The notes: generated from the letters alone by a model not told the origin. A stretch of 64,000 bases of DNA from an uncultured Gemmatimonadaceae bacterium (GCA_963829055.1 CAWHHI010000016.1:512001-576000); one strand, 5' to 3'; shown: positions 1-64,000, counted from the first letter of the stretch. A program made the numbers and translations.

Positions 1-1306
1 GCACGCCCCGCATGCACGGGAGACGGTCGTTCTCTCGAAATACTTCGGCGACAGCGAAGCCACGACGCTCGACGGCTGGCGCAAGCGCGGCGGCTACGTC
101 GCGCTCGAGAAGGCGTTAGGCATGACACCGGCCGAGATCGTGGGAATCGTCAAGGATTCGGGGCTCCGCGGTCGTGGCGGCGCCGGTTTCCCGACGGGGA
201 TGAAGTGGTCGTTCATGAAGCCGGGCGACGGGAAGCCGCACTACCTCTGCTGCAACGCCGACGAGTCCGAGCCGGGCACGTTCAAGGATCGCGAGATCAT
301 GCGCTGGACGCCGCACGCCCTCATCGAGGGCTGCGCGATCGGCGCGTACGCGATCGGCGCCGAGACGGCCTACATCTACATCCGCGGTGAGTTCACGGAG
401 CCGCTCGAGCGCATGGAGGCGGCAGTCCGCGAAGCGCGCGCGGCCGGCGTCATCGGGCCTAACGCGATGGGCACCGGCAAGCGCGTCGACGTCTGGGTGC
501 ACAAGGGCGCCGGCGCATACATCTGCGGCGAAGAAACGGCGCTCATGAACTCGCTCGAGGGACGCCGAGGCAACCCGCGCATCAAGCCGCCGTTCCCGGC
601 GGTCGCCGGCGTGTTCGGACAGCCGACGACGATCAACAACGTCGAGACGCTCGCCGCCGTGCCGCATATCCTGAACAACGGCGCGGAGTGGTACAAGAAA
701 TTCGCGCGTCCCGACAACCCGAAGAGCACGGGAACCAAGCTGTGGTCCGTGTGCGGTAACGTCGCACGACCAGGCAACTACGAAGTCGTAATGGGATTTC
801 CGTTCAAGGACTTCCTGTACGATCTCTGTGGTGGACCGTTGCCGGGCCGGAAGTTCAAAGCCGTCATTCCGGGCGGATCCTCGGTTCCGATCATGAACAT
901 GGAAGAGGCCGAGGCTGCGGTCATGGACTACGAAGGCATGGTGGCGAAAGGCTCCATGCTCGGCTCCGCGGGCTGCATCGTCATCGACGACGCGCAGTGC
1001 ATGGTCAAGCAGATCGCGCGCCTCGCGCGCTTCTACGCCCACGAGAGTTGCGCCCAGTGCACGCAGTGCCGTGAAGGCACGGCGTGGACGACGAAGATCA
1101 TGGAGCGCATCGAAGCAGGCGAGGGGTCGATGGATGACCTCGACACACTGCTCGAGATCGGTGACAGCATGACGGGCAAGACGATCTGCGTTCTCAGCGA
1201 CTCGTGCGCGGTGCCGGTCGTGTCGGGAATTCAGAAGTGGCGCCACGAGTTCGAAGCGCACATCAACGGCAAGCGGTGTCCGTTCCGCGCCGCCGCCGCG
1301 GCCTGA
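1..1306 (+). CDS. nuoF: NADH-quinone oxidoreductase subunit F (5' end outside window)
   Basis: GLRGRGGAGFPTG, NADESEPGTFKDR, GAGAYICGEETAL and ESCAQCTQCREG motifs; frame is open from position 2 upstream of the ATG at 122. Confidence 0.97.
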   Translation, partial: HAPHARETVVLSKYFGDSEATTLDGWRKRGGYVALEKALGMTPAEIVGIVKDSGLRGRGGAGFPTGMKWSFMKPGDGKPHYLCCNADESEPGTFKDREIMRWTPHALIEGCAIGAYAIGAETAYIYIRGEFTEPLERMEAAVREARAAGVIGPNAMGTGKRVDVWVHKGAGAYICGEETALMNSLEGRRGNPRIKPPFPAVAGVFGQPTTINNVETLAAVPHILNNGAEWYKKFARPDNPKSTGTKLWSVCGNVARPGNYEVVMGFPFKDFLYDLCGGPLPGRKFKAVIPGGSSVPIMNMEEAEAAVMDYEGMVAKGSMLGSAGCIVIDDAQCMVKQIARLARFYAHESCAQCTQCREGTAWTTKIMERIEAGEGSMDDLDTLLEIGDSMTGKTICVLSDSCAVPVVSGIQKWRHEFEAHINGKRCPFRAAAAA

Positions 1307-1339
1307 CGCCGCTGTCTCACGGTCTCGCCTAACGTATTC

Positions 1340-2911
1340 ATGGCTGACGTCAAGACGATCAACCTGACGATCGAGGGCCGGCCAGTCGCCGTCGCCGAGG
1401 GGACATCGATCCTCGAAGCGGCGCGCACGGCTGGCGTGCTCATTCCGCACTACTGCTACCACCCGGCGCTGCCGGTGGCGGGCGTGTGCCGCATGTGCCT
1501 CGTGGAAGTGGAGAAAGCCCCGAAGCTCGCGCCGGCGTGCGCGACGTCGGTGGCCGAGGGCCAGGTGGTGCACGTGCATTCCGAGAAAGCGCGCGAGGCC
1601 CGCAAGGGCGTGCTCGAGATGCTGCTCATCAACCACCCGCTCGATTGCCCGATCTGCGATCAGGCCGGCGAGTGCGAGCTCCAGGACTACACCTTCCAGG
1701 AAGGACGGAAAGACTCGCGCTACAAGGAGCCGAAGCGCTTCAACCCGATGGAAGACTTCGGCGGCGACGTCGTCTACGTCCCGAACCGCTGCATTCTGTG
1801 CACGCGTTGCGTGCGCTACATGGACGACGTCGCGCAGGACCCTGTGCTGAACGTCAGCGAGCGGGGCGATCGCGCCTACATCGGCAAGTTCGAGGGCAAG
1901 GATCTGACCCACCCGTGGGCAGGCAACGTCGTCGACCTGTGTCCGGTCGGAGCGCTGCTGTCCAAGGATTTCCTGAACAAGGCGCGCGCCTGGGAGCTCG
2001 ACCGCACCGCGTCCATCTGTCCCAACTGTACGCAGGGCTGCAACGCGATCATCGAGACGCGCGACAACGTCGTCGTCCGCATGCGCCCGCGTGGCAACCC
2101 CGACGTGAACGAGTTCTTCCTCTGTGACACCGGTCGACTCGACTATCGCTGGATGAACGGGCCGAACCGGCTCGAGCTGCCGGCGGTTCGGAACGGCACC
2201 GCGCTCGTGGACGCCGACTGGGATGTGGCGTTAGGCGCGGCCGCGACCGTACTGCGAGGGAAGCGCGCGCTCGTGCTGGCGTCACCGATGCTCTCGAACG
2301 AAGCGCTGCATCTGCTCAGCCGCGTCGTGAAGGCCACGGGCGGCAGCGGTGCGTTCCGTGTCGCTCGCGGCCCCGAAGCACCGCTGCCGGGCGTCAAGGA
2401 CCTGGCGCTCCGCTCGGAGCGCGCGGCAAACGTCGTCGGCGCCGAGAAGCTCGGCTTCACGAAGACCGACACGCCGCTCGCCGGCATGCGCGACGGCGAC
2501 GTGCTCCTGATCGTCAATCACGCGCTCACGGAGGCGGAGATCGCCACCGCGAACCGCGCGTCGGCGGTGGTCTTCGTTGGCACGACGTTGCCGGCTGGGC
2601 TGACGAACGTGGCAGCCGTGCTCCCGATCACGAACTTCGCCGAGGAAGAGGGCACGTTCACGAATCTGCGTGGTCGGGTCCAACGGTTCCTGCAAGCCAA
2701 GGCGGCGCCGGGACTGGCCCGACCGAGCTGGTTCGTGCTGGCCGACCTGCTTGCGTCGTTAGGCGAGACCACCAACTATTTCGTGCCGTCCGAGGTGTTC
2801 GCGGCGCTCGCCGCGAGTCATCCGGAGTTCGCGGGACTCAGCTACGACGCGTTGGGGCTGCGTGGGCTCCCCGTGGTCGGGGCCGCACAACCTGCAGGAG
2901 CGCCATCGTGA
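1340..2911 (+). CDS. nuoG: NADH-quinone oxidoreductase subunit G (short form, 523 aa)
   Basis: HYCYHP..CRMC, HPLDCPICDQAGECELQD, CILCTRC and CPNCTQGC Fe-S motifs; operon position. Confidence 0.93.
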   Translation: MADVKTINLTIEGRPVAVAEGTSILEAARTAGVLIPHYCYHPALPVAGVCRMCLVEVEKAPKLAPACATSVAEGQVVHVHSEKAREARKGVLEMLLINHPLDCPICDQAGECELQDYTFQEGRKDSRYKEPKRFNPMEDFGGDVVYVPNRCILCTRCVRYMDDVAQDPVLNVSERGDRAYIGKFEGKDLTHPWAGNVVDLCPVGALLSKDFLNKARAWELDRTASICPNCTQGCNAIIETRDNVVVRMRPRGNPDVNEFFLCDTGRLDYRWMNGPNRLELPAVRNGTALVDADWDVALGAAATVLRGKRALVLASPMLSNEALHLLSRVVKATGGSGAFRVARGPEAPLPGVKDLALRSERAANVVGAEKLGFTKTDTPLAGMRDGDVLLIVNHALTEAEIATANRASAVVFVGTTLPAGLTNVAAVLPITNFAEEEGTFTNLRGRVQRFLQAKAAPGLARPSWFVLADLLASLGETTNYFVPSEVFAALAASHPEFAGLSYDALGLRGLPVVGAAQPAGAPS

Positions 2912-4197
2912 TTCCGGTGCCCGTCTACGCGGTGGTCCATACGACTCCGGAACCGCCGCTTCCGTTCTGGGTGTTCCTCATCTCGACCGTGGTGAAGATG
3001 GTCGTCGTCTTCACGGTCTACATGGTCGGCGTCGCCCTGCTCACGTTGGCCGAGCGCAAGATCTCCGCGTGGATTCAGGGCCGGCTCGGTCCGAATCGCG
3101 TAGGCGGTAAGCTCGGCCTGCTGCAGCCGGCCGCTGACGGCGTGAAGAACATCATGAAGGAAGAGACGCTGCCGACGCACGTGAACAAGCCGATCTTCAT
3201 GCTGGCGCCGATGCTCGCGTTCATTCCCGCGATGGTGGCGTGGGCAGTCATACCGTTCGGCGCGCCGTGGGACTCGAAGTGGGGTCGGATCCCGATGGTC
3301 GTCGCGGACCTGCCCGTCGGCTTCCTGTTCACGCTCGCGATATCGTCGTTAGGTGTGTACGGCATCGTGCTCGCCGGCTGGTCCTCGAACAACAAATACG
3401 CACTCCTCGGCGGCCTCAGATCGAGCGCGCAGATGATCTCGTACGAGATCGCGATGGGCATGTCGCTCATTCCCGTGCTCCTGCTCGCCGGCAATGTCAC
3501 GCTCAACGAGATCGTGGATCAGCAGGCGAACATGCACATCTGGAACGTGCTGACGCTGACGATCTCGTTCTTCATCTTCGTCGTCGCGGCGTTCGCCGAG
3601 ACGAACCGGCTTCCGTTCGACCTGCCGGAGGCGGAGTCCGAGCTCATCGCGGGGTATCACACCGAGTACAGCGCGATGAAGTTCTCCATGTTCCCGATTT
3701 CCGAATACGCGAACATGGCGACGTCGAGCGCGCTCATGGCGACGTTGTTCTTCGGCGGCTGGGACATTCCGTTCACGCGGGTCGACAACACGACCGGCGT
3801 GTCGTTTCTCATGACGCTACTGTCCATCGGACTGTTCGGGCTGAAGACGCTGTTCTTCATCTTCGTCTTCATCTGGATCCGCTGGACGTTACCGCGGTTC
3901 CGCTATGATCAGCTGATGTCGCTCGGGTGGAAGTTCATGCTGCCCCTCGCGCTCTCGTACATCGTGATCGTCGCGTCGGTGATGCTCGGGTTGGACTATG
4001 TGGGACTCGAGCGCGGCTTTTTCTACGGGCTCGCGATGCTCGGCGTGAACGTGGTGCTCGTGATCATCACGTTCTTCCTGCTCGACCGTGGGCGGGTCAT
4101 CAGCCCAGCGTACGGGCGCGCGACACCACAGCAGATCGCGCGACTTCGCGCAGTGACGACGTCGCGCTCGCATCTCAGCCCACAGTCAGGAGATTGA
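2908..4197 (+). CDS. nuoH: NADH-quinone oxidoreductase subunit H
   Basis: ERKISAWIQGRLGPNRVG, AETNRLPFDLPEAESEL, PRFRYDQLM. Confidence 0.97.
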   Translation: MIPVPVYAVVHTTPEPPLPFWVFLISTVVKMVVVFTVYMVGVALLTLAERKISAWIQGRLGPNRVGGKLGLLQPAADGVKNIMKEETLPTHVNKPIFMLAPMLAFIPAMVAWAVIPFGAPWDSKWGRIPMVVADLPVGFLFTLAISSLGVYGIVLAGWSSNNKYALLGGLRSSAQMISYEIAMGMSLIPVLLLAGNVTLNEIVDQQANMHIWNVLTLTISFFIFVVAAFAETNRLPFDLPEAESELIAGYHTEYSAMKFSMFPISEYANMATSSALMATLFFGGWDIPFTRVDNTTGVSFLMTLLSIGLFGLKTLFFIFVFIWIRWTLPRFRYDQLMSLGWKFMLPLALSYIVIVASVMLGLDYVGLERGFFYGLAMLGVNVVLVIITFFLLDRGRVISPAYGRATPQQIARLRAVTTSRSHLSPQSGD

Positions 4198-4691
4198 TGG
4201 CGATCAACGTGAAGGTGCTCGACCGCCCGGTAGAGCAGGTCAGCTACATGCGGGCGACGCTGAAGGGGATGGCAATGACCTTCAGCCACCTGTTCAAAGA
4301 GAAAGTGACGACGCAGTACCCGGAGCAGAAAGAGAGCATCTCGCGCCGCTGGCGCGGCACGCATCGCATGCTGACGACGGAAACCGGCAAGGCGAAGTGC
4401 GTCGCCTGCGGTCTCTGCCCGACGGTGTGCCCGTCGAACTGCATCAAGCTCGTGCCGGGCGAGGACGAGCAGGGGAACCGCTATCCGCTCGTGTTCGAGA
4501 TCGATGAGTTCCGTTGCATCTTCTGCGGCTACTGCCAGGAAGTCTGCCCGGAAGAGGCGATCCACGTTGGACGCCACTACGAGAACTCGGAGTACAGCCG
4601 CGAGGGATTCGTCTACGACCTCGAGCGGTTGATGGCGCAGACACACCCGGTTTCGGAGATGTGGGATCCGTCTGATCCAAAAGGCGAGTAG
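4197..4691 (+). CDS. nuoI: NADH-quinone oxidoreductase subunit I
   Basis: Two CxxCxxCxxxCP ferredoxin motifs; ATG at 4197 overlaps the nuoH stop. Confidence 0.96.
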   Translation: MAINVKVLDRPVEQVSYMRATLKGMAMTFSHLFKEKVTTQYPEQKESISRRWRGTHRMLTTETGKAKCVACGLCPTVCPSNCIKLVPGEDEQGNRYPLVFEIDEFRCIFCGYCQEVCPEEAIHVGRHYENSEYSREGFVYDLERLMAQTHPVSEMWDPSDPKGE

Positions 4692-4702
4692 CACCAGCAC
4701 TC

Positions 4703-5245
4703 ATGCCGAACTTTTTCTACGAAGTTCACTTCTATCTGTTCGGACTGCTCGCGATCGCCTCGTCGATCGCGTTCGTCACGCGCAAGAGTCCCGTGTCCGC
4801 CGCGCTCTGGCTCGTGAGCACGATGTTCTGCCTCGCGGCGCTGTACGTGATGCTCGAGGCGCACTTCATTGGCGTGATTCAGGTGCTCGTGTACGCCGGC
4901 GCCATCATGGTCGTGTTCCTGTTCGTCGTCATGCTGCTCAACCTCGGCGAGGCGTCGGCGATTGCCGACACACGCGGGAAGTGGGGACGGCTGGCGGCGG
5001 GGCTGCTCGGACTTGCGCTGCTCGCCCAGGTGATGGCGCTCACCGGCAAACGGCTTCCCGAGCCGTTCACGCCTGGCGGCGGCTACGACTCCGTGGCGGT
5101 GCGGGACCTGGGCGCGGTCGGCAGCGTCGCGCAACCGCTGTTCAATGAGTATCTGCTCGCGTTCGAGCTGACGAGCATTCTCCTGCTCGTCGCCATAGTG
5201 GGCGCGGTCGTCATTGGGCGCAGGAGACAAGCTGATGCTCGCTGA
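4703..5245 (+). CDS. nuoJ: NADH-quinone oxidoreductase subunit J
   Basis: [37 protein letters not shown]. Confidence 0.96.
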
Positions 5246-5528
5246 ATCGCTCGCACTGTCCGCGGTGCTGTTCACCATCGGCGCCATCGGCGTGCTCACG
5301 CGCCGTAACGCGATCATCATCTTCATGTGCGTGGAGCTCATGCTCAACGCGGTGAACCTGACGTTCGTCGCGCTGAGCAAGGTCTACGGCATGGCGGGCC
5401 AGGTGTTCGTGGTCTTCGTCATGACGGTCGCAGCGGCCGAAGCGGCAGTCGGACTCGCGATCATCATCGCGATCTTCAGACACCGGCAGACCGTCGATCT
5501 GGAAAACATCAATCTGCTGAAAGGCTAA
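5235..5528 (+). CDS. nuoK: NADH-quinone oxidoreductase subunit K
   Basis: [35 protein letters not shown] upstream of ATG 5235. Confidence 0.96.
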
Positions 5529-7724
5529 TGCTGCTTCAGGAAGCGACCACGGGCGCGCATCCGCTCAGCGGCAGTATCGCCGAGTTGGTCTGGCTCATCC
5601 CGGTGCTGCCGTTCATCGGGTTTCTCATCAATGGCTGGCTCTCGATCGCGTCCGCGGTGCGAGTGGGTCCTCGCGACCCGAGCGCGGCTGGACACGACGC
5701 AGTAGGTCACGGCGAGGACCACGGGCACGGCGGCGATTCCGGCGGTGCGCATGGCGACGATCACCACGTAGCGGCTCGGCACAAGTATGCGAGCCTGGTG
5801 TCGCTCGTCGGCCCTGCGGTGCTGCTGCTCTCGTTCGGTCTCACCGTCGCCATCTTCATGGCGATGCTCGGCGTGAGTCGCGAGGCGCCGTTCGTGCGCA
5901 CGCTGTTCTCGTGGATTCCGGCCGGCGACCTGCACATCGACGCTGCGCTGCAAGTCGATCCACTCTCGATGGTGATGACGCTCGTCATCACGGGCGTCGG
6001 GACGCTGATCCACATTTTCAGCGTCGGTTACATGCAGGACGATCCGGGATACCCGCGCTACTTCGCGTATCTCAATCTGTTCGTCTCCTTCATGCTCGTG
6101 CTCGTGCTGGGCGCGAGCTATCCGGTGCTGTTCGTCGGCTGGGAAGGCGTCGGACTCTGCTCCTATCTGCTCATCGGATTCTGGTTCACCGACAAGGCAA
6201 ACGCGGACGCCGGCAAGAAGGCGTTCATCGTGAATCGCATCGGTGACTTCGGATTTCTGATCGCGATGTTCCTCATGTTCGCGAACCTGGGAGCGCTCGA
6301 CTTCGCCGGCGTGTCGGCCGCCGCGCCCGCGCTCGGCCTGAATAGCGCGCTGGCCACCACGATCTGCCTCTTCCTGTTCCTCGGCTGCGCGGGCAAGAGC
6401 GCGCAGATTCCGCTGTACGTCTGGCTGCCTGACGCGATGGCGGGTCCGACGCCGGTGTCGGCGCTGATCCATGCGGCGACGATGGTGACGGCGGGCGTGT
6501 ACCTCATCGCCCGCAGCTCGTTTCTGTTCTCGCTGGCGCCGGTCGCTCAGCTGACGGTCGCGTTCGTTGGCGCACTGACGGCGCTGTTCGCGGCGACCAT
6601 CGGGCTCAAGCAGTGGGACATCAAGCGCGTCCTCGCGTACTCGACGGTCTCGCAGCTCGGCTACATGTTCGTCGGCGTTGGCGTCGGTGCGTACGCGGCA
6701 GGTGTCTTCCACCTCGTGACGCACGCCTTCTTCAAGGCGCTGCTGTTCCTCGGCTCGGGCTCGGTGATCTTCGCGATGCACCGCGCCTACCACGCGACGC
6801 ACAACCACGACGACGCGCAGGACATGCGCAACATGGGCGGCCTCCGGCGCTACATGCCGGTGACGTTCGTCCTGATGTGGATCGCGACGCTGGCCATCGC
6901 GGGCATTCCGATCTTCGCCGGCTTCTTCTCGAAGGACGAGATCCTCGGCGCCGTGTTCGAGCGGGCGCACGAATCGACACTCGCGCAGGTGTCGTGGTTA
7001 GGCATTCCCGGAACGACGCTCCTGTATCTCATCTATGCCATGGGACTCGCGGCGGCGCTGCTGACGGCGATCTACATGACGCGGATGATGCTGTACACGT
7101 TCCACGGACCGAATCGCAGCGGCGAGACCGAGCAGTCGCATCTCGCCGAGGCACCGTGGGTCATGACGGGGCCGCTGGTGGTGTTAGGCGTCCTGAGCGC
7201 GTTCGGCGGTTGGCTCAACCTGCCCGTCGCTCTTGCCGATCGGTCCCATCGGCGTGCTCGAGCACTGGCTCGAGCCGGTCGTTGGTCCGGCGACGGCGGC
7301 GGTGACCGGCGGCGCAGCCGAACCTGCGCACTCCACTGAATTCGCGTTGATTGGCGCGGCGGTCGCGATTGCGGTGCTCGGTATCATCATCGCGTTCGTG
7401 CGGCTCAAGCCGGCGCGACTCGTGCCGAAAGCGCAGGCGCCGGAAGAGCAGGGAATCGAGCGCGTGCTGCTCAACAAGTACTACGTCGACGAGCTGTACG
7501 ATCGCACGATCGTTAGGCCGACCGTGTGGGTCTCGCGGAGCGTGCTGTCGCAGGGAGTCGATCAGGGGCTCATCGACAAGGTGCTCGTCACGTGGGTTGG
7601 CACCGGGATTCCGCGGCTGTTCGGCTGGTTCGGTTCGCGACTGCAATCAGGGCAGGTCGGCACGTACGCCTGGGTTCTTCTGATTGGCGTCATCGCGGTG
7701 CTCGGCGCCTTCACTCTCCGCTGA
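5528..7724 (+). CDS. nuoL: NADH-quinone oxidoreductase subunit L (frameshift near 7230, probably a sequencing error)
   Basis: GWEGVGLCSYLLIGFW, WLPDAMAGPTPVSALIHAATMV; C-terminus (KYYVDELY..LQSGQV) continues in the 7233-7724 frame. Confidence 0.93.
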
Positions 7725-7728
7725 TTCG

Positions 7729-9366
7729 ATGCCCGACTTCCTGAACTCGATCGGATACGAGGCGTGGGTTCTTCCCACGCTGCTGGCGATTCCTGTCGCC
7801 GGCGCGCTCGTGCTGCTCCTGCACGGCGCCTCGAGCAAGGGCGAAGGCGGCGGCGGTCTCGACGACGCTGGGGCGATGTTCGCCCGCCGCATCACGCTGT
7901 TCACGTTCCTGCTGGAGTTCGTCGTCTCGATCGGACTGTGGTGGGTCGTGCTGCCGGGCGAAGCTGGCTTTCGCGCCGTCGTGGATCTGCCGTGGATCCG
8001 CACGTGGGGGATCCGGTTTGCGCTGGGCGTCGATGGCATCTCCGTGATGCTCGTGCTCCTCACGACACTCATCATGCCGCTGGTGGTCCTCGGCGGATGG
8101 ACGAGCGTTCGTACGAAGGTGCACGCGTATCACGCGCTCATGCTGATCCTCACGAGCGGCATGCTCGGCGTGTTCGTCGCGCGCGATCTCTTCCTCTTCT
8201 ACGTGATGTGGGAAGTGATGCTGGTGCCGATGTACTTCATCGTCGGCATCTGGGGCGGCGCACGCAGACTCTACGCGGCGCTCAAGTTCTTCCTGTTCAC
8301 GATGGTCGGGTCGCTGCTCATGCTCGTCGCGATCCTGTACCTCGGGATCAAGGCGGGCGATCCGGCGACGGGCATTCCAAACTTCGCGTTCGATCGCATC
8401 TTCGCCGCGGCTGCCCAGCATGCGCAGGGCAGCCTCGAGTTGTCGTGGCTCGGACTCTCGATTCCCGCGGACACGCTGCTGTTTCTCGCGTTCTTCGGCG
8501 CCTTCGCGGTGAAGGTGCCGATGTTCCCGTTCCATACGTGGCTGCCTGACGCGCACGTCGAGGCGCCGACCGCTGGTTCGGTGATCCTCGCGAGCATCAT
8601 GCTGAAGCTCGGCACGTACGGATTCATTCGGCTCGCCATTCCGCTCTTCCCGGCAGCGGCGATGAGTCCAGGGATGCGCACCGGAATCATCATTCTCGCC
8701 GTGGTCGGCGTGATCTACGGATCACTCGTGGCGATGGTGCAGACCGACTTCAAGAAGCTCGTCGCTTACTCGTCCGTCGCTCACCTTGGCATGGTGATGC
8801 TCGGGCTGTTCGCGCTGACTCGCGAGAGCGTGCAGGGCGCGATGATGGTGATGCTCGGCCACGGTCTTTCGACGGGCGCGCTGTTCCTCCTGATCGGCAT
8901 GATTTACGAGCGACGCCACTCGCGTGAGATCGCGGCGTACGGCGGCATCGCGAAGGTGGCCCCGGTGTTCGCGACGCTGTTGACCGTCGTTGCCCTCAGC
9001 AGCATCGGACTGCCCGGCACGAACGGGTTCATCTCGGAGTTCCTCGTGATGGTCGGATCGTTCAAGACGTTCCCGTACCTCACCACGATCTCCGCGATCG
9101 GCGTCATTCTCGGCGCGGCGTACATGCTGTGGGCCCTTCAGCGGATCATCTACAATCCGCTCGACAAGGCGGACAACGAGCACCTCACGGATCTGAACTG
9201 GCGCGAGATCGGGCTGCTGGTGCCGGTCCTGATCGGCATCCTCTGGCTGGGGCTGTACCCGAAGCCCGTGCTCGCTCGAATGGAAGCGGCCACCACCAAC
9301 TTCGTGCGGTCCGTTGAAGCGGGTGCCGCCACGCAGTCGGCGAGCTTGCCGGCGGGAGGCCGCTGA
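7729..9366 (+). CDS. nuoM: NADH-quinone oxidoreductase subunit M
   Basis: KVPMFPFHTWLPDAHVEAPTAGS, LPGTNGFISEF. Confidence 0.96.
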   Translation: MPDFLNSIGYEAWVLPTLLAIPVAGALVLLLHGASSKGEGGGGLDDAGAMFARRITLFTFLLEFVVSIGLWWVVLPGEAGFRAVVDLPWIRTWGIRFALGVDGISVMLVLLTTLIMPLVVLGGWTSVRTKVHAYHALMLILTSGMLGVFVARDLFLFYVMWEVMLVPMYFIVGIWGGARRLYAALKFFLFTMVGSLLMLVAILYLGIKAGDPATGIPNFAFDRIFAAAAQHAQGSLELSWLGLSIPADTLLFLAFFGAFAVKVPMFPFHTWLPDAHVEAPTAGSVILASIMLKLGTYGFIRLAIPLFPAAAMSPGMRTGIIILAVVGVIYGSLVAMVQTDFKKLVAYSSVAHLGMVMLGLFALTRESVQGAMMVMLGHGLSTGALFLLIGMIYERRHSREIAAYGGIAKVAPVFATLLTVVALSSIGLPGTNGFISEFLVMVGSFKTFPYLTTISAIGVILGAAYMLWALQRIIYNPLDKADNEHLTDLNWREIGLLVPVLIGILWLGLYPKPVLARMEAATTNFVRSVEAGAATQSASLPAGGR

Positions 9367-10904
9367 TGCCGATCGATGTCACGCTCCCGGGCGGCCTAAC
9401 GCTGGCCCTTGTCCCGGACCTGATTCTGATCGCCGGCGCGATGGTACTCATGCTGTGGGCGGCGTGGAGGCCGGACAGCGCGAGCCATCAGCGATCCGTC
9501 GGTGTTGGAGCACTCCTGCTCACCGTCGTGACGACGGTCGCGGTGATCGTGTTCGCGATGGGTGGCTATACGGCCAAGCCCGGAATCATCGCGGTCGATG
9601 GCTTCCGCTGGGGCTCCGATCTGATCTTCCTGCTCGCGACGTTCATCGCGATCGCGCTCTCGATCGACTACAACACCCGCGAAGGCATCGACGCGCCTGA
9701 GTCGCACGTGCTCGTGCTGTTCGCGACGAGCGGCATGATGATGCTCGCCGCTGCGCGCGATCTCATGATCATCTTCCTCGGCATCGAGCTCATGTCGATC
9801 GCCGTGTACGTACTCGCGGGCCTCAATCGCCGCAGTGGGCGGTCGGCCGAAGCGGCGATCAAGTATTTCCTGCTCGGTGCGTTCTCGACGGCGTTCCTCC
9901 TGTACGGAATCGCCCTCGTGTACGGCGCGACCGGCGCGACGAACCTCACGGTCATCGCTGATCGCGTCCGACAGTTCCAGTTGGGCGAGAGCCCAATGTT
10001 GCTGGCCGGCATCGCACTGCTGCTCGTCGGTTTCAGCTTCAAGGTCGCCGCCGCGCCATTCCACATGTGGACGCCGGACGTGTACGAGGGCGCTCCGACA
10101 CCGATCACCGGCTACATGGCGGCTGCCGTCAAGGCAGCTGGCTTCGCCGCGTTCCTTCGCGTGTGGCTGGAGGCCTTTGGCGGTTCATACACGCGCTGGC
10201 ACGTTGCCGTATGGTGGATCGCGGCCATCACGATGGTCGTCGGTAACGTCGTCGCGCTCTCGCAGAAGAATCTCAAGCGCCTGCTCGCCTACTCGAGCAT
10301 CGCCCACTCGGGCTTCGTGCTCGTTGCGCTCGTCGTCGGCACGCCAGCGGGATCGTCGGCGTTCATCTTCTACCTGTTCGCGTACACCCTGGCGACGATG
10401 GGTGCGTTCGCGGTCATCGTCGCCCTCGGTCAGCCAGGCGAAGGCGACCTGACGATCGAGAGCTACGCCGGTCTGTGGAACGACCGTCCCTGGATGGCCG
10501 CCGCGATGACGGTGTTCATGCTCGCGCTGCTCGGCTTCCCGATCGTCGGCGGAATCGGCTTCCTCGCGAAGTGGTACGTGCTGCAGGCCGCCCTGCAGGC
10601 CCCCGCGCCGCAGGCCAGGCTCGCGGTACTGCTCGTCATCACGACGGCCATCTCCGCCGGCTACTATCTCCAGGTCGTGCGCGTGATGTACATGAAGCCG
10701 CGTGCGGCGAACGCAGTCGCGTCGCTGCCGACCGGAAGGCTGACGCGTTTCGTGATCGCGGCAGCAGCCATTCTCATCGTCGTCCTGGGGCTGTTCCCGG
10801 ATTCGCTCGCGAACCTGGCGCAGCGCGGAGCCGCCATTCCTCCGGCGCCGCAAACGGCGACGGCGGCGACCGAGACTTCCTTGCCAACGGCCGGAGGCCG
10901 GTAG
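9366..10904 (+). CDS. nuoN: NADH-quinone oxidoreductase subunit N
   Basis: EAAIKYFLLGA, FKVAAAPFHMWTPDVYEGAP, KRLLAYSSIAH. Confidence 0.96.
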   Translation: MPIDVTLPGGLTLALVPDLILIAGAMVLMLWAAWRPDSASHQRSVGVGALLLTVVTTVAVIVFAMGGYTAKPGIIAVDGFRWGSDLIFLLATFIAIALSIDYNTREGIDAPESHVLVLFATSGMMMLAAARDLMIIFLGIELMSIAVYVLAGLNRRSGRSAEAAIKYFLLGAFSTAFLLYGIALVYGATGATNLTVIADRVRQFQLGESPMLLAGIALLLVGFSFKVAAAPFHMWTPDVYEGAPTPITGYMAAAVKAAGFAAFLRVWLEAFGGSYTRWHVAVWWIAAITMVVGNVVALSQKNLKRLLAYSSIAHSGFVLVALVVGTPAGSSAFIFYLFAYTLATMGAFAVIVALGQPGEGDLTIESYAGLWNDRPWMAAAMTVFMLALLGFPIVGGIGFLAKWYVLQAALQAPAPQARLAVLLVITTAISAGYYLQVVRVMYMKPRAANAVASLPTGRLTRFVIAAAAILIVVLGLFPDSLANLAQRGAAIPPAPQTATAATETSLPTAGGR

Positions 10905-10948
10905 CGACACGGGTCCGCGGTCGCGGACCCGTCGCGTGTCGAGCTCGA

Positions 10949-12316
10949 ATGCCAATCGCCGCCGGCATCTTTCGCCAGTATGACATCCGCGGCGTCGTCG
11001 GCGACGATCTGACCGTCGATGCCGCGCACGCGATCGGTCGCGCGTTCGCCGCGTTTCTCGCGCACCACGGCGTGACGCGACCCGTCGCTGTTGGTCGCGA
11101 CAACAGGCCAAGCGGACGGGCACTCCGCGATTCGCTGGTCGATGGGCTGACGACGTCGGGTGTGGACGTCGTCGACATCGGCGTCGTTCCGACACCGCTT
11201 CTCTACTGGAGCCTCTCGCACCTCGACGTCGGCGCCGGCATCCAGATCACCGGGTCTCACAATCCACCCGAATACAACGGCTTCAAGATCTGCCTCGGCA
11301 CCGATTCGGTGCACGGTGAGGAGATCCAGACGCTGTACCGTCTCGCGTTAGGCTCGACATTCCCGAGCGGGAAGGGATCGGTGCGGCACGAGGCCGTCAT
11401 CGACCCCTACATCGCCGACATCGTCGAGCGCACGGGTCGCCTCACGCGACCGCCGCGCGTTGTCATCGATTGCGGGAACGGTGCCGGCGCACTCGTCGCA
11501 CCGCAACTCTTCGGCAAGCTGCTGCCTGACGCGAAGTGCCTGTACTGCGAGAGCGACGGCACGTTCCCGAACCATCACCCCGATCCCACCGTCGTCGAGA
11601 ATCTCCAGCCGCTGATCGATGAGGTGGTGCGAGGCGGCTACGACTTCGGCGTAGCGTTCGACGGCGACGCCGACCGCATCGGCGTGGTCGACGGCACGGG
11701 CCAGATCATTTGGGGCGACTACCTGTTGATCCTCTACGCGCGCGACGTGTTCGCGCGGACGGGCAGCGCGCAACCGATCATCTTCGACGTGAAGTGCTCG
11801 CAGGCACTGCCTGACGCGGTCGCGAAAGCCGGCGGGACGCCGGTCATGTGGAGGACAGGCCACTCGCTCATCAAAGGGAAGATGAAAGAGTTGGGTGCGC
11901 CGATCGCCGGCGAAATGTCCGGCCACATGTTTTTCAGCGAGTCGTTCTACGGCCACGACGATGCGCTGTACGCCGCGGCAAGACTGATGCGCATCGTGTC
12001 AGACTCGGACCGCACGCTCGAGGATCTGCTCGCTGACGTTCCGCGCTTCGTCTCGACGCCGGAGATCCGCGTCGATTGCCCGGATGACCAGAAGTTCGGC
12101 ATCGTGGCTGACGCCGTGAAGCACTTCTCGCGTGACCACGAGGTCATCGAAGTCGACGGAGCGCGCGTGTTGTTCGGCGATGGCTGGGGACTCATTCGTG
12201 CGTCGAACACGCAGCCCGTGCTCGTCGTTCGGTTCGAAGCCCGCTCGGCCGAGCGGCTCGCGGAAATTCAGGGCGAGATGGAAGGCTGGCTTCGCTCGCG
12301 CGGCGTCGCGCCCTGA
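10949..12316 (+). CDS. Phosphomannomutase/phosphoglucomutase (AlgC-like)
   Basis: IFRQYDIRG, TGSHNP phosphoserine motif, FDGDADR, GEMSGH, RASNTQP. Confidence 0.93.
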   Translation: MPIAAGIFRQYDIRGVVGDDLTVDAAHAIGRAFAAFLAHHGVTRPVAVGRDNRPSGRALRDSLVDGLTTSGVDVVDIGVVPTPLLYWSLSHLDVGAGIQITGSHNPPEYNGFKICLGTDSVHGEEIQTLYRLALGSTFPSGKGSVRHEAVIDPYIADIVERTGRLTRPPRVVIDCGNGAGALVAPQLFGKLLPDAKCLYCESDGTFPNHHPDPTVVENLQPLIDEVVRGGYDFGVAFDGDADRIGVVDGTGQIIWGDYLLILYARDVFARTGSAQPIIFDVKCSQALPDAVAKAGGTPVMWRTGHSLIKGKMKELGAPIAGEMSGHMFFSESFYGHDDALYAAARLMRIVSDSDRTLEDLLADVPRFVSTPEIRVDCPDDQKFGIVADAVKHFSRDHEVIEVDGARVLFGDGWGLIRASNTQPVLVVRFEARSAERLAEIQGEMEGWLRSRGVAP

Positions 12317-12317
12317 C

Positions 12318-14822
12318 GTGGGACCCCGGCGCTGGCTGATCGTCTCGGCGGTTTCCGTCGCGCTGTTTCTTCTCTTCGGGAAGGCGCTCGCCGGCGTCTA
12401 CGTCGACTATCGCTGGTTCGCCGCACTCGGCGCAGAATCGGTGTGGTGGGAGCGCGTCGAGAATCTGATGATCCTCCGCGGGCTCTCCGGACTGGTAGCC
12501 ACGGTCTTCTTCTTCCTGAACCTGTACGCCGTTAGGCACTCGGTCGTATCCCTCGTACTGCCGCGGCGCGTCGCTAACATCGAGATCGGTGAGGAGGTAC
12601 CGAGTCGGTATCTCCTGCTCGCGGTCATCGGCATGTCCGTGCTGTTCGGCGTGCTGCTCGCGTTTCCGCAGGACGACTGGACGTCGCTCGCGCTGGTCCG
12701 GTGGGGCCGGGCGTTCCGGGAAGCGGACCCGTACTTCGAATACGATCTCGGGTTCTGGACGTACTGGCTGCCGTTCGAGACGTCGTTGCACGTCTGGTCG
12801 CTCATTTCGCTGCTCGCGGCCACGACGGTGGTGGTGTTCCTCTACGCGTTGACGCCGAGCCTCAGGTGGGAGCGCGGCACGCTGCACGTGTCGGGCTACG
12901 TACGTCGCCACCTCTCCTTGTTAGGCGCGCTGCTCATCTTCCTGCTCGCCTGGAGCTACCGCCTCGACGGCCTCGGCCTCCTCATCACCGGCACGGGCCC
13001 CGCCGGCGCGTTCACGTCCGCCGATTGGAAGGTCGGCGTCCCCGCGAACTTCGTGCTCGCGTTCGTGACGGCAGCGGCGGCCGTGCTCGTGGGGTGGGCC
13101 GCGTGGACCGGCCAGATGCGCGTTGCCTTCGTCGCAGTGACGGTCGTGCTCGCGCTCTCGCTCGGGCTCCGACAGTTTCTGCCGCCGCTCGCGCAACGCC
13201 TCGCCGGACCCATAGACCCGGAGCTACGCGAGGCGGGATACCTCACCACCCGGGCGGGTTACACACGACGCGCCTACGCGGTGGATCGCGTCGTCGCTGG
13301 TGACAGTGCCGTATCGCGCATCGCACTGCCGTCGCTGCGAGAATCAGTGCAGTCCTTGTCCGAGTGGGATCCCGGCGCCATCAAACGCGCCATCGAGCGC
13401 AAGCGGCAGGGAATCGTCAGCGGCGCGATCGGCTGGGCGTCGGACAGCTCGCGGCTCGTCGCGGTTGCGGCGCAGCGCCCGACCGGCGCCGACGCCGTCG
13501 ATCCATTCACTCCGTGGACGGTGACGCGGTTGCGCGCATGGGCGGGTGACGATCGCGGCGGCATCACGAGCGTCAGCGGCGGTGGGGTAGAGGAAGGCGG
13601 TGCTATCCCAGCCGCGCTCGTGTACGACTCCGCGTCGGGCCCGCTGGTCGTTTCCGATCGCAACGGCGATGTCGACGCACCAGAGATCTCGCGCTGGCCG
13701 TCGCGACTCGCGCATGCGTGGGATCAGCAGAACATCCGGTTGATGTTCAGTGATGTGGACGTGCGAGAGCCGCGGATGATGTTGCATCGCGACGTGCACG
13801 ACCGGCTGCGAATGGTCGCACCGTTTTTCTGGCAATCGGCGCACCTAACGCCGATCGTCTTTCACGACTCGCTGTACTGGGCCGTGCACCTCTACTCGGC
13901 GTCCGATTACTACCCGCTCAGCGAGCACACGCGACTCGCCGGCGAGAACGTATCGTACCTTCGTCACGCGGCCACGGCGATCATCCAGGCGCATTCGGGT
14001 CACGTGACGCTGGTCGCGGATGCGGATTCCGTCCTCGATCCGATTGCCGCAACATGGGTGCGGCATTTCCCGGCGCTCTTCTCGACCTGGAGCGCCGTGC
14101 CCGCTTCCGTGGCCGCGAGCATTCCGCCACCGATCGAGAGCGCGGTCGCGCAGGCAGCGGCGTTTGCACGCATGGGCATGCGGGCAGAGCCATCTCCTGC
14201 CGCGCACCTGCCGGCATCGTTTGGCGGCGACACGTTGTTTGCTGGTGCGTGGCGTCCACTCCACCTCGCACCGCCTGACGCGCGCTTGTCATGGACAACG
14301 CCAGTGCTCGACGCCTCCGACCGGGTGTGGGGCCTCGTGGTGGCGGTCGGCGGGCCTCAGCCCGCGACGTACTGGTACTCGCTGAGCGAACCTCTGCTGC
14401 GTTGGCCGGCCGTGATCGAACGTCTGGCGCGTGTGCCGGAGACTCCCCCTCCGCCGCGCGACGTGCTCATGCGCCGGGGGCCCGTTCGCGTCGTTCCACT
14501 CCGCGGTGGGGCGGCGGTCTACATCCAGACGACGTACGCGTGGCGCTCGGACGCTGCACCGACGGTGGCGCGGGTGGCAATTCACGGAGCAGGCGCAACG
14601 CGGGATTCGGTCGCGTTCGGTGCTACGCTCGGTGACGCCGTCGGCGTCCGCCCCGAGCCACAGGACTCGAGCAGTGTCGCCCTCACGCCGGCCAATTTCC
14701 GCGTGCGCGTGAACGAGCTCTACACCACCATGCGCGACGCCCTCCGTCGCGGAGACTGGACCGCATTCGGTAAGGCGTACGAAGACCTTGGTCGAGTGCT
14801 TCGCGCGCCAGCGCCGAGATGA
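12318..14822 (+). CDS. UPF0182 family membrane protein
   Basis: N-terminal YVDYRWF, DPYFEYDLGFW..LPF, several TM helices, C-terminal ALRRGDWTAFGKAYEDL resembling UPF0182. Confidence 0.75.
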   Translation: MGPRRWLIVSAVSVALFLLFGKALAGVYVDYRWFAALGAESVWWERVENLMILRGLSGLVATVFFFLNLYAVRHSVVSLVLPRRVANIEIGEEVPSRYLLLAVIGMSVLFGVLLAFPQDDWTSLALVRWGRAFREADPYFEYDLGFWTYWLPFETSLHVWSLISLLAATTVVVFLYALTPSLRWERGTLHVSGYVRRHLSLLGALLIFLLAWSYRLDGLGLLITGTGPAGAFTSADWKVGVPANFVLAFVTAAAAVLVGWAAWTGQMRVAFVAVTVVLALSLGLRQFLPPLAQRLAGPIDPELREAGYLTTRAGYTRRAYAVDRVVAGDSAVSRIALPSLRESVQSLSEWDPGAIKRAIERKRQGIVSGAIGWASDSSRLVAVAAQRPTGADAVDPFTPWTVTRLRAWAGDDRGGITSVSGGGVEEGGAIPAALVYDSASGPLVVSDRNGDVDAPEISRWPSRLAHAWDQQNIRLMFSDVDVREPRMMLHRDVHDRLRMVAPFFWQSAHLTPIVFHDSLYWAVHLYSASDYYPLSEHTRLAGENVSYLRHAATAIIQAHSGHVTLVADADSVLDPIAATWVRHFPALFSTWSAVPASVAASIPPPIESAVAQAAAFARMGMRAEPSPAAHLPASFGGDTLFAGAWRPLHLAPPDARLSWTTPVLDASDRVWGLVVAVGGPQPATYWYSLSEPLLRWPAVIERLARVPETPPPPRDVLMRRGPVRVVPLRGGAAVYIQTTYAWRSDAAPTVARVAIHGAGATRDSVAFGATLGDAVGVRPEPQDSSSVALTPANFRVRVNELYTTMRDALRRGDWTAFGKAYEDLGRVLRAPAPR

Positions 14823-14943
14823 TGCGATGCACCCACCGAACGAGGCGCTCCGCGTGCGCCTTGCCCGTGTTTTCCGCCACCCATACCTTGCGCGCGCCAT
14901 GGCGATGCATGCCCGGCAGCGCTGACATTCACTCGGAGAGCAA

Positions 14944-16090
14944 GTGAACATCCACGAATACCAGGCGAAGGACATCCTGCGCGGTTACGGCGTTCCGATT
15001 CCGCCCGGTGATGTCGCGGCTACAGCCGACGAGGCCGAGCAGATCGCGCGGCGCATCGGGCGCACCGTCGTCGTGAAGGCGCAGGTGCATGCCGGCGGAC
15101 GCGGGAAAGCTGGCGGTGTGAAGCTCGCGAAAACGCCGGAAGAGGCGCGCGAGGTCGCCAGCCGCATCCTCGGCATGCAGATCAAGGGGCTGACGGTGCA
15201 GAAGGTGCTCGTCACCGACGCCGCCGATATCGCGAGCGAAGCCTATGTCGGCGTCATCCTCGACCGGGCGTCGAAAAAGCCGGTGTTCATGGTGAGTCCC
15301 GCGGGCGGTATCGACATCGAGGAAGTCGCCGCGAAGACTCCCGAGAAGATCATGCGGCTGCCCGATCGACACGCGATACGGGCTCATGCCGTTCCAGGCG
15401 ATGGAGCTCGGTTTCTTCCTGTATCCCGATGCGACCAAGGCGCGTGCGGCCTCGAAGATCATGAAGCAGCTGTACGATGCGTTCATGGCCACAGGGGCAT
15501 CGCTCGCCGAGATCAATCCGCTGGTCGTCACGCCCGCCGGCGATGTCATCGCGCTCGACGCGAAGATCTCCATCGATGACAACGAGCTGGATCGTCTGCC
15601 GAAGATCGCAGCGTTGCGCGATGAGTCCGCCGAGGAGCCGAGCGAGGTGCTGGCTCGTAAGGCGAACCTCACGTTCATCAAGCTCGATGGAAACGTCGGG
15701 TGCGTGGTGAACGGCGCGGGCCTCGCCATGGCGACGATGGACCTCGTCAAGTTCTACGGCGGCGAGCCGGCCAACTTCCTCGACATCGGCGGCTCGTCGA
15801 ATCCCGAGAAGGTCGTGAACGCGCTGCGCATCATCACTGCCGACCCTAACGTGAAAGCCATCCTGTTCAACATCTTCGGTGGCATCACGCGCACCGATGA
15901 CGTCGCGAACGGTATCGTCACGGCCACGAAGCAGAACCCACTCAAGGTGCCGATCGTGATCCGCCTAACGGGAACCAACGAGGAGATCGCGCTCAGGATT
16001 CTCACCGAGAACGGATTCTCGGCCATGACCGACATGGACGAAGCCGTGCAGCGCGCCGTGCAGCTGGCGACGGGAGGAAAGGCCGCGTGA
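14944..16090 (+). CDS. sucC: Succinyl-CoA synthetase beta subunit (frameshift near 15361)
   Basis: [23 protein letters not shown], then [11 protein letters not shown] and NFLDIGG in a second frame; one extra C restores LPIDTRYG. Confidence 0.94.
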
Positions 16091-16956
16091 GCGTCTTCAT
16101 CGACAAGAACACGACGGTCATCGTCCAGGGCATCACCGGACGCGACGGCTCGTTCCACACGCGCCAGATGATCGAGTACGGTACGCGCATCGTCGCCGGA
16201 GTGACGCCGGGCAAGGGCGGGCAGAAGTTCGACGACAGCGTGCCGATCTTCAACACGGTTGCCGAGGCGGCGAAGGCGACGGGCGCCAACACGTCGGTGA
16301 TCTACGTGCCGCCCATGTACGCCGCCGACGCGATGATGGAAGCGGCCGACGCCGGCGTGACGCTGATCGTGGCGATCACCGAAGGCGTGCCCGTGCTCGA
16401 CATGACGCGCGTGTATCCGTTCGTCAAAGAGCGCGGCGCGCGATTGCTCGGCCCGAACTGTCCGGGACTCATCTCACCGGGGAAATCGAAGGTCGGCATC
16501 ATCCCCGGTCGCATCTGCACACCCGGGCCCGTCGGCGTCGTCAGCCGCTCCGGCACGCTCACGTACGAGATCGTCTACCAGCTCACGCGCGCGGGCATCG
16601 GCCAGACGACGTGCGTTGGCATCGGCGGCGACCCGATCAACGGCACGAACTTCATCGATTGCCTCGCGGCGTTCGAGAAGGATCCAGAAACGAAAGCCGT
16701 CGCGATGATGGGTGAGATCGGCGGCACGGACGAGCAGGAAGCTGCGCGCTTCGTGAAGGAGCACATGACGAAGCCGGTCGTCGGCTTCATCGCCGGACAA
16801 ACAGCGCCGCCAGGGCGCCGCATGGGACACGCCGGCGCGATCATCTCAGGCTCCGCTGGCACGGCCGCCGAGAAGATCCAGGCATTCGAGGAAGCGGGCA
16901 TGGGCGTGGCCCGCCGACCGATAGATTTCGTGGAGCTGATCAAAGCCCGACTTTGA
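16087..16956 (+). CDS. sucD: Succinyl-CoA synthetase alpha subunit
   Basis: [27 protein letters not shown] phospho-His motif. Confidence 0.97.
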
Positions 16957-17840
16957 AACTCTCGCATTTCATTCCCGCCAACCAGGTTGTCGTTCCGCTG
17001 CGCCATGACACGATCACGGGCGCAGCGGATGATCTGATCGAGCGGCTCGCGGCCGCCGGCGGCGTGCAGGACGTCGAGAAGCTGCGAACGCGCGTGGCTG
17101 AGGAGCGGCCGGAGGACATCGTCGCAATGGGCGACCGCGCGTTCCTGCTGCACTACCGGTCGGACGCGGTGACCGACCTTCGCGTCGTGCTGGGCACCGC
17201 GCGACAGCCGATCTGCCGGGAGCTCGGCGAGAACGAGCAGCAGTGCGCGCGCATCATGCTGCTGGTCGTCGCCCCGCGGAAGTTCGCGGCGGAATACCTG
17301 CAGCTCGTCGGCGCCTTCGCGCGCCTGTTGTCGAAGCAGCCTGTGGTCGATCAGCTGCTGGCGCAGCCCGATGCGCGGTCACTCGCGGCGCTCCCGGTCT
17401 TCCACGACTACGAGTTGCCCGCGCGTCTCACCGTGCGCGACATCATGACGGACCGACCCAAGACGATCGCCCCGGACACGGTACTCAAGGAAGCCGCCCG
17501 GGAAATGGTACGCCTCGGCGTGGGCGGCTTGCCGGTCGTCGATGGGGACGGGCTGGTTGTCGGCATGCTCGGCGAGCGCGAGTTGCTTCGCTCCCTGAGC
17601 GGTTATCTTCAGGGCGGCCGTGTGGACGGACCCCGGGCTCCGGGACTTCCAGCTGCACGTCCCACCGTCCGCGATGCCATGACCCGGCAGGTGCTCTGTG
17701 TGTCGCCGGACGAGGCCATCGCGGACGTCTCGTCGATGATGACCAACAAGGATGTCGACCGGGTTCCGGTGGTGCGCGATGGGCGCATCGTCGGCATGCT
17801 CACCCGCGGCGACATCGTTCGCAAACTTCTCGGGCACTGA
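16953..17840 (+). CDS. PTS EIIA-like domain fused to a CBS-domain pair
   Basis: N-half resembles PTS_EIIA_2 ([25 protein letters not shown]); C-half has two CBS repeats ([29 protein letters not shown]). Confidence 0.7.
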
Positions 17841-17880
17841 AGCACGCTCCGAATCACCCTTCCTGAACCAACTTCTCGAC

Positions 17881-18309
17881 ATGGCCGGCAATCGCACGCT
17901 CACGATCATCAAGCCCGACGCCTTCGGCTCCGGGAAAGCAGGGAAGGTCATCGCGCACCTCGAGGCAGGGGGCTTTCGCGTCGTCGCGGCTCGCGTCACC
18001 CATCTGAGCGAAGCGGAGGCGGGTGCGTTCTATGAGGTGCATCGCGAGCGGCCGTTCTTCCGCTCCCTCGTGACGTTCATGACGTCTGGCCCGTGCATGC
18101 CCATGGTGCTCGAGCGCGACGATGCGGTCGCGGCCCTGCGCTCGGCCATTGGCGCCACTGACCCCGCAGAGGCGGCTGCCGGCACGGTGCGGAAGCTGTT
18201 TGCAGAGTCGAAGGAGCGAAACGCGATTCACGCGTCGGATTCGGACGAGAACGCCACGCGCGAAGCTGGCTTCTTCTTTTCCGAGACAGAGGTGATTCGC
18301 GCGCGGTAA
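17881..18309 (+). CDS. ndk: Nucleoside diphosphate kinase
   Basis: RTLTIIKPDA, FMTSGP, NAIHASDS. Confidence 0.96.
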   Translation: MAGNRTLTIIKPDAFGSGKAGKVIAHLEAGGFRVVAARVTHLSEAEAGAFYEVHRERPFFRSLVTFMTSGPCMPMVLERDDAVAALRSAIGATDPAEAAAGTVRKLFAESKERNAIHASDSDENATREAGFFFSETEVIRAR

Positions 18310-18348
18310 CCGGATACCTCGGAGTCTAAGTCTCGTTGGCAGGCTGAC

Positions 18349-18377
18349 TTGATCCGGCCCCTTTGGGGCGGTAGATT
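18349..18377 (+). promoter_or_regulatory. Putative sigma70 promoter of the yceD-rpmF-plsX-fab operon
   Basis: TTGATC-17 bp-TAGATT ending 8 nt before the ATG at 18386. Confidence 0.55.
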
Positions 18378-18385
18378 GCTTGGCT

Positions 18386-18895
18386 ATGCTGTGCTTTGAC
18401 ATTCGTTCGCTCGTCACAAAAGCCGTGCAGGTTGACGGCTACCTGGCGGTCGACGACCCGGTATGGCAAGAGGAAGACACACGTCCCTCTTCGCCGGTGC
18501 ACGTCGTTGGTCGCCTGTCGTCCGCCGGGGCCGACCGGTACTACTTCAGCGGTCATTTCGAAGGCGAGATGGCTGGTGAATGCAGGCGATGCTTGACGGA
18601 CGTGACCGTTTCGGTGGCGGATGACGTGCACCTCTTGTTCGTTGAGGCTGATACCGAAGGCGCCGACGATCCGGACGTGTACGTGGTTGACCCACGCTCT
18701 ATCGAGTTGGATTTACGTCCTGCCTTGCGCGAGCAATGGCTGCTTGCCGTTCCGGCGTTCGTAGAGTGCCGGGAGGACTGCAAGGGACTCTGTCCAACGT
18801 GTGGTACTGATTTGAACGCCGGCGAGTGCAACTGCGCGCCGGCTACTGACAGCCGATGGGATGCGCTGCGGAAGGTCCGCGGACAGTCCAACTAA
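18386..18895 (+). CDS. yceD: DUF177/YceD family protein
   Basis: ECRRCL, CREDCKGLCPTCG..DSRWDAL; immediately upstream of rpmF. Confidence 0.9.
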   Translation: MLCFDIRSLVTKAVQVDGYLAVDDPVWQEEDTRPSSPVHVVGRLSSAGADRYYFSGHFEGEMAGECRRCLTDVTVSVADDVHLLFVEADTEGADDPDVYVVDPRSIELDLRPALREQWLLAVPAFVECREDCKGLCPTCGTDLNAGECNCAPATDSRWDALRKVRGQSN

Positions 18896-18925
18896 CGGCT
18901 CGACCTTTCGACGGAACTCAATTCC

Positions 18926-19108
18926 ATGGCCGTCCCAAAGCGCCGAACCTCCAAGCGGAAGAAGCGCGCCCGCAACACGCACAAGATCGCCCCCGCCATC
19001 GTCATCCAGCCATGTCCGCGCTGTCAGGCGATGCGTCGTCCGCACCACGTGTGCGGCGAATGCGGCTACTATGACGGGAAGCAGCGAGTAGCAGCTCGGG
19101 AAGCCTAG
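18926..19108 (+). CDS. rpmF: 50S ribosomal protein L32
   Basis: MAVPKRRTSK..CPRC..PHHVCGECGYY. Confidence 0.97.
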   Translation: MAVPKRRTSKRKKRARNTHKIAPAIVIQPCPRCQAMRRPHHVCGECGYYDGKQRVAAREA

Positions 19109-19110
19109 CC

Positions 19111-20142
19111 TTGGCGCGGATCGCGCTGGATGCGATGGGGGGTGATTTTGCCCCCGATGCGGCGATTGCCGGAGCGCTCCATGCCATCCTCGAGCTGCCC
19201 GCCGAGCACACGCTTCAACTCGTCGGACCCAGCGACGTCGTTCGTGAGCGTGTCTCAGCGCTGAGTATCGGTGACCTGGCGGGTGCTGCTGCACTCACAA
19301 ATCGCATCGAGCTCATCGAGGCACCGGACGTCATCGAGATGTCCGAAAAGCCCTCGGCGGCCATGCGCAGCAAACCGAACAGTTCCATGGTCGTCGGCCT
19401 CAGGCTGCAGACCGAGGGACGCTCAGACGCGTTCATCTCCGCCGGCAACACCGGCGCCCAGATGGCCGCGTCAACTGTGTTGCTCAAGCTTCACGCAGGT
19501 CTCACGCGTCCTGCGATTGCTACGCTGTTCCCCACGGCGCTCCAGCCCATCGTCGTGCTCGACTCAGGGGCCAACGTCGACTGCTCCCCGCAGGAGCTCG
19601 TGCAGTTCGCGCGGCTGGGGGCGGTGTACGCCGAAGACGTGCTCGGGCGCCACAACCCGATCGTCGGACTGCTCAGCATCGGGGAAGAATCCGAGAAGGG
19701 CAATGCGGCCGTGAAGGAAGCGAACCTCCTGCTGCGAACGGCGGGTGTCAACTTTCAAGGCAACATCGAAGGCCGTGATCTGCCCGCGGGTGCCAGCGAT
19801 CGCGGCCCGATCGACGTCGTCGTCTGCGACGGATTCGTGGGCAACGTGCTCCTCAAGTTCTACGAGGCCATCGCACCGATGATGATCGGGCTGCTCACGC
19901 GGCACGAAGCACTCGATCCCGCCGCGCTGAAGGCCACGCTCAAGCACCTCGACTATTCCGAGTACGGCGGTGCGCCGTTGCTCGGCGTACGGGGTGTCAG
20001 TGTGATCTCTCACGGGAAGTCGTCGCCACGCGCGATAAAGAACGCCATCAAGCTCGCCGCACGATCCGTCGAGTCTCGCATGAGCGAGCACATTGGTCGT
20101 CGGCTCGGCGAAACGAACGGCAACGCAGGCTCGGTAGCGTGA
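19111..20142 (+). CDS. plsX: Phosphate acyltransferase PlsX
   Basis: IALDAMGGDFAP, SAGNTGA, DGFVGNVLLK, GGAPLLGV. Confidence 0.96.
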   Translation: MARIALDAMGGDFAPDAAIAGALHAILELPAEHTLQLVGPSDVVRERVSALSIGDLAGAAALTNRIELIEAPDVIEMSEKPSAAMRSKPNSSMVVGLRLQTEGRSDAFISAGNTGAQMAASTVLLKLHAGLTRPAIATLFPTALQPIVVLDSGANVDCSPQELVQFARLGAVYAEDVLGRHNPIVGLLSIGEESEKGNAAVKEANLLLRTAGVNFQGNIEGRDLPAGASDRGPIDVVVCDGFVGNVLLKFYEAIAPMMIGLLTRHEALDPAALKATLKHLDYSEYGGAPLLGVRGVSVISHGKSSPRAIKNAIKLAARSVESRMSEHIGRRLGETNGNAGSVA

Positions 20143-21128
20143 AGCGACCCATTGCGTACCTCGCGGGGACTGGACGTGCGGCCCCGGCGAAGGTGGTCAC
20201 GAACAACGACTTCGCCGCGTTAGGCCTCGAAACGTCGCACGAGTGGATCGTCGAGCGCACCGGCATCAGTGAGCGCCGGATCGCTGGCCCCGGAGAATCG
20301 ACGTGCTCGCTCGCGGCCACAGCGGCACGCACCGCCATGCAGCGCGCGCGTGTGACTCCGGGCGAGCTCGACGTGATCGTGCTCAGCACCGCCACGCCCG
20401 ATCGCCTGCTGCCTGCCACGGCCGTCGATGTGCAGGCGGCGCTCGGGGCGACGCGTGCGGCCGCGTTCGATATCTCTGCGGCATGCTCCGGCTTCCTCTA
20501 CGGCCTGCAGGTCGCCGAAGGGTTGATGTCCGCCGGCTCGCACGAGACGGTGCTAGTCGTGAGCGCCGAGAAGATGAGCGCGATCGTCGACTGGACGGAC
20601 CGTTCCACGTGCGTGCTGTTCGGTGACGGTGCAGGCGCGGCTGTCCTGCAGCGGTCAGAAGACGGGAAGGGCATCCTGTCGTCCTTCGTTCGCAGCGACG
20701 GAACGCTCGCCGAGCTCCTCTATCGGCCGGGCGGCGGCGCACTGGTGCCGTTCACAGAAGACGTGTTGAAGGATCGCAGCCACTATGTGAAGATGGCGGG
20801 CCGCGAAGTGTTCAAGCACGCGGTGCGCTCGATGGCCGAAGCCGCCGACCGCGCGCTCGATGCGGCACGCCTAACGGGCAACGATATCGACGTCATGATC
20901 CCGCACCAGGCGAACGTGCGCATCATCGAGGCGACCGCGAAGCACGCGAATATTCCGATGGACAAGGTCTACGTGAACGTCGATCGCTACGGCAATACGT
21001 CATCGGCATCGATCCCGATCGCGCTGGATGAGGCGATCGAGTGCGGGCGCGTCAAGGAGGGATCGACTGTGTTGATGGTCGCCTTCGGCGCCGGGTTCAC
21101 TTGGGGCTCCACGATCGTTCGCTTCTAG
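20139..21128 (+). CDS. fabH: Beta-ketoacyl-ACP synthase III
   Basis: DISAACSGF, PHQANVRI, GNTSSASIP. Confidence 0.96.
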   Translation: MKRPIAYLAGTGRAAPAKVVTNNDFAALGLETSHEWIVERTGISERRIAGPGESTCSLAATAARTAMQRARVTPGELDVIVLSTATPDRLLPATAVDVQAALGATRAAAFDISAACSGFLYGLQVAEGLMSAGSHETVLVVSAEKMSAIVDWTDRSTCVLFGDGAGAAVLQRSEDGKGILSSFVRSDGTLAELLYRPGGGALVPFTEDVLKDRSHYVKMAGREVFKHAVRSMAEAADRALDAARLTGNDIDVMIPHQANVRIIEATAKHANIPMDKVYVNVDRYGNTSSASIPIALDEAIECGRVKEGSTVLMVAFGAGFTWGSTIVRF

Positions 21129-21139
21129 TCCGTCACGTC

Positions 21140-22078
21140 ATGAACGTCGTTCTGCTGTTCCCGGGACAGGGATCGCAGAAGCCGGGTATGGGCAAGGATC
21201 TCGTCGAGACGCTTGCGCCTGCACGCGACACATTCGCGGCGGTGAATCAGGCCCTCGGCGAGTCGCTGAGCACACTCTGCTTCGACGGCCCCGCGGACAC
21301 GCTGACACTGACGCACAACGCGCAGCCGGCGTTGCTCGCGCACGGCGCCGCCGTGTGGGCTGCCGTCCGTGATCGCGTCGGTCCCCATGTTCGTGCCGCA
21401 GCCGGCCATTCGCTTGGCGAGTTCACCGCCTACCATGCCGCCGACGCGCTGGAGCTCACGCGCGCGGCGAGGCTCGTTAGGCGCCGCGGGGAGCTCATGC
21501 TCGAGAGCGGCGTTGAGCGACCGGGGACCATGGCGGCCATTCTCGGTGACGTCGCCGGTGGCATCGAAGCCGTGTGTGCGCAGGCCAGCGCGGAAGGCGG
21601 CTGCGTGGTGCCCGCGAACTACAACTCGCCGGGGCAGGTCGTGATCTCCGGCGAGATCGCGGCCGTGGAACGCGCAATGGAGATGGCGAAGGCCGCCGGC
21701 GCGAAGCGCGCCATTCGCCTCAACGTGAGTGGAGCGTTTCACTCGCCGCTCATGGAGGTCGCGCGCGGCGGGCTCGAACGTGCGCTCGACGACGCGGCGC
21801 TTCGTGATCCGACGTTCCCGGTCTACGCGAACGTCACAGCGGAGCCTGTGCATACGGCGACCGATGCTCGCCGCCTCCTTCTCGAGCAACTCACCGCACC
21901 CGTCGCCTGGACGCGCGTCGTCGAGCGGCTCGCGGCTGACTATCCGGACGCGCTGTACGTCGAGATGGGTCCGGGCAACGTTCTCACCGGACTCGTGAAG
22001 AAGATCGCGCCGACGTTGCAGACGACCACCTGCGGCACCATGGCCGAGGTGGACCAGTTGCTGGCGAGGGTCGCTTGA
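21140..22078 (+). CDS. fabD: Malonyl-CoA:ACP transacylase
   Basis: FPGQGSQ, GHSLGE, VSGAFHS. Confidence 0.96.
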   Translation: MNVVLLFPGQGSQKPGMGKDLVETLAPARDTFAAVNQALGESLSTLCFDGPADTLTLTHNAQPALLAHGAAVWAAVRDRVGPHVRAAAGHSLGEFTAYHAADALELTRAARLVRRRGELMLESGVERPGTMAAILGDVAGGIEAVCAQASAEGGCVVPANYNSPGQVVISGEIAAVERAMEMAKAAGAKRAIRLNVSGAFHSPLMEVARGGLERALDDAALRDPTFPVYANVTAEPVHTATDARRLLLEQLTAPVAWTRVVERLAADYPDALYVEMGPGNVLTGLVKKIAPTLQTTTCGTMAEVDQLLARVA

Positions 22079-22815
22079 TGCGCATCGACCTCACGGGGCG
22101 CGTGGCGCTCGTGACCGGCAGTACTCGGGGCATTGGCCGCGCGATTGCCGAGACGCTTGCCGGCTGCGGCGCGCGCGTTGCCATAGTGGGAAGGGACGCC
22201 GCCAGGGCTTCCGAGGTTGCCGCTCAGATCTCTCCGGAAGCGCGCGGGTTTGCATGCGACGTTGCCGATGTCGCGTCGGTGACTGCCCTGATCGCTGCAG
22301 TCGAGGGTGAGTTCGGCTCGCTCGACATCCTGGTGAACAACGCGGGCCTCACCCGTGACAACATCATGCTGCGGCTCAAGGACGAGGACTGGGATGCCGT
22401 GATCAACGCCAACTTGCGCGGAGCGTTCGCGACCATTCGCGCGGCGACCCGGGGCATGATGAAACGCCGTTGGGGACGGATCATCAACATCTCGAGCGTG
22501 GTCGGACTGGTGGGGAACAAGGGCCAGTCCAACTACGCTGCCAGTAAGGCGGGCTTGATCGGGCTCACGAAGTCAGTGGCCAAGGAGTTCGCCTCCCGGA
22601 ACATCCTGGCCAACGTCATTGCCCCCGGTTTCATCGAGACGGATATGACCGGCGCTATGACCGCGGAGGCCCGCGCGGCACTCACGGGAACGATCCCGTT
22701 GGAGCGGCTCGGATCACCGAGTGACATTGCCGGAATGGTAGCGTTTCTGGCGTCGGATCACGCCGCCTACATCACGGGTCAGGTACTCGTGATCGACGGG
22801 GGTATGGTGATGTAA
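22078..22815 (+). CDS. fabG: 3-oxoacyl-ACP reductase
   Basis: TGSTRGIG, NNAGLTRD, NYAASKAG. Confidence 0.96.
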   Translation: MRIDLTGRVALVTGSTRGIGRAIAETLAGCGARVAIVGRDAARASEVAAQISPEARGFACDVADVASVTALIAAVEGEFGSLDILVNNAGLTRDNIMLRLKDEDWDAVINANLRGAFATIRAATRGMMKRRWGRIINISSVVGLVGNKGQSNYAASKAGLIGLTKSVAKEFASRNILANVIAPGFIETDMTGAMTAEARAALTGTIPLERLGSPSDIAGMVAFLASDHAAYITGQVLVIDGGMVM

Positions 22816-22887
22816 CACTAGGCGTTGAAAACGGTTATTTTATCTTCCTTCAACATCCTTCCTATCCATCGCAAGAGGGAACTCGTC

Positions 22888-23127
22888 ATGGCGGACCACT
22901 CGGAGAAAGTGAAAGACATCATCGAGAAGGAACTCGGCGTCGAGCGTGAGAAGCTCACAAACGAAGCCAGCTTCATCGAGGATCTGGGTGCCGATAGCCT
23001 CGACATTGTCGAGTTGGTGATGGAGTTCGAGAAGGAGTTCAACATCGACATTCCCGACGAAGACGCTGAACGGCTTCGTACGGTTGGAGATGCGTTGGCC
23101 TATCTCAACGAAAAGGTCAAGGCGTGA
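22888..23127 (+). CDS. acpP: Acyl carrier protein
   Basis: [22 protein letters not shown] before ATG 22888. Confidence 0.97.
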
Positions 23128-24371
23128 CCAAGCGGCGGGTCGTCGTCACCGGGGTGGGTGCCATATCGCCTGTCGGAAACGACGTGGCGACGACCTGGCG
23201 TTCGTTGATCGACGGTCGCTCCGGCGCCGCACCGATCACGAAGTTCGATGCGAGCAATTTTCCGGTGCGCTTCGCGTGTGAGGTGAAGGGCTTCGATCCG
23301 CTCCAGTACATGGAGCGGAAGGAAGCGAAGCGCTCGGATGGCTACACGCAGTACGCAGTCGCCGCCGCCGTCCAGGCCATGCAGGACGCGGCGTTCAAGG
23401 ACGGCAACGGGTACGACCCGGACGCGACCGGCGTCATTCTCGGAAGCGGCATCGGAGGCTTGAAGAGCTTCGAGGAGCAGCACGACGTCTACCGCGAGCG
23501 CGGCCCGGGGAAGATCTCGCCCTTCTTCATCCCGATGTTCATCGCCGACATCGCGGCTGGCATCGTGTCCATGCGTTTCAACGCGAAGGGGCCGAACTAC
23601 GCTACCGTCTCGGCGTGTGCAACGAGCGCGCACGCGATCGGCGATGCGTTCCGCGCCATCGCATACGGCGATGCCGACGTCATGATCACCGGCGGGTCCG
23701 AAGCCACGGTCACGCCAATGGCGATCGGCGGTTTCGCGAACATGCAGGCGCTCTCGGAGCGCAACGACTCACCGGAGACCGCCTCGCGCCCGTTCGACGC
23801 GACGCGTGATGGCTTCGTGATGGGCGAGGGCGCGGCGGTGGTAATTCTCGAAGCGCTCGAGCACGCCGAGAAGCGCGGCGCGAAGATCTACGCCGAGATC
23901 GTCGGCTATGGCGCAACGGGCGATGCCTATCACATCACGCAGCCTGCGCCCGACGGTGAAGGTGCACAGCGCGCGATGCGCCGAGCGCTCAAGGATGCGG
24001 GGATCGCTGCGAGCGATGTCGGCTATGTGAACGCACACGGCACGTCCACGCCCGCGAACGACTTCAACGAGACGCGGGCCATCAAGGCCGTGTTCGGGGA
24101 TTGCGCCAAGACCATCAACGTCAGCTCGACCAAGTCGGCGACGGGCCACATGCTCGGCGCCGCGGGCGCGTTGGAGTTTGTCGTCAGCTCGTTGGTCGTC
24201 CGGGATGGTGTCATTCCGCCGACGATCAACTACATGAATGCCGACCCGGAGTGCGACCTGAACTACACGCCCAACGCGGCTGCGCACCGGAACGTCGAGT
24301 TCGCGCTCAGCAACAGCTTCGGCTTCGGTGGTCATAACGTGGCGCTCGCGGTGAAAAAGTTCAGGGAGTGA
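23124..24371 (+). CDS. fabF: Beta-ketoacyl-ACP synthase II
   Basis: [38 protein letters not shown]. Confidence 0.96.
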
Positions 24372-24378
24372 TACCGAA

Positions 24379-25569
24379 GTGATCGTGCGCGCTCCGCTCG
24401 ACCTGCCGATGCACCGTCTGTCTGACGCGGCGCTTCGCCCGATCGCCGAAAAGCTCGGTGCTGGCGAGCGGTTGGATGATGCGGACGCCCTGACCCTGTT
24501 CGACTCGCCCGATCTGCTCGGTGTTGGAGCGCTCGCTGACGCAGTGAATCGCGCGAAGCACGGCAACCGCGTGACGTTCGCCGCGAACCAGCACATCAAT
24601 CCCACGAACGTGTGCGTGCTGCGGAAGACCTGTGTCTTCTGTGGCTACGCGCGTTTGCCCAAGGAAGACGGCGCGTATCGGTACACGCTGGAGCAGGTGC
24701 TCGCGGAAGCGGAACCAGCACGCAATGGACTGACGAAGGAGTTTCACATCGTCGGCGGGCTGGATATGAAGGCGGGCCTCGCGTACTACACGGCGATGTT
24801 CCGCGCGCTCAAGCGCGAGTTCCCGCACGTCCACATCAAGGCGCTCACGGCCGTCGAAATTGCGCACATCGCGCGCATCGAGAAGATGACGTGGGAGGCG
24901 GTGCTCATCGCGCTCAGGGAAGCCGGCCTCGATACGATGCCCGGCGGCGGCGCGGAGACGTTCAGTGCCGCCGTGCGAGAGCAGATCGCCGACAAGAAGC
25001 TCGGCGGCGCCGACTACATCGACGTGCATCGCACGGCGCATCGTCTCGGGATCCGCACGAATTGCACGATGCTGTACGGCCACGTCGAGACCCACGCCGA
25101 TCGCGTGGCACACCTGCGCATGCTTCGCGACCTGCAGGATGAGACCCGCGGATTTCTCGCGTACATCCCGCTCGCGTATCACCCGGACGACAACGAGCTC
25201 GGGATCGAGTTGAAGCGTCGCGGCGTGGCGAGCACAGGCTACGATGACCTGCGCAACCTTGCCGTGGGCAGACTGTTCCTCGACAACATCGATCACATCA
25301 AGACGCACTGGATCATGGTCACGCCGTTCCTGTCGCAGACGTCGCTGTCGTTCGGCGTCAACGACATGGAAGGAACGGTGGTCCGCGAAAAGATCTATCA
25401 CGCGGTCGGAGCGCATACGCCGCAGGCGATGACGCTGGAAGAGATCATTCGCCTGATCCGCGGCGCCAGGAAGATCCCCGCGGAGCGCGACTCGTTCTAC
25501 AACGTGCTGCGCACTTTCCCGGAGCAGGAACCGGCAACAGCGGTATCGGTGTCCGTCGAGGCAGCCTAA
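24379..25569 (+). CDS. mqnE: Aminofutalosine synthase (CofH/MqnE-type radical SAM)
   Basis: INPTNVC..CVFC, HIKALTAVEI, PGGGAETF, TMLYGHVET; adjacent to mqnA and mqnC. Confidence 0.85.
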   Translation: MIVRAPLDLPMHRLSDAALRPIAEKLGAGERLDDADALTLFDSPDLLGVGALADAVNRAKHGNRVTFAANQHINPTNVCVLRKTCVFCGYARLPKEDGAYRYTLEQVLAEAEPARNGLTKEFHIVGGLDMKAGLAYYTAMFRALKREFPHVHIKALTAVEIAHIARIEKMTWEAVLIALREAGLDTMPGGGAETFSAAVREQIADKKLGGADYIDVHRTAHRLGIRTNCTMLYGHVETHADRVAHLRMLRDLQDETRGFLAYIPLAYHPDDNELGIELKRRGVASTGYDDLRNLAVGRLFLDNIDHIKTHWIMVTPFLSQTSLSFGVNDMEGTVVREKIYHAVGAHTPQAMTLEEIIRLIRGARKIPAERDSFYNVLRTFPEQEPATAVSVSVEAA

Positions 25570-25570
25570 C

Positions 25571-26450
25571 GTGCGCGTCGGACGCATTCCGTACGTCAAC
25601 TGCTATCCGGTGTACGGCGCCATTGATCGTGGCGTGGTGACGCTGAAGGCCACGTTGGTGGATGGAGTGCCGAGTGCGCTGAATCGCCGCATGGCCGACG
25701 GGTCGCTCGACGTCAGCGTCGTCTCCGCGGTCGAGTACGCCCGCGACGCCCGGCGCTACCTCTTACTCCCGGATCTCGCGATCTCCTGCGACGGACCGGT
25801 CCGCAGCGTGATGCTCTTCTCGCGCCGGCCCGCGAGCGAGCTCGATGGCAAGCGGGTCATCGTGAGCCGGAGCTCGATGACGAGCGTCGCGCTCCTCGAG
25901 TTGTTGTTCGAGAACGTCTGGCACGCTCGCCCTGAATTCATCGCTGGAGACGCCGAGATGTCCGATATCGCGGCGTTCGATCGAGAGCAGCACGAAGCTC
26001 GGCTAGTCATAGGGGACGCGGCGCTGGTGCTTCGCGGCGAGTCGCGTCCGCGCATCGCCGAGACGTCGGTCGCTGATGCGTCGCGCGCGGGAACGATGCC
26101 CAGCTACCCGTTCTCGTACGACCTCGGCGAAACCTGGAAAGCGTGGACGGGGCTGCCCTTCGTGTTCGCCGTTTGGGTCGCGCAGCGGACGGCTCCGGTA
26201 GCGGAGGCGCTTGGCGTGCACGCGAGCCTGATCGAGTCCCGCAATTGGGGGCTGAAACATTTGCCGGCACTTGCCGCGCAGGCGTCGTCAGGCGACGGGT
26301 GTGTCCGAACCAGTGTGCCACGAATACCTGTCGGGACTGGATTACGGCCTCTCGTACGAGCACCTCGCTGGCCTGACGGAATTCTTCCGGCGCCTCGTGG
26401 CAGCCGGCGTCGTGCCTAACGGGACCCTCGCGTTTCTGCCCGCCGCGTAG
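25571..26450 (+). CDS. mqnA: Chorismate dehydratase MqnA (frameshift near 26290)
   Basis: RVGRIPYVNCYP, GPVRSVMLFS, LVIGDAAL, DLGETWKAWTGLPFVFAVW; C-terminus (EYLSGLDYGL..FLPAA*) lies in another frame ending TAG 26448-26450. Confidence 0.87.
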
Positions 26451-26463
26451 CACTGCAGGCAAT

Positions 26464-26498
26464 CAGCTTCCAGTCCCCAGTCCCGTGTCCCCAGTCCG
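26464..26498 (+). repeat. Heptamer tandem repeat, CAGTCCC-like x5
   Basis: CAGCTTC CAGTCCC CAGTCCC GTGTCCC CAGTCCG directly before the mqnC ATG. Confidence 0.75.
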
Positions 26499-27533
26499 AT
26501 GAATGATCTGCTCGAGTTCTACACCAACGCTCCGCTGCTCGAGCTCGGTGCCGAGGCGAACCGCATGCGCCTGGAGCGCCACCCCGAGGGGATCGTCACC
26601 TTCATCGTCGATCGCAACATCAACTACACGAACGTCTGTGTAGCCGACTGCGGATTCTGCGCCTTCTACCGGCGGCCGAAGCACGGCGAGGGGTACACGC
26701 TGTCGTTCGAGCAGATCGGTCACAAGATCGACGAGACGAAGGCGTTAGGCGGCGTGCAGATCCTCATCCAGGGTGGGCACAATCCGTACATCCCGTTCGA
26801 GTGGTACCTGGACCTGCTGCGCTACATCAAGACGTATCATCCGATTCACATCCACGGATTCAGCCCGAGCGAGGTCGACTTCTTCGCCAAGGTGTTCCGC
26901 ATGGATGCGCGCGACGTGATCCGCGAGTTGCGCAAGGCTGGACTGGATTCGATTCCTGGTGGCGGCGGCGAGATCCTCGTCCAGCGCGTCCGCGATATCG
27001 TCGCGCCGAAGAAAGCCGGCGCCGACCGGTGGCTCGAGATCATGGAGCTCGCGCATAACGAGGGAATGAAGACGTCGGTGACGATGATGTACGGCATCGG
27101 CGAAACGCTCGCCGAGCGGATCGAACACCTCGAGCGCGTGCGTGATCTTCAGGCGCGCACCGGCGGCTTCACCGCGTTCATCTGCTGGCCGCTCCAGCCG
27201 GAGAACACGCCGTCGATGTCGCACATGCAGCGCACCGACGCCGTGGACTACCTGCGCACGGTGGCCATGGCGCGCATCGTCCTGGAGAACGTGCCGAACC
27301 TGCAGTCGAGCTGGGTCACGATGGGCATGAAGGTCGGCCAGCTCGCGCTCACGTTCGGCTGCAACGACTTCGGATCGCTGATGATCGAGGAGAACGTCGT
27401 CTCGGCCGCGAACACGACACACCGAACGACGATCGAGGAGCTCGAGCATCTCATCATCGACGCCGGCTTCCAGCCGCGTCGGCGACGCCAGGACTACTCG
27501 ATCCTCGAGACGCCCGCGGGAGTAGCCGCCTGA
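26499..27533 (+). CDS. mqnC: Cyclic dehypoxanthinyl futalosine synthase
   Basis: DRNINYTNVCVADCGFCAF, PGGGGEIL, NDFGSLMIEENVVSAA. Confidence 0.9.
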   Translation: MNDLLEFYTNAPLLELGAEANRMRLERHPEGIVTFIVDRNINYTNVCVADCGFCAFYRRPKHGEGYTLSFEQIGHKIDETKALGGVQILIQGGHNPYIPFEWYLDLLRYIKTYHPIHIHGFSPSEVDFFAKVFRMDARDVIRELRKAGLDSIPGGGGEILVQRVRDIVAPKKAGADRWLEIMELAHNEGMKTSVTMMYGIGETLAERIEHLERVRDLQARTGGFTAFICWPLQPENTPSMSHMQRTDAVDYLRTVAMARIVLENVPNLQSSWVTMGMKVGQLALTFGCNDFGSLMIEENVVSAANTTHRTTIEELEHLIIDAGFQPRRRRQDYSILETPAGVAA

Positions 27534-28102
27534 TGGCGGCGGGAACCGGGAACCGGGAACAGGGAACCGAGGCTCGCACTGACGCGGCGATTCCTGATTC
27601 CCGATTCCCGATTCCCAACATTCGGGTGGGCATTGGCTACGACTCCCACCAATTCAAACCCGGTGGTCCGATGATGCTCGGCGGTTGCTCGATTCCGAGC
27701 GACGTCACGCTCGCTGGCCATTCCGATGGGGACGCCGTTGCGCACGCGCTGACCGACGCGATCCTCGGGGCCGCGTGTGCTGGCGACATTGGCGAGATGT
27801 TTTCCGACACCGACGAACGCAATAGGGGCCGAGACTCGATCGAGATGCTTCGACTCGCCGTTGGACGCGTGCACGAGCTCGGGTGGGTCGTGCATAACGC
27901 GGATATTACCGTGATCACCGAGCGTCCGAAGATCGGCCCGCATCGCGATGCGATGCGGACTGCCCTCGCCGCGGCGATCGGCGTCGACGTCGGCTGCGTC
28001 AGCGTGAAGGGGAAGACGAACGAGGGCATGGGGTGGATCGGTCGCGTGGAAGGCCTCGCGTGCATGGCAGTGGCTTCCTTGACACCGTCCCGTCGAGACT
28101 AG
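27533..28102 (+). CDS. ispF: 2-C-methyl-D-erythritol 2,4-cyclodiphosphate synthase with repeat-derived N-terminal extension
   Basis: RVGIGYDSH, GHSDGDAVAHALTDAILGA, SVKGKTNEGMG. Confidence 0.94.
   Translation: MAAGTGNREQGTEARTDAAIPDSRFPIPNIRVGIGYDSHQFKPGGPMMLGGCSIPSDVTLAGHSDGDAVAHALTDAILGAACAGDIGEMFSDTDERNRGRDSIEMLRLAVGRVHELGWVVHNADITVITERPKIGPHRDAMRTALAAAIGVDVGCVSVKGKTNEGMGWIGRVEGLACMAVASLTPSRRD
27541..27616 (+). repeat. Heptamer inverted-repeat element, copy 1
   Basis: GGGAACC GGGAACC GGGAACA GGGAACC - 20 nt - GATTCCT GATTCCC GATTCCC GATTCCC. Confidence 0.9.
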
Positions 28103-28114
28103 GTCGGGACCACG

Positions 28115-28720
28115 ATGGAAGGTGTTCTCTCCTGGCTGGGCGGGCTGCCACCAGCGGCGCTGTACGTCATCCTCGCATTGGTCGCCGCCACCGAGAATTT
28201 CATTCCGCCCATCCCCGCCGACGTGATCGTCGCGTTCGGGAGCTTCCTCGCTGCTCGCGAACATCGCTCGCCGATTCCGACGATCGTCGCGGTGGTGATC
28301 GGAAACGTCGGCGGCGCACTGGGCATGTTCGCTCTCGGGCGTCGCTTTGGCGCAGAGTGGATTCGGCGTCGCCTCCGCGTTATGGGCGAGGGTGGGGAGG
28401 CCCGGGTTCGGAACGCTTACGATCGCTTTGGATTGCCGGCGCTCTTCCTCAGTCGCTTCCTGCCGGGCGTGCGCGCCGTAGTACCTCCGCTCGCTGGGGC
28501 GATCAAGGTGCCCGCGACCGGCGCTATCGCGGCGATCGCCACGGCTTCGACCATCTGGTACGCGACGCTCGCGATCCTCGCGTATCGGCTCGGCTCCGAG
28601 TGGAGCAGGATCACCGGCGCCATCAAGCGCTTTGAGACGACGGCAGGCATCGTTGCTGGCGCGATCGTGCTCGTCGGATTGCTCGTGTGGTGGGTGATGC
28701 GCCGACGCCGAGCAACGTGA
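28115..28720 (+). CDS. DedA family membrane protein
   Basis: ENFIPPIPADV, FLSRFLPGVR. Confidence 0.9.
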   Translation: MEGVLSWLGGLPPAALYVILALVAATENFIPPIPADVIVAFGSFLAAREHRSPIPTIVAVVIGNVGGALGMFALGRRFGAEWIRRRLRVMGEGGEARVRNAYDRFGLPALFLSRFLPGVRAVVPPLAGAIKVPATGAIAAIATASTIWYATLAILAYRLGSEWSRITGAIKRFETTAGIVAGAIVLVGLLVWWVMRRRRAT

Positions 28721-29637
28721 GCGCGCCAGGCCCTGCGTCGCAGGCCGTCCGTCGTTTCCTGCTCGAGCCGTTCAACGACTTCTTGCTGCTCGAGCAAGGC
28801 GCGTCGCCGCGAACCAACGAGGCCTACGGTCGAGATCTCGAGCGCTTCGCGACGTATGTCATTGGGCGCGGCGCGCCGACGCCCGGTGAGGTATCATCGC
28901 GATTGCTTCGCGAGTACCTCTATCACCTGAAGGACCTCGGGCTCGCGCCCGCGTCGATCCGACGCAACGTGTCGTCGCTGCGGACGTACTTCAAGTTCCT
29001 CCTCGGCGAGGGCCACGTGGCTCGCGATCCGAGTGAGCGGCTCGAGTCGCCGAAGCGATGGAGAGCGCTGCCCGAAGTGCTGAGCGTCGCGGAGATCGAT
29101 CGGCTGCTCGCGTCACCGACGCTGGATGATCCGCTGGTGTTCCGCGACCGCGCGATGCTGGAGCTGGCATACGGCGCTGGCCTGCGTGTCTCCGAATGGA
29201 TCTCCATCGGCACCCGAGACCTCATGTTCGACGAGGGGCTCGTCCGCGTATTCGGCAAGGGCAGCAAGGAGCGCCTCGTTCCCATAGGGCGGAGGGCGAT
29301 CGGCGCACTAGCGACGTACATCCGTGAACTGCGTCCGCGACTCGAGCAGGGTGACGGCCGCGGCGTCCTGTTCCTCAACGCGCGTGGCGAGCCGCTCACA
29401 CGCATGGGGGCGTGGAAGATCCTCCAGAAGTACGTCACGCGCGCAGGGATCGAGAAGCACGTCTCGCCACACACGCTTCGCCACTCCTTCGCGACGCATT
29501 TGCTCGAGGGTGGTGCGGATCTGCGTGCGGTCCAGGAAATGCTTGGGCATGCTGACATCTCGACCACGCAGATCTACACGCACGTGGACCGCGAGTATCT
29601 TCGAAGCGTTCACCGGAAGTATCACCCGCGCGGCTGA
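28717..29637 (+). CDS. xerD: Site-specific tyrosine recombinase XerD
   Basis: RDRAMLELAYGAGLRVSE, GKGSKERLVP, SPHTLRHSFATHLLEGGADLRAVQEMLGHADISTTQIYTH, C-terminal YHPRG. Confidence 0.9.
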   Translation: MSAPGPASQAVRRFLLEPFNDFLLLEQGASPRTNEAYGRDLERFATYVIGRGAPTPGEVSSRLLREYLYHLKDLGLAPASIRRNVSSLRTYFKFLLGEGHVARDPSERLESPKRWRALPEVLSVAEIDRLLASPTLDDPLVFRDRAMLELAYGAGLRVSEWISIGTRDLMFDEGLVRVFGKGSKERLVPIGRRAIGALATYIRELRPRLEQGDGRGVLFLNARGEPLTRMGAWKILQKYVTRAGIEKHVSPHTLRHSFATHLLEGGADLRAVQEMLGHADISTTQIYTHVDREYLRSVHRKYHPRG

Positions 29638-29647
29638 TTTCTCGTCC

Positions 29648-30223
29648 ATGCTCCTCGTCATAGACAACTACGACTCGTTCACCTACAACCTCGTGCAGTA
29701 TCTCGGCGAGCTTGGGGCGGACGTCGTCGTGCGTCGCAACGATGCGGTGACCGTGGATGAAGTCGGCGCGCTCCGACCCAGCGCGATCGTGGTCTCACCG
29801 GGACCGTGCGCGCCGAGTCAGGCGGGGATAACGGTACCGGTCATCCGACAGTGGGGGAGTTCCATCCCCACGCTCGGCGTGTGCCTCGGGCATCAGGCCA
29901 TCGGCGAAGCGTACGGCGGGCGCGTCGTCCGCGCCCGTCACGTTATGCACGGAAAGGCCTCGACGGTGCGGCACGACGGCACGGGCTTGTTCGACGGCCT
30001 ACCGACTCCGCTGTCCGTCATGCGCTATCACTCGCTGATCGTAGAACGTGAGTCGTTCCCGTCGGAGCTCGAGGTTCTCGCTGTGTCGACCGAAGATCCG
30101 ACCGAGATTCATGCGTTGCGCCATCGCACGCATCCGGTCTGGGGAGTACAGTTTCATCCGGAGTCCATCCTAACGACGGGCGGGAAGACGATCCTCAGGA
30201 ACTTCCTGTCGCTCGCCGGATGA
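29648..30223 (+). CDS. Anthranilate/aminodeoxychorismate synthase component II (glutamine amidotransferase)
   Basis: IDNYDSFTYNL, SPGP, GVCLGHQ, RYHSL, QFHPES; trpG and pabA cannot be distinguished. Confidence 0.92.
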   Translation: MLLVIDNYDSFTYNLVQYLGELGADVVVRRNDAVTVDEVGALRPSAIVVSPGPCAPSQAGITVPVIRQWGSSIPTLGVCLGHQAIGEAYGGRVVRARHVMHGKASTVRHDGTGLFDGLPTPLSVMRYHSLIVERESFPSELEVLAVSTEDPTEIHALRHRTHPVWGVQFHPESILTTGGKTILRNFLSLAG

Positions 30224-31728
30224 GGCGTGGCAGCTGGCTCGCGGCACTGATCGCGGTCGGTGTCGCCACGCGAGCCGCTGCGCAACACGCTGGTCAGAGC
30301 ACCATTCAGATCGAGGCTCCCGCGCGAGCGGAGCCCGCGCGAATACTCCGCGCTGCGATCGCCGGACCGCACGACATCATCCTCACGGACTCCACCCGGC
30401 GTCTGATGCTGCCGCGAGGCACCACGCTCCCGCGGACGAGTATCGTCATCGGCGGCAACGTGTCAGTGGGGGCGGGCGTACGCGGTGACATCATCGTCGT
30501 CGGGGGTGACCTCTTCCTCTCACCCGGTGCAGCGATCGACGGCCGCGCCATTGCCATAGGCGGCGCGGTCTACGGGTCTACACTGGCCGTCGTCGCTGGA
30601 GGCACACAGAGCTTCCGAGATGCAACATTCGACGCGACCACGACAGCAGCTGGACTACGACTCGACTACCGCGATACCGAGGAGCCGCCGGCAGCATTCG
30701 AGTTGCCACTCGTGGCAGGGTTGCGCATGCCGTCGTACGACCGTGTACAGGGCGCGAGCATACCGTGGGGGCCGATACTTCGCCCAACGGCGCGTGTGGA
30801 GCTCGACCCCACGGTCACGTACCGATCGCACATTGGGGAGTGGGATCCTGGCATCGCGGTCGTCGTTCGGGCCGGAGACGTGTGGAGCCTAACGCTGGAC
30901 GCTCGGCGCGGCACGTTTACGAACGACGCGTGGATCCAGACGAATCTCGTCAACAGCTTCAACACGTTGGTCGCCGGCGTCGACTCCCGAAACTACTTCC
31001 GCGCGGATCGCGGCGAAGTCGCGATCCGCCGCACCGATCGTACTGCGACGCTCGAGCTCGAAACCGCATTCGGCGTCTCCACCGAGCAAGCGTCGTCTGT
31101 CGGGTCACCGGACACGCTCGGCGGTCGACCATGGAGCCTCGTCGGCCGAGGTGACGCCGATAACCTTCGCCGCCCGAATCCACCGGTGCAGCGAGGTCGC
31201 ATCCATTCGGCCTTCGTGGGCTCGAATGCGGAATGGATGGTCGGCGATGTCCGAATGAAGGGATGGTATCGGATCGAGTTGCCGTGGGAGACGCCTGGTG
31301 ACGTTAGGTTCGTTCAGGTTACCGCCGACGGCACCATTCAGTTCCCGACGTTCGGGCTTCAGCGCTTCCGGGCTGATGTGCACGTCGTTGCGACACCAGG
31401 CGACACCACGCCTCCGCAGCGGTTCGCGTACCTCGGCGGCTGGGGCACCCTTCCGGCCACCGGTGGCCTCCTGTCGCTCGGTGGAGATCAGCTCCTTTAC
31501 GTCGACAGCCGGTACGAAATTCCGCTGCAGCGTATCAAGATCCCGTTCGTCGGATCGCCCATGTTCAGCCTGAGACACCGCGCCGGATCCGCCGGCGTCC
31601 AGCACCTGCCTCGGCTGACTCAGAACGTGGGAGCGCTGCTCACGTTGAGCCTCGTCCGAGTCGAGTACGCGGTAGACCCCGCGACTCGGAAGCAGTCGCT
31701 CGGCGTCGGACTTTCGATCGCCCGGTAG
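30220..31728 (+). CDS. Exported hypothetical protein, probable outer-membrane beta-barrel
   Basis: Signal-peptide-like N-terminus (ATRAAAQ), Gly-rich repeat segment, amphipathic beta-strand pattern in the C-half. Confidence 0.6.
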   Translation: MRRGSWLAALIAVGVATRAAAQHAGQSTIQIEAPARAEPARILRAAIAGPHDIILTDSTRRLMLPRGTTLPRTSIVIGGNVSVGAGVRGDIIVVGGDLFLSPGAAIDGRAIAIGGAVYGSTLAVVAGGTQSFRDATFDATTTAAGLRLDYRDTEEPPAAFELPLVAGLRMPSYDRVQGASIPWGPILRPTARVELDPTVTYRSHIGEWDPGIAVVVRAGDVWSLTLDARRGTFTNDAWIQTNLVNSFNTLVAGVDSRNYFRADRGEVAIRRTDRTATLELETAFGVSTEQASSVGSPDTLGGRPWSLVGRGDADNLRRPNPPVQRGRIHSAFVGSNAEWMVGDVRMKGWYRIELPWETPGDVRFVQVTADGTIQFPTFGLQRFRADVHVVATPGDTTPPQRFAYLGGWGTLPATGGLLSLGGDQLLYVDSRYEIPLQRIKIPFVGSPMFSLRHRAGSAGVQHLPRLTQNVGALLTLSLVRVEYAVDPATRKQSLGVGLSIAR

Positions 31729-31779
31729 GTCCCGACGAGCGGATGTTCGATGACCCGCCGAAAATCTGACCGCGCGGGT

Positions 31780-31807
31780 TTGCAATCGATGGGGAGGGGT
31801 GTAACTT
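31780..31807 (+). promoter_or_regulatory. Putative sigma70 promoter upstream of kdsB
   Basis: TTGCAA-16 bp-TAACTT in the intergenic gap. Confidence 0.4.
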
Positions 31808-31852
31808 GAGTGGCGTGCAATTTGCTGCCTCGCGCGCCCCTCAGAGCCCGAC

Positions 31853-34283
<2,431 letters not shown>

Positions 34284-34284
34284 C

Positions 34285-35160
34285 ATGCCGTTCGTGTTTC
34301 CGCGCGACGCGCTCTTTCTCATCGCAGGTCCGTGCGTCCTCGAATCCGACGCGTTGAATCTGCGCGTCGGTGAGCATCTCGCGCGCCTCGCAGAGCGCGT
34401 GCCGGGCGGAATCGTGTACAAGGCGAGCTTCGATAAAGCGAACCGCTCGAATGCGGGTGCGGCGCGCGGCCCAGGAATCGAGGAGGGTCTGGCGGCGCTC
34501 GACCGCGTTAGGCGCGCGACGGGATTGCCGATCCTCACGGACGTGCACCTGCCGGAACAGTGCGCGCCCGCGGCGGAAGTCGTCGACGTGCTCCAGATCC
34601 CCGCGTTCCTCTGCCGGCAGACGGACCTCCTGCTCGCGGCGGGTGCGACCGGGAAGCCCGTGAACGTCAAGAAGGGCCAGTGGATGCATCCCGAGGGAAT
34701 GCGGGGCGCGGTAGAGAAGGTTCGCTTCGCGATGGGAACCGGGACCGGGGAACAGGGAAGCGAACAGCACGCGGCAAGCCGCCTCGATTCCCGATTCCCG
34801 ATTCCCGATTCCCGAGTTGCCGTCACTGAACGCGGCAGCTTCTTCGGCTACGGTGACCTCGTCGTCGACATGCGCGGCTTCACGCGCATGCGCGAGGCGT
34901 GCAACGCTCCCGTGATCTTCGACGGGACGCACAGTGTGCAGCGACCCGGGATGGGCGAAGGCGGCGCGAGCGGTGGCGCGCGCGAGTTCATTGCGGCACT
35001 CACGCGAGCGGCGGTGGCTGCCGGCGCGGACGGCTTGTTCCTCGAGACGCATCCCGACCCGGATAACGCGCCGAGTGACGGTCCGAACATGCTGCCGCTC
35101 TCGTCGCTCGACACCGTGGTGAATCGCGCCGTGGAGATCTGGCAGCTGTGTCGCCAATGA
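34285..35160 (+). CDS. kdsA: Kdo-8-phosphate synthase with internal repeat insertion
   Basis: IAGPCVLES, KASFDKANRS, QIPAFLCRQTDLL, DGTHSVQ, ETHPDP. Confidence 0.95.
   Translation: MPFVFPRDALFLIAGPCVLESDALNLRVGEHLARLAERVPGGIVYKASFDKANRSNAGAARGPGIEEGLAALDRVRRATGLPILTDVHLPEQCAPAAEVVDVLQIPAFLCRQTDLLLAAGATGKPVNVKKGQWMHPEGMRGAVEKVRFAMGTGTGEQGSEQHAASRLDSRFPIPDSRVAVTERGSFFGYGDLVVDMRGFTRMREACNAPVIFDGTHSVQRPGMGEGGASGGAREFIAALTRAAVAAGADGLFLETHPDPDNAPSDGPNMLPLSSLDTVVNRAVEIWQLCRQ
34734..34813 (+). repeat. Heptamer inverted-repeat element, copy 2 (in frame within kdsA)
   Basis: GGGAACC GGGACCG GGGAACA GGGAAGC - 24 nt - (GATTCCC)4. Confidence 0.9.
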
Positions 35161-35727
35161 TCGAGAGCGCGCTCGCTCGCGACATTCGCGTCGTGGGTCT
35201 CGACGTCGATGGCGTGCTCACCGACGGCGGCATCTATCTCGGTGACGTGGATGGCGCGCGGCACGAGTTCAAGCGCTACGACATCCAGGACGGACTCGGA
35301 ATCTACTTCCTTCGCTCCGCTGGCTTGATCCCCGTCATCGTCACCGGTCGCGTGTCGATGAGCGTGGAGTTGCGCGCACGAGAGCTCGGCATCGAGCATG
35401 TGGCGCAGGACAGGGACGCGCAGAAGCTCATCGGCTTCCGCCGCATTCTCGACCGCCTCGATCTCGGCTTCGAACACGTCGCTCACATCGGCGACGATTT
35501 TCCGGACCTCGCCGTTCTGCGACGCGTTGCGCTCCCCGTCGCTGTCGCGAACGCAGTGCCGGAGGTGCTTGCAGCATCGCGCGTGCACCTGTCGCGATCG
35601 GGAGGTCGCGGCGCGGTGCGCGAGTTCTCGGAGATGTTGTTGCGCGCTCGCGGAGATTGGGACGAGGTCGTGGACCGCTACGTCGCCGAACGCTCGGCGC
35701 GACGTCGCCGCGGGTGTACGCTCATGA
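35157..35727 (+). CDS. kdsC: Kdo-8-phosphate phosphatase (HAD family); reads through into kdsD as given
   Basis: LDVDGVLTDG, DIQDGLG, IGDDFPD, GGRGAVRE. Confidence 0.85.
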
Positions 35728-36716
35728 CGATACCCGCCGAAGCGGCAAGCACTCGTCAGGCAGCGCTGCTCGAGCGTGGGCGTCGCGTGCTGCGCCTCGA
35801 GCGCGAGGCACTCGCCGAAGTCGAAGGACGTCTCGATGAGCGCTTCGCGCGCGCGGTCGAGCTCATTGCCGCATCGACGGGACGTGTCATAGTTGCTGGC
35901 GTCGGCAAGTCGGGACTCATCGGCCGCAAGATCGCGGCGACGTTCACGTCGACAGGCACGCCGGCGACCTTTCTGCACCCGGTCGACAGCGTTCACGGTG
36001 ACCTCGGCATCGTCGGCGATGATGACGTCGCCATTCTCATCTCCAAGAGTGGCGAGACCGACGAGCTCGTAGGGTTGCTACAGCACCTCAAGCGTTTCGG
36101 CGTGCGTACGATCGCCCTGACTGGCGTCGCCGAATCCACGCTCGCCCGTCATACCGATGTTGCGCTCGACACATGGGTACGAGAGGAAGCGTGCCCGCAC
36201 GATCTCGCGCCAACGACGAGCACCACGGTGGCGCTCGCGATCGGCGACGCACTCGCCGTTGCGTTGCTCGAAGAAAAGGGATTTCGCCGCGAGGATTTCG
36301 CGCGTATCCACCCAGGCGGCTCGCTCGGTCGCCAGCTGCTCACACGCGTTGATGACGTGATGATCACGGAGAAGTTGCCGACGCTTCCACCGGACGCGAC
36401 GATGCGTGAGGCAGTCGTGCTGCTGGCGGAGCGCCGCGGCATCGCGATCGTCGTCGAGGGTGAAGCGCTCGCCGGAGTGCTGACCGCGGGCGATCTCACG
36501 CGTCTCATGGAGCGCGTCGATGACGGTGTCCTGCGCGTTCCCGTGCGCGACGTGATGACCACGTCGGCGAAGACCGCTACGCTCGGGGAACTCGGAAGCG
36601 CGGCGGTGTATCGCATGGAACGTCACGGAATCATGGCCATGCCAGTCGTCGATGAAAATCGTCACGTCCGAGGAGTCATCCACTTGCACGACCTGATGCG
36701 GGCTGGTGTCGTATGA
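35724..36716 (+). CDS. kdsD: Arabinose-5-phosphate isomerase (KpsF/GutQ family)
   Basis: GVGKSGLIGRKIAAT, HGDLG, APTTST, HPGGSLG, C-terminal CBS pair. Confidence 0.93.
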   Translation: MTIPAEAASTRQAALLERGRRVLRLEREALAEVEGRLDERFARAVELIAASTGRVIVAGVGKSGLIGRKIAATFTSTGTPATFLHPVDSVHGDLGIVGDDDVAILISKSGETDELVGLLQHLKRFGVRTIALTGVAESTLARHTDVALDTWVREEACPHDLAPTTSTTVALAIGDALAVALLEEKGFRREDFARIHPGGSLGRQLLTRVDDVMITEKLPTLPPDATMREAVVLLAERRGIAIVVEGEALAGVLTAGDLTRLMERVDDGVLRVPVRDVMTTSAKTATLGELGSAAVYRMERHGIMAMPVVDENRHVRGVIHLHDLMRAGVV

Positions 36717-37267
36717 GGCCTGTCATCGCGCTTGCGTTCGTCGCCGCGGTCGCGGTATCGGTCGGGTGTCAGGAGACCGGCGCGACGCCGCCCGTGGCCG
36801 CTGGCGCCGTTGCAGACACGGCTGATCAGACGCTGTTCGGTGTGCGCCTCACGCTCGCGGACCGGGGGGTTCAGCGCGCGCTGTTACAGGCGGACACGGC
36901 ATTCACGTACGAAGACAACTCGCGAACGGAGCTTCGGACGGTACGGAGCACGTTCTACACGGAGACGGGCCTCAAGAACGGCACGCTCACGTCTCGCGAA
37001 GGCACCTACAATGTTCGCAGCCAGAACATGGAAGCTCGTGGAAATGTCATCGTGATCTCCGATGACGGTCGTCGCCTCGAAACTCCGCAGCTGCGATTCG
37101 ACACTGGCCGCAACGAGATCTCGGGTGATAGTGCGTTCGTTTTGACGCGCCCAGGTGAGATTCTGCAGGGTATCGGCTTCATCGCCGATCCTGCCCTCAC
37201 GCACATCAGAATTCTCAGAGCGGCGCGCGGTCGAACAACGAAAGCCGTCGCCCAACCGAACCGGTGA
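36713..37267 (+). CDS. lptC: LPS export protein LptC-like
   Basis: Position between kdsD and lptA/B; N-terminal hydrophobic anchor with VGC lipobox-like site; GNVIVISDDGRRLETPQL jellyroll pattern. Confidence 0.75.
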   Translation: MRPVIALAFVAAVAVSVGCQETGATPPVAAGAVADTADQTLFGVRLTLADRGVQRALLQADTAFTYEDNSRTELRTVRSTFYTETGLKNGTLTSREGTYNVRSQNMEARGNVIVISDDGRRLETPQLRFDTGRNEISGDSAFVLTRPGEILQGIGFIADPALTHIRILRAARGRTTKAVAQPNR

Positions 37268-38862
37268 TGCGCACCCGTGTCGTCGTGCGCTCGTTATGCG
37301 TCACGCTTCTCGCGATCGCCGCGTGCGGACGGGGCACACGTGCGCCGCGCGGCCCCGCGACGCCCGCCACGCCCGCGGCGGATACAGCGGCAGCGAGGCT
37401 CGCGGCGGCGCGCGCGGATTCCATCAGGCGTGACTCGCTCCGCACGGATTCGCTGCGAGCGGATTCACTGCATCGTGATTCGCTGCTCGCGGTGCTGAAG
37501 GCCGCGCCGCCGGCGCCCGCAGGAGCGCGCGGGCGACCGAAGCAGGAACGACGCTGTGTACTGGATTTTCCGAACACGCCCTCGACGCGCGTTCAGATCA
37601 TCCAGGATCCGGCGACGAAGAGAAACAACACGTTCGTCGGCGGCGGTGTCGTCGCGAAGTGCGTCGGCCAGGACGTGACGCTGTACGCGGACAGCGCCGA
37701 GCTCTATGACACGATCAAGCTGTACTACCTGTTCGGCAACGTACGCTACCGCGAAGCACGCGTGAACCTCGACGCCGATCGCGTCACGTACTTCCTCTCC
37801 GAAGAGCGCATCCTCGCCGAGCAGAACGTGCGCGCCACGATGCCGAGCGGCTCGACGATGGTCGGACAGGAGGCGCAGTATCTGAGACCAGTCGCCCCCA
37901 TTCGACAGGTCGCACAGCTCATCACGAACAAGCGACCCACGTTCACGCTCATACAGAAGGACTCGACCGGCAAAGTTGGCGAGCCCGCGACGCTGCTCGC
38001 CGATCGCGTGACCGTCATCGACGATACCGTCTACTATGCCGGTGGTGACGTCGATATCTCGCGTCCCGATCTGCACGCGACGGCTGACTCCGCGTACATG
38101 AACGAGGGTCGGCAATACGGTCGTCTGCTGCGCCGCCCGCAGATCGAGGGGAAGGGCGAACGCAAATTCACGCTCCGCGGCAAGGCCATCGATCTGTTCT
38201 CGAAAAATCGAACCGTCGAGCGCGTGCTGTCCGTCGATTCGGCCCAGGCGGTGAGCGGCGATCTCGATCTGCGAAGCGACAGCATCGATCTCCGGATGAC
38301 AGACAACAAGCTCTCGAACGCCGTCGCCTGGGGGCCGACCGGAGCCCGGGCCGTGTCACCCGATCGCACCATTACCGCGGACTCGCTCGCGGTGAGCATG
38401 CCGAATCAGCGCGTGAACGAAGTGCACGCGATCCGGAGAGCGTACGCCGAAACGAGCCCCGATACGACGAAGCTGAAGTCCGCCCAACGCGACTGGCTGC
38501 GCGGCGACACCATCGTCGCGGCGTTCGACTCGGCGCTCACTGCGGACACATCGTCGAAGCCTCGCATTCGCGAGCTCTTCGCGAACGGCAACGCGAGCTC
38601 GTTCTACCAGATTCCATCCAACAAGGGACCGACCGCTCCGCCGAGCGTCAATTACGTGCGGGGCAGAACGATCACCGTGAACTTCGTCAGCCAGGAAGTG
38701 CAGTCGGTCATCGTCGAGGAACAGGCGGCAGGAATCTTCGCGGAGCCCGCAGCCGACAGCACGGGAAAGAAACAACCTGCACGCCCTGGAACGCCGGCCA
38801 CGGGAGGCCGACAGCAGCGCCCACCCGCTACTCGCCCACCGTCCGGAGCGCCTCGACCATGA
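37267..38862 (+). CDS. Long LptA/OstA-like periplasmic lipoprotein
   Basis: LLAIAAC lipobox; repeated beta-jellyroll-like strands (LYADSA, FGNVRY, GGDVDI); between lptC and lptB. Confidence 0.65.
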
Positions 38863-40085
38863 CTGAACCGGCGATTCCGGGACGCGTCAAACAACTCATC
38901 GGGCAGCTTGCGGCGCGTGATCGCTCATCGTTGCTGGCGCTGCACGCCATTCTCGTGTCCGCCGACGAGCGCGGTGTGGCCAGCTTTCACGATGTCGCCA
39001 TCCGCTACCGCGAAGACACGCTCGCGGCCATGCGGGCCGAGGGGCGCGACACCGACCGCGAGGCAGGCGTGCTTGGGCTCGACCAGGTACGCGGGAACTT
39101 GTCGGGAACGGTCCTCCCGCGTCTGGCGGGCTTGGGCGTCATCGGGGTAGGCCCCCGCGACCCGAAGAGCGGAGACGGGCTTCCGACGATCGCACTCGCC
39201 CCGGAGTTCTGGGCGGATGTGCGACCGTTTCGGGATCGGATCGTCGAGACTCTGTGGCAGACCGGAGAGCACGTCGCCGTCACACGTCAAACACCGCTTG
39301 CGGTGCAGCCGGCCGCACCGACCGGGAGCGTGTTGGCAGCGGAAGGGCTCGTCAAGATGTACCGGCGGCGTCGCGTCGTGAACGACGTGGCCCTGCGATT
39401 GCAACAGGGGGAAATTGTCGGTCTTCTCGGCCCCAACGGGGCGGGGAAGACAACGACGTTTTACATGATCGTGGGACTGATCCAGCCGCTGGAAGGCCGG
39501 ATCGTTCTGGACGGCGAGGACATCACGAAGATGCCGATGTACCGCCGAGCGCAGAACGGCATCGGCTACCTGTCGCAGGAACCGTCGATCTTCCGCAAGC
39601 TCTCGGTGGAAGACAACATCCTGGCGATTCTCGAGACGTTGCCCGGACTGTCGCGCGAGGAACGCCGTACCCGGCTCGAGTCGTTGCTGAACGAGCTCGG
39701 CATCAAGCACCTTCGGCATTCAAAAGCGTACGCGCTGTCAGGTGGCGAACGCCGGCGGCTCGAGATCACTCGTGCGCTGGTCACGCGGCCCAAGTTCATG
39801 ATGCTCGACGAACCGTTTGCCGGAGTCGACCCCATCGCGGTGCATGACATTCAATCGATCGTCGCGGACCTGCGCCATCGCGGCATTGGCGTGCTCATTT
39901 CCGATCACAATGTCGAGCAGACGCTCGACATCGTCGATCGCGCCTATATCATGTTCGATGGCCAGGTAAAGGTGTCCGGTAGCGTTCGCGAGCTCGTGTT
40001 CGACGACACTGTGGCTGAGATCTACCTGGGCCCCACGCTCACTGCCCGGCTTCGCGCCCGGTTTTCCACCTTGGAACCAGCCTAA
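38859..40085 (+). CDS. lptB: LPS export ABC ATPase LptB with ~155-aa N-terminal extension
   Basis: [51 protein letters not shown]. Confidence 0.92.
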
Positions 40086-40088
40086 CAC

Positions 40089-41552
40089 ATGAAGCCGGGG
40101 CTCAATCAGAGTACGCAGCTTCGCCAGGAGCTCAAGATCAATCCTCGCCTGTACCAGGCGATGGATCTGCTGTACATGCCGCTGCTCGACCTTCAGCAGC
40201 ACCTCAAGCAGGAGCTGCTCAACAACCCGTTCCTCGAGATGGTCGAGCCCGAGGACGAGGAAGAGGAAGAGGGCGCAGAAGCCGAGGAACCACCACAGCA
40301 GGAAGAGCAGAAGACCAACAACGACGAAATCGATTGGGAAGGCATCCTTCTCGACGGCTTCGACGCGGGCGGCCGCCGCGAGGAGCACGAGGAAAAGGAG
40401 TACTACGAGCCGGTCACCGTCGATACGCGGGATCTCGGCGACCACCTCCGCGACCAGATCGCGCTGCTGGACCTGAACCCTCGCCAGATGCTCCTCGCCG
40501 AGGAGTTCATCGGCAACATCAACGAGGACGGCTACCTCGCGTGTCCGGTGGAGGACATCCGGCAGTCGATCAACGATGTGGTGCTCGAAGCGGCCGAAGC
40601 GGCCGAGCGCGACCCCGATGAGATTCCGGTCTACACGGAAGACGAAGTCTATCGCATGCTCGAAGTCGTCCAGGGGCTCGACCCCGCCGGCGTCGGCGCG
40701 CGAGACCTGCGCGAGTGCCTGATGCTCCAGTTGAAGGATGCCGGCCTCGAACAGTCGGTGCCGTATCGACTCGTCCGGGACTGCTTCGATGAGCTGATCA
40801 ACCACCGCTGGAGTGAGATCTCGAAGCGATTCGGCATCAGCCCGTCCGACGTTCAGAAAGCCGCTGACGAGATCGCGAAGCTCGACCCGAAGCCGGGGTT
40901 GATGTACAGCGATGCGAGCGACAACTACATCATTCCCGACCTGGTGGTCGAGAAGATCGACGGCAAGTACCACGTCTTCCTCAACGACGCGAACCTGCCG
41001 CGGCTCAAGCTCAGTCGCGCGTACCAGGAGATCGCCCGCGACAAGAAGAAGTTCGAGGGCGAGAACAAGGAGTTCATCTCCAACAAGCTGAACTCCGCGA
41101 ACTGGATGATTCAGGCCATCGAGCAGCGACGACAGACGATGCTCAAGGTCATGAACTACATCGTCGAGCGGCAGCGCGACTTCTTCGAGAAGGGCGTGCA
41201 GTACCTCAAGCCGCTCACGCTGCGTGAGGTCGCGGAAGTCATCAGCATGCACGAGTCGACGGTCAGTCGCGTCACGAACGAGAAGTTCGTCCAGACACCG
41301 CGCGGCGTGCTGCCACTCAAGTTCTTCTTCTCGTCGGGCCTGTCGACGACTGGCGGAGAGGACGTGTCCGCGCGCGGCATCAAGGACCAGATCCAGAAGC
41401 TCGTCGAAAACGAGGATCCCAAGCATCCGCTCACCGATCAGGCCATCGTGAACATCCTGAAGGAGAGCGGAGTGCAGATCGCGCGGCGCACCGTTGCAAA
41501 GTATCGGGATCAGCTTGGGGTGCTGTCGGCCCGGATGCGCAAGCGAGTCTGA
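40089..41552 (+). CDS. rpoN: RNA polymerase sigma-54 factor
   Basis: DPAGVGARDLRECL, HESTVSR, RpoN box ARRTVAKYR. Confidence 0.97.
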   Translation: MKPGLNQSTQLRQELKINPRLYQAMDLLYMPLLDLQQHLKQELLNNPFLEMVEPEDEEEEEGAEAEEPPQQEEQKTNNDEIDWEGILLDGFDAGGRREEHEEKEYYEPVTVDTRDLGDHLRDQIALLDLNPRQMLLAEEFIGNINEDGYLACPVEDIRQSINDVVLEAAEAAERDPDEIPVYTEDEVYRMLEVVQGLDPAGVGARDLRECLMLQLKDAGLEQSVPYRLVRDCFDELINHRWSEISKRFGISPSDVQKAADEIAKLDPKPGLMYSDASDNYIIPDLVVEKIDGKYHVFLNDANLPRLKLSRAYQEIARDKKKFEGENKEFISNKLNSANWMIQAIEQRRQTMLKVMNYIVERQRDFFEKGVQYLKPLTLREVAEVISMHESTVSRVTNEKFVQTPRGVLPLKFFFSSGLSTTGGEDVSARGIKDQIQKLVENEDPKHPLTDQAIVNILKESGVQIARRTVAKYRDQLGVLSARMRKRV

Positions 41553-41571
41553 GCGACGCGGCACCTGCCAG

Positions 41572-42597
41572 ATGCCAACCTCCGTCACAATGGGAACAGG
41601 GAACAGGGAACAGGGAACACAGGCACGCAGCCCCGGTTCCCGGTTCGCGGTTCCCGGCTCCCCGGCGTTGACGTCTCCGTTCTCGTTCCCGCCAAGGACG
41701 AAGCGGGCAACCTGCCGTTGTTCATGGAGCAGGCCGCTGCGGCGTTCGCCGGCACGGGTGTCCGATTCGAGGTCATCGTCATCGACGACGGCTCGGAAGA
41801 CGACACGTGGCCGGTGCTCCAGCGACTCGTCACGCAATACGACTTTCTTCGAGTCGCGCGGCACCGCGTTAGGCGCGGCATCGCCGACGCGCTGCGCACC
41901 GGATACCTGCGCTCCCGTGGCGAAGTGCTCGTGTTCTACCCCGCCGACCTGCAGTTCAAGCCGGAAGACATTCCGCGACTGGCCGCGCCCATTCTCGCCG
42001 GCGAGTCCGACATGGTGACTGGCTTCAAGCAGGGCGACTACGAGAAGAAGTTCGTATCGCGTATCTACAACGGGTTGAGTCGCGCGCTGTTCCACGTGCC
42101 GGTCAAAGACCTCAACTCCGTGAAGGCCTACCGGCGCGAGATCATGGAAACCTTGCCGGTGCGTCCCGACTGGCATCGCTACATGATCGTGATCGCCGCC
42201 GCGCACGGGTACTCGGTGACCGAGATCCCGGTACCGCTCTACCCACGACACTCCGGGAAAATCAAAGTTCGGGATCGGCCGAATTCCCGTCGGCGTGCTC
42301 GACATGGTGTCCGTCTGGTTCGAATTGCGCTTCGGCCCCAAGCCGTTCCTGCTGTTCGGGATGCTGGGACTCGCGCTGTTCGCAATCGGATTCCTCGGCG
42401 GCGTCATCGCGACGCTTCGCCTTCTATTGCTCCACGAGGGAACGCGCGTCGTGTGGTCCATCGTTCAGACGTGCGTCATCGTGGGAAGCGTGTTCTTCGC
42501 GACGGGGCTCGTCGGCGAACAGATCGCGGTGCAGCGGTCCGAAGTCCGTGAACTCCGCCGTCGGGTGGAGGAGCAGGCTGTTCCACCTAACGACTGA
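41572..42597 (+). CDS. GT2 glycosyltransferase with C-terminal TM helices (start uncertain; frameshifts near 41600-41665 and 42260)
   Basis: VDVSVLVPAKDEAGNL, IDDGSEDDT, ADLQFKPEDIP; TM tail in the 42295-42597 frame. Confidence 0.8.
41592..41662 (+). repeat. Heptamer inverted-repeat element, copy 3
   Basis: (GGGAACA)4 - 15 nt - GGTTCCC GGTTCGC GGTTCCC GGCTCCC. Confidence 0.9.
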
Positions 42598-42599
42598 CC

Positions 42600-43767
42600 A
42601 TGCGCGCGCTCTTTCTCACGCATTCATTCCCCCGCCAGCCCGGGGACGCCGCCGGGCTCGTTCGTGCTCAGGCTCGCGGTCGCGCTGCGCGATCACGGCA
42701 TCGACGTGCACGTTGTTGCGCCGTCCGGGGACGGCCTGCCGGCGACTGACCGCTTCGACGGCATCCCCGTCGAACGGTTTCGCTACGCGCCGCGGAACTA
42801 CGAGAACCTCGCCTACGCCGGCAACATGCACACGCAGGTGCGCGACTCGTGGAGCGCCCGGCTGGCACTGCTCGGCTTCCTCGGATCCGAGTTCGGCAGC
42901 GCAGTCCGCGCGCGCCGTGCCTTCGAGCCCGACATCGTCCACGCGCACTGGTGGTTTCCGGGTGGCCTCGTCGGCACCTGGCTCAAAGGACTCTCGAGCG
43001 TCCCGCTCGTGACGACCCTGCACGGCACTGACGTTAGGCTCGCCCGCGCGACCGCCATGGCGCGGCCACTGTTCCGCCACGTGCTCCAGCAGTCGAGCGC
43101 CGTCACGACGGTCTCGCGCTGGCTCGCGCGCGAGACCGAAACGCTCATCTCCGGCGTGCGCGCGACGGTCGCCCCGATGCCCGTGGCGACGGAGCTGTTC
43201 TCACCCGGCGGCGAGCGCGCCGCCGACCGGCTGCTATTTGTCGGCCGCCTAACGGCGCAGAAAGGCATCGGGCCGCTCATCGAAGCGCTCGCGCGTATGC
43301 GTCACACGGTGTCGCTCGACGTCGTCGGCGACGGTCCGCTGGCGACCGAGCTTGCCGAGCGTGTTCGCGCACTCGGATTGGGCGATCGCGTGCGATGGCT
43401 CGGCCAGTTACCGCAGCCAGCGCTGGTCGATCTCTATCGCCGCGCCACAGCGCTCGTCGTTCCATCCACCGACGAGGGACTCGGCCTCGTGGCAGTCGAG
43501 GCGCAGCTCTGCGAGACGCCCGTCGTTGCGTACGAATCGGGCGGCCTGACTGATACCGTTCAACACGATCGCACCGGGCTCCTCGTGCCGCCTGGCGACG
43601 TCGGCGCGCTCGCGGCGGCGCTCGACGCGCTGCTCGACCGGCCGGACCGCGGGGCCGACCTCGGACGAGCAGGCCGCATGGTGGCGCTCGCCGGATTCGC
43701 ACCCGAGTCAGCGGCGCGCCGCTACGCCGGTATCTATCGCTCGGTCGTTGGCACGCCCGAGAGGTAG
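42600..43767 (+). CDS. GT4 family glycosyltransferase (frameshift near 42655)
   Basis: MRALFLTHSFPR from ATG 42600, then HAHWW, FVGRLTAQKG, EGLGLVAVEA (ExxxxxxxE). Confidence 0.85.
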
Positions 43768-44740
43768 GATCACGCTCCTCGCACAGTGGCTCATCGCCGC
43801 TGTTGTCATCGGCTTCGCGGGTCGCGAGCTCGCGCACCAATGGAAAGACGTCGCGCCAGCGCTGAAAGGTCTGCGCGCCGATTGGGGGCGCGTGCTCGGG
43901 TCGGGTGCGATCGTACTCTCCACGTATCTCATTCTCGTCGAGGCGTGGCGTGCAACACTGCGGGTCTGGTCCGAGTCGCTGCCATTCGGGACCGCCGCAC
44001 GTATCTGGTTTGTCTCCAACCTCGGCAAGTACGTGCCGGGCAAGGTCTGGCAGATTGCCGCCATGGGAGCGATGGCCCAGAAGGCCGGCGTGTCGGCGGC
44101 GGCCGCGGTTGGCTCCAGCCTCATCGTCAATCTCGTCAGCATCGTCGCGGGATTCGCTGTCATCGCGGTGACGGCGGCAGGCAAGGTCGGCCCAGCGGTT
44201 GGCGTTGGAGCGTCGAGCGACGGTGGCCGGTCCGCCGAGCTCGCCGTCATCGCCATTGCCATCGCCGGCGGTGCTGCATTGCTCCTGGCACCGGTCGCGG
44301 TCCCTCGGCTCGCGACGCTCGCTGGTCGGGTGACCGGCCGCTCGATCCCCATCCCGCGCGTTCCGCCCCGCGCCATCTGGGTAGCGGCTGCATCGACCAC
44401 CGCGAGCTGGCTACTCTACGGCATCGCCTTCGCGCTGTTCGCGCATGGCGTGTCGCCGCGCGCGACTGGCAATGCATCCTCGTACATCGCAGTTTACACC
44501 GGCTCTTACCTGGCCGGATATCTTGCGCTGTTCGCGCCTGGCGGCGTGGGCGTTCGCGAGGCGATCCTCGTCCTTGCCATGCCACGATTCGGGCTGGCGT
44601 CGGCTCCGGATGCCGCCGTCATTGCGATCACCAGCCGACTCTGGCTCACGATACTCGAGATTTTGCCCGGACTGCTACTGCTGCAACGCCGTCGCGCCGC
44701 GCAACCCGCTCGGGCGGAACACTCCGACGACGTTGAATGA
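43748..44740 (+). CDS. Flippase-like membrane protein (UPF0104/LPG-synthase TM family)
   Basis: SNLGKYVPGKVW, APGGVGVRE motifs; multiple TM helices. Confidence 0.75.
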   Translation: MARPRGRITLLAQWLIAAVVIGFAGRELAHQWKDVAPALKGLRADWGRVLGSGAIVLSTYLILVEAWRATLRVWSESLPFGTAARIWFVSNLGKYVPGKVWQIAAMGAMAQKAGVSAAAAVGSSLIVNLVSIVAGFAVIAVTAAGKVGPAVGVGASSDGGRSAELAVIAIAIAGGAALLLAPVAVPRLATLAGRVTGRSIPIPRVPPRAIWVAAASTTASWLLYGIAFALFAHGVSPRATGNASSYIAVYTGSYLAGYLALFAPGGVGVREAILVLAMPRFGLASAPDAAVIAITSRLWLTILEILPGLLLLQRRRAAQPARAEHSDDVE

Positions 44741-47162
44741 TGGCCACAGCTGACGAACGCGACCGATCGACACCGCCTGACGCGGCGCCTCACGAATCGG
44801 CGCCGCGCTTCGCGCTCGGCTGGGCGTTGCTCGTCTACGCGATCGCGGTCCTCATGCTGGCGTACCCGGCGCTCGGCGGGGGATTCCTCGTGAATCCGCA
44901 CAGCGACCAGTACATCGCCGGCTACGCCTTCCGGGACTATGCCGCGCAGTACATGCGCACGCACGGGGGATTCCCGCTCTGGAACCCGTACCTCTACGGA
45001 GGAATGCCGTACGTCGCCGCGATGCACGGCGACATCTTCTATCCGACGTTCCTGCTGCGGCTCGTGCTGCCCACCGATGTGGCGATGACGTGGTCGTTCA
45101 TCCTCCACGTTTTTCTGGCCGGAGTCTTCGCGTACGTCTTCCTTCGGGCCTGCGGTGTCGGGTTCTACGGCGCGCTCGTAGGCGGGCTGGCCTACATGAT
45201 GGGAGGAAACGTCGCCGGATTGGTGTCTCCGGGCCACGACGGGAAGTTGTATATCAGCGCGCTCTTGCCGCTCACGCTGCTTCTCGTACTGCGCGGGGTT
45301 CATGACGGACGGAGGTGGGCGTGGGGCGCTCTCGCACTCGTCGTGGGACTTGCCGTCCTCAGTCCGCATCCGCAACTGCTGCAGTATCTGCTGCTCGCGG
45401 CCGGCGCGTTCGCGCTCTACCTCGCGTTCGCCGAGTTCGGTGGCATTACGCTCGACGCGTCGAGTCGCCATTCGGCGGCTCGCAATGGCGGCAGGCGCGA
45501 TTGTGCTTGGCGGCGCCATCGGGGCGATCCAGTATCTGCCCGTGCGCGAATACGTGCCATTCTCGCCGCGCGCAGGAGGGAAGGGATGGGAGCACGCGAT
45601 CTCGTACTCGATGCCGCCTGAAGAACTGCTCAATACGTACCTGCCACAGTTCACGGGGATGCTCGACCGGTACTGGGGCCGGAACGGCATCCACTTTCAC
45701 AGCGAGTACATCGGCGCCGTCGTGTTGGTGCTGGCCGGCCTCGGCCTCGGGTGGTCCGCCACGCGCGGTGGTAGAAAGTTCGTGTGGTTCTGGTTAGGCA
45801 CGCTCGTGATCTCGGTGCTCTGGGCGCTCGGCGGGTACACCCCGTTCTATCACATCGTCTACGCGATCGTTCCGGGAACCAAGTTCTTCCGCGCGCCGAG
45901 CACCATGCTCTACATCGTCTCGTTCAGCGTCGCTGTGCTCGCAGCGTGCGGCATGGACCGCGTCGTGAATGGGCACGTACGGCGCAGGTACATGCTCGGC
46001 TGGCTCGGCGCCGGGTTACTGTTTGCGGTCCTCGGCATGAGCGGCGGACTGACGAACCTGGCGGCGGGTATCGCGACGCCCGAGCGCGCAGATGCTGTGT
46101 TCGCAAACTCCGCCGATCTCGCGTTCGGCTCGATCCGCTCGTTCGCGTTCGTAGCCATCGCCGTCGGCATAATCTGGGCGGTCACGACCCGTCGGCTTCC
46201 GCGTGCCGTGGGCGCTTCGATCATCGTTGCCGCTACCGCCGCCGATTTGTGGACGATAGAGCGGTCGTACTGGATGTTCTCGCCGCCGGCGTCGAAGCTG
46301 TACGCCGAAGACGAGACGATCCGCTACATGAAGAGCCAGCCGCAGCCAGGCCGAGTCATCCCGCTGCCCTTGAGCGACGACTTCGCCCGCGGCGACCCGT
46401 TCCTTCGCCCGGGTGGACAGGCGAATGGGCTCATGGTCCACGGTATCCGTGATGTTCTGGGCTATCACGGCAACCAGCTTGGTCGCTACAGCGATCTACT
46501 CGGGCTCGATGAGGGCGGTCGTCAGATCGTGAACCCGAACTTCTGGGCGCTGACGAACGCGCGCTACTGGCTATCGAACACGGACAGCTTGCCGATACCG
46601 GGGCGCGCCGCGTGGTCGGGCCGACTCGGGACGCCGCAGGAACGACGGTCTATCTCTTCGAGCTGCCGGGCGACAATCCATTCGCCTGGCTGGCTCCGGT
46701 GATCGTGAAGTTTCCGGACGATCAGGTGTTCAAGGCTCGTGCTCGATCCCGCGCTTCGACGTTCGACAGGCCGCGTTATTCGACACGGGGGCGACCGTCA
46801 CCGCTCGTGTCGTCTCATCAGCTCTTCCGCCGCCGCTCACGCAGAAGGTGACTACGACGCGTTACGAGCCGGGCCGGATCACTCTGTCACTCGACGCTCC
46901 AGCGCCGGCTGGCGCGGCTCTCCTGGTCTCCGAGAACTACTACCCTGGCTGGAAGGCGACGGCGAACGGCCAGCCGGCCAAGGTCGGTCGCGCCGACTAC
47001 TCCTTGATTGGCGTCGAGCTGCCAGCTGGAGCGAGGACTATCGAGCTCAGCTTCGACAGCGCGCCGTATCACACGGGCAAGGCCGTGACCCTCATCGCGC
47101 TCGCGCTCTCGGTGATCTGGTGGCTTGTGGGGGCCTTTGCGGAGCGAAGATCGCGTGTCTGA
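44740..47162 (+). CDS. YfhO-like multi-TM protein, probable GT-C glycosyltransferase (about 4 frameshifts)
   Basis: FPLWNPYLYGGMPY..FYP N-terminus, KFFRAP, C-terminal SENYYPGWKA..VELPAG..IELSF typical of YfhO-like proteins; pieces in frames 44737, 45302, 46612, 46739 and 46848. Confidence 0.75.
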
Positions 47163-47877
47163 TCGGGCACTGGTCATCGTTCCGACGTACAACGAACGCG
47201 AGAACATCCGGCCGCTCGTTGAAAACGTGCTGGCGAAGGATGCGCGGATCGACATGCTCGTGGTCGACGACGGATCTCCGGATGGCACGGGCGCTATCGT
47301 CGACGAAATTGCGGCCGCGAATCCGCGGGTCTTCGTGCTCCACCGACCGTCGAAATTGGGGTTGGGAACCGCGTACCTGGAGGGCTTCAAGTGGGCGCTC
47401 GAGCGCGAGTACGAGTTCGTGTTCGAGATGGACGCCGACTTCTCGCACAACCCCGATCATTTGCCTGAGTTTCTGCGGCGCATCGTCGACGCGGACCTGG
47501 TACTCGGCTCCCGCTATCGAAACGGCCGCGTGACGGTGGTGAACTGGCCGATGTCTCGGCTCCTCCTGAGCTATGCAGCCAACATCTACGCCCGCGCGGT
47601 CACCGGACTGCAGCTGTTCGATTCGACCGGCGGCTTCAAGTGCTTTCGCCGGAGAGTACTTGAAGCCATCGATCTAAACGCTGTAAAATCAAACGGGTAC
47701 GCGTTTCAGATCGAGATGAGCTTCAGGGCCTGGAAGAAGGGATTTCGCATCGCGGAGATCCCGATCGTGTTCGTTGATCGGACGGAGGGCGAGAGCAAGA
47801 TGTCGAAGCGCATCGTTCGCGAGGCGGTGTGGATGGTGTGGCGACTTCGCTGGTGGGCGATCACGGGGAAAGTCTGA
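47155..47877 (+). CDS. Polyprenol monophosphomannose synthase (Dpm1/Ppm1-like GT2)
   Basis: VPTYNERENI, VDDGSPDGT, EMDADFSH, NGYAFQIE, FVDRTEGESKMS. Confidence 0.85.
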   Translation: MSDRALVIVPTYNERENIRPLVENVLAKDARIDMLVVDDGSPDGTGAIVDEIAAANPRVFVLHRPSKLGLGTAYLEGFKWALEREYEFVFEMDADFSHNPDHLPEFLRRIVDADLVLGSRYRNGRVTVVNWPMSRLLLSYAANIYARAVTGLQLFDSTGGFKCFRRRVLEAIDLNAVKSNGYAFQIEMSFRAWKKGFRIAEIPIVFVDRTEGESKMSKRIVREAVWMVWRLRWWAITGKV

Positions 47878-47920
47878 CACACCACAGCACGACACGGACT
47901 GAGGAGAGCTAGCGCATCTC

Positions 47921-48748
47921 ATGACGCGATACGGCCGTGCCTTCTTCAAGCTGTCGGGATCCGGCAATGACTTCGTCTTTGTCGATGCCCGACGCGAGCC
48001 GCCCGGACGGCTCGAGCATGCGGACGTCGTGGAAGCGTTGTGCGCGCGCGGGACTGGCATCGGCGCGGATGGAATTGTGTTCTTCGAGCCGGGCTCGAAC
48101 GAAGGAGAGCGGTTCTCGATTCGCTATTTGAATCGGGACGGGTCACTCGCAATGCTGTGCGGAAACGCGTCGCTGTGCAGTGTGCGCCTCGCCGCGGAGC
48201 TCGGCATCGTGAAGGCGGGAGAGGATTTCGTGTTCGGCACCAGTGCCGGTCTTGCTCGGGGCCGGCTCACGGCCAGCGGACCAGAAATCGACCTGCAGCC
48301 GGTGACTGAGCTGCAAGCAGAAGCGCCATTCGACCCGAGAGCAGGCGAGCGTCGGATCGGCTTTGCCATGGTCGGCGTGCCGCACGTCGTCGTTCTGTGC
48401 GACGACATCGAGTCCGTGGACGTCGTTGGCCGCGGGAAACCGATCCGCTACGATCCCGGTTTGCAGGCTGGTGCGAACGTCAACTTCGTGGGTCGAGATG
48501 GCGCTGGCTGGGCAATGCGGACCTATGAGCGAGGCGTGGAGGCGGAGACGCTCGCGTGCGGGACTGGATCAGTCGCCACAGCCGCGTTGCTTGCGAGCTG
48601 GGGCGAATCCGGGAACGCGACAGAGATTCGAACGCGTTCAGGTTTGCCACTGAGGATTCGCTTCCGCGAAACCGCACCCGGAGTTGTCACGCCGTCACTG
48701 GCAGGCGAGGGGCGGATCGTGTTTCGAGGCGAGCTCGTCGAGGATTGA
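47921..48748 (+). CDS. dapF: Diaminopimelate epimerase
   Basis: GSGNDF, GADG, MLCGNA, GVPH, RTYERGVEAETLACGTG. Confidence 0.95.
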   Translation: MTRYGRAFFKLSGSGNDFVFVDARREPPGRLEHADVVEALCARGTGIGADGIVFFEPGSNEGERFSIRYLNRDGSLAMLCGNASLCSVRLAAELGIVKAGEDFVFGTSAGLARGRLTASGPEIDLQPVTELQAEAPFDPRAGERRIGFAMVGVPHVVVLCDDIESVDVVGRGKPIRYDPGLQAGANVNFVGRDGAGWAMRTYERGVEAETLACGTGSVATAALLASWGESGNATEIRTRSGLPLRIRFRETAPGVVTPSLAGEGRIVFRGELVED

Positions 48749-48790
48749 GGGAACAGCCTGCGGGGATTTCCCACAGTTCTCCACGCTGCT

Positions 48791-48818
48791 AGTTTACATA
48801 ATACATATTATAAGTATA
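48791..48818 (-). other. dif: dif site (XerC/XerD chromosome dimer resolution site)
   Basis: Minus strand reads TATACTTATAA-TATGTA-TTATGTAAACT (11-6-11); right arm matches the XerD-binding arm TTATGTAAACT; AT-rich island exactly where gene orientation flips. Confidence 0.88.
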
Positions 48819-48834
48819 TGGCTGCGGCGGCGCT

Positions 48835-48866
48835 GAGAAAGGCGGGCGCTTACCGTAGCGCCCGCC
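48835..48866 (-). terminator. Probable intrinsic terminator of the minus-strand TPR gene
   Basis: Stem GGCGGGCGCT/AGCGCCCGCC (48841-48866) followed by TTTCTC on the minus strand. Confidence 0.55.
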
Positions 48867-48896
48867 GATTCAAGGAAGTGCTTGCTGCGAAAGGCG

Positions 48897-49553
48897 TTAG
48901 CGGCCAGCGGGCGTCGCCACGAGCTCACCGAGGCGTACCCGGGCCTCGGCCGCGAAGGTCGACGCATTGTCGTTCGCCAACGCCGACCAGATCTTCGCGG
49001 CCTCTGCCTTGTTGTTCGCAGACGTTAGAGCGCGCGCGGCGTCGGCCATGAATCGGTCCTTGGCGATCTTGGCGTCTGCGAGCCCAGCAGCTGCGCGATA
49101 TCGTTCCGCAGCCTGAACATATTCCTTTTTCTGCTCGAGCCCTGCGCCTTTCAGGGCCTCGAAGGCCGCTTCGTCGGTATCCGACGGCTTGCCGTCGTTC
49201 AGCACCTTGAGGCCGCTATCGGGCTTCCCCTGTTCGTAATACGCCTGCGCGAGCAGCATCGACGCCTGGCTCCCTGCCGCGCTGCCTCCGAACCTCGTGA
49301 TGACACGCTTGAGGTCGGTTTGCGCGAGCGGAAGATTGCCCTGGCCGTAACTCTGACGCGCACGGTTCAACGCTACCTCGGCCGCGTCGGCCTGCCGTTC
49401 GCGCCACTGCTTCGCGAAAAACCACGTGGCCGCGGCCAGCGCGATCACGATCGCGGCAATCGCGATCGGCTTGGTGTTTGCCCTCGCCCAATCCATCGCG
49501 GATTCCGTCCGGTCGTCGAACGCGGGCCCTGCTGCTGCTCCGGTCTTCGTCAT
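48897..49553 (-). CDS. Membrane-anchored tetratricopeptide repeat protein (YfgM-like)
   Basis: Single N-terminal TM helix followed by Ala-rich TPR helices (LAQAYYEQGK). Confidence 0.7.
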   Translation of the reverse strand: MTKTGAAAGPAFDDRTESAMDWARANTKPIAIAAIVIALAAATWFFAKQWRERQADAAEVALNRARQSYGQGNLPLAQTDLKRVITRFGGSAAGSQASMLLAQAYYEQGKPDSGLKVLNDGKPSDTDEAAFEALKGAGLEQKKEYVQAAERYRAAAGLADAKIAKDRFMADAARALTSANNKAEAAKIWSALANDNASTFAAEARVRLGELVATPAGR

Positions 49554-49596
49554 TGCTCTTCAGGTGGGTGAATATCGTTTCGGCGCGTGCGCCCGA

Positions 49597-49670
49597 TGCC
49601 CCTGGCGTGACTCGAACACGCGACCAACGGTTTAGGAAACCGCTGCTCTATCCATCTGAGCTACAGGGGC
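49597..49670 (-). tRNA. tRNA-Arg(CCT)
   Basis: GCCCCTG acceptor stem, TAGCTCAG.TGGATAGAGC D arm, anticodon loop TTCCTAA, GTTCGAGTC T arm; CCA not encoded. Confidence 0.95.
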
Positions 49671-49794
49671 GTAGCTGGCATGGCGCGGCCGCTCAGCGTG
49701 CCGGACCACTGCGCCCGACGCCCTCAGCCAGACCGACAAAGTTATTGGAGCAAGCTGCCATACGAAAGCCGTAACCGCCCTCTGGGCGTGGCTT

Positions 49795-50343
49795 CTAGTA
49801 GGCCAGTACGGACTCGATTCGCCTGCCTCCCAGCCGCGTGGCGCCGTCGAGAAATCCGAGCGCGATCAGAAACGTGCACCCCGCGACCTGGCCGCCGACA
49901 GACTCGATCAGCTCGCAGGCCGCGGCCGCGGTGCCGCCAGTCGCGAGCACGTCATCGACGATCAGGACACTCCCACGCTCTCGGCAAGCATCGATGTGCA
50001 CCTCGAGCGCGTCGGTGCCGTATTCGAGCGCATAGGTGACGCGACGCGTGGTGTATGGCAGCTTCCCGACCTTCCGGATCGGCACGATGCCGACCCCCAA
50101 CGCGGCGGCGATCGGTCCGCCGAGGAGGAAGCCGCGGCTCTCGATGGCCGCGACGAGACCGACGCCGCTATCCGCAAACGGAGCCGCCATGAGCTCACAC
50201 GCGTCGCGAAATAACTGGCCATCGGCGAGGAGCGGCGTGATGTCCTTGAAGACGATCCCTGGCTTGGGAAAGTCCTGGACGTCGCGTATCGCGGAACGGA
50301 GGCCCTCGCTGCGCGGGTTCAACGGCTGGGTGGTTGGTGCCAC
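49795..50343 (-). CDS. apt: Adenine phosphoribosyltransferase
   Basis: DFPKPGIVFKDITPLL, ESRGF, LEYG, VDDVLATGGT. Confidence 0.95.
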   Translation of the reverse strand: MAPTTQPLNPRSEGLRSAIRDVQDFPKPGIVFKDITPLLADGQLFRDACELMAAPFADSGVGLVAAIESRGFLLGGPIAAALGVGIVPIRKVGKLPYTTRRVTYALEYGTDALEVHIDACRERGSVLIVDDVLATGGTAAAACELIESVGGQVAGCTFLIALGFLDGATRLGGRRIESVLAY

Positions 50344-50353
50344 GATGTCTCGG

Positions 50354-50629
50354 CTATCTCATCACGGTGAACGGCCGCGGGAGTTCGTCGAGATCCGCGC
50401 AAGGAAGCTCCGCAACGTGATCAACGCGGGCGCCGGGAGGGCCCATACGAGCGGCAACAAGCAAATCGGCTATCGCCGTGTCGGATCCTGCCGCGGCGAT
50501 CTCCACCCGCCCGTCCGCGCGGTTCTTGACCCACCCGGCGAGCCCCGCGCGACGTGCCGCTTCCCGCACGAACCACCGAAATCCGACGCCCTGGACCTTT
50601 CCCCCGACCTCGAGATGAACCGTCGTCAC
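50354..50629 (-). CDS. acyP: Acylphosphatase
   Basis: GKVQGVGFRWF, GWVKNRADGRVE, GPPGARV. Confidence 0.93.
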   Translation of the reverse strand: MTTVHLEVGGKVQGVGFRWFVREAARRAGLAGWVKNRADGRVEIAAAGSDTAIADLLVAARMGPPGARVDHVAELPCADLDELPRPFTVMR

Positions 50630-50636
50630 CCTGCCT

Positions 50637-51996
50637 CTAGCGGCTGCTCGACCCTCCCAGGAGCGCGGCGAGGACAGAAGCCAGAACAGCGGCGTCGGTC
50701 GCATCGGGCGCCACGGACGAGACGTCAATCTCGCCGCCGCGCACTCGCTCCGCCAGCCGATCGAGCGTCGCCGAGATGCGCATTCCCGCCGCCACTCGGC
50801 GATCCAGCTCGCCGACCGGCTCGGCGCGTTCGACCGCAAGCGGCTGAGCCACGTGCAACAGACTCGCTCGCCATGGACAGTTCGGCGACCGGCTCGTATG
50901 GCAATAGCGTAAGGTCCGATCCAGCTGACGTTTCCGTTTCCGCGTCGGCGTGTACGATGTCGATCCGTCCGCTGGGCGCCGGGAGCGTCGGTGGCATCAC
51001 AGCGAGATAGGCCGGTGTCTCGCGAGAGACCGAGACGTACGGCGCGTACTCAGCCAGCAGCGGATCGGGCCAACTCTCCGTTTCGACCACGGCGGTCGTA
51101 AACGGTGTCATCGGTGTCGGTTCTCCGTTGCTGACGGGCTCACTCACCGCCGAAGACGTCAGGCGCGGATGGGGCGTCTCGGCAGTCGTTTCCGCGGCGT
51201 CGCCTAACGGCGAGATCGTGGCCGCGCTGGAGGCAATGACATCGTCCGCGGAAGGGATGCCAGGCGCGTCGGACCAATCGAGGTCCGCGTCCAGTGTGGC
51301 GGCGACATTGCTGGCACCCTCGCTGTCATCGGCGTGCCATACCGGCATTCCGATTTCAGCCGTCGGCCATCCTCCATCGCCATCCCTGTTCTGCTCGTCA
51401 GGCACGTGCTCGGCCAACGCCGGGGCATCCGGAGCGACCATGTCGTGCGTCCAGACGTAGTCCCCTTCTCCGCCGCCAGTGCCTAACGATGCCTCGTCGA
51501 TCGCGGACGGTGTCAGCGTCTCCAACGGTTGACTGTCGGTCAACGGTCGACTGTCGGTCGCATCCACACCGTTCCACGCCGCCTCGAATGCATCGACGGC
51601 GTCCAGCGCGACCATCTCACTCGTCACAGGACGGCGCGACGGCGCGACTTCAACGATGGCTGCCTCGAGTGCCGACGTAATGCCCTCGGCGTGCGCCTCG
51701 GCACTGGTCGCCGTCGAAGCCACAATGACTGGGTGAGGCACGGCAGGCTGCTCAGGCGCGGAAGCAGCTTCGACGGCCACGAGCGTTTCTGCCGGACGGA
51801 GCGGCGGCGCGTTGGCGCCTAACGCCGGACGCCCCGCGGACGGCGGAGCGAATGGCCCATTCGCCGGTCGTGCGGCGGGAGCAGCTGGTCGGGAAAATGG
51901 CCGCGGTGACGTCGCGGCGCCCGTGGGGCCGGCGAATGGGCGTGCGCCGCGACGGGCAGCGGCGATCTTCGTATCGTCGATCTTCTGTTCGGCCAT
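50637..51996 (-). CDS. Hypothetical Pro/Ala/acidic low-complexity protein (frameshift near 50850)
   Basis: ORF from MAEQKIDD at 51996; helical C-terminus (LDRLAERVRGGEI..VLASVLAALLG) in the 50637-50858 frame. Confidence 0.6.
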
Positions 51997-52051
51997 CCGG
52001 ATAGCTCCCGACTGAGTGCTCGCGAAGCGAAGCGGCAGCCGGTGGGTCAGC

Positions 52052-52708
52052 TCATCCTTGCCACCCGTGCGTGCCCAAGAGCGGGACGAACCTGACGGGC
52101 GCGATGTCACGACGCGTGATCGCGCCATTGTGACGCTGGACACTCACGAGCACCTGTTCGTCTTTCGTGCCGAGCGGAATCAACAACGTTCCGCCTTCGG
52201 CAAGTTGGTCGATCAACGGTTGCGGTATGTCAGGCGCGCCCGCACTCACGAGGATCGCGTCGTAAGGTGCATACTCGCGCCAACCGATGGTCCCGTCGCC
52301 GAGCAGCATCGAGACGTTGCGCACATCGAGTTCCCGTAGAATCTCACGCGCCTTTTCGTACAGCGCGGGGACACGCTCGATGGAGAACACCTGCGCGGCC
52401 AGATGAGACAGGAGCGCAGTCTGGTATCCTGTCCCGGTGCCCACCTCGAGGACACGTTCCTTCCCCGATAACTGCAGAAGCTCGAGGTAGCGCGCGTGGA
52501 CAGACGGCTGCGAGATCGTCTGCCCATTCCCGATCGGCAACGCCGAGTCTTCATACGCACGATGTCGAACGCCCGTGGGTACGAACTGATGACGCGGCGT
52601 GGCATCGATCGCCTTCAGCACCGAAAGATCACGGATGCCGTTCGCCTGCAACGTTTCGACGAGGCGACGGCGCGCGCCTCGGAATTCCGGACCTACAGTT
52701 CCCGCCAC
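52052..52708 (-). CDS. pcm: Protein-L-isoaspartate O-methyltransferase
   Basis: AYEDSALPIGNGQTISQP, VLEVGTGTGYQ, FVPLLG. Confidence 0.95.
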   Translation of the reverse strand: MAGTVGPEFRGARRRLVETLQANGIRDLSVLKAIDATPRHQFVPTGVRHRAYEDSALPIGNGQTISQPSVHARYLELLQLSGKERVLEVGTGTGYQTALLSHLAAQVFSIERVPALYEKAREILRELDVRNVSMLLGDGTIGWREYAPYDAILVSAGAPDIPQPLIDQLAEGGTLLIPLGTKDEQVLVSVQRHNGAITRRDIAPVRFVPLLGTHGWQG

Positions 52709-53457
52709 CAGCTCTCCGAGGATTCGAGCATGTCACGATGCGTGAGGTCGAGGTGCAACGGCGTCACGGACACGTACCCCTCGTCGACCGCGCGAAAATC
52801 CGATCCGGCCCCACTTGCTTCCCAGTTGATGGAACCACCACCGATCCAGTAGATGCTTCGCCCCCATGGATCCTGCATCGGGCGCAGCGAATCGGAGTAG
52901 ACTCGACGTCCCAGCCGCGTGAGACGAACGCCACGGATCTCGCTTGCCCGCCGCGGCGGCAGGTTGACGTTCAGCAGCGTGTGCTCCGGAAACTTCGGCA
53001 GCGAGGTCAAGTGCGCGAGCAACGGCGTGAGCACCTCGATCTGGTCATCGAGCAGCGAGGCGTCGGCGCGCAGGTCTCCACCAGCGAACGAGATTGCGAT
53101 GGATGGTATCCCAAGAGCAAGGCCTTCCATCGCGGCCGCCACGGTCCCTGAGTACAGCACGTCCTCGCCCATGTTCTGGCCGTGGTTGATGCCGCTCAGC
53201 ACGTAGTCGGGGCGCTCCGGCATGAGGGCCTCGACTGCAAGCATCACGCAGTCCGTCGGTGTCCCGTCAACCTGGTATCGCCGCTCGCCACGCTTCACGG
53301 GCCGGAGCGGGTGATGCAGCGTCAGCGAATGACTCGTGGCACTCTGTTCGCGATCCGGCGCAACGACCGTGATCTCGCCGAGCGGGTCTGCGGCGCGCAC
53401 CAGACACTCGAGCCCGTAGGCGAGAATGCCGTCGTCGTTCGTGCACAGCAGTCGCAT
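52693..53457 (-). CDS. surE: 5'/3'-nucleotidase SurE
   Basis: TNDDG, DGTPTDCV, SGINHGQN, YSGTVAAA. Confidence 0.96.
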   Translation of the reverse strand: MRLLCTNDDGILAYGLECLVRAADPLGEITVVAPDREQSATSHSLTLHHPLRPVKRGERRYQVDGTPTDCVMLAVEALMPERPDYVLSGINHGQNMGEDVLYSGTVAAAMEGLALGIPSIAISFAGGDLRADASLLDDQIEVLTPLLAHLTSLPKFPEHTLLNVNLPPRRASEIRGVRLTRLGRRVYSDSLRPMQDPWGRSIYWIGGGSINWEASGAGSDFRAVDEGYVSVTPLHLDLTHRDMLESSESWWREL

Positions 53458-54137
53458 CAGCGTTGTGCTCCCAACCCAAATCGCCAGAGGGTGCCGACAA
53501 TGCGAGCCGAGTCGCGAACAGCTCGGAACTGGCTCGGGACGGTCGTGGGGTATCGCGTCGGCACTGGAACGTAGACAATGCGGTGACCGAGGCGGCCCGC
53601 GAGAATCAACAGCTCGGTCTCGAATTCGTAGCGGTCGCCCTGCGGCTTGATGTCGGAGACGACGTGTGCACGCAATGCACGGAAGCCGCTCTGCGCGTCC
53701 GCCACTGGGCGTCCGATGCAGTGCGCGACCGCTGCCGCCGACAGCCTGTTCGTTAGGCGGCGTCCGACCGGCATCTCGGGAGACCTGCGGTCACGCGCCC
53801 CGATCGCGACATCCGCGCTCTCGAGCGCACGAACCAGCTCCGGCGCGAACGACGGCTCGTGTTGTCCGTCCGCGTCCACGGTGAGCACGACGTCGGCATC
53901 CCGCTCCAGCGCCATGGCGAAGCCCGCACGAAGCGCTGCACCCTTGCCGAGATTTCGCGGAAAGCGACGCGTCTCGTCCGCGACACGGCTCGCGACCGAG
54001 TAGGTCTCGTCCGACGAGCCGTCGTCGATCACGGCTACGAACGCGGCCGGTAAGGCATCACGAAGGCCGGCAACGACGCCAGCAAGTGTCGGAGCCGCAT
54101 TGAGCGCTGGGACAACGCAGGCGACGCGTGCCGTCAC
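53457..54137 (-). CDS. GT2 family glycosyltransferase
   Basis: VPALN, IDDGSSDET, GKGAAL, DADGQH, DAQSGFR. Confidence 0.88.
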   Translation of the reverse strand: MTARVACVVPALNAAPTLAGVVAGLRDALPAAFVAVIDDGSSDETYSVASRVADETRRFPRNLGKGAALRAGFAMALERDADVVLTVDADGQHEPSFAPELVRALESADVAIGARDRRSPEMPVGRRLTNRLSAAAVAHCIGRPVADAQSGFRALRAHVVSDIKPQGDRYEFETELLILAGRLGHRIVYVPVPTRYPTTVPSQFRAVRDSARIVGTLWRFGLGAQR

Positions 54138-54550
54138 TTGGTGGACGGCTCCGGCTCATTACGACCGGGAGCGGCGTCGGTGGTCTGCGGCGCCTCGGTC
54201 CCATCCAGAACCCGCAGAATTCCCTGAAGCTGCTTCTCGAGATCTCGAATCATCTGCACGTCGAGGGCAGCGCGAGCCTCTGCGCGCAACGAACCTGCGC
54301 GCCGTTGTTCCTCGATACGCTGGCGAGCGCCGTCGATCGTGTACTTCTCCGTGTACAACAGGTGCTTCACGAGCATGATCAGCTCGACTTCGCGCCGCTG
54401 GTACACGCGGTTTCCCGACCGATTTTTCGCCGGATTGAGAAAGCGAAACTGGCTTTCCCAGTAGCGCAGGACGTGTGGCTTGAGATCGGTCAGTGCGCAC
54501 ACGTCTCCGATGGAGAAGAACTCCTGAACCGGCTCTTCTTTGGTCGCCAT
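54134..54550 (-). CDS. MerR family HTH transcriptional regulator
   Basis: FSIGDVCALTDLKPHVLRYWESQF..RVY..KYTIDGAR. Confidence 0.88.
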   Translation of the reverse strand: MATKEEPVQEFFSIGDVCALTDLKPHVLRYWESQFRFLNPAKNRSGNRVYQRREVELIMLVKHLLYTEKYTIDGARQRIEEQRRAGSLRAEARAALDVQMIRDLEKQLQGILRVLDGTEAPQTTDAAPGRNEPEPSTK

Positions 54551-55543
54551 CAGTCCTGCTCTGCGCGAAGCTCGCGCTTCATGAGCTCCGAGATAGCCCG
54601 CCGGGCCGGTTGAGCTTCGAACAGAATTCGGTGCACCGCCAAGACGATAGGCATGTCCACTCCCTCGCGCTCCGCCAACGCGCGCGCGCTGATCGTATTG
54701 AGCACTCCTTCCGCGACCGTGTCCTTCCCTTCCAATGCCTGCTCGAGTGTGCTGCCCTTTCCCAGCTCCATCCCGAGCGCTCGATTGCGGCTGAGCGCGC
54801 CAGTACACGTGAGGACGAGGTCGCCGAGTCCCGCGAGGCCCGCAAACGTCGACTGTTTCGCGCCGAGCGCGATGCCCAGTCGCGTCATCTCGGCCAGCCC
54901 ACGCGTGATGAGCGCCGCGCGCGAGTTGAAGCCGAGTCCAAGCCCTTCAGCGATGCCCGTTGCGACCGCCATGACGTTCTTGAGTGCGCCGCCAAGCTCG
55001 ACACCAACGACATCATCATGCGTGTAGACACGGAACACGTCCGAGCTCAGTGCACGCTGCACACGCGACGCTGACTCCAGATCCTTCGATGCGGCCACGA
55101 CCGCTGTTGGCTGACCATTCGCAACTTCTGCTGCGAAGCTGGGCCCCGACAACGCAACCACCGGACGGCTCGGCACCGTATCGGCCACGACGTCGGACAT
55201 GATCGACAGAGTACCGCGCTCGATGCCCTTGCTGGCGACTACCAGCACCGCGTCGCGGTGAACGCAGCCGGCGCCACTCGCCGCGACCTCGCGCAGCGCG
55301 TGCGATGGCGCGACGTATATCACGACGTCGGCATCGCCTAACGCATCCGAGATCGACCCGGTGGCGTGCACACGCGGCATTCATCGCTACTCCAGGAAGA
55401 AAGCGCCGGTTCTCACGGGACGCGTTCACCGAGTCGACGACGTCGGGCTCACGCGCCCAGAGCTCGACGGCGTGACCGTTTGCCGCTAGTACGTTCGCGA
55501 GAGCACTGCCCCACGCGCCAGCGCCGATCACCGCGCTCTTCAC
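54550..55543 (-). CDS. gpsA: NAD(P)H-dependent glycerol-3-phosphate dehydrogenase (frameshift near 55380)
   Basis: GAGAWGSALA, then SKGIE, SGPSFA, GGALKNV, GLGDLVLTC, SRNR. Confidence 0.93.
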
Positions 55544-56220
55544 GAGACGCCCGGTCCATCCAGGCCGCCGCTCTCACCATTGCTCGGTGAAGGCGGCGGG
55601 GGCTGCTTTCTACCGAACCTCGGCTCGTCGCCGCGTCGGAGTCGCGCGATGTTCGAGCGGTGGGTCCAGAAGACGAACGCAGCAACGACAATGCTGACCG
55701 CGAACAGTGGAGAGCGGATGCCACGTAAGACGGCGATCGCGATCGGAAGGACCGCCGCGCCGGCGAGCGACGCGAGCGACATGTAGCCGCTCAGCACCAG
55801 CACGAGGAACCAGACCACGAGCGTGACGCCGATTGCCGCCGGTGCGAGCGCCCCGAAAACTCCCGACGCCGTTGCGACTCCCTTGCCGCCACCGTTCCAC
55901 AGCAGGAACACCGGCCTAACGTGGCCCGCGATGGCCGCGATGCCGAACGCGATGGACCACCATGTGGCGCTCGCAGCGGTAGCCACGCTCGGATCCAGCA
56001 ACCGCGGGAAGTAGAGTACCGGGAGCGCGCCCTTCGCCGCGTCGAACAACAACACCGCGACGGCGATCTTCGCCCCGAGAACGCGGTAGACGTTCGTCGC
56101 CCCGAGATTGCCCGAGCCGTGTTGTCGAAGGTCGATACCCTTCGTCAGCTTGCCAGCGATGTATGCCGCCGGGATCGACCCTGCCAGATAGGCGAGTACG
56201 AGACCCAGGTACGGAGACAC
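55540..56220 (-). CDS. plsY: Glycerol-3-phosphate acyltransferase PlsY
   Basis: YLAGSIP, GSGNLGATN, GGKGVAT, HRSNI. Confidence 0.95.
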   Translation of the reverse strand: MSPYLGLVLAYLAGSIPAAYIAGKLTKGIDLRQHGSGNLGATNVYRVLGAKIAVAVLLFDAAKGALPVLYFPRLLDPSVATAASATWWSIAFGIAAIAGHVRPVFLLWNGGGKGVATASGVFGALAPAAIGVTLVVWFLVLVLSGYMSLASLAGAAVLPIAIAVLRGIRSPLFAVSIVVAAFVFWTHRSNIARLRRGDEPRFGRKQPPPPSPSNGESGGLDGPGVS

Positions 56221-57529
56221 TTACGCGGCTCGCCTCCGGAGGAGGATGCGCAGCGGGTTGCCAGTGAAGCCCCACGCCTCGCGAAAGCCGTTGTGCAGGT
56301 AGCGCACGTAATGCTCGGCGAGCAGCTCGGGGTGGTTGCCGAACACCGCGATGGTTGGCGGCGCCGTCTCGACCTGCGTCGCGTACATCAGCTTGATCTC
56401 GCGCCCGGCGGCCTGCGGCGGCTGACGCCGCGCCACGAGCGCTTCGAGCGTGGTGTTCACCTGCGACGTCGTGATGCGCTTCGACCGCTCGGCATCGACC
56501 TCGAGCAGGATATCCAGCGCGCGCGTCACTCGCTGACCGGTCAGCGCAGACGTGAACAGGAACGGCACGAAGGAAAGGAATGGAGCCTTCTCTCCGGCCT
56601 CCTTCTGGAACTTGGCGGACGTCTTGTCGTCCTTCTCTTTCAGGTCCCACTTGTTCACGACGACGATCAGCCCGCGCCCCGCCTCCCAGGCGAGATTCGC
56701 GATCTTGAGATCCTGGTTGTGCAGTCCTTCGACGGCGTCGATCATCAGGATGCAGATGTCCGCGCGCTCGATGGCGCGTCGCGACCGCAGGGACGAGTAG
56801 AACTCGATGCCGTCGTCGACTTTCGACTGCCGACGCAATCCCGCGGTATCGATGAACACGATCGTACGTTCGTGGTACCGCATGGGCGTATCGATGGCGT
56901 CTCGCGTCGTTCCAGCGACTTCGGAGACCACGAGGCGGTCTTCCCCAAGCAGCCGGTTCACGAACGATGACTTGCCCACGTTAGGCCGTCCGATCACGGC
57001 CACTTTCAGCGCATCCTGCGCTTCCGGGGGAGCTGGCGGAATGCGTTCGACGACGAGGTCCAGCAGGTCGCCGGAGCTTTTGCCGTTGATGGCCGACACA
57101 GGAATCGGATCGCCCACGCCGAGCCGGTAGAACTCGTAGTAGTCCGTCGAACGCGGGTCATCGACCTTGTTGGCGACGAGCAGAAACGGCTTGCGGGAGT
57201 CGCGCAGCATGTCGACGACGTGCGCATCCATCGGGTGAATGCCCGCTTTCGCATCGACGACGAGCAACAGAAGGTCGGCTTCGGCGATCGCCTGATCCAC
57301 CTGCCGACGGATCTCGAGATCCATTGGCGCCTGCGGCGTTGTCCGTGACGCCACCCGTGTCCACGAGCCAGAACGTGTGGCCGGCCCACTCCGCTTCCGC
57401 GAAATGCCGATCGCGCGTGGTCCCTGCTTCGTCGCTGACGATGGCCGTGTGGCCGCCGACGATGCGGTTGAACAGTTCGGACTTGCCGACGTTAGGCCGG
57501 CCGATGAGTGCAACGACTGGAACGTTCAT
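56221..57529 (-). CDS. der: Ribosome biogenesis GTPase Der/EngA (frameshift near 57330)
   Basis: Two GRPNVGKS P-loops, GTTRD, DTAG, NKWD, C-terminal KH-like domain. Confidence 0.95.
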
Positions 57530-58833
57530 GCGGCCCGCGCTCCAGGCGCGACTGGCGTGCCCTGTCCTTCGAGCGACAGGACGTCAATGAAATCGTACGA
57601 CGGGTAGACAGGCATCGGCAGGGACTCCCGGAGCGCGATGAAGCGCTCGTCATCGAGGAATAGCCCGCTGTCGTTGATGGTCTCCGCGGGAATGAGTGCA
57701 AGGTCGAGATCGTCGCGTCCATCGAGCGCGCGACGAATGTCTGCGCCGACCAACAGGCCCGCAGTCGTCGTGGTCGGTCCGAAGAGCGAATTCGTGGTGG
57801 GAATGAGGACGAAGCGCGCGCCAGTGTGTGACTCGAGCTGAGCGAGAAGCTCCGGCATGAGCGGCGCCATCGACGTCCCGGTCACGACACCAATGCGGCG
57901 ACCGTCGAGCCGAGGAAGAGTTGGCGCCCCTGCGCGCACGCGCTCGCGGAGCGAGGTGACTGCACCGACACCGTTCTCGATCTGCGCGAAGTCCCCGTAG
58001 TAACTCGCGGCCGGCAGCTCGCGACCTGCGAGCAGATATAGCTCGTCCGATGCGAACACCCACGGGTCGTCACGCTCGGCTTGCCCGCGGGCCGCCCACC
58101 GTGCGACGGCATCGAGCAACGCCCGCGACCGCTCCGCGCTCATGGACTCGCCCGTGTAGAGGTGCGAGAACTGGGTGAGCCCGACGGGAACGATGGCGAC
58201 GGAAATCACGGCGTCGCCCAGGTTCCAGAGATCCGTGAACGACTGCTCGAGCACGTCTCCGTCGTTGAGCCCGGGCACCACGACCATCTGGCAGTGGAAC
58301 TGGATGCCGTGCGCCGCGAGCCGCGTCAGTTGTTCGACAATGTTCGGGACCTTCGGATTGTTCAGTAGCACGCGCCGCGCGTCCCATGGCGTCGCATGCA
58401 CAGAGACATACAGCGGCGACAGGCGGTATTCGATGATCCGCGCCTCGTCGCGCTCCTTCATGTTCGAGAGCGTCGCGAAGTTTCCGTACGCGAACGACAG
58501 CCGGTAGTCGTCGTCGCGGATGTAGAGATTCTTTCTGAGCCCCTTCGGCAATCCCTCGATGAAGCAGAACTCGCAACGATTGGCGCAACGGCGGACCGTG
58601 GGCGGCTCGAGCTCGACACCCAGGTGTTCGCCTTCTGGGCGCTCGATCTCGTAGACGATGTCTTCGCCGTCCGGGAGACGAGCCTCGATGACCAACTCGT
58701 CATCAGCCGTCAGAAATTCCCAGTCCAGGAAGTCGCCGAGTTGACGCCCGTTGACCGAGAGGAGCTCGGTTCCCGGAGCGATTCCTATTTCTTCAGCGAT
58801 GCTACTCGCGGCAACCCGCGCAACTCGGACCAT
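57526..58833 (-). CDS. DUF512 family radical SAM/PDZ protein
   Basis: PDZ-like N-terminus, [26 protein letters not shown]; upstream of der. Confidence 0.85.
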
Positions 58834-59016
58834 GTACTCCTGCACAGCAAAGGGATGACGCAGTACGCGTTTCCCCCCAGTATACGCAACGAGGAATTCC
58901 GTCTACGGCTCACGTATTTTAGCAGCTACAAGCGGCGAAAACAATCGGAGATAATCACTTCGGCCACCGCGCCGAAGGCTTCATCGAGGGGTGCGCTCCT
59001 CCGCCTGCATAACGAG

Positions 59017-59051
59017 ACGAGCGCCGAACACTACCCGTGTTCGGCGCTCGT
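59017..59051. terminator. Perfect 15-bp hairpin downstream of the TPR gene
   Basis: ACGAGCGCCGAACAC-TACCC-GTGTTCGGCGCTCGT; no clear U tract. Confidence 0.5.
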
Positions 59052-59131
59052 ACTCCGACTGGAACGTCGCGCTCCTACCGCGCGCTACACGTCGCCAGAA
59101 TGTCGAGCTACTCGTCAAGCTACCTGTCACG

Positions 59132-60616
59132 CTACTTGTCGACGGGCGCGTACTTGAATGCGGCCACGCCCTCTTGCTCCACGGTGATGCGGAACGGCTT
59201 CGATCCCTTCGGATCGACCGCCCCAACGGTCGCTTCCTGCGTCGCAACCGTCTTCCCGGTGTTATCCAGGAAGTCGACCTTCAGCGTGTACGTCTTCGCG
59301 GCGGCCGACAGGTTCTCGATGGTGCCGGCGAGCGTGTGCTTCGCGCCGTCGTGGCTGAACAGGTTGAACGTCACCTTGGCGGTGGGCTCGCTGAACAGCT
59401 TGTAGTACTTCAGCACCGAGTCGTTCAACGCCTTCTTGGCGGCGGGGTTCTTCTCGGCCTTTGTCTTTTCCTGGTAATAGTTCACGAACACCCGATAGTT
59501 CTCCGGGTTGTTCGGATCGACCTCGACAAGGCGCTCCAGAAGCGGCGGCATCTTGTCGTATTCGCCGGTCGTCAGGTACGTGACAGCGAGGTTGAACAGG
59601 CCGTCGCGGTAGTACGGGTTCTTCTTGAGTCCCGCCTCGAACAACTGTCCCGCCTCCTTCGACTTCCCCGCACGTGCTGCGTTCACGCCCGCTTCCAGCA
59701 GCTGCATGTCGGTGAACTTGTCAGGCGATGCCAGCATGTCGGTAAAGAGCTTGTTCGCGCTGGCGCTGTCGCCCGCGAGGAGCTGGACTCGCGCGAGGCC
59801 GGCCTGTGCACCGGCGTCGCCCGGGTACTCCTTGAGGTAGGCCTGATAGGCTTCCGCCGCCTGCTTCGCGATCTCGGTCTTCTTCGCCCCCTCCGCCTGA
59901 TCGGCGGACGCGGCAAGCAGTTGGCCAATGTTCAGCATGACCTGCTTCTTCTCGTCCGCGTAGGCCGTGTCGGTTCCGATCGCGACGAGCATCTTCTGGA
60001 AGGCGTCGACGGCGCCTGGGATGTCCTCTTTCCCCTGGCGCGCATTGCCGATGACGTTCCACGCCACGGGCGACTTCGGATAGATCACCAACGCGCGCTC
60101 GGCGATGGCGACGGCCGAGTCGACCTGCTTCGCGTTATAGAGATTCACGGCCTGGTTGACGAGCCCGACATAGGGCACGCGCCGGTACTGCTCCGTCTCG
60201 GACTCGCATTGCGGCATCGCCTTCTCGACCACGTCGAACGCGGAATCCGCGGCTAGCACGATGTCGATGTTGTCCGGGGGATTGCCGGCATACCCGATCG
60301 CGGCCTTTGGCGTGACGGTCGGCTGATCCGGCAGCGACGACAGCGTCACCAGCGCGCGACCCAGTAGCCAGTTGCGACCGACGTCATTCGCGTTCGCCTG
60401 CGGGTTCGTCAGGAGCCCGATGGCCTTGGCCATCTGCTTCTTCTTCTCTTCGGGCTTGCCGATGATGCCGGCGGTGACGAGCGCGTCACGCGCGTCTTTC
60501 ACTTGCTTGGGCTTCCCATCATCGATCTCGCACTTCGCGGCCGCCTGCGCACGCCCGACACCGGGGACTGCAGCAGCAGCGAGCGCCGCGAGCATGAACG
60601 TCTTTCGAACCATCAT
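59132..60616 (-). CDS. Exported tetratricopeptide repeat protein
   Basis: Signal peptide (MMVRKTFMLAALAAAAVPGVGRAQ), multiple TPR helices, beta-rich C-terminal domain. Confidence 0.8.
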   Translation of the reverse strand: MMVRKTFMLAALAAAAVPGVGRAQAAAKCEIDDGKPKQVKDARDALVTAGIIGKPEEKKKQMAKAIGLLTNPQANANDVGRNWLLGRALVTLSSLPDQPTVTPKAAIGYAGNPPDNIDIVLAADSAFDVVEKAMPQCESETEQYRRVPYVGLVNQAVNLYNAKQVDSAVAIAERALVIYPKSPVAWNVIGNARQGKEDIPGAVDAFQKMLVAIGTDTAYADEKKQVMLNIGQLLAASADQAEGAKKTEIAKQAAEAYQAYLKEYPGDAGAQAGLARVQLLAGDSASANKLFTDMLASPDKFTDMQLLEAGVNAARAGKSKEAGQLFEAGLKKNPYYRDGLFNLAVTYLTTGEYDKMPPLLERLVEVDPNNPENYRVFVNYYQEKTKAEKNPAAKKALNDSVLKYYKLFSEPTAKVTFNLFSHDGAKHTLAGTIENLSAAAKTYTLKVDFLDNTGKTVATQEATVGAVDPKGSKPFRITVEQEGVAAFKYAPVDK

Positions 60617-60683
60617 GACCTTCTCCTGGGTGGAGCGAGACGCCCTCGAGCGCCGCGCATTCTGTGATCCTACCCTGCCCTGG

Positions 60684-61865
60684 CTACGCCCGTTCCGTCG
60701 CAGCGTGGGCGAGTGTCGTGACATCCTGCAGCGAACGCCCGGTGGCCTCGGCGACCAGGCGCACGTCCTCGTACTCGGGCTTTGCGCGTCGGCGTCCATC
60801 CGGCAGCGCGGAAACCTTCACGCGCACATCGTGCCCGAGCACCTCGACTGTTCGCATGTCGCGTGCGAGGGCGTGTCTCGCCACACGACTCCAGCGCACT
60901 CCTAACGTCGTCGTACGGGAGAAGAGCAACGTTTGCAGCCCTGGGGCCTCGGCATCGCGACACAACACTTCAATGCGCGTGCCCATGCGACCCTTCTTCA
61001 TAACGACGGTGATGCAGGTCACATCGAGCGCGCCGGCTTCGCGTAAGGCGTCCGCCGCGGCGGCTACGTGCTCCGGCGACATATCGTCAATGTCCGTGGC
61101 CAGCAGTGCCAGCGTCTCCTCGCCGCCCCGCCCCGACCCGCTTGCGGCCACTTCCTCCGCGAGCATGATGCGAAGCGCGTTAGGCCGGTCCGCGGGATCC
61201 TTCGTACCGGCCCCGAATCCCGAACGGAGCGGCGTGTATTCGTCAGGCGTGTAGCCTGACGAGAGCACCCGAACCAGCGCCGCGCCAGTCGGCGTCACGA
61301 GCTCACCAGACCCCGCGGGCCCGGGCTTCACGCGGAGCCCCTCGAGCAGTTTGAGCGTCGCCGGCGCGGGCACAGGCAGAACACCGTGCGCTGCCTTCAC
61401 GAACCCGTCCCCGAGCATCAGCGTCCCGCAGTAGACACGCGTTATGCCCAGCTCGTGGAATCCCCAGATCGAGCCGAGGATATCGAGAATCGCGTCAACG
61501 GCGCCGACCTCATGCAGATGCACTCGCTCCATCGTCGTGCCGTGGATCTCCGCTTCCGCCGCCGTCACCGCGGTGAACGCCGCGTCGGCGCGATCGCGCA
61601 CCTCTGGTGGCGCTCCGGACGCATCCAGAATGCGCCGTATGTGGCTGAGATGTCGGCCGTGCGGCTGCGGCGGAACCGTGAAGTCCACCTTCTTGCACGC
61701 GATGCCGGAGCGGTGCACGTCGGTGACGTGCACCGCGACCCCGTCGAGCCCGAGACGATGCGGAAGCGACTTCAGCCACTCCACACTCAGTCCGAGGTCG
61801 ATCAGGGCGCCGAGTGTCATGTCCCCAGCGATGCCGCTGAAGGGGTCGAGGATAGCTATCGGCAC
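60684..61865 (-). CDS. larC: Nickel pincer cofactor biosynthesis protein LarC
   Basis: DPFSGIAGDM, HLHEVGAVDAI, HGVLPVPAPAT, ELVTPTGAA, MKKGR, KPEYED. Confidence 0.9.
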   Translation of the reverse strand: MPIAILDPFSGIAGDMTLGALIDLGLSVEWLKSLPHRLGLDGVAVHVTDVHRSGIACKKVDFTVPPQPHGRHLSHIRRILDASGAPPEVRDRADAAFTAVTAAEAEIHGTTMERVHLHEVGAVDAILDILGSIWGFHELGITRVYCGTLMLGDGFVKAAHGVLPVPAPATLKLLEGLRVKPGPAGSGELVTPTGAALVRVLSSGYTPDEYTPLRSGFGAGTKDPADRPNALRIMLAEEVAASGSGRGGEETLALLATDIDDMSPEHVAAAADALREAGALDVTCITVVMKKGRMGTRIEVLCRDAEAPGLQTLLFSRTTTLGVRWSRVARHALARDMRTVEVLGHDVRVKVSALPDGRRRAKPEYEDVRLVAEATGRSLQDVTTLAHAATERA

Positions 61866-61945
61866 AGCCGGAAAAGTTATCGGGCGCCCGCCGTACAAGG
61901 CTAGCCTTTCACCGCCACGGCGAACGGTTTCCTGACCGGAGCGCC

Positions 61946-63085
61946 TCAGCGGTACGAGGCACCGCTCCCGGTGTTGTAGACGACGACTTCGGCGTTGGGG
62001 TCCAAACGACCTGACTCGACGAGTTTCTGGGTCACCGCGAGGGCGCAGCCGCCTTCAGGGGCAGCGTCGATCCCGCTGCAGGACGCCAGCTGATACGTGG
62101 CCTTTCGGATCGTCTCCTCACCGACGCTGTCAGCCTCGCCTCGGCTCTCCCTCAATGCACGCAGAACGAGCCGATCCCCGAGCGGGCCAGGCACGCGCAG
62201 GCCAGCCGCATGTGTCGACGGGTTCTCCCATGGGGTGGCCGACTCCGCGCCCGCACGGAACGCACGCACCAGCGGCGCGCAACCATCCGCCTGCGCGACG
62301 ATGACGCGCGGGAAGCGCGTCTCTTTCGGTAGCCATCCCCAACGTACCATCTCGGCAAACGCCTTCCACATCCCAATGACGCCCTCGCCGCCCCCTGTCG
62401 GATACACGACGACATCCGGAAGCCGCCACTCGAGTTGCTCCGCGAGCTCGTAGCCGAGCGTCTTGTTGCCCTCGGCGCGGTACGGCTCGCGCAGCGTCGC
62501 GACGTTGAAGAAGCCGTCCGATGCGGCGAACGCGGTTGCGGCCTTGCCCGCGTCGCCAATGTGTCCGTCGACGAGCTGCAGGTCTGCGCCGACCGCTCGG
62601 ATGGTATCGAGTATCGGCTTGGGCGTCGTCGCGGGTGCGTATACCCGCACCGGCACGGCCGCCGCAGCACCGTACGCCGCGAGGGCCGCACCCGCGTTGC
62701 CGGCCGTCGGAACCACGAGCCCCGGAACTCCGTGTCCACGCGCGCGCGTCACAGCGGCGCTCAGCCCTCGGGCCTTGAACGACGCGGTCGGGTTCACCGC
62801 CTCGTCCTTGACCCACAGCCGCCTAACGCCGACGTCCTTCGCGAGTTGCGGAAGCTCGATGAGCGGCGTGAACCCTTCGCCGAGCGAGACGGGCTGCTCG
62901 CCAGCCTGCAGCGGCAGCGCGTCGGCATACCGCCACATGTCCCACCGGGACCGAAGCGCGGCGCGATCCGGCGTCGACGTGATCTCCGCGAGGAACGGTT
63001 GACCGCACTTCGGGCACGTTCCAACGCGCGCGCTGCTCGGTTCGTCGTGGCCACAGCCAGAACAGCGGAGAGTCCAGGTCGTCAC
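61946..63085 (-). CDS. thrC: Threonine synthase
   Basis: SLGEGFTPL, NPTASFKARG, PTAGNAG, YPTGGG. Confidence 0.85.
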   Translation of the reverse strand: MTTWTLRCSGCGHDEPSSARVGTCPKCGQPFLAEITSTPDRAALRSRWDMWRYADALPLQAGEQPVSLGEGFTPLIELPQLAKDVGVRRLWVKDEAVNPTASFKARGLSAAVTRARGHGVPGLVVPTAGNAGAALAAYGAAAAVPVRVYAPATTPKPILDTIRAVGADLQLVDGHIGDAGKAATAFAASDGFFNVATLREPYRAEGNKTLGYELAEQLEWRLPDVVVYPTGGGEGVIGMWKAFAEMVRWGWLPKETRFPRVIVAQADGCAPLVRAFRAGAESATPWENPSTHAAGLRVPGPLGDRLVLRALRESRGEADSVGEETIRKATYQLASCSGIDAAPEGGCALAVTQKLVESGRLDPNAEVVVYNTGSGASYR

Positions 63086-64000
63086 GGTGTGTCGGGAGTT
63101 TGAGAGACATGAAGAACTTCAGGAACGTCGTGCGGGTCGTGCTCGTGGGACGTCGATTCGTTGGGCACTACTGTCTCCGGCAGCGCATCGTTAGGCGTCG
63201 GCTCGGTGGCGTCAGCCACCGCGACGGCCTGCGACGCGCCCGCGACGTCGGATGCAGTCCCCTGATGCGGACCTGCCAATCTGTCGAGCAGCTTCTGGGC
63301 GCTCGATGCGGAAAATCCCGGAAGCGCGGCGATCTGCTCGACCGTCGCCTCACGAACGCCCTGCACACTCCCGAACGTCTGAATGAGCGCGCGGCGCTTC
63401 GACGGTCCGATCCCCGGGATGCTGAGCAGCTCCGACGTGACCGTGCGCAACGAACGCCGCTTCCGATTATACGTCACCGCGAACCGATGCGCTTCGTCCC
63501 GCGCCTGCTGCAGCATGCGCAGCCCCGGTGATCGGCGCGGCAGGCGAACGGGGTCGGAGCGACCGATGACGAAGATCTCCTCCTCACGCTTCGCGAGGCT
63601 GATCAACTGCAGCGTCTCGAGGTTGAGCTCTCGTAGTGCGTCCGCGGCGGCACTCAGCTGGCCCTTGCCGCCGTCGATGACGACGAGGTCCGGGAGCGCT
63701 TTCTGTTCGTCGAGACGCCGCCGAAAATATCGCCCGACGACTTCACGCATCGACGCAAAGTCGTCGGTGCCAACGACCGTCTTCACCTTGAACTTGCGAT
63801 ACTCCGCACGGCGCGGGCGCCCGTTCTCGAACCACACGCACGAGCCCACGGTGTCGGTGCCCTGCGCGGTGGAAATGTCGAAGCACACGAGCGAGCGAGG
63901 GAGGCGTTGCAGCCCGAGGGCACGACCCAACTCGTAGACGGGACTCGTCGCGCGCTCCTCGCTCTCGAGCGTCGCGAGCTTGAGCTCCTCCAAGCAGGTG
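63082..64000 (-). CDS. uvrC: Excinuclease ABC subunit C (5' part outside window)
   Basis: CFDIS, DDFASMREV, PDLVVIDGGKGQL, RDEAHRFA, IPGIG HhH. Confidence 0.95.
   Translation of the reverse strand, partial: TCLEELKLATLESEERATSPVYELGRALGLQRLPRSLVCFDISTAQGTDTVGSCVWFENGRPRRAEYRKFKVKTVVGTDDFASMREVVGRYFRRRLDEQKALPDLVVIDGGKGQLSAAADALRELNLETLQLISLAKREEEIFVIGRSDPVRLPRRSPGLRMLQQARDEAHRFAVTYNRKRRSLRTVTSELLSIPGIGPSKRRALIQTFGSVQGVREATVEQIAALPGFSASSAQKLLDRLAGPHQGTASDVAGASQAVAVADATEPTPNDALPETVVPNESTSHEHDPHDVPEVLHVSQTPDTP

What the first reader, a model, noticed from the sequence alone, without database searches (positions are those of the whole stretch)
114..63196. Strongly over-represented non-palindromic octamer CGTTAGGC/GCCTAACG embedded in coding sequence throughout the window
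Seen: 33 exact copies counted by eye. CGTTAGGC at 114, 2229, 2757, 7511, 11346, 12530, 20218, 21475, 26743, 32704, 34506, 41867, 43032, 53751, 56979, 57490, 61178, 63189. GCCTAACG at 457, 1327, 9394, 15963, 20869, 25564, 26414, 30887, 43247, 51202, 51481, 51817, 55336, 55914, 62821. About 13 more share the GTTAGG core with one end mismatch. A base-composition estimate at ~67% GC gives only about 2-3 copies. Copies fall in several reading frames and use codons that are otherwise rare here (TTA-GGC Leu-Gly, GTT-AGG Val-Arg, CTA-ACG Leu-Thr, CCT-AAC Pro-Asn) while keeping conserved residues, for example both Der GRPNVGKS loops and PyrG ASLGR. The signal is therefore at DNA level. Orientation is balanced on both sides of dif (13:9 left, 5:6 right), unlike Chi or KOPS. 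Inference: a DNA-uptake-sequence- or HIP1-like genomic signature, a methylase-driven motif, or a matS-like Ter-macrodomain binding site. I do not recognise it as a described motif.
Basis: partly seen in the sequence, partly recalled or inferred. Interest (0 to 1): 0.85.

Follow-up and report, generated by a model that had tools for sequence, protein, structure and literature searches.

The report
Hyper-abundant genome word CGTTAGGC
This soil bacterium has written one eight-letter DNA word about 5,000 times through its ordinary genes against its own codon habits, much like the self-recognition tags of Neisseria and Haemophilus, and the word is also the conserved end of integron gene-cassette sites; what reads it is unknown.

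Summary
All 33 copies lie at the stated coordinates, against 1.06 expected. The genome (Gemmatimonadaceae, 7.78 Mb) holds 5,004 copies, 0.64 per kb on every contig. That is 19x an order-3 Markov null and 24x a synonymous-codon shuffle.

The signal is at DNA level:
- All four stop-free reading frames are used.
- Orientation is random with respect to neighbours, genes and GC skew.
- There is no flank beyond 8 bp.
- Copies avoid each other within about 300 bp.

Copies arise by synonymous changes such as CTC-GGC to TTA-GGC. They are kept 1.7-2.8x better than average 8-mers. The trait is patchy: 16 of 401 sampled Gemmatimonadota genomes, and it differs within one genus.

It is not Ter-restricted, so matS is refuted, and it is not Chi/KOPS-like. 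The best analogy is a DUS/USS-type uptake or recombination tag (confidence about 0.4). HIP1-like binding, biased repair and an integron-linked reader are rivals.

The word equals the R' end of attC sites in integron arrays of the same order. Integrase, Vsr, RecC, AddB, ComEA and three pilins do not co-distribute with it.

This scan has found the same word before in other Gemmatimonadaceae genomes. No searched paper contains it.

The parts
114..121 (+). CGTTAGGC copy, upstream edge of nuoF region
   Evidence: same word at the aligned place in G001, G003, G005, G014
457..464 (-). copy in NuoF, read G-CCT-AAC-G (G-P-N-A)
   Evidence: shared with G001, G014
1327..1334 (-). copy between nuoF and nuoG
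   Evidence: shared with G001, G003, G005
2229..2236 (+). copy in NuoG, GCG-TTA-GGC (A-L-G)
   Evidence: G001 same, G005 CGTTAGGT, G003 CGCTGGGG
2757..2764 (+). copy in NuoG, TCG-TTA-GGC (S-L-G)
   Evidence: G001 same, G003 CGCTCGGT
7511..7518 (+). copy, C-GTT-AGG-C (V-R) in a small ORF
   Evidence: in G000 only among six genomes
9394..9401 (-). copy in NuoN, GC-CTA-ACG (L-T)
   Evidence: G000 only; others CGTCAGCC
11346..11353 (+). copy in phosphoglucomutase-type gene, GCG-TTA-GGC
   Evidence: G000 only
12530..12537 (+). copy in UPF0182 gene, C-GTT-AGG-C
   Evidence: G000 only
15963..15970 (-). copy in SucC, GC-CTA-ACG (L-T)
   Evidence: shared by all five compared genomes including genus g9
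20218..20225 (+). copy in FabH, GCG-TTA-GGC
   Evidence: shared with G001, G003, G004; G005 CGTTAGGT
20869..20876 (-). copy in FabH, GC-CTA-ACG
   Evidence: shared with G001, G003, G004, G005; covered by a run contig
21475..21482 (+). copy in FabD, C-GTT-AGG-C
   Evidence: G005 same, G001 TGTTAGGC, G003/G004 CGTGCGAC
25564..25571 (-). copy across the end of a radical-SAM (Mqn-type) gene
   Evidence: G000 only; others CGTCAGGC, one change away
26414..26421 (-). copy across the end of the MqnA-like gene
   Evidence: shared with G003, G004, G014
26743..26750 (+). copy in radical-SAM gene, GCG-TTA-GGC
   Evidence: G000 only; others CGCTCGGC, two changes away
30887..30894 (-). copy in unnamed 502-aa ORF, GC-CTA-ACG
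   Evidence: shared with G001, G005
32704..32711 (+). copy in PyrG, TCG-TTA-GGC-CGC (S-L-G-R)
   Evidence: In 30 pyrG orthologues the place reads CTC/CTG-GGN except in 5 genomes with the word and 2 with CGTTAGGG
34506..34513 (+). copy in KdsA-like gene, C-GTT-AGG-C
   Evidence: shared with G001, G005
41867..41874 (+). copy downstream of rpoN, no confident ORF
   Evidence: shared with G001, G003, G004, G005
43032..43039 (+). copy in glycosyltransferase, C-GTT-AGG-C
   Evidence: shared with G001, G003, G004, G005
43247..43254 (-). copy in glycosyltransferase, GC-CTA-ACG
   Evidence: G000 only; G003 CGTTAGCC
51202..51209 (-). copy in unnamed 472-aa ORF (- strand), CCG-TTA-GGC
   Evidence: region not aligned in the five genomes
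51481..51488 (-). copy in the same ORF, TCG-TTA-GGC
51817..51824 (-). copy in the same ORF, GCG-TTA-GGC
53751..53758 (+). copy in a 226-aa ORF (- strand), GC-CTA-ACG
   Evidence: shared with G001, G005
55336..55343 (-). copy in GpsA, GCG-TTA-GGC
   Evidence: G005 same, G001 CGTTAGGT
55914..55921 (-). copy in a 226-aa ORF, C-GTT-AGG-C
   Evidence: G000 only; others CGTCAGGC/CGTGAGGC
56979..56986 (+). copy in Der, second P-loop, CGG-CCT-AAC-GTG (R-P-N-V)
   Evidence: G000 only; G001/G005 CGTTCGGC
57490..57497 (+). copy in Der, first P-loop GRPNVGKS, read CCT-AAC in the N-terminal frame
   Evidence: shared with G001, G005
61178..61185 (+). copy in LarC-like gene, CGG-CCT-AAC-GCG
   Evidence: not compared with other genomes
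62821..62828 (-). copy in PLP-dependent enzyme gene, C-GTT-AGG-C
   Evidence: not compared
63189..63196 (+). copy in a 303-aa ORF, ACG-CCT-AAC-GAT
   Evidence: not compared

Best explanation
CGTTAGGC is a DNA-level tag read as double-stranded DNA, in either orientation, by a sequence-specific protein that has not been identified. The reading is strict at letters 2-7 and looser at letters 1 and 8.

The most likely mechanism is the one known for DNA uptake sequences. DNA fragments carrying the word are preferentially taken up and/or recombined into the chromosome. Alleles that happen to gain the word are therefore transmitted more often (molecular drive, possibly helped by selection). Over time the word accumulates in all long-resident DNA of the lineage, at sites that were already one to three changes away, until about one copy per 1.5 kb is reached. 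A second copy within roughly 300 bp brings no further gain.

Shown here: the hyper-abundance, the DNA-level nature, the gains by substitution, the retention above background, the short-range exclusion, the presence on all replicons, the lack in acquired-looking DNA, and the patchy lineage distribution.

Inferred, not shown: that uptake or recombination is the step that is biased, and that a protein reads the word.
For: Abundance. There are 5,004 copies (2,547 + and 2,457 -) at 0.48-0.80 per kb on each of 20 contigs. It is the top octamer under an order-3 Markov null: 5,004 against 257.5. In 3,917 CDS there are 2,654 copies against 110.7 after synonymous shuffling.

DNA level. All four stop-free frames are used. 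Of 2,529 confidently framed sites, the counts are 1,046, 706, 452 and 325. There is no conserved flank. Of [S/P/T/A]-L-G tripeptides, 1,065 of 4,392 are spelled NCG-TTA-GGC, although TTA makes up 1.6% of Leu codons overall.

Orientation. It is random with respect to neighbours (2,589 of 4,984 pairs the same) and to GC skew (616:569 and 734:732).

Spacing. Mean spacing is 1,529 bp. The pair correlation is 0.22, 0.45 and 0.77 in the first three 100-bp bins and about 1 beyond. Five control octamers of equal abundance give 1.2-2.0 in the first bin.

Neisseria comparison, from section 7 of PMC2397512. One DUS suffices, two closely spaced DUS do not raise transformation, and the mean spacing of composite DUS is about 1,500 nt.

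Gains and retention.
- 69 aligned places carry the word in at least one of six genomes.
- Non-word orthologues differ mostly by 2-3 letters at positions 3-5.
- Retention is 14/27, 8/26, 7/22, 13/25 and 4/23, against all-8-mer baselines of 0.19, 0.18, 0.16, 0.19 and 0.10.

All replicons. In the complete genome G300, samples give 0.60, 0.75, 0.62 and 0.86 per kb on its four contigs, including a plasmid-sized contig of about 15 kb.

Acquired DNA. A word-poor 24-kb lower-GC stretch holds a plasmid-type replication initiator.

Uptake hardware in G000. ComEC, DprA, a PilQ-like secretin (258.5 bits, below the family's 284-bit cut-off), three PilT-family ATPases and seven pilin-like genes are present.
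Against: No uptake or transformation data exist for this lineage.

The competence genes found are not specific to word-rich genomes. ComEC is in 31 of 31 genomes. A ComEA-type match was not found in G000 or G004, and matches are weak elsewhere. No ComP_DUS match was found, but that model rang in no control genome, so this says little. Three of the seven pilin-like proteins were tested, and all have equally similar homologues in word-rich and word-poor genomes.

Several features differ from DUS. Copies sit mainly inside genes. Close inverted pairs are not favoured; they are depleted (13 of 40 pairs at 60 bp or less; observed/expected 0.10-0.12 under 50 bp).

The trait differs from DUS dialects. 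It is all-or-none and patchy: 16 of 401 sampled genomes, and 3 of 4 in genus g40. Word-poor relatives show no alternative word.

Flanks of shared copies are not clearly more similar between species than random flanks, so there is no sign of recent exchange.
Confidence: 0.4

Rival explanations
1. HIP1-like. The word is the binding site of an abundant chromosome-organising or nucleoid protein, and each copy is kept by selection for chromosome structure, not by biased transmission.
For: The over-representation (19-49x) and the retention above background match what Xu et al. report for HIP1, read here as the abstract of PMC5861425: 15- to 300-fold excess, conserved sites, and no peptide, RNA or expression role. 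Strand and frame independence fit. Presence on all replicons fits. Short-range exclusion could reflect a footprint or spacing need.
Against: The word is not a palindrome. An exclusion zone of about 300 bp is far larger than a single protein footprint. Long gaps are about Poisson (99th percentile 6,837 bp against about 7,000 expected), so even coverage is not enforced. The all-or-none difference within one genus is odd for a core architectural role. The 10-90 kb periodicity reported for HIP1 was not tested.
Confidence: 0.2
2. Integron-linked reader. The word is read by an integron-integrase-type recombinase or another factor that recognises the attC core, and the genome-wide copies exist because of that system.
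For: In word-poor relatives the word occurs as same-strand runs about every 600 bp. These runs are attC sites with the form GCCTAAC ... inverted repeat ... C-GTTAGGC. R' reads CGTTAGGC in 34 of 41 pattern hits in G021 and G029 arrays. The core is defined as GTTRRRY / RYYYAAC in passages of PMC3053210. G000 has its own integrase (265.7 bits against a cut-off of 265) with a co-oriented array using the same end. Earlier notes of this scan say the same word is hyper-abundant in a second phylum; I did not test this. If true, it would fit a word fixed by a universal element.
Against: Integrase does not co-distribute with the trait: it is over the cut-off in 5 of 10 enriched and 13 of 21 non-enriched relatives. 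Genomic copies lack attC structure; only 25 exact R''..R' pairs lie 50-150 bp apart among 5,004 copies, no more than the other arrangements. Variant spectra differ: arrays use CGTTAGAC (4 of 41), which is depleted genome-wide (24 copies, 0.42x), whereas genome-wide variants are TGTTAGGC, CGTTAGGT, CGTTAGGG and CGTTATGC. Integrases insert cassettes at a mere GWT consensus, from passages of bioRxiv 10.1101/2022.09.11.507474. The truncated integrase N-domain at C4 has no counterpart in G004, G010 or G018.
Confidence: 0.12
3. Biased repair. A very-short-patch-like system resolves mismatches or heteroduplexes inside near-cognate sites toward the word, so the excess is continually replenished.
For: Internal one-off variants are below expectation (0.2-0.8x), while the word itself is 49x an order-2 null. 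The word arises from near-cognate ancestors by 1-3 substitutions against the genome's GC bias.
Against: Vsr was not found in any of the 10 enriched relatives; it occurs in 3 of 31 genomes, all non-enriched. The null is inflated by the word's own trinucleotides, so the apparent depletion is soft. A repair bias alone does not explain the 300-bp exclusion. No known system repairs toward an 8-bp non-palindrome at several positions.
Confidence: 0.1
4. Chi-like self tag. The word stops or modulates a DNA-degrading helicase-nuclease, protecting tagged DNA.
For: It is an octamer, abundant on all replicons including a small plasmid, and missing from acquired-looking DNA.
Against: There is no orientation bias with replication. 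RecC was found in 0 of 31 relatives, while the control rang in E. coli. Alpha-type AddB was found in 0 of 10 enriched genomes, with weak hits in 4 non-enriched ones. Other AddB or AdnAB models were not searched. The excess is far above what I recall for known Chi sites.
Confidence: 0.08
5. Methylase-driven motif, matS-like Ter site, or sequencing artefact.
For: The methylase reading is untested. C-to-T variants at letters 1 and 8 are common (435 and 827 copies), which could be read as deamination of methylated C.
Against: matS: density is uniform on all contigs. Artefact: independent assemblies and orthologous conservation exclude it. Methylation: G-to-A variants at letters 2, 6 and 7 are rare (13, 24 and 24 copies). 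The asymmetry therefore fits looser reading of the end letters better than decay, and known restriction or modification sites are usually avoided, not enriched (recalled).
Confidence: 0.05

Closest known systems
DNA uptake sequences: DUS of Neisseriaceae and USS of Pasteurellaceae
   Same: Both are short non-palindromic words at about one per 1-1.5 kb on both strands. Both are lineage-specific, conserved at orthologous places and rare in foreign DNA. One-off variants are also enriched, and a second nearby copy brings no benefit (PMC2397512 section 7).
   Different: This word is 8 bp rather than 9-12 bp. It lies mostly inside genes, whereas about 35% of DUS are in genes (Table 1 of that paper). 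Inverted pairs are depleted rather than used as terminators. The trait is patchy down to within a genus, with no dialects in word-poor relatives. No ComP-type receptor was found, and uptake bias is untested.
HIP1 (GCGATCGC) of cyanobacteria
   Same: Both are octamers with tens-fold excess, embedded in coding sequence in several frames and conserved more than neutral.
   Different: HIP1 is a palindrome and this word is not. The phylum differs. HIP1's 10-90 kb periodicity was not tested here.
Integron attC core site (R' box, GTTRRRY)
   Same: Letters 2-8 are a GTTRRRY core, and the full octamer is the R' end of attC sites in arrays of the same order.
   Different: More than 99% of the genomic copies have no R'' partner, no hairpin and no cassette. 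They lie in housekeeping genes in both orientations.
Chi and KOPS
   Same: All are over-represented octamers read on chromosomal DNA.
   Different: Chi and KOPS are skewed with replication direction and this word is not. RecC and alpha-type AddB were not found.

Membership tests
DUS/USS uptake sequences | Hyper-abundant short word, about 1 per kb, both strands, genome-wide | tested here: met
   5,004 copies, 0.64 per kb, 2,547:2,457, on all 20 contigs
DUS/USS uptake sequences | Biased uptake or transformation of DNA carrying the word | not testable with these tools
   Needs a competition or transformation assay in a cultured word-rich strain
DUS/USS uptake sequences | Competence machinery present (pilus, ComEC, DprA, ComEA) | tested here: inconclusive
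   ComEC, DprA, three PilT-family ATPases and seven pilin-like genes are present, plus a PilQ-like secretin that scores below its family cut-off. ComEA was not found in G000 at E<=0.001. All of these are equally present in word-poor relatives.
DUS/USS uptake sequences | Dedicated receptor (ComP-type minor pilin in Neisseria) | tested here: inconclusive
   There is no PF16732 match, but the model rang in no control genome. Three of seven pilin-like proteins were tested and show no +/- pattern.
DUS/USS uptake sequences | Inverted pairs forming terminators; intergenic enrichment (DUS) | tested here: not met
   Inverted pairs under 50 bp have observed/expected 0.10-0.12. The non-coding or unclear share is 37% against 30% for random places.
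DUS/USS uptake sequences | Shared by the whole family, with dialects | tested here: not met
   16 of 401 genomes are enriched; genus g40 is split 3:1. No other hyper-abundant octamer appears in samples of G008, G016, G009 and G020.
HIP1 | Palindromic octamer | tested here: not met
   The reverse complement is GCCTAACG
HIP1 | Sites conserved more than neutral expectation | tested here: met
   52%, 31%, 32%, 52% and 17% retained, against 19%, 18%, 16%, 19% and 10% for all 8-mers
HIP1 | Periodic distribution at 10-90 kb | not tested
   Only spacing up to 4 kb was analysed
Chi / KOPS | Orientation skew with replication direction | tested here: not met
   616:569 in G>C windows and 734:732 in C>G windows
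Chi | RecBCD or AddAB reader present | tested here: not met
   RecC in 0 of 31 genomes. Alpha-type AddB in 0 of 10 enriched genomes. Other AddB or AdnAB types were not searched.
matS (Ter macrodomain) | Restricted to the terminus region, few tens of copies | tested here: not met
   Uniform at 0.48-0.80 per kb on all contigs
Integron attC site | R''-L''...L'-R' imperfect inverted repeat of 57-141 bp at a cassette end | tested here: not met
   Met by the arrays in G021 and by G000 C20:197-207 kb. Not met by the genome-wide copies.

The most novel reading that the evidence does not exclude
The tag and the integron are two halves of one system. A reader that recognises the universal attC core has been recruited for DNA acquisition or recombination in some Gemmatimonadales (and, per untested notes of this scan, in a second phylum). 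These bacteria would then mark their own genomes with the integron core word, and would also preferentially acquire or recombine integron cassette arrays, each cassette of which carries the word. That would link natural transformation or recombination bias directly to the environmental cassette pool.
Probability: 0.12. Interest if true: 0.9.

Novelty: new variant of a known kind. Interest (0 to 1): 0.75.

Why it matters
Genome-wide recognition words are known from very few lineages: Neisseriaceae, Pasteurellaceae and cyanobacteria. For HIP1 the function is still open after decades.

- The trait is all-or-none between close relatives (three of four genomes in one genus), which allows comparative genomics.
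- One complete four-replicon genome carries it.
- Near-identical strains occur in at least 14 public metagenome runs, which allows population tests of biased transmission.

The identity with the integron core site is a concrete, testable lead that could connect two mechanisms of gene acquisition. In practice the word is also a sharp marker for binning and for spotting chimeric or foreign DNA in these genomes.

Tried and rejected
- **Extended motif:** there is no information beyond 8 bp.
- **Operator-like clusters:** there is no cluster of three or more GTTAGG cores within 40-bp steps anywhere in the genome.
- **attC-like hazard:** R''..R' pairs are no more depleted than the other arrangements.
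- **Recent exchange:** flanks of shared copies are at most marginally more similar than random flanks (0.82-0.84 against 0.78 for G003 and G004, none for G001 and G005), with 4-14 sites per genome. This is not used as evidence.
- **Reader candidates by co-distribution in 31 relatives (10 enriched), none fits:**
  - integron integrase
  - Vsr
  - ComEC
  - ComEA
  - RecC
  - alpha-type AddB
- **Pilins:** three pilin-like proteins were tested in three enriched and two non-enriched genomes and show no pattern. Four of the seven pilin-like genes were not tested.
- **Truncated integrase N-domain (C4:2850-3344):** it is a remnant followed by stop codons and is not shared by G004, G010 or G018.
- **ComEC neighbourhood:** ORFs were listed but not pursued.
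- **dif:** two searches with consensus forms I recalled found nothing. The site was then seen by eye.
- **Methylases:** not examined.
- **Literature:** the exact word in either orientation occurs in 0 papers. A search for Gemmatimonad + integron + attC gave 6 papers; judging by titles and abstract openings in the listing, none concerns this word.

Full report
**1. Observation**

Dinucleotide-preserving shuffles give a mean of 1.06 and a maximum of 5.

The window is G000:C16:512001-576000 of a 7.78-Mb, 20-contig assembly that is 86% complete. Record titles of the nearest contigs found with a window protein place it in the Gemmatimonadaceae.

The window is a housekeeping region. It holds nuoF-N, sucCD, plsX-fabHDGF, menaquinone genes, a XerC/D-type recombinase, pyrG, rpoN and der.

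**2. Genome-wide statistics**

- G000 holds 5,004 copies (2,547 + and 2,457 -), at 0.48-0.80 per kb on every contig.
- It is the most over-represented octamer under an order-3 Markov model: 5,004 against 257.5, or 19x. The next entries are its overlapping sub-words.
- A maximal-order Markov model does not flag it, because its own 6- and 7-mers carry the excess.
- A codon-aware null gives 2,654 copies in 3,917 predicted CDS, against 110.7 +/- 9.8 after shuffling synonymous codons within genes.
- TTA is 1.6% of Leu codons overall but 30% inside [S/P/T/A]-L-G tripeptides.
- 1,065 of 4,392 such tripeptides are spelled NCG-TTA-GGC, and 1,065 of 2,288 TTA codons lie in the word.
- No information lies outside the eight letters.

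**3. Anatomy**

All four frames that avoid a stop codon are used. Of 2,529 confidently framed sites out of 5,002, the counts are:

| Reading | Sites |
|---|---|
| CG-TTA-GGC | 1,046 |
| G-CCT-AAC-G | 706 |
| GC-CTA-ACG | 452 |
| C-GTT-AGG-C | 325 |

The unclear share is like that of random places, 2,473 of 5,002 against 2,358 of 5,000. With a laxer classifier it is 1,853 of 5,002 against 1,523 of 5,000.

Orientation is random with respect to the neighbouring copy (2,589 of 4,984 the same) and to GC skew. The cumulative skew of contig C16 peaks at the window. An AT-rich dif-like site lies at about 48,790-48,819 between convergent genes. The window therefore holds the terminus, yet its density is ordinary, which excludes a matS-like role.

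Copies avoid each other at short range. The pair correlation is 0.22 under 100 bp, 0.45 at 100-200 bp and 0.77 at 200-300 bp, then about 1. Five control octamers of like abundance cluster instead, at 1.2-2.0. The exclusion holds for direct and both inverted arrangements. Long gaps follow Poisson expectation.

One-off variants show strict reading of the inner letters and looser ends (that null is inflated by the word itself):

| Variant | Observed / expected |
|---|---|
| TGTTAGGC | 14.8x |
| CGTTAGGT | 17x |
| CGTTAGGG | 9.3x |
| CGTTATGC | 7.7x |
| all other internal variants except CGTCAGGC (2.1x) | 0.2-0.8x |

**4. Where the word is missing**

The three largest word-free stretches are 49.6, 46.8 and 31.5 kb. 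All lie at contig ends and hold fragmentary housekeeping genes such as FtsK, GreA, FolD, IlvD and GlnA. I suspect chimeric joins or contaminant DNA in this metagenome-assembled genome; I did not verify this.

A 24-kb stretch of lower GC with a single copy holds an RND pump, a PLD-type protein and a plasmid-type replication initiator. That fits acquired DNA.

**5. Evolution**

I aligned 60 kb of the window with four congeners (78-79% DNA identity) and one genome of genus g9 (72%). This gave 69 places where at least one genome has the word.

- Some copies are shared by all genomes (15963).
- Many are clade-specific.
- Nine of the 27 G000 copies aligned to G001 are in G000 alone among the six genomes.

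Orthologous non-word sequences differ by 1 (34 cases), 2 (72), 3 (72), 4 (43) or more (15) letters. The differences lie mostly at letters 3-5, for example CGCTCGGC or CGTCAGGC.

In pyrG, 30 orthologues read CTC/CTG-GGN at two Leu-Gly places. The word-bearing genomes instead read TTA-GGC, including an independent case in G018.

G000's copies are retained at 14/27, 8/26, 7/22, 13/25 and 4/23. The shares for all 8-mers are 0.194, 0.178, 0.162, 0.188 and 0.099.

**6. Distribution**

Among 31 relatives, 10 have at least twice the count of the reversed-word control:
- all 7 of genus g1, with 2,501-5,112 copies;
- G014, with 6,360 copies in 5.1 Mb;
- G010, with 605;
- G030, with 345.

G018 has 194 copies and the rest have 65 or fewer.

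In an even sample of 401 Gemmatimonadota genomes, 16 meet the same criterion: 13 of 94 in the family, 3 of 166 in a second family, and 0 of 141 elsewhere. Genus g40 has three genomes with 3,479-4,141 copies and one (G289) with 66.

A single-gene PyrG tree of 30 rows leaves the genera unresolved. It does place G010 and G018 next to word-poor genera.

G014 and G010 use the same word. Samples of four word-poor genomes contain zero copies and no other comparably enriched octamer.

In the complete genome G300, all four contigs carry the word at 0.60-0.86 per kb. This includes a 20,952-bp contig that repeats after about 15 kb, which suggests a small circular plasmid.

The unpublished genomes G013, G079, G118 and G199 enter only as non-enriched rows of these tallies.

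**7. The integron connection**

Word-poor genomes showed dense same-strand runs of the word at contig ends. These runs are integron cassette arrays. Each repeat reads GCCTAAC, then an imperfect inverted repeat, then C-GTTAGGC, at intervals of about 500-1,300 bp. R' reads CGTTAGGC in 34 of 41 pattern hits; the other hits read CGTTAGAC (4), CGTTAGCA (1), CGTTATGC (1) and one likely false hit. This matches the RYYYAAC / GTTRRRY definition of attC ends (passages of PMC3053210).

Integron integrase is over its cut-off in 18 of 31 relatives, but in 5 of 10 enriched against 13 of 21 non-enriched. G000 has one integrase with a co-oriented array at C20:197-208 kb, and a truncated remnant.

The genome-wide copies lack attC structure. 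Published work finds that integrases need only a GWT consensus for genomic insertion (passages of bioRxiv 10.1101/2022.09.11.507474).

The identity of the two words is therefore striking, but I could not show a causal link.

**8. Search for a reader**

- ComEC is in 31 of 31 genomes.
- G000 has DprA, a PilQ-like secretin (below the family cut-off), three PilT ATPases and seven pilin-like genes.
- Nothing tested tracks the trait: Vsr in 0 of 10 enriched; RecC in 0 of 31; alpha-type AddB in 0 of 10 enriched; ComEA weak and not found in G000; three pilins alike in enriched and non-enriched genomes.
- ComP_DUS was uninformative.

**9. Independent data**

Near-identical sequence is held by 14 DNA runs with at least half of the sampled words, from at least 11 studies of soil, rhizosphere and sediment. 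Contigs of four of these runs cover window 20-40 kb at about 98-99% identity. None of the 40 listed differences falls in a copy; 589 differences were not shown.

**10. Verdict**

The word is a real, strong, DNA-level, lineage-specific signal. In anatomy it is closest to uptake sequences, and the Neisseria data on spacing and on the uselessness of a second close copy match well. It fails several DUS features: intergenic inverted pairs, family-wide dialects and a known receptor. Uptake itself is untested. I therefore give the uptake/recombination-tag mechanism 0.4 and keep HIP1-like binding, an integron-linked reader, biased repair and a Chi-like tag as rivals.

**11. Prior knowledge**

The exact word appears in none of about 8.4 million searched papers and preprints.

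This scan has reported the same word before, in more than a dozen notes on other Gemmatimonadaceae genomes, with the same DUS-like reading and the same integron-core match. I had found the attC match independently before reading those notes.

Their claim of a second phylum is untested here.

Noticed in passing
window 57,324-57,350 (der, - strand): The der gene changes frame between its first GTPase domain and the rest. G000 has one extra base near 57,336 that G001, G003, G004 and G005 lack. This is most likely an assembly error rather than a broken essential gene.
   Followed up: partly
window 48,790-48,819: An AT-rich dif-like site (inner ATAA ... TTAT arms) lies between convergent genes, where gene orientation and GC skew flip. 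A XerC/D-type recombinase gene lies at 28,687-29,637. The site does not contain the word.
   Followed up: partly
window 27,541-27,616; 34,734-34,815; 41,592-41,662: A dispersed repeat of about 75-80 bp has tens of copies, in both orientations, in the congeneric genomes. One of the bins of very high contig depth (34,675-35,341) holds one of these copies. It may be a small mobile or REP-like element.
   Followed up: no
G000 C6:5,440-55,037; C11:1-46,789; C6:591,808-623,330: Three word-free stretches of 31-50 kb lie at contig ends and hold fragmentary housekeeping genes (FtsK, GreA, FolD, IlvD, GlnA, chorismate synthase). They are probably chimeric joins or contaminant DNA, and the word could serve as a binning check.
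   Followed up: partly
G000 C20:197,000-208,958: The integron integrase gene (- strand) has its cassette array downstream and co-oriented, the 'inverted' layout. A short GTTAGGC...GCCTAAC hairpin sits just past its stop codon.
   Followed up: partly
G000 C4:2,850-3,344: A truncated integron integrase: only the N-terminal ~104 residues, followed by stop codons. G002 has a match to the same 2-104 range at a contig edge.
   Followed up: partly
G000 C3:422,560-446,226: A lower-GC (0.63) stretch with one copy of the word holds an AcrB-type pump, a histidine kinase, a PLD-type protein and a plasmid-type replication initiator. It is probably an integrated mobile element.
   Followed up: partly
L202-L203 (G289:C95, C67 samples): In the word-poor congener of genus g40, words of the TGCTTTCT / CTGCTTTC type occur 15-17 times in 40 kb against about 1 expected. 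They may belong to a repeat family.
   Followed up: no
L200-L201 (G300:C4): The 20,952-bp contig repeats itself after about 15 kb, so it looks like a small circular replicon assembled with overlap. It carries the word at about 0.8 per kb, including an inverted pair flanking a GC-rich hairpin.
   Followed up: partly
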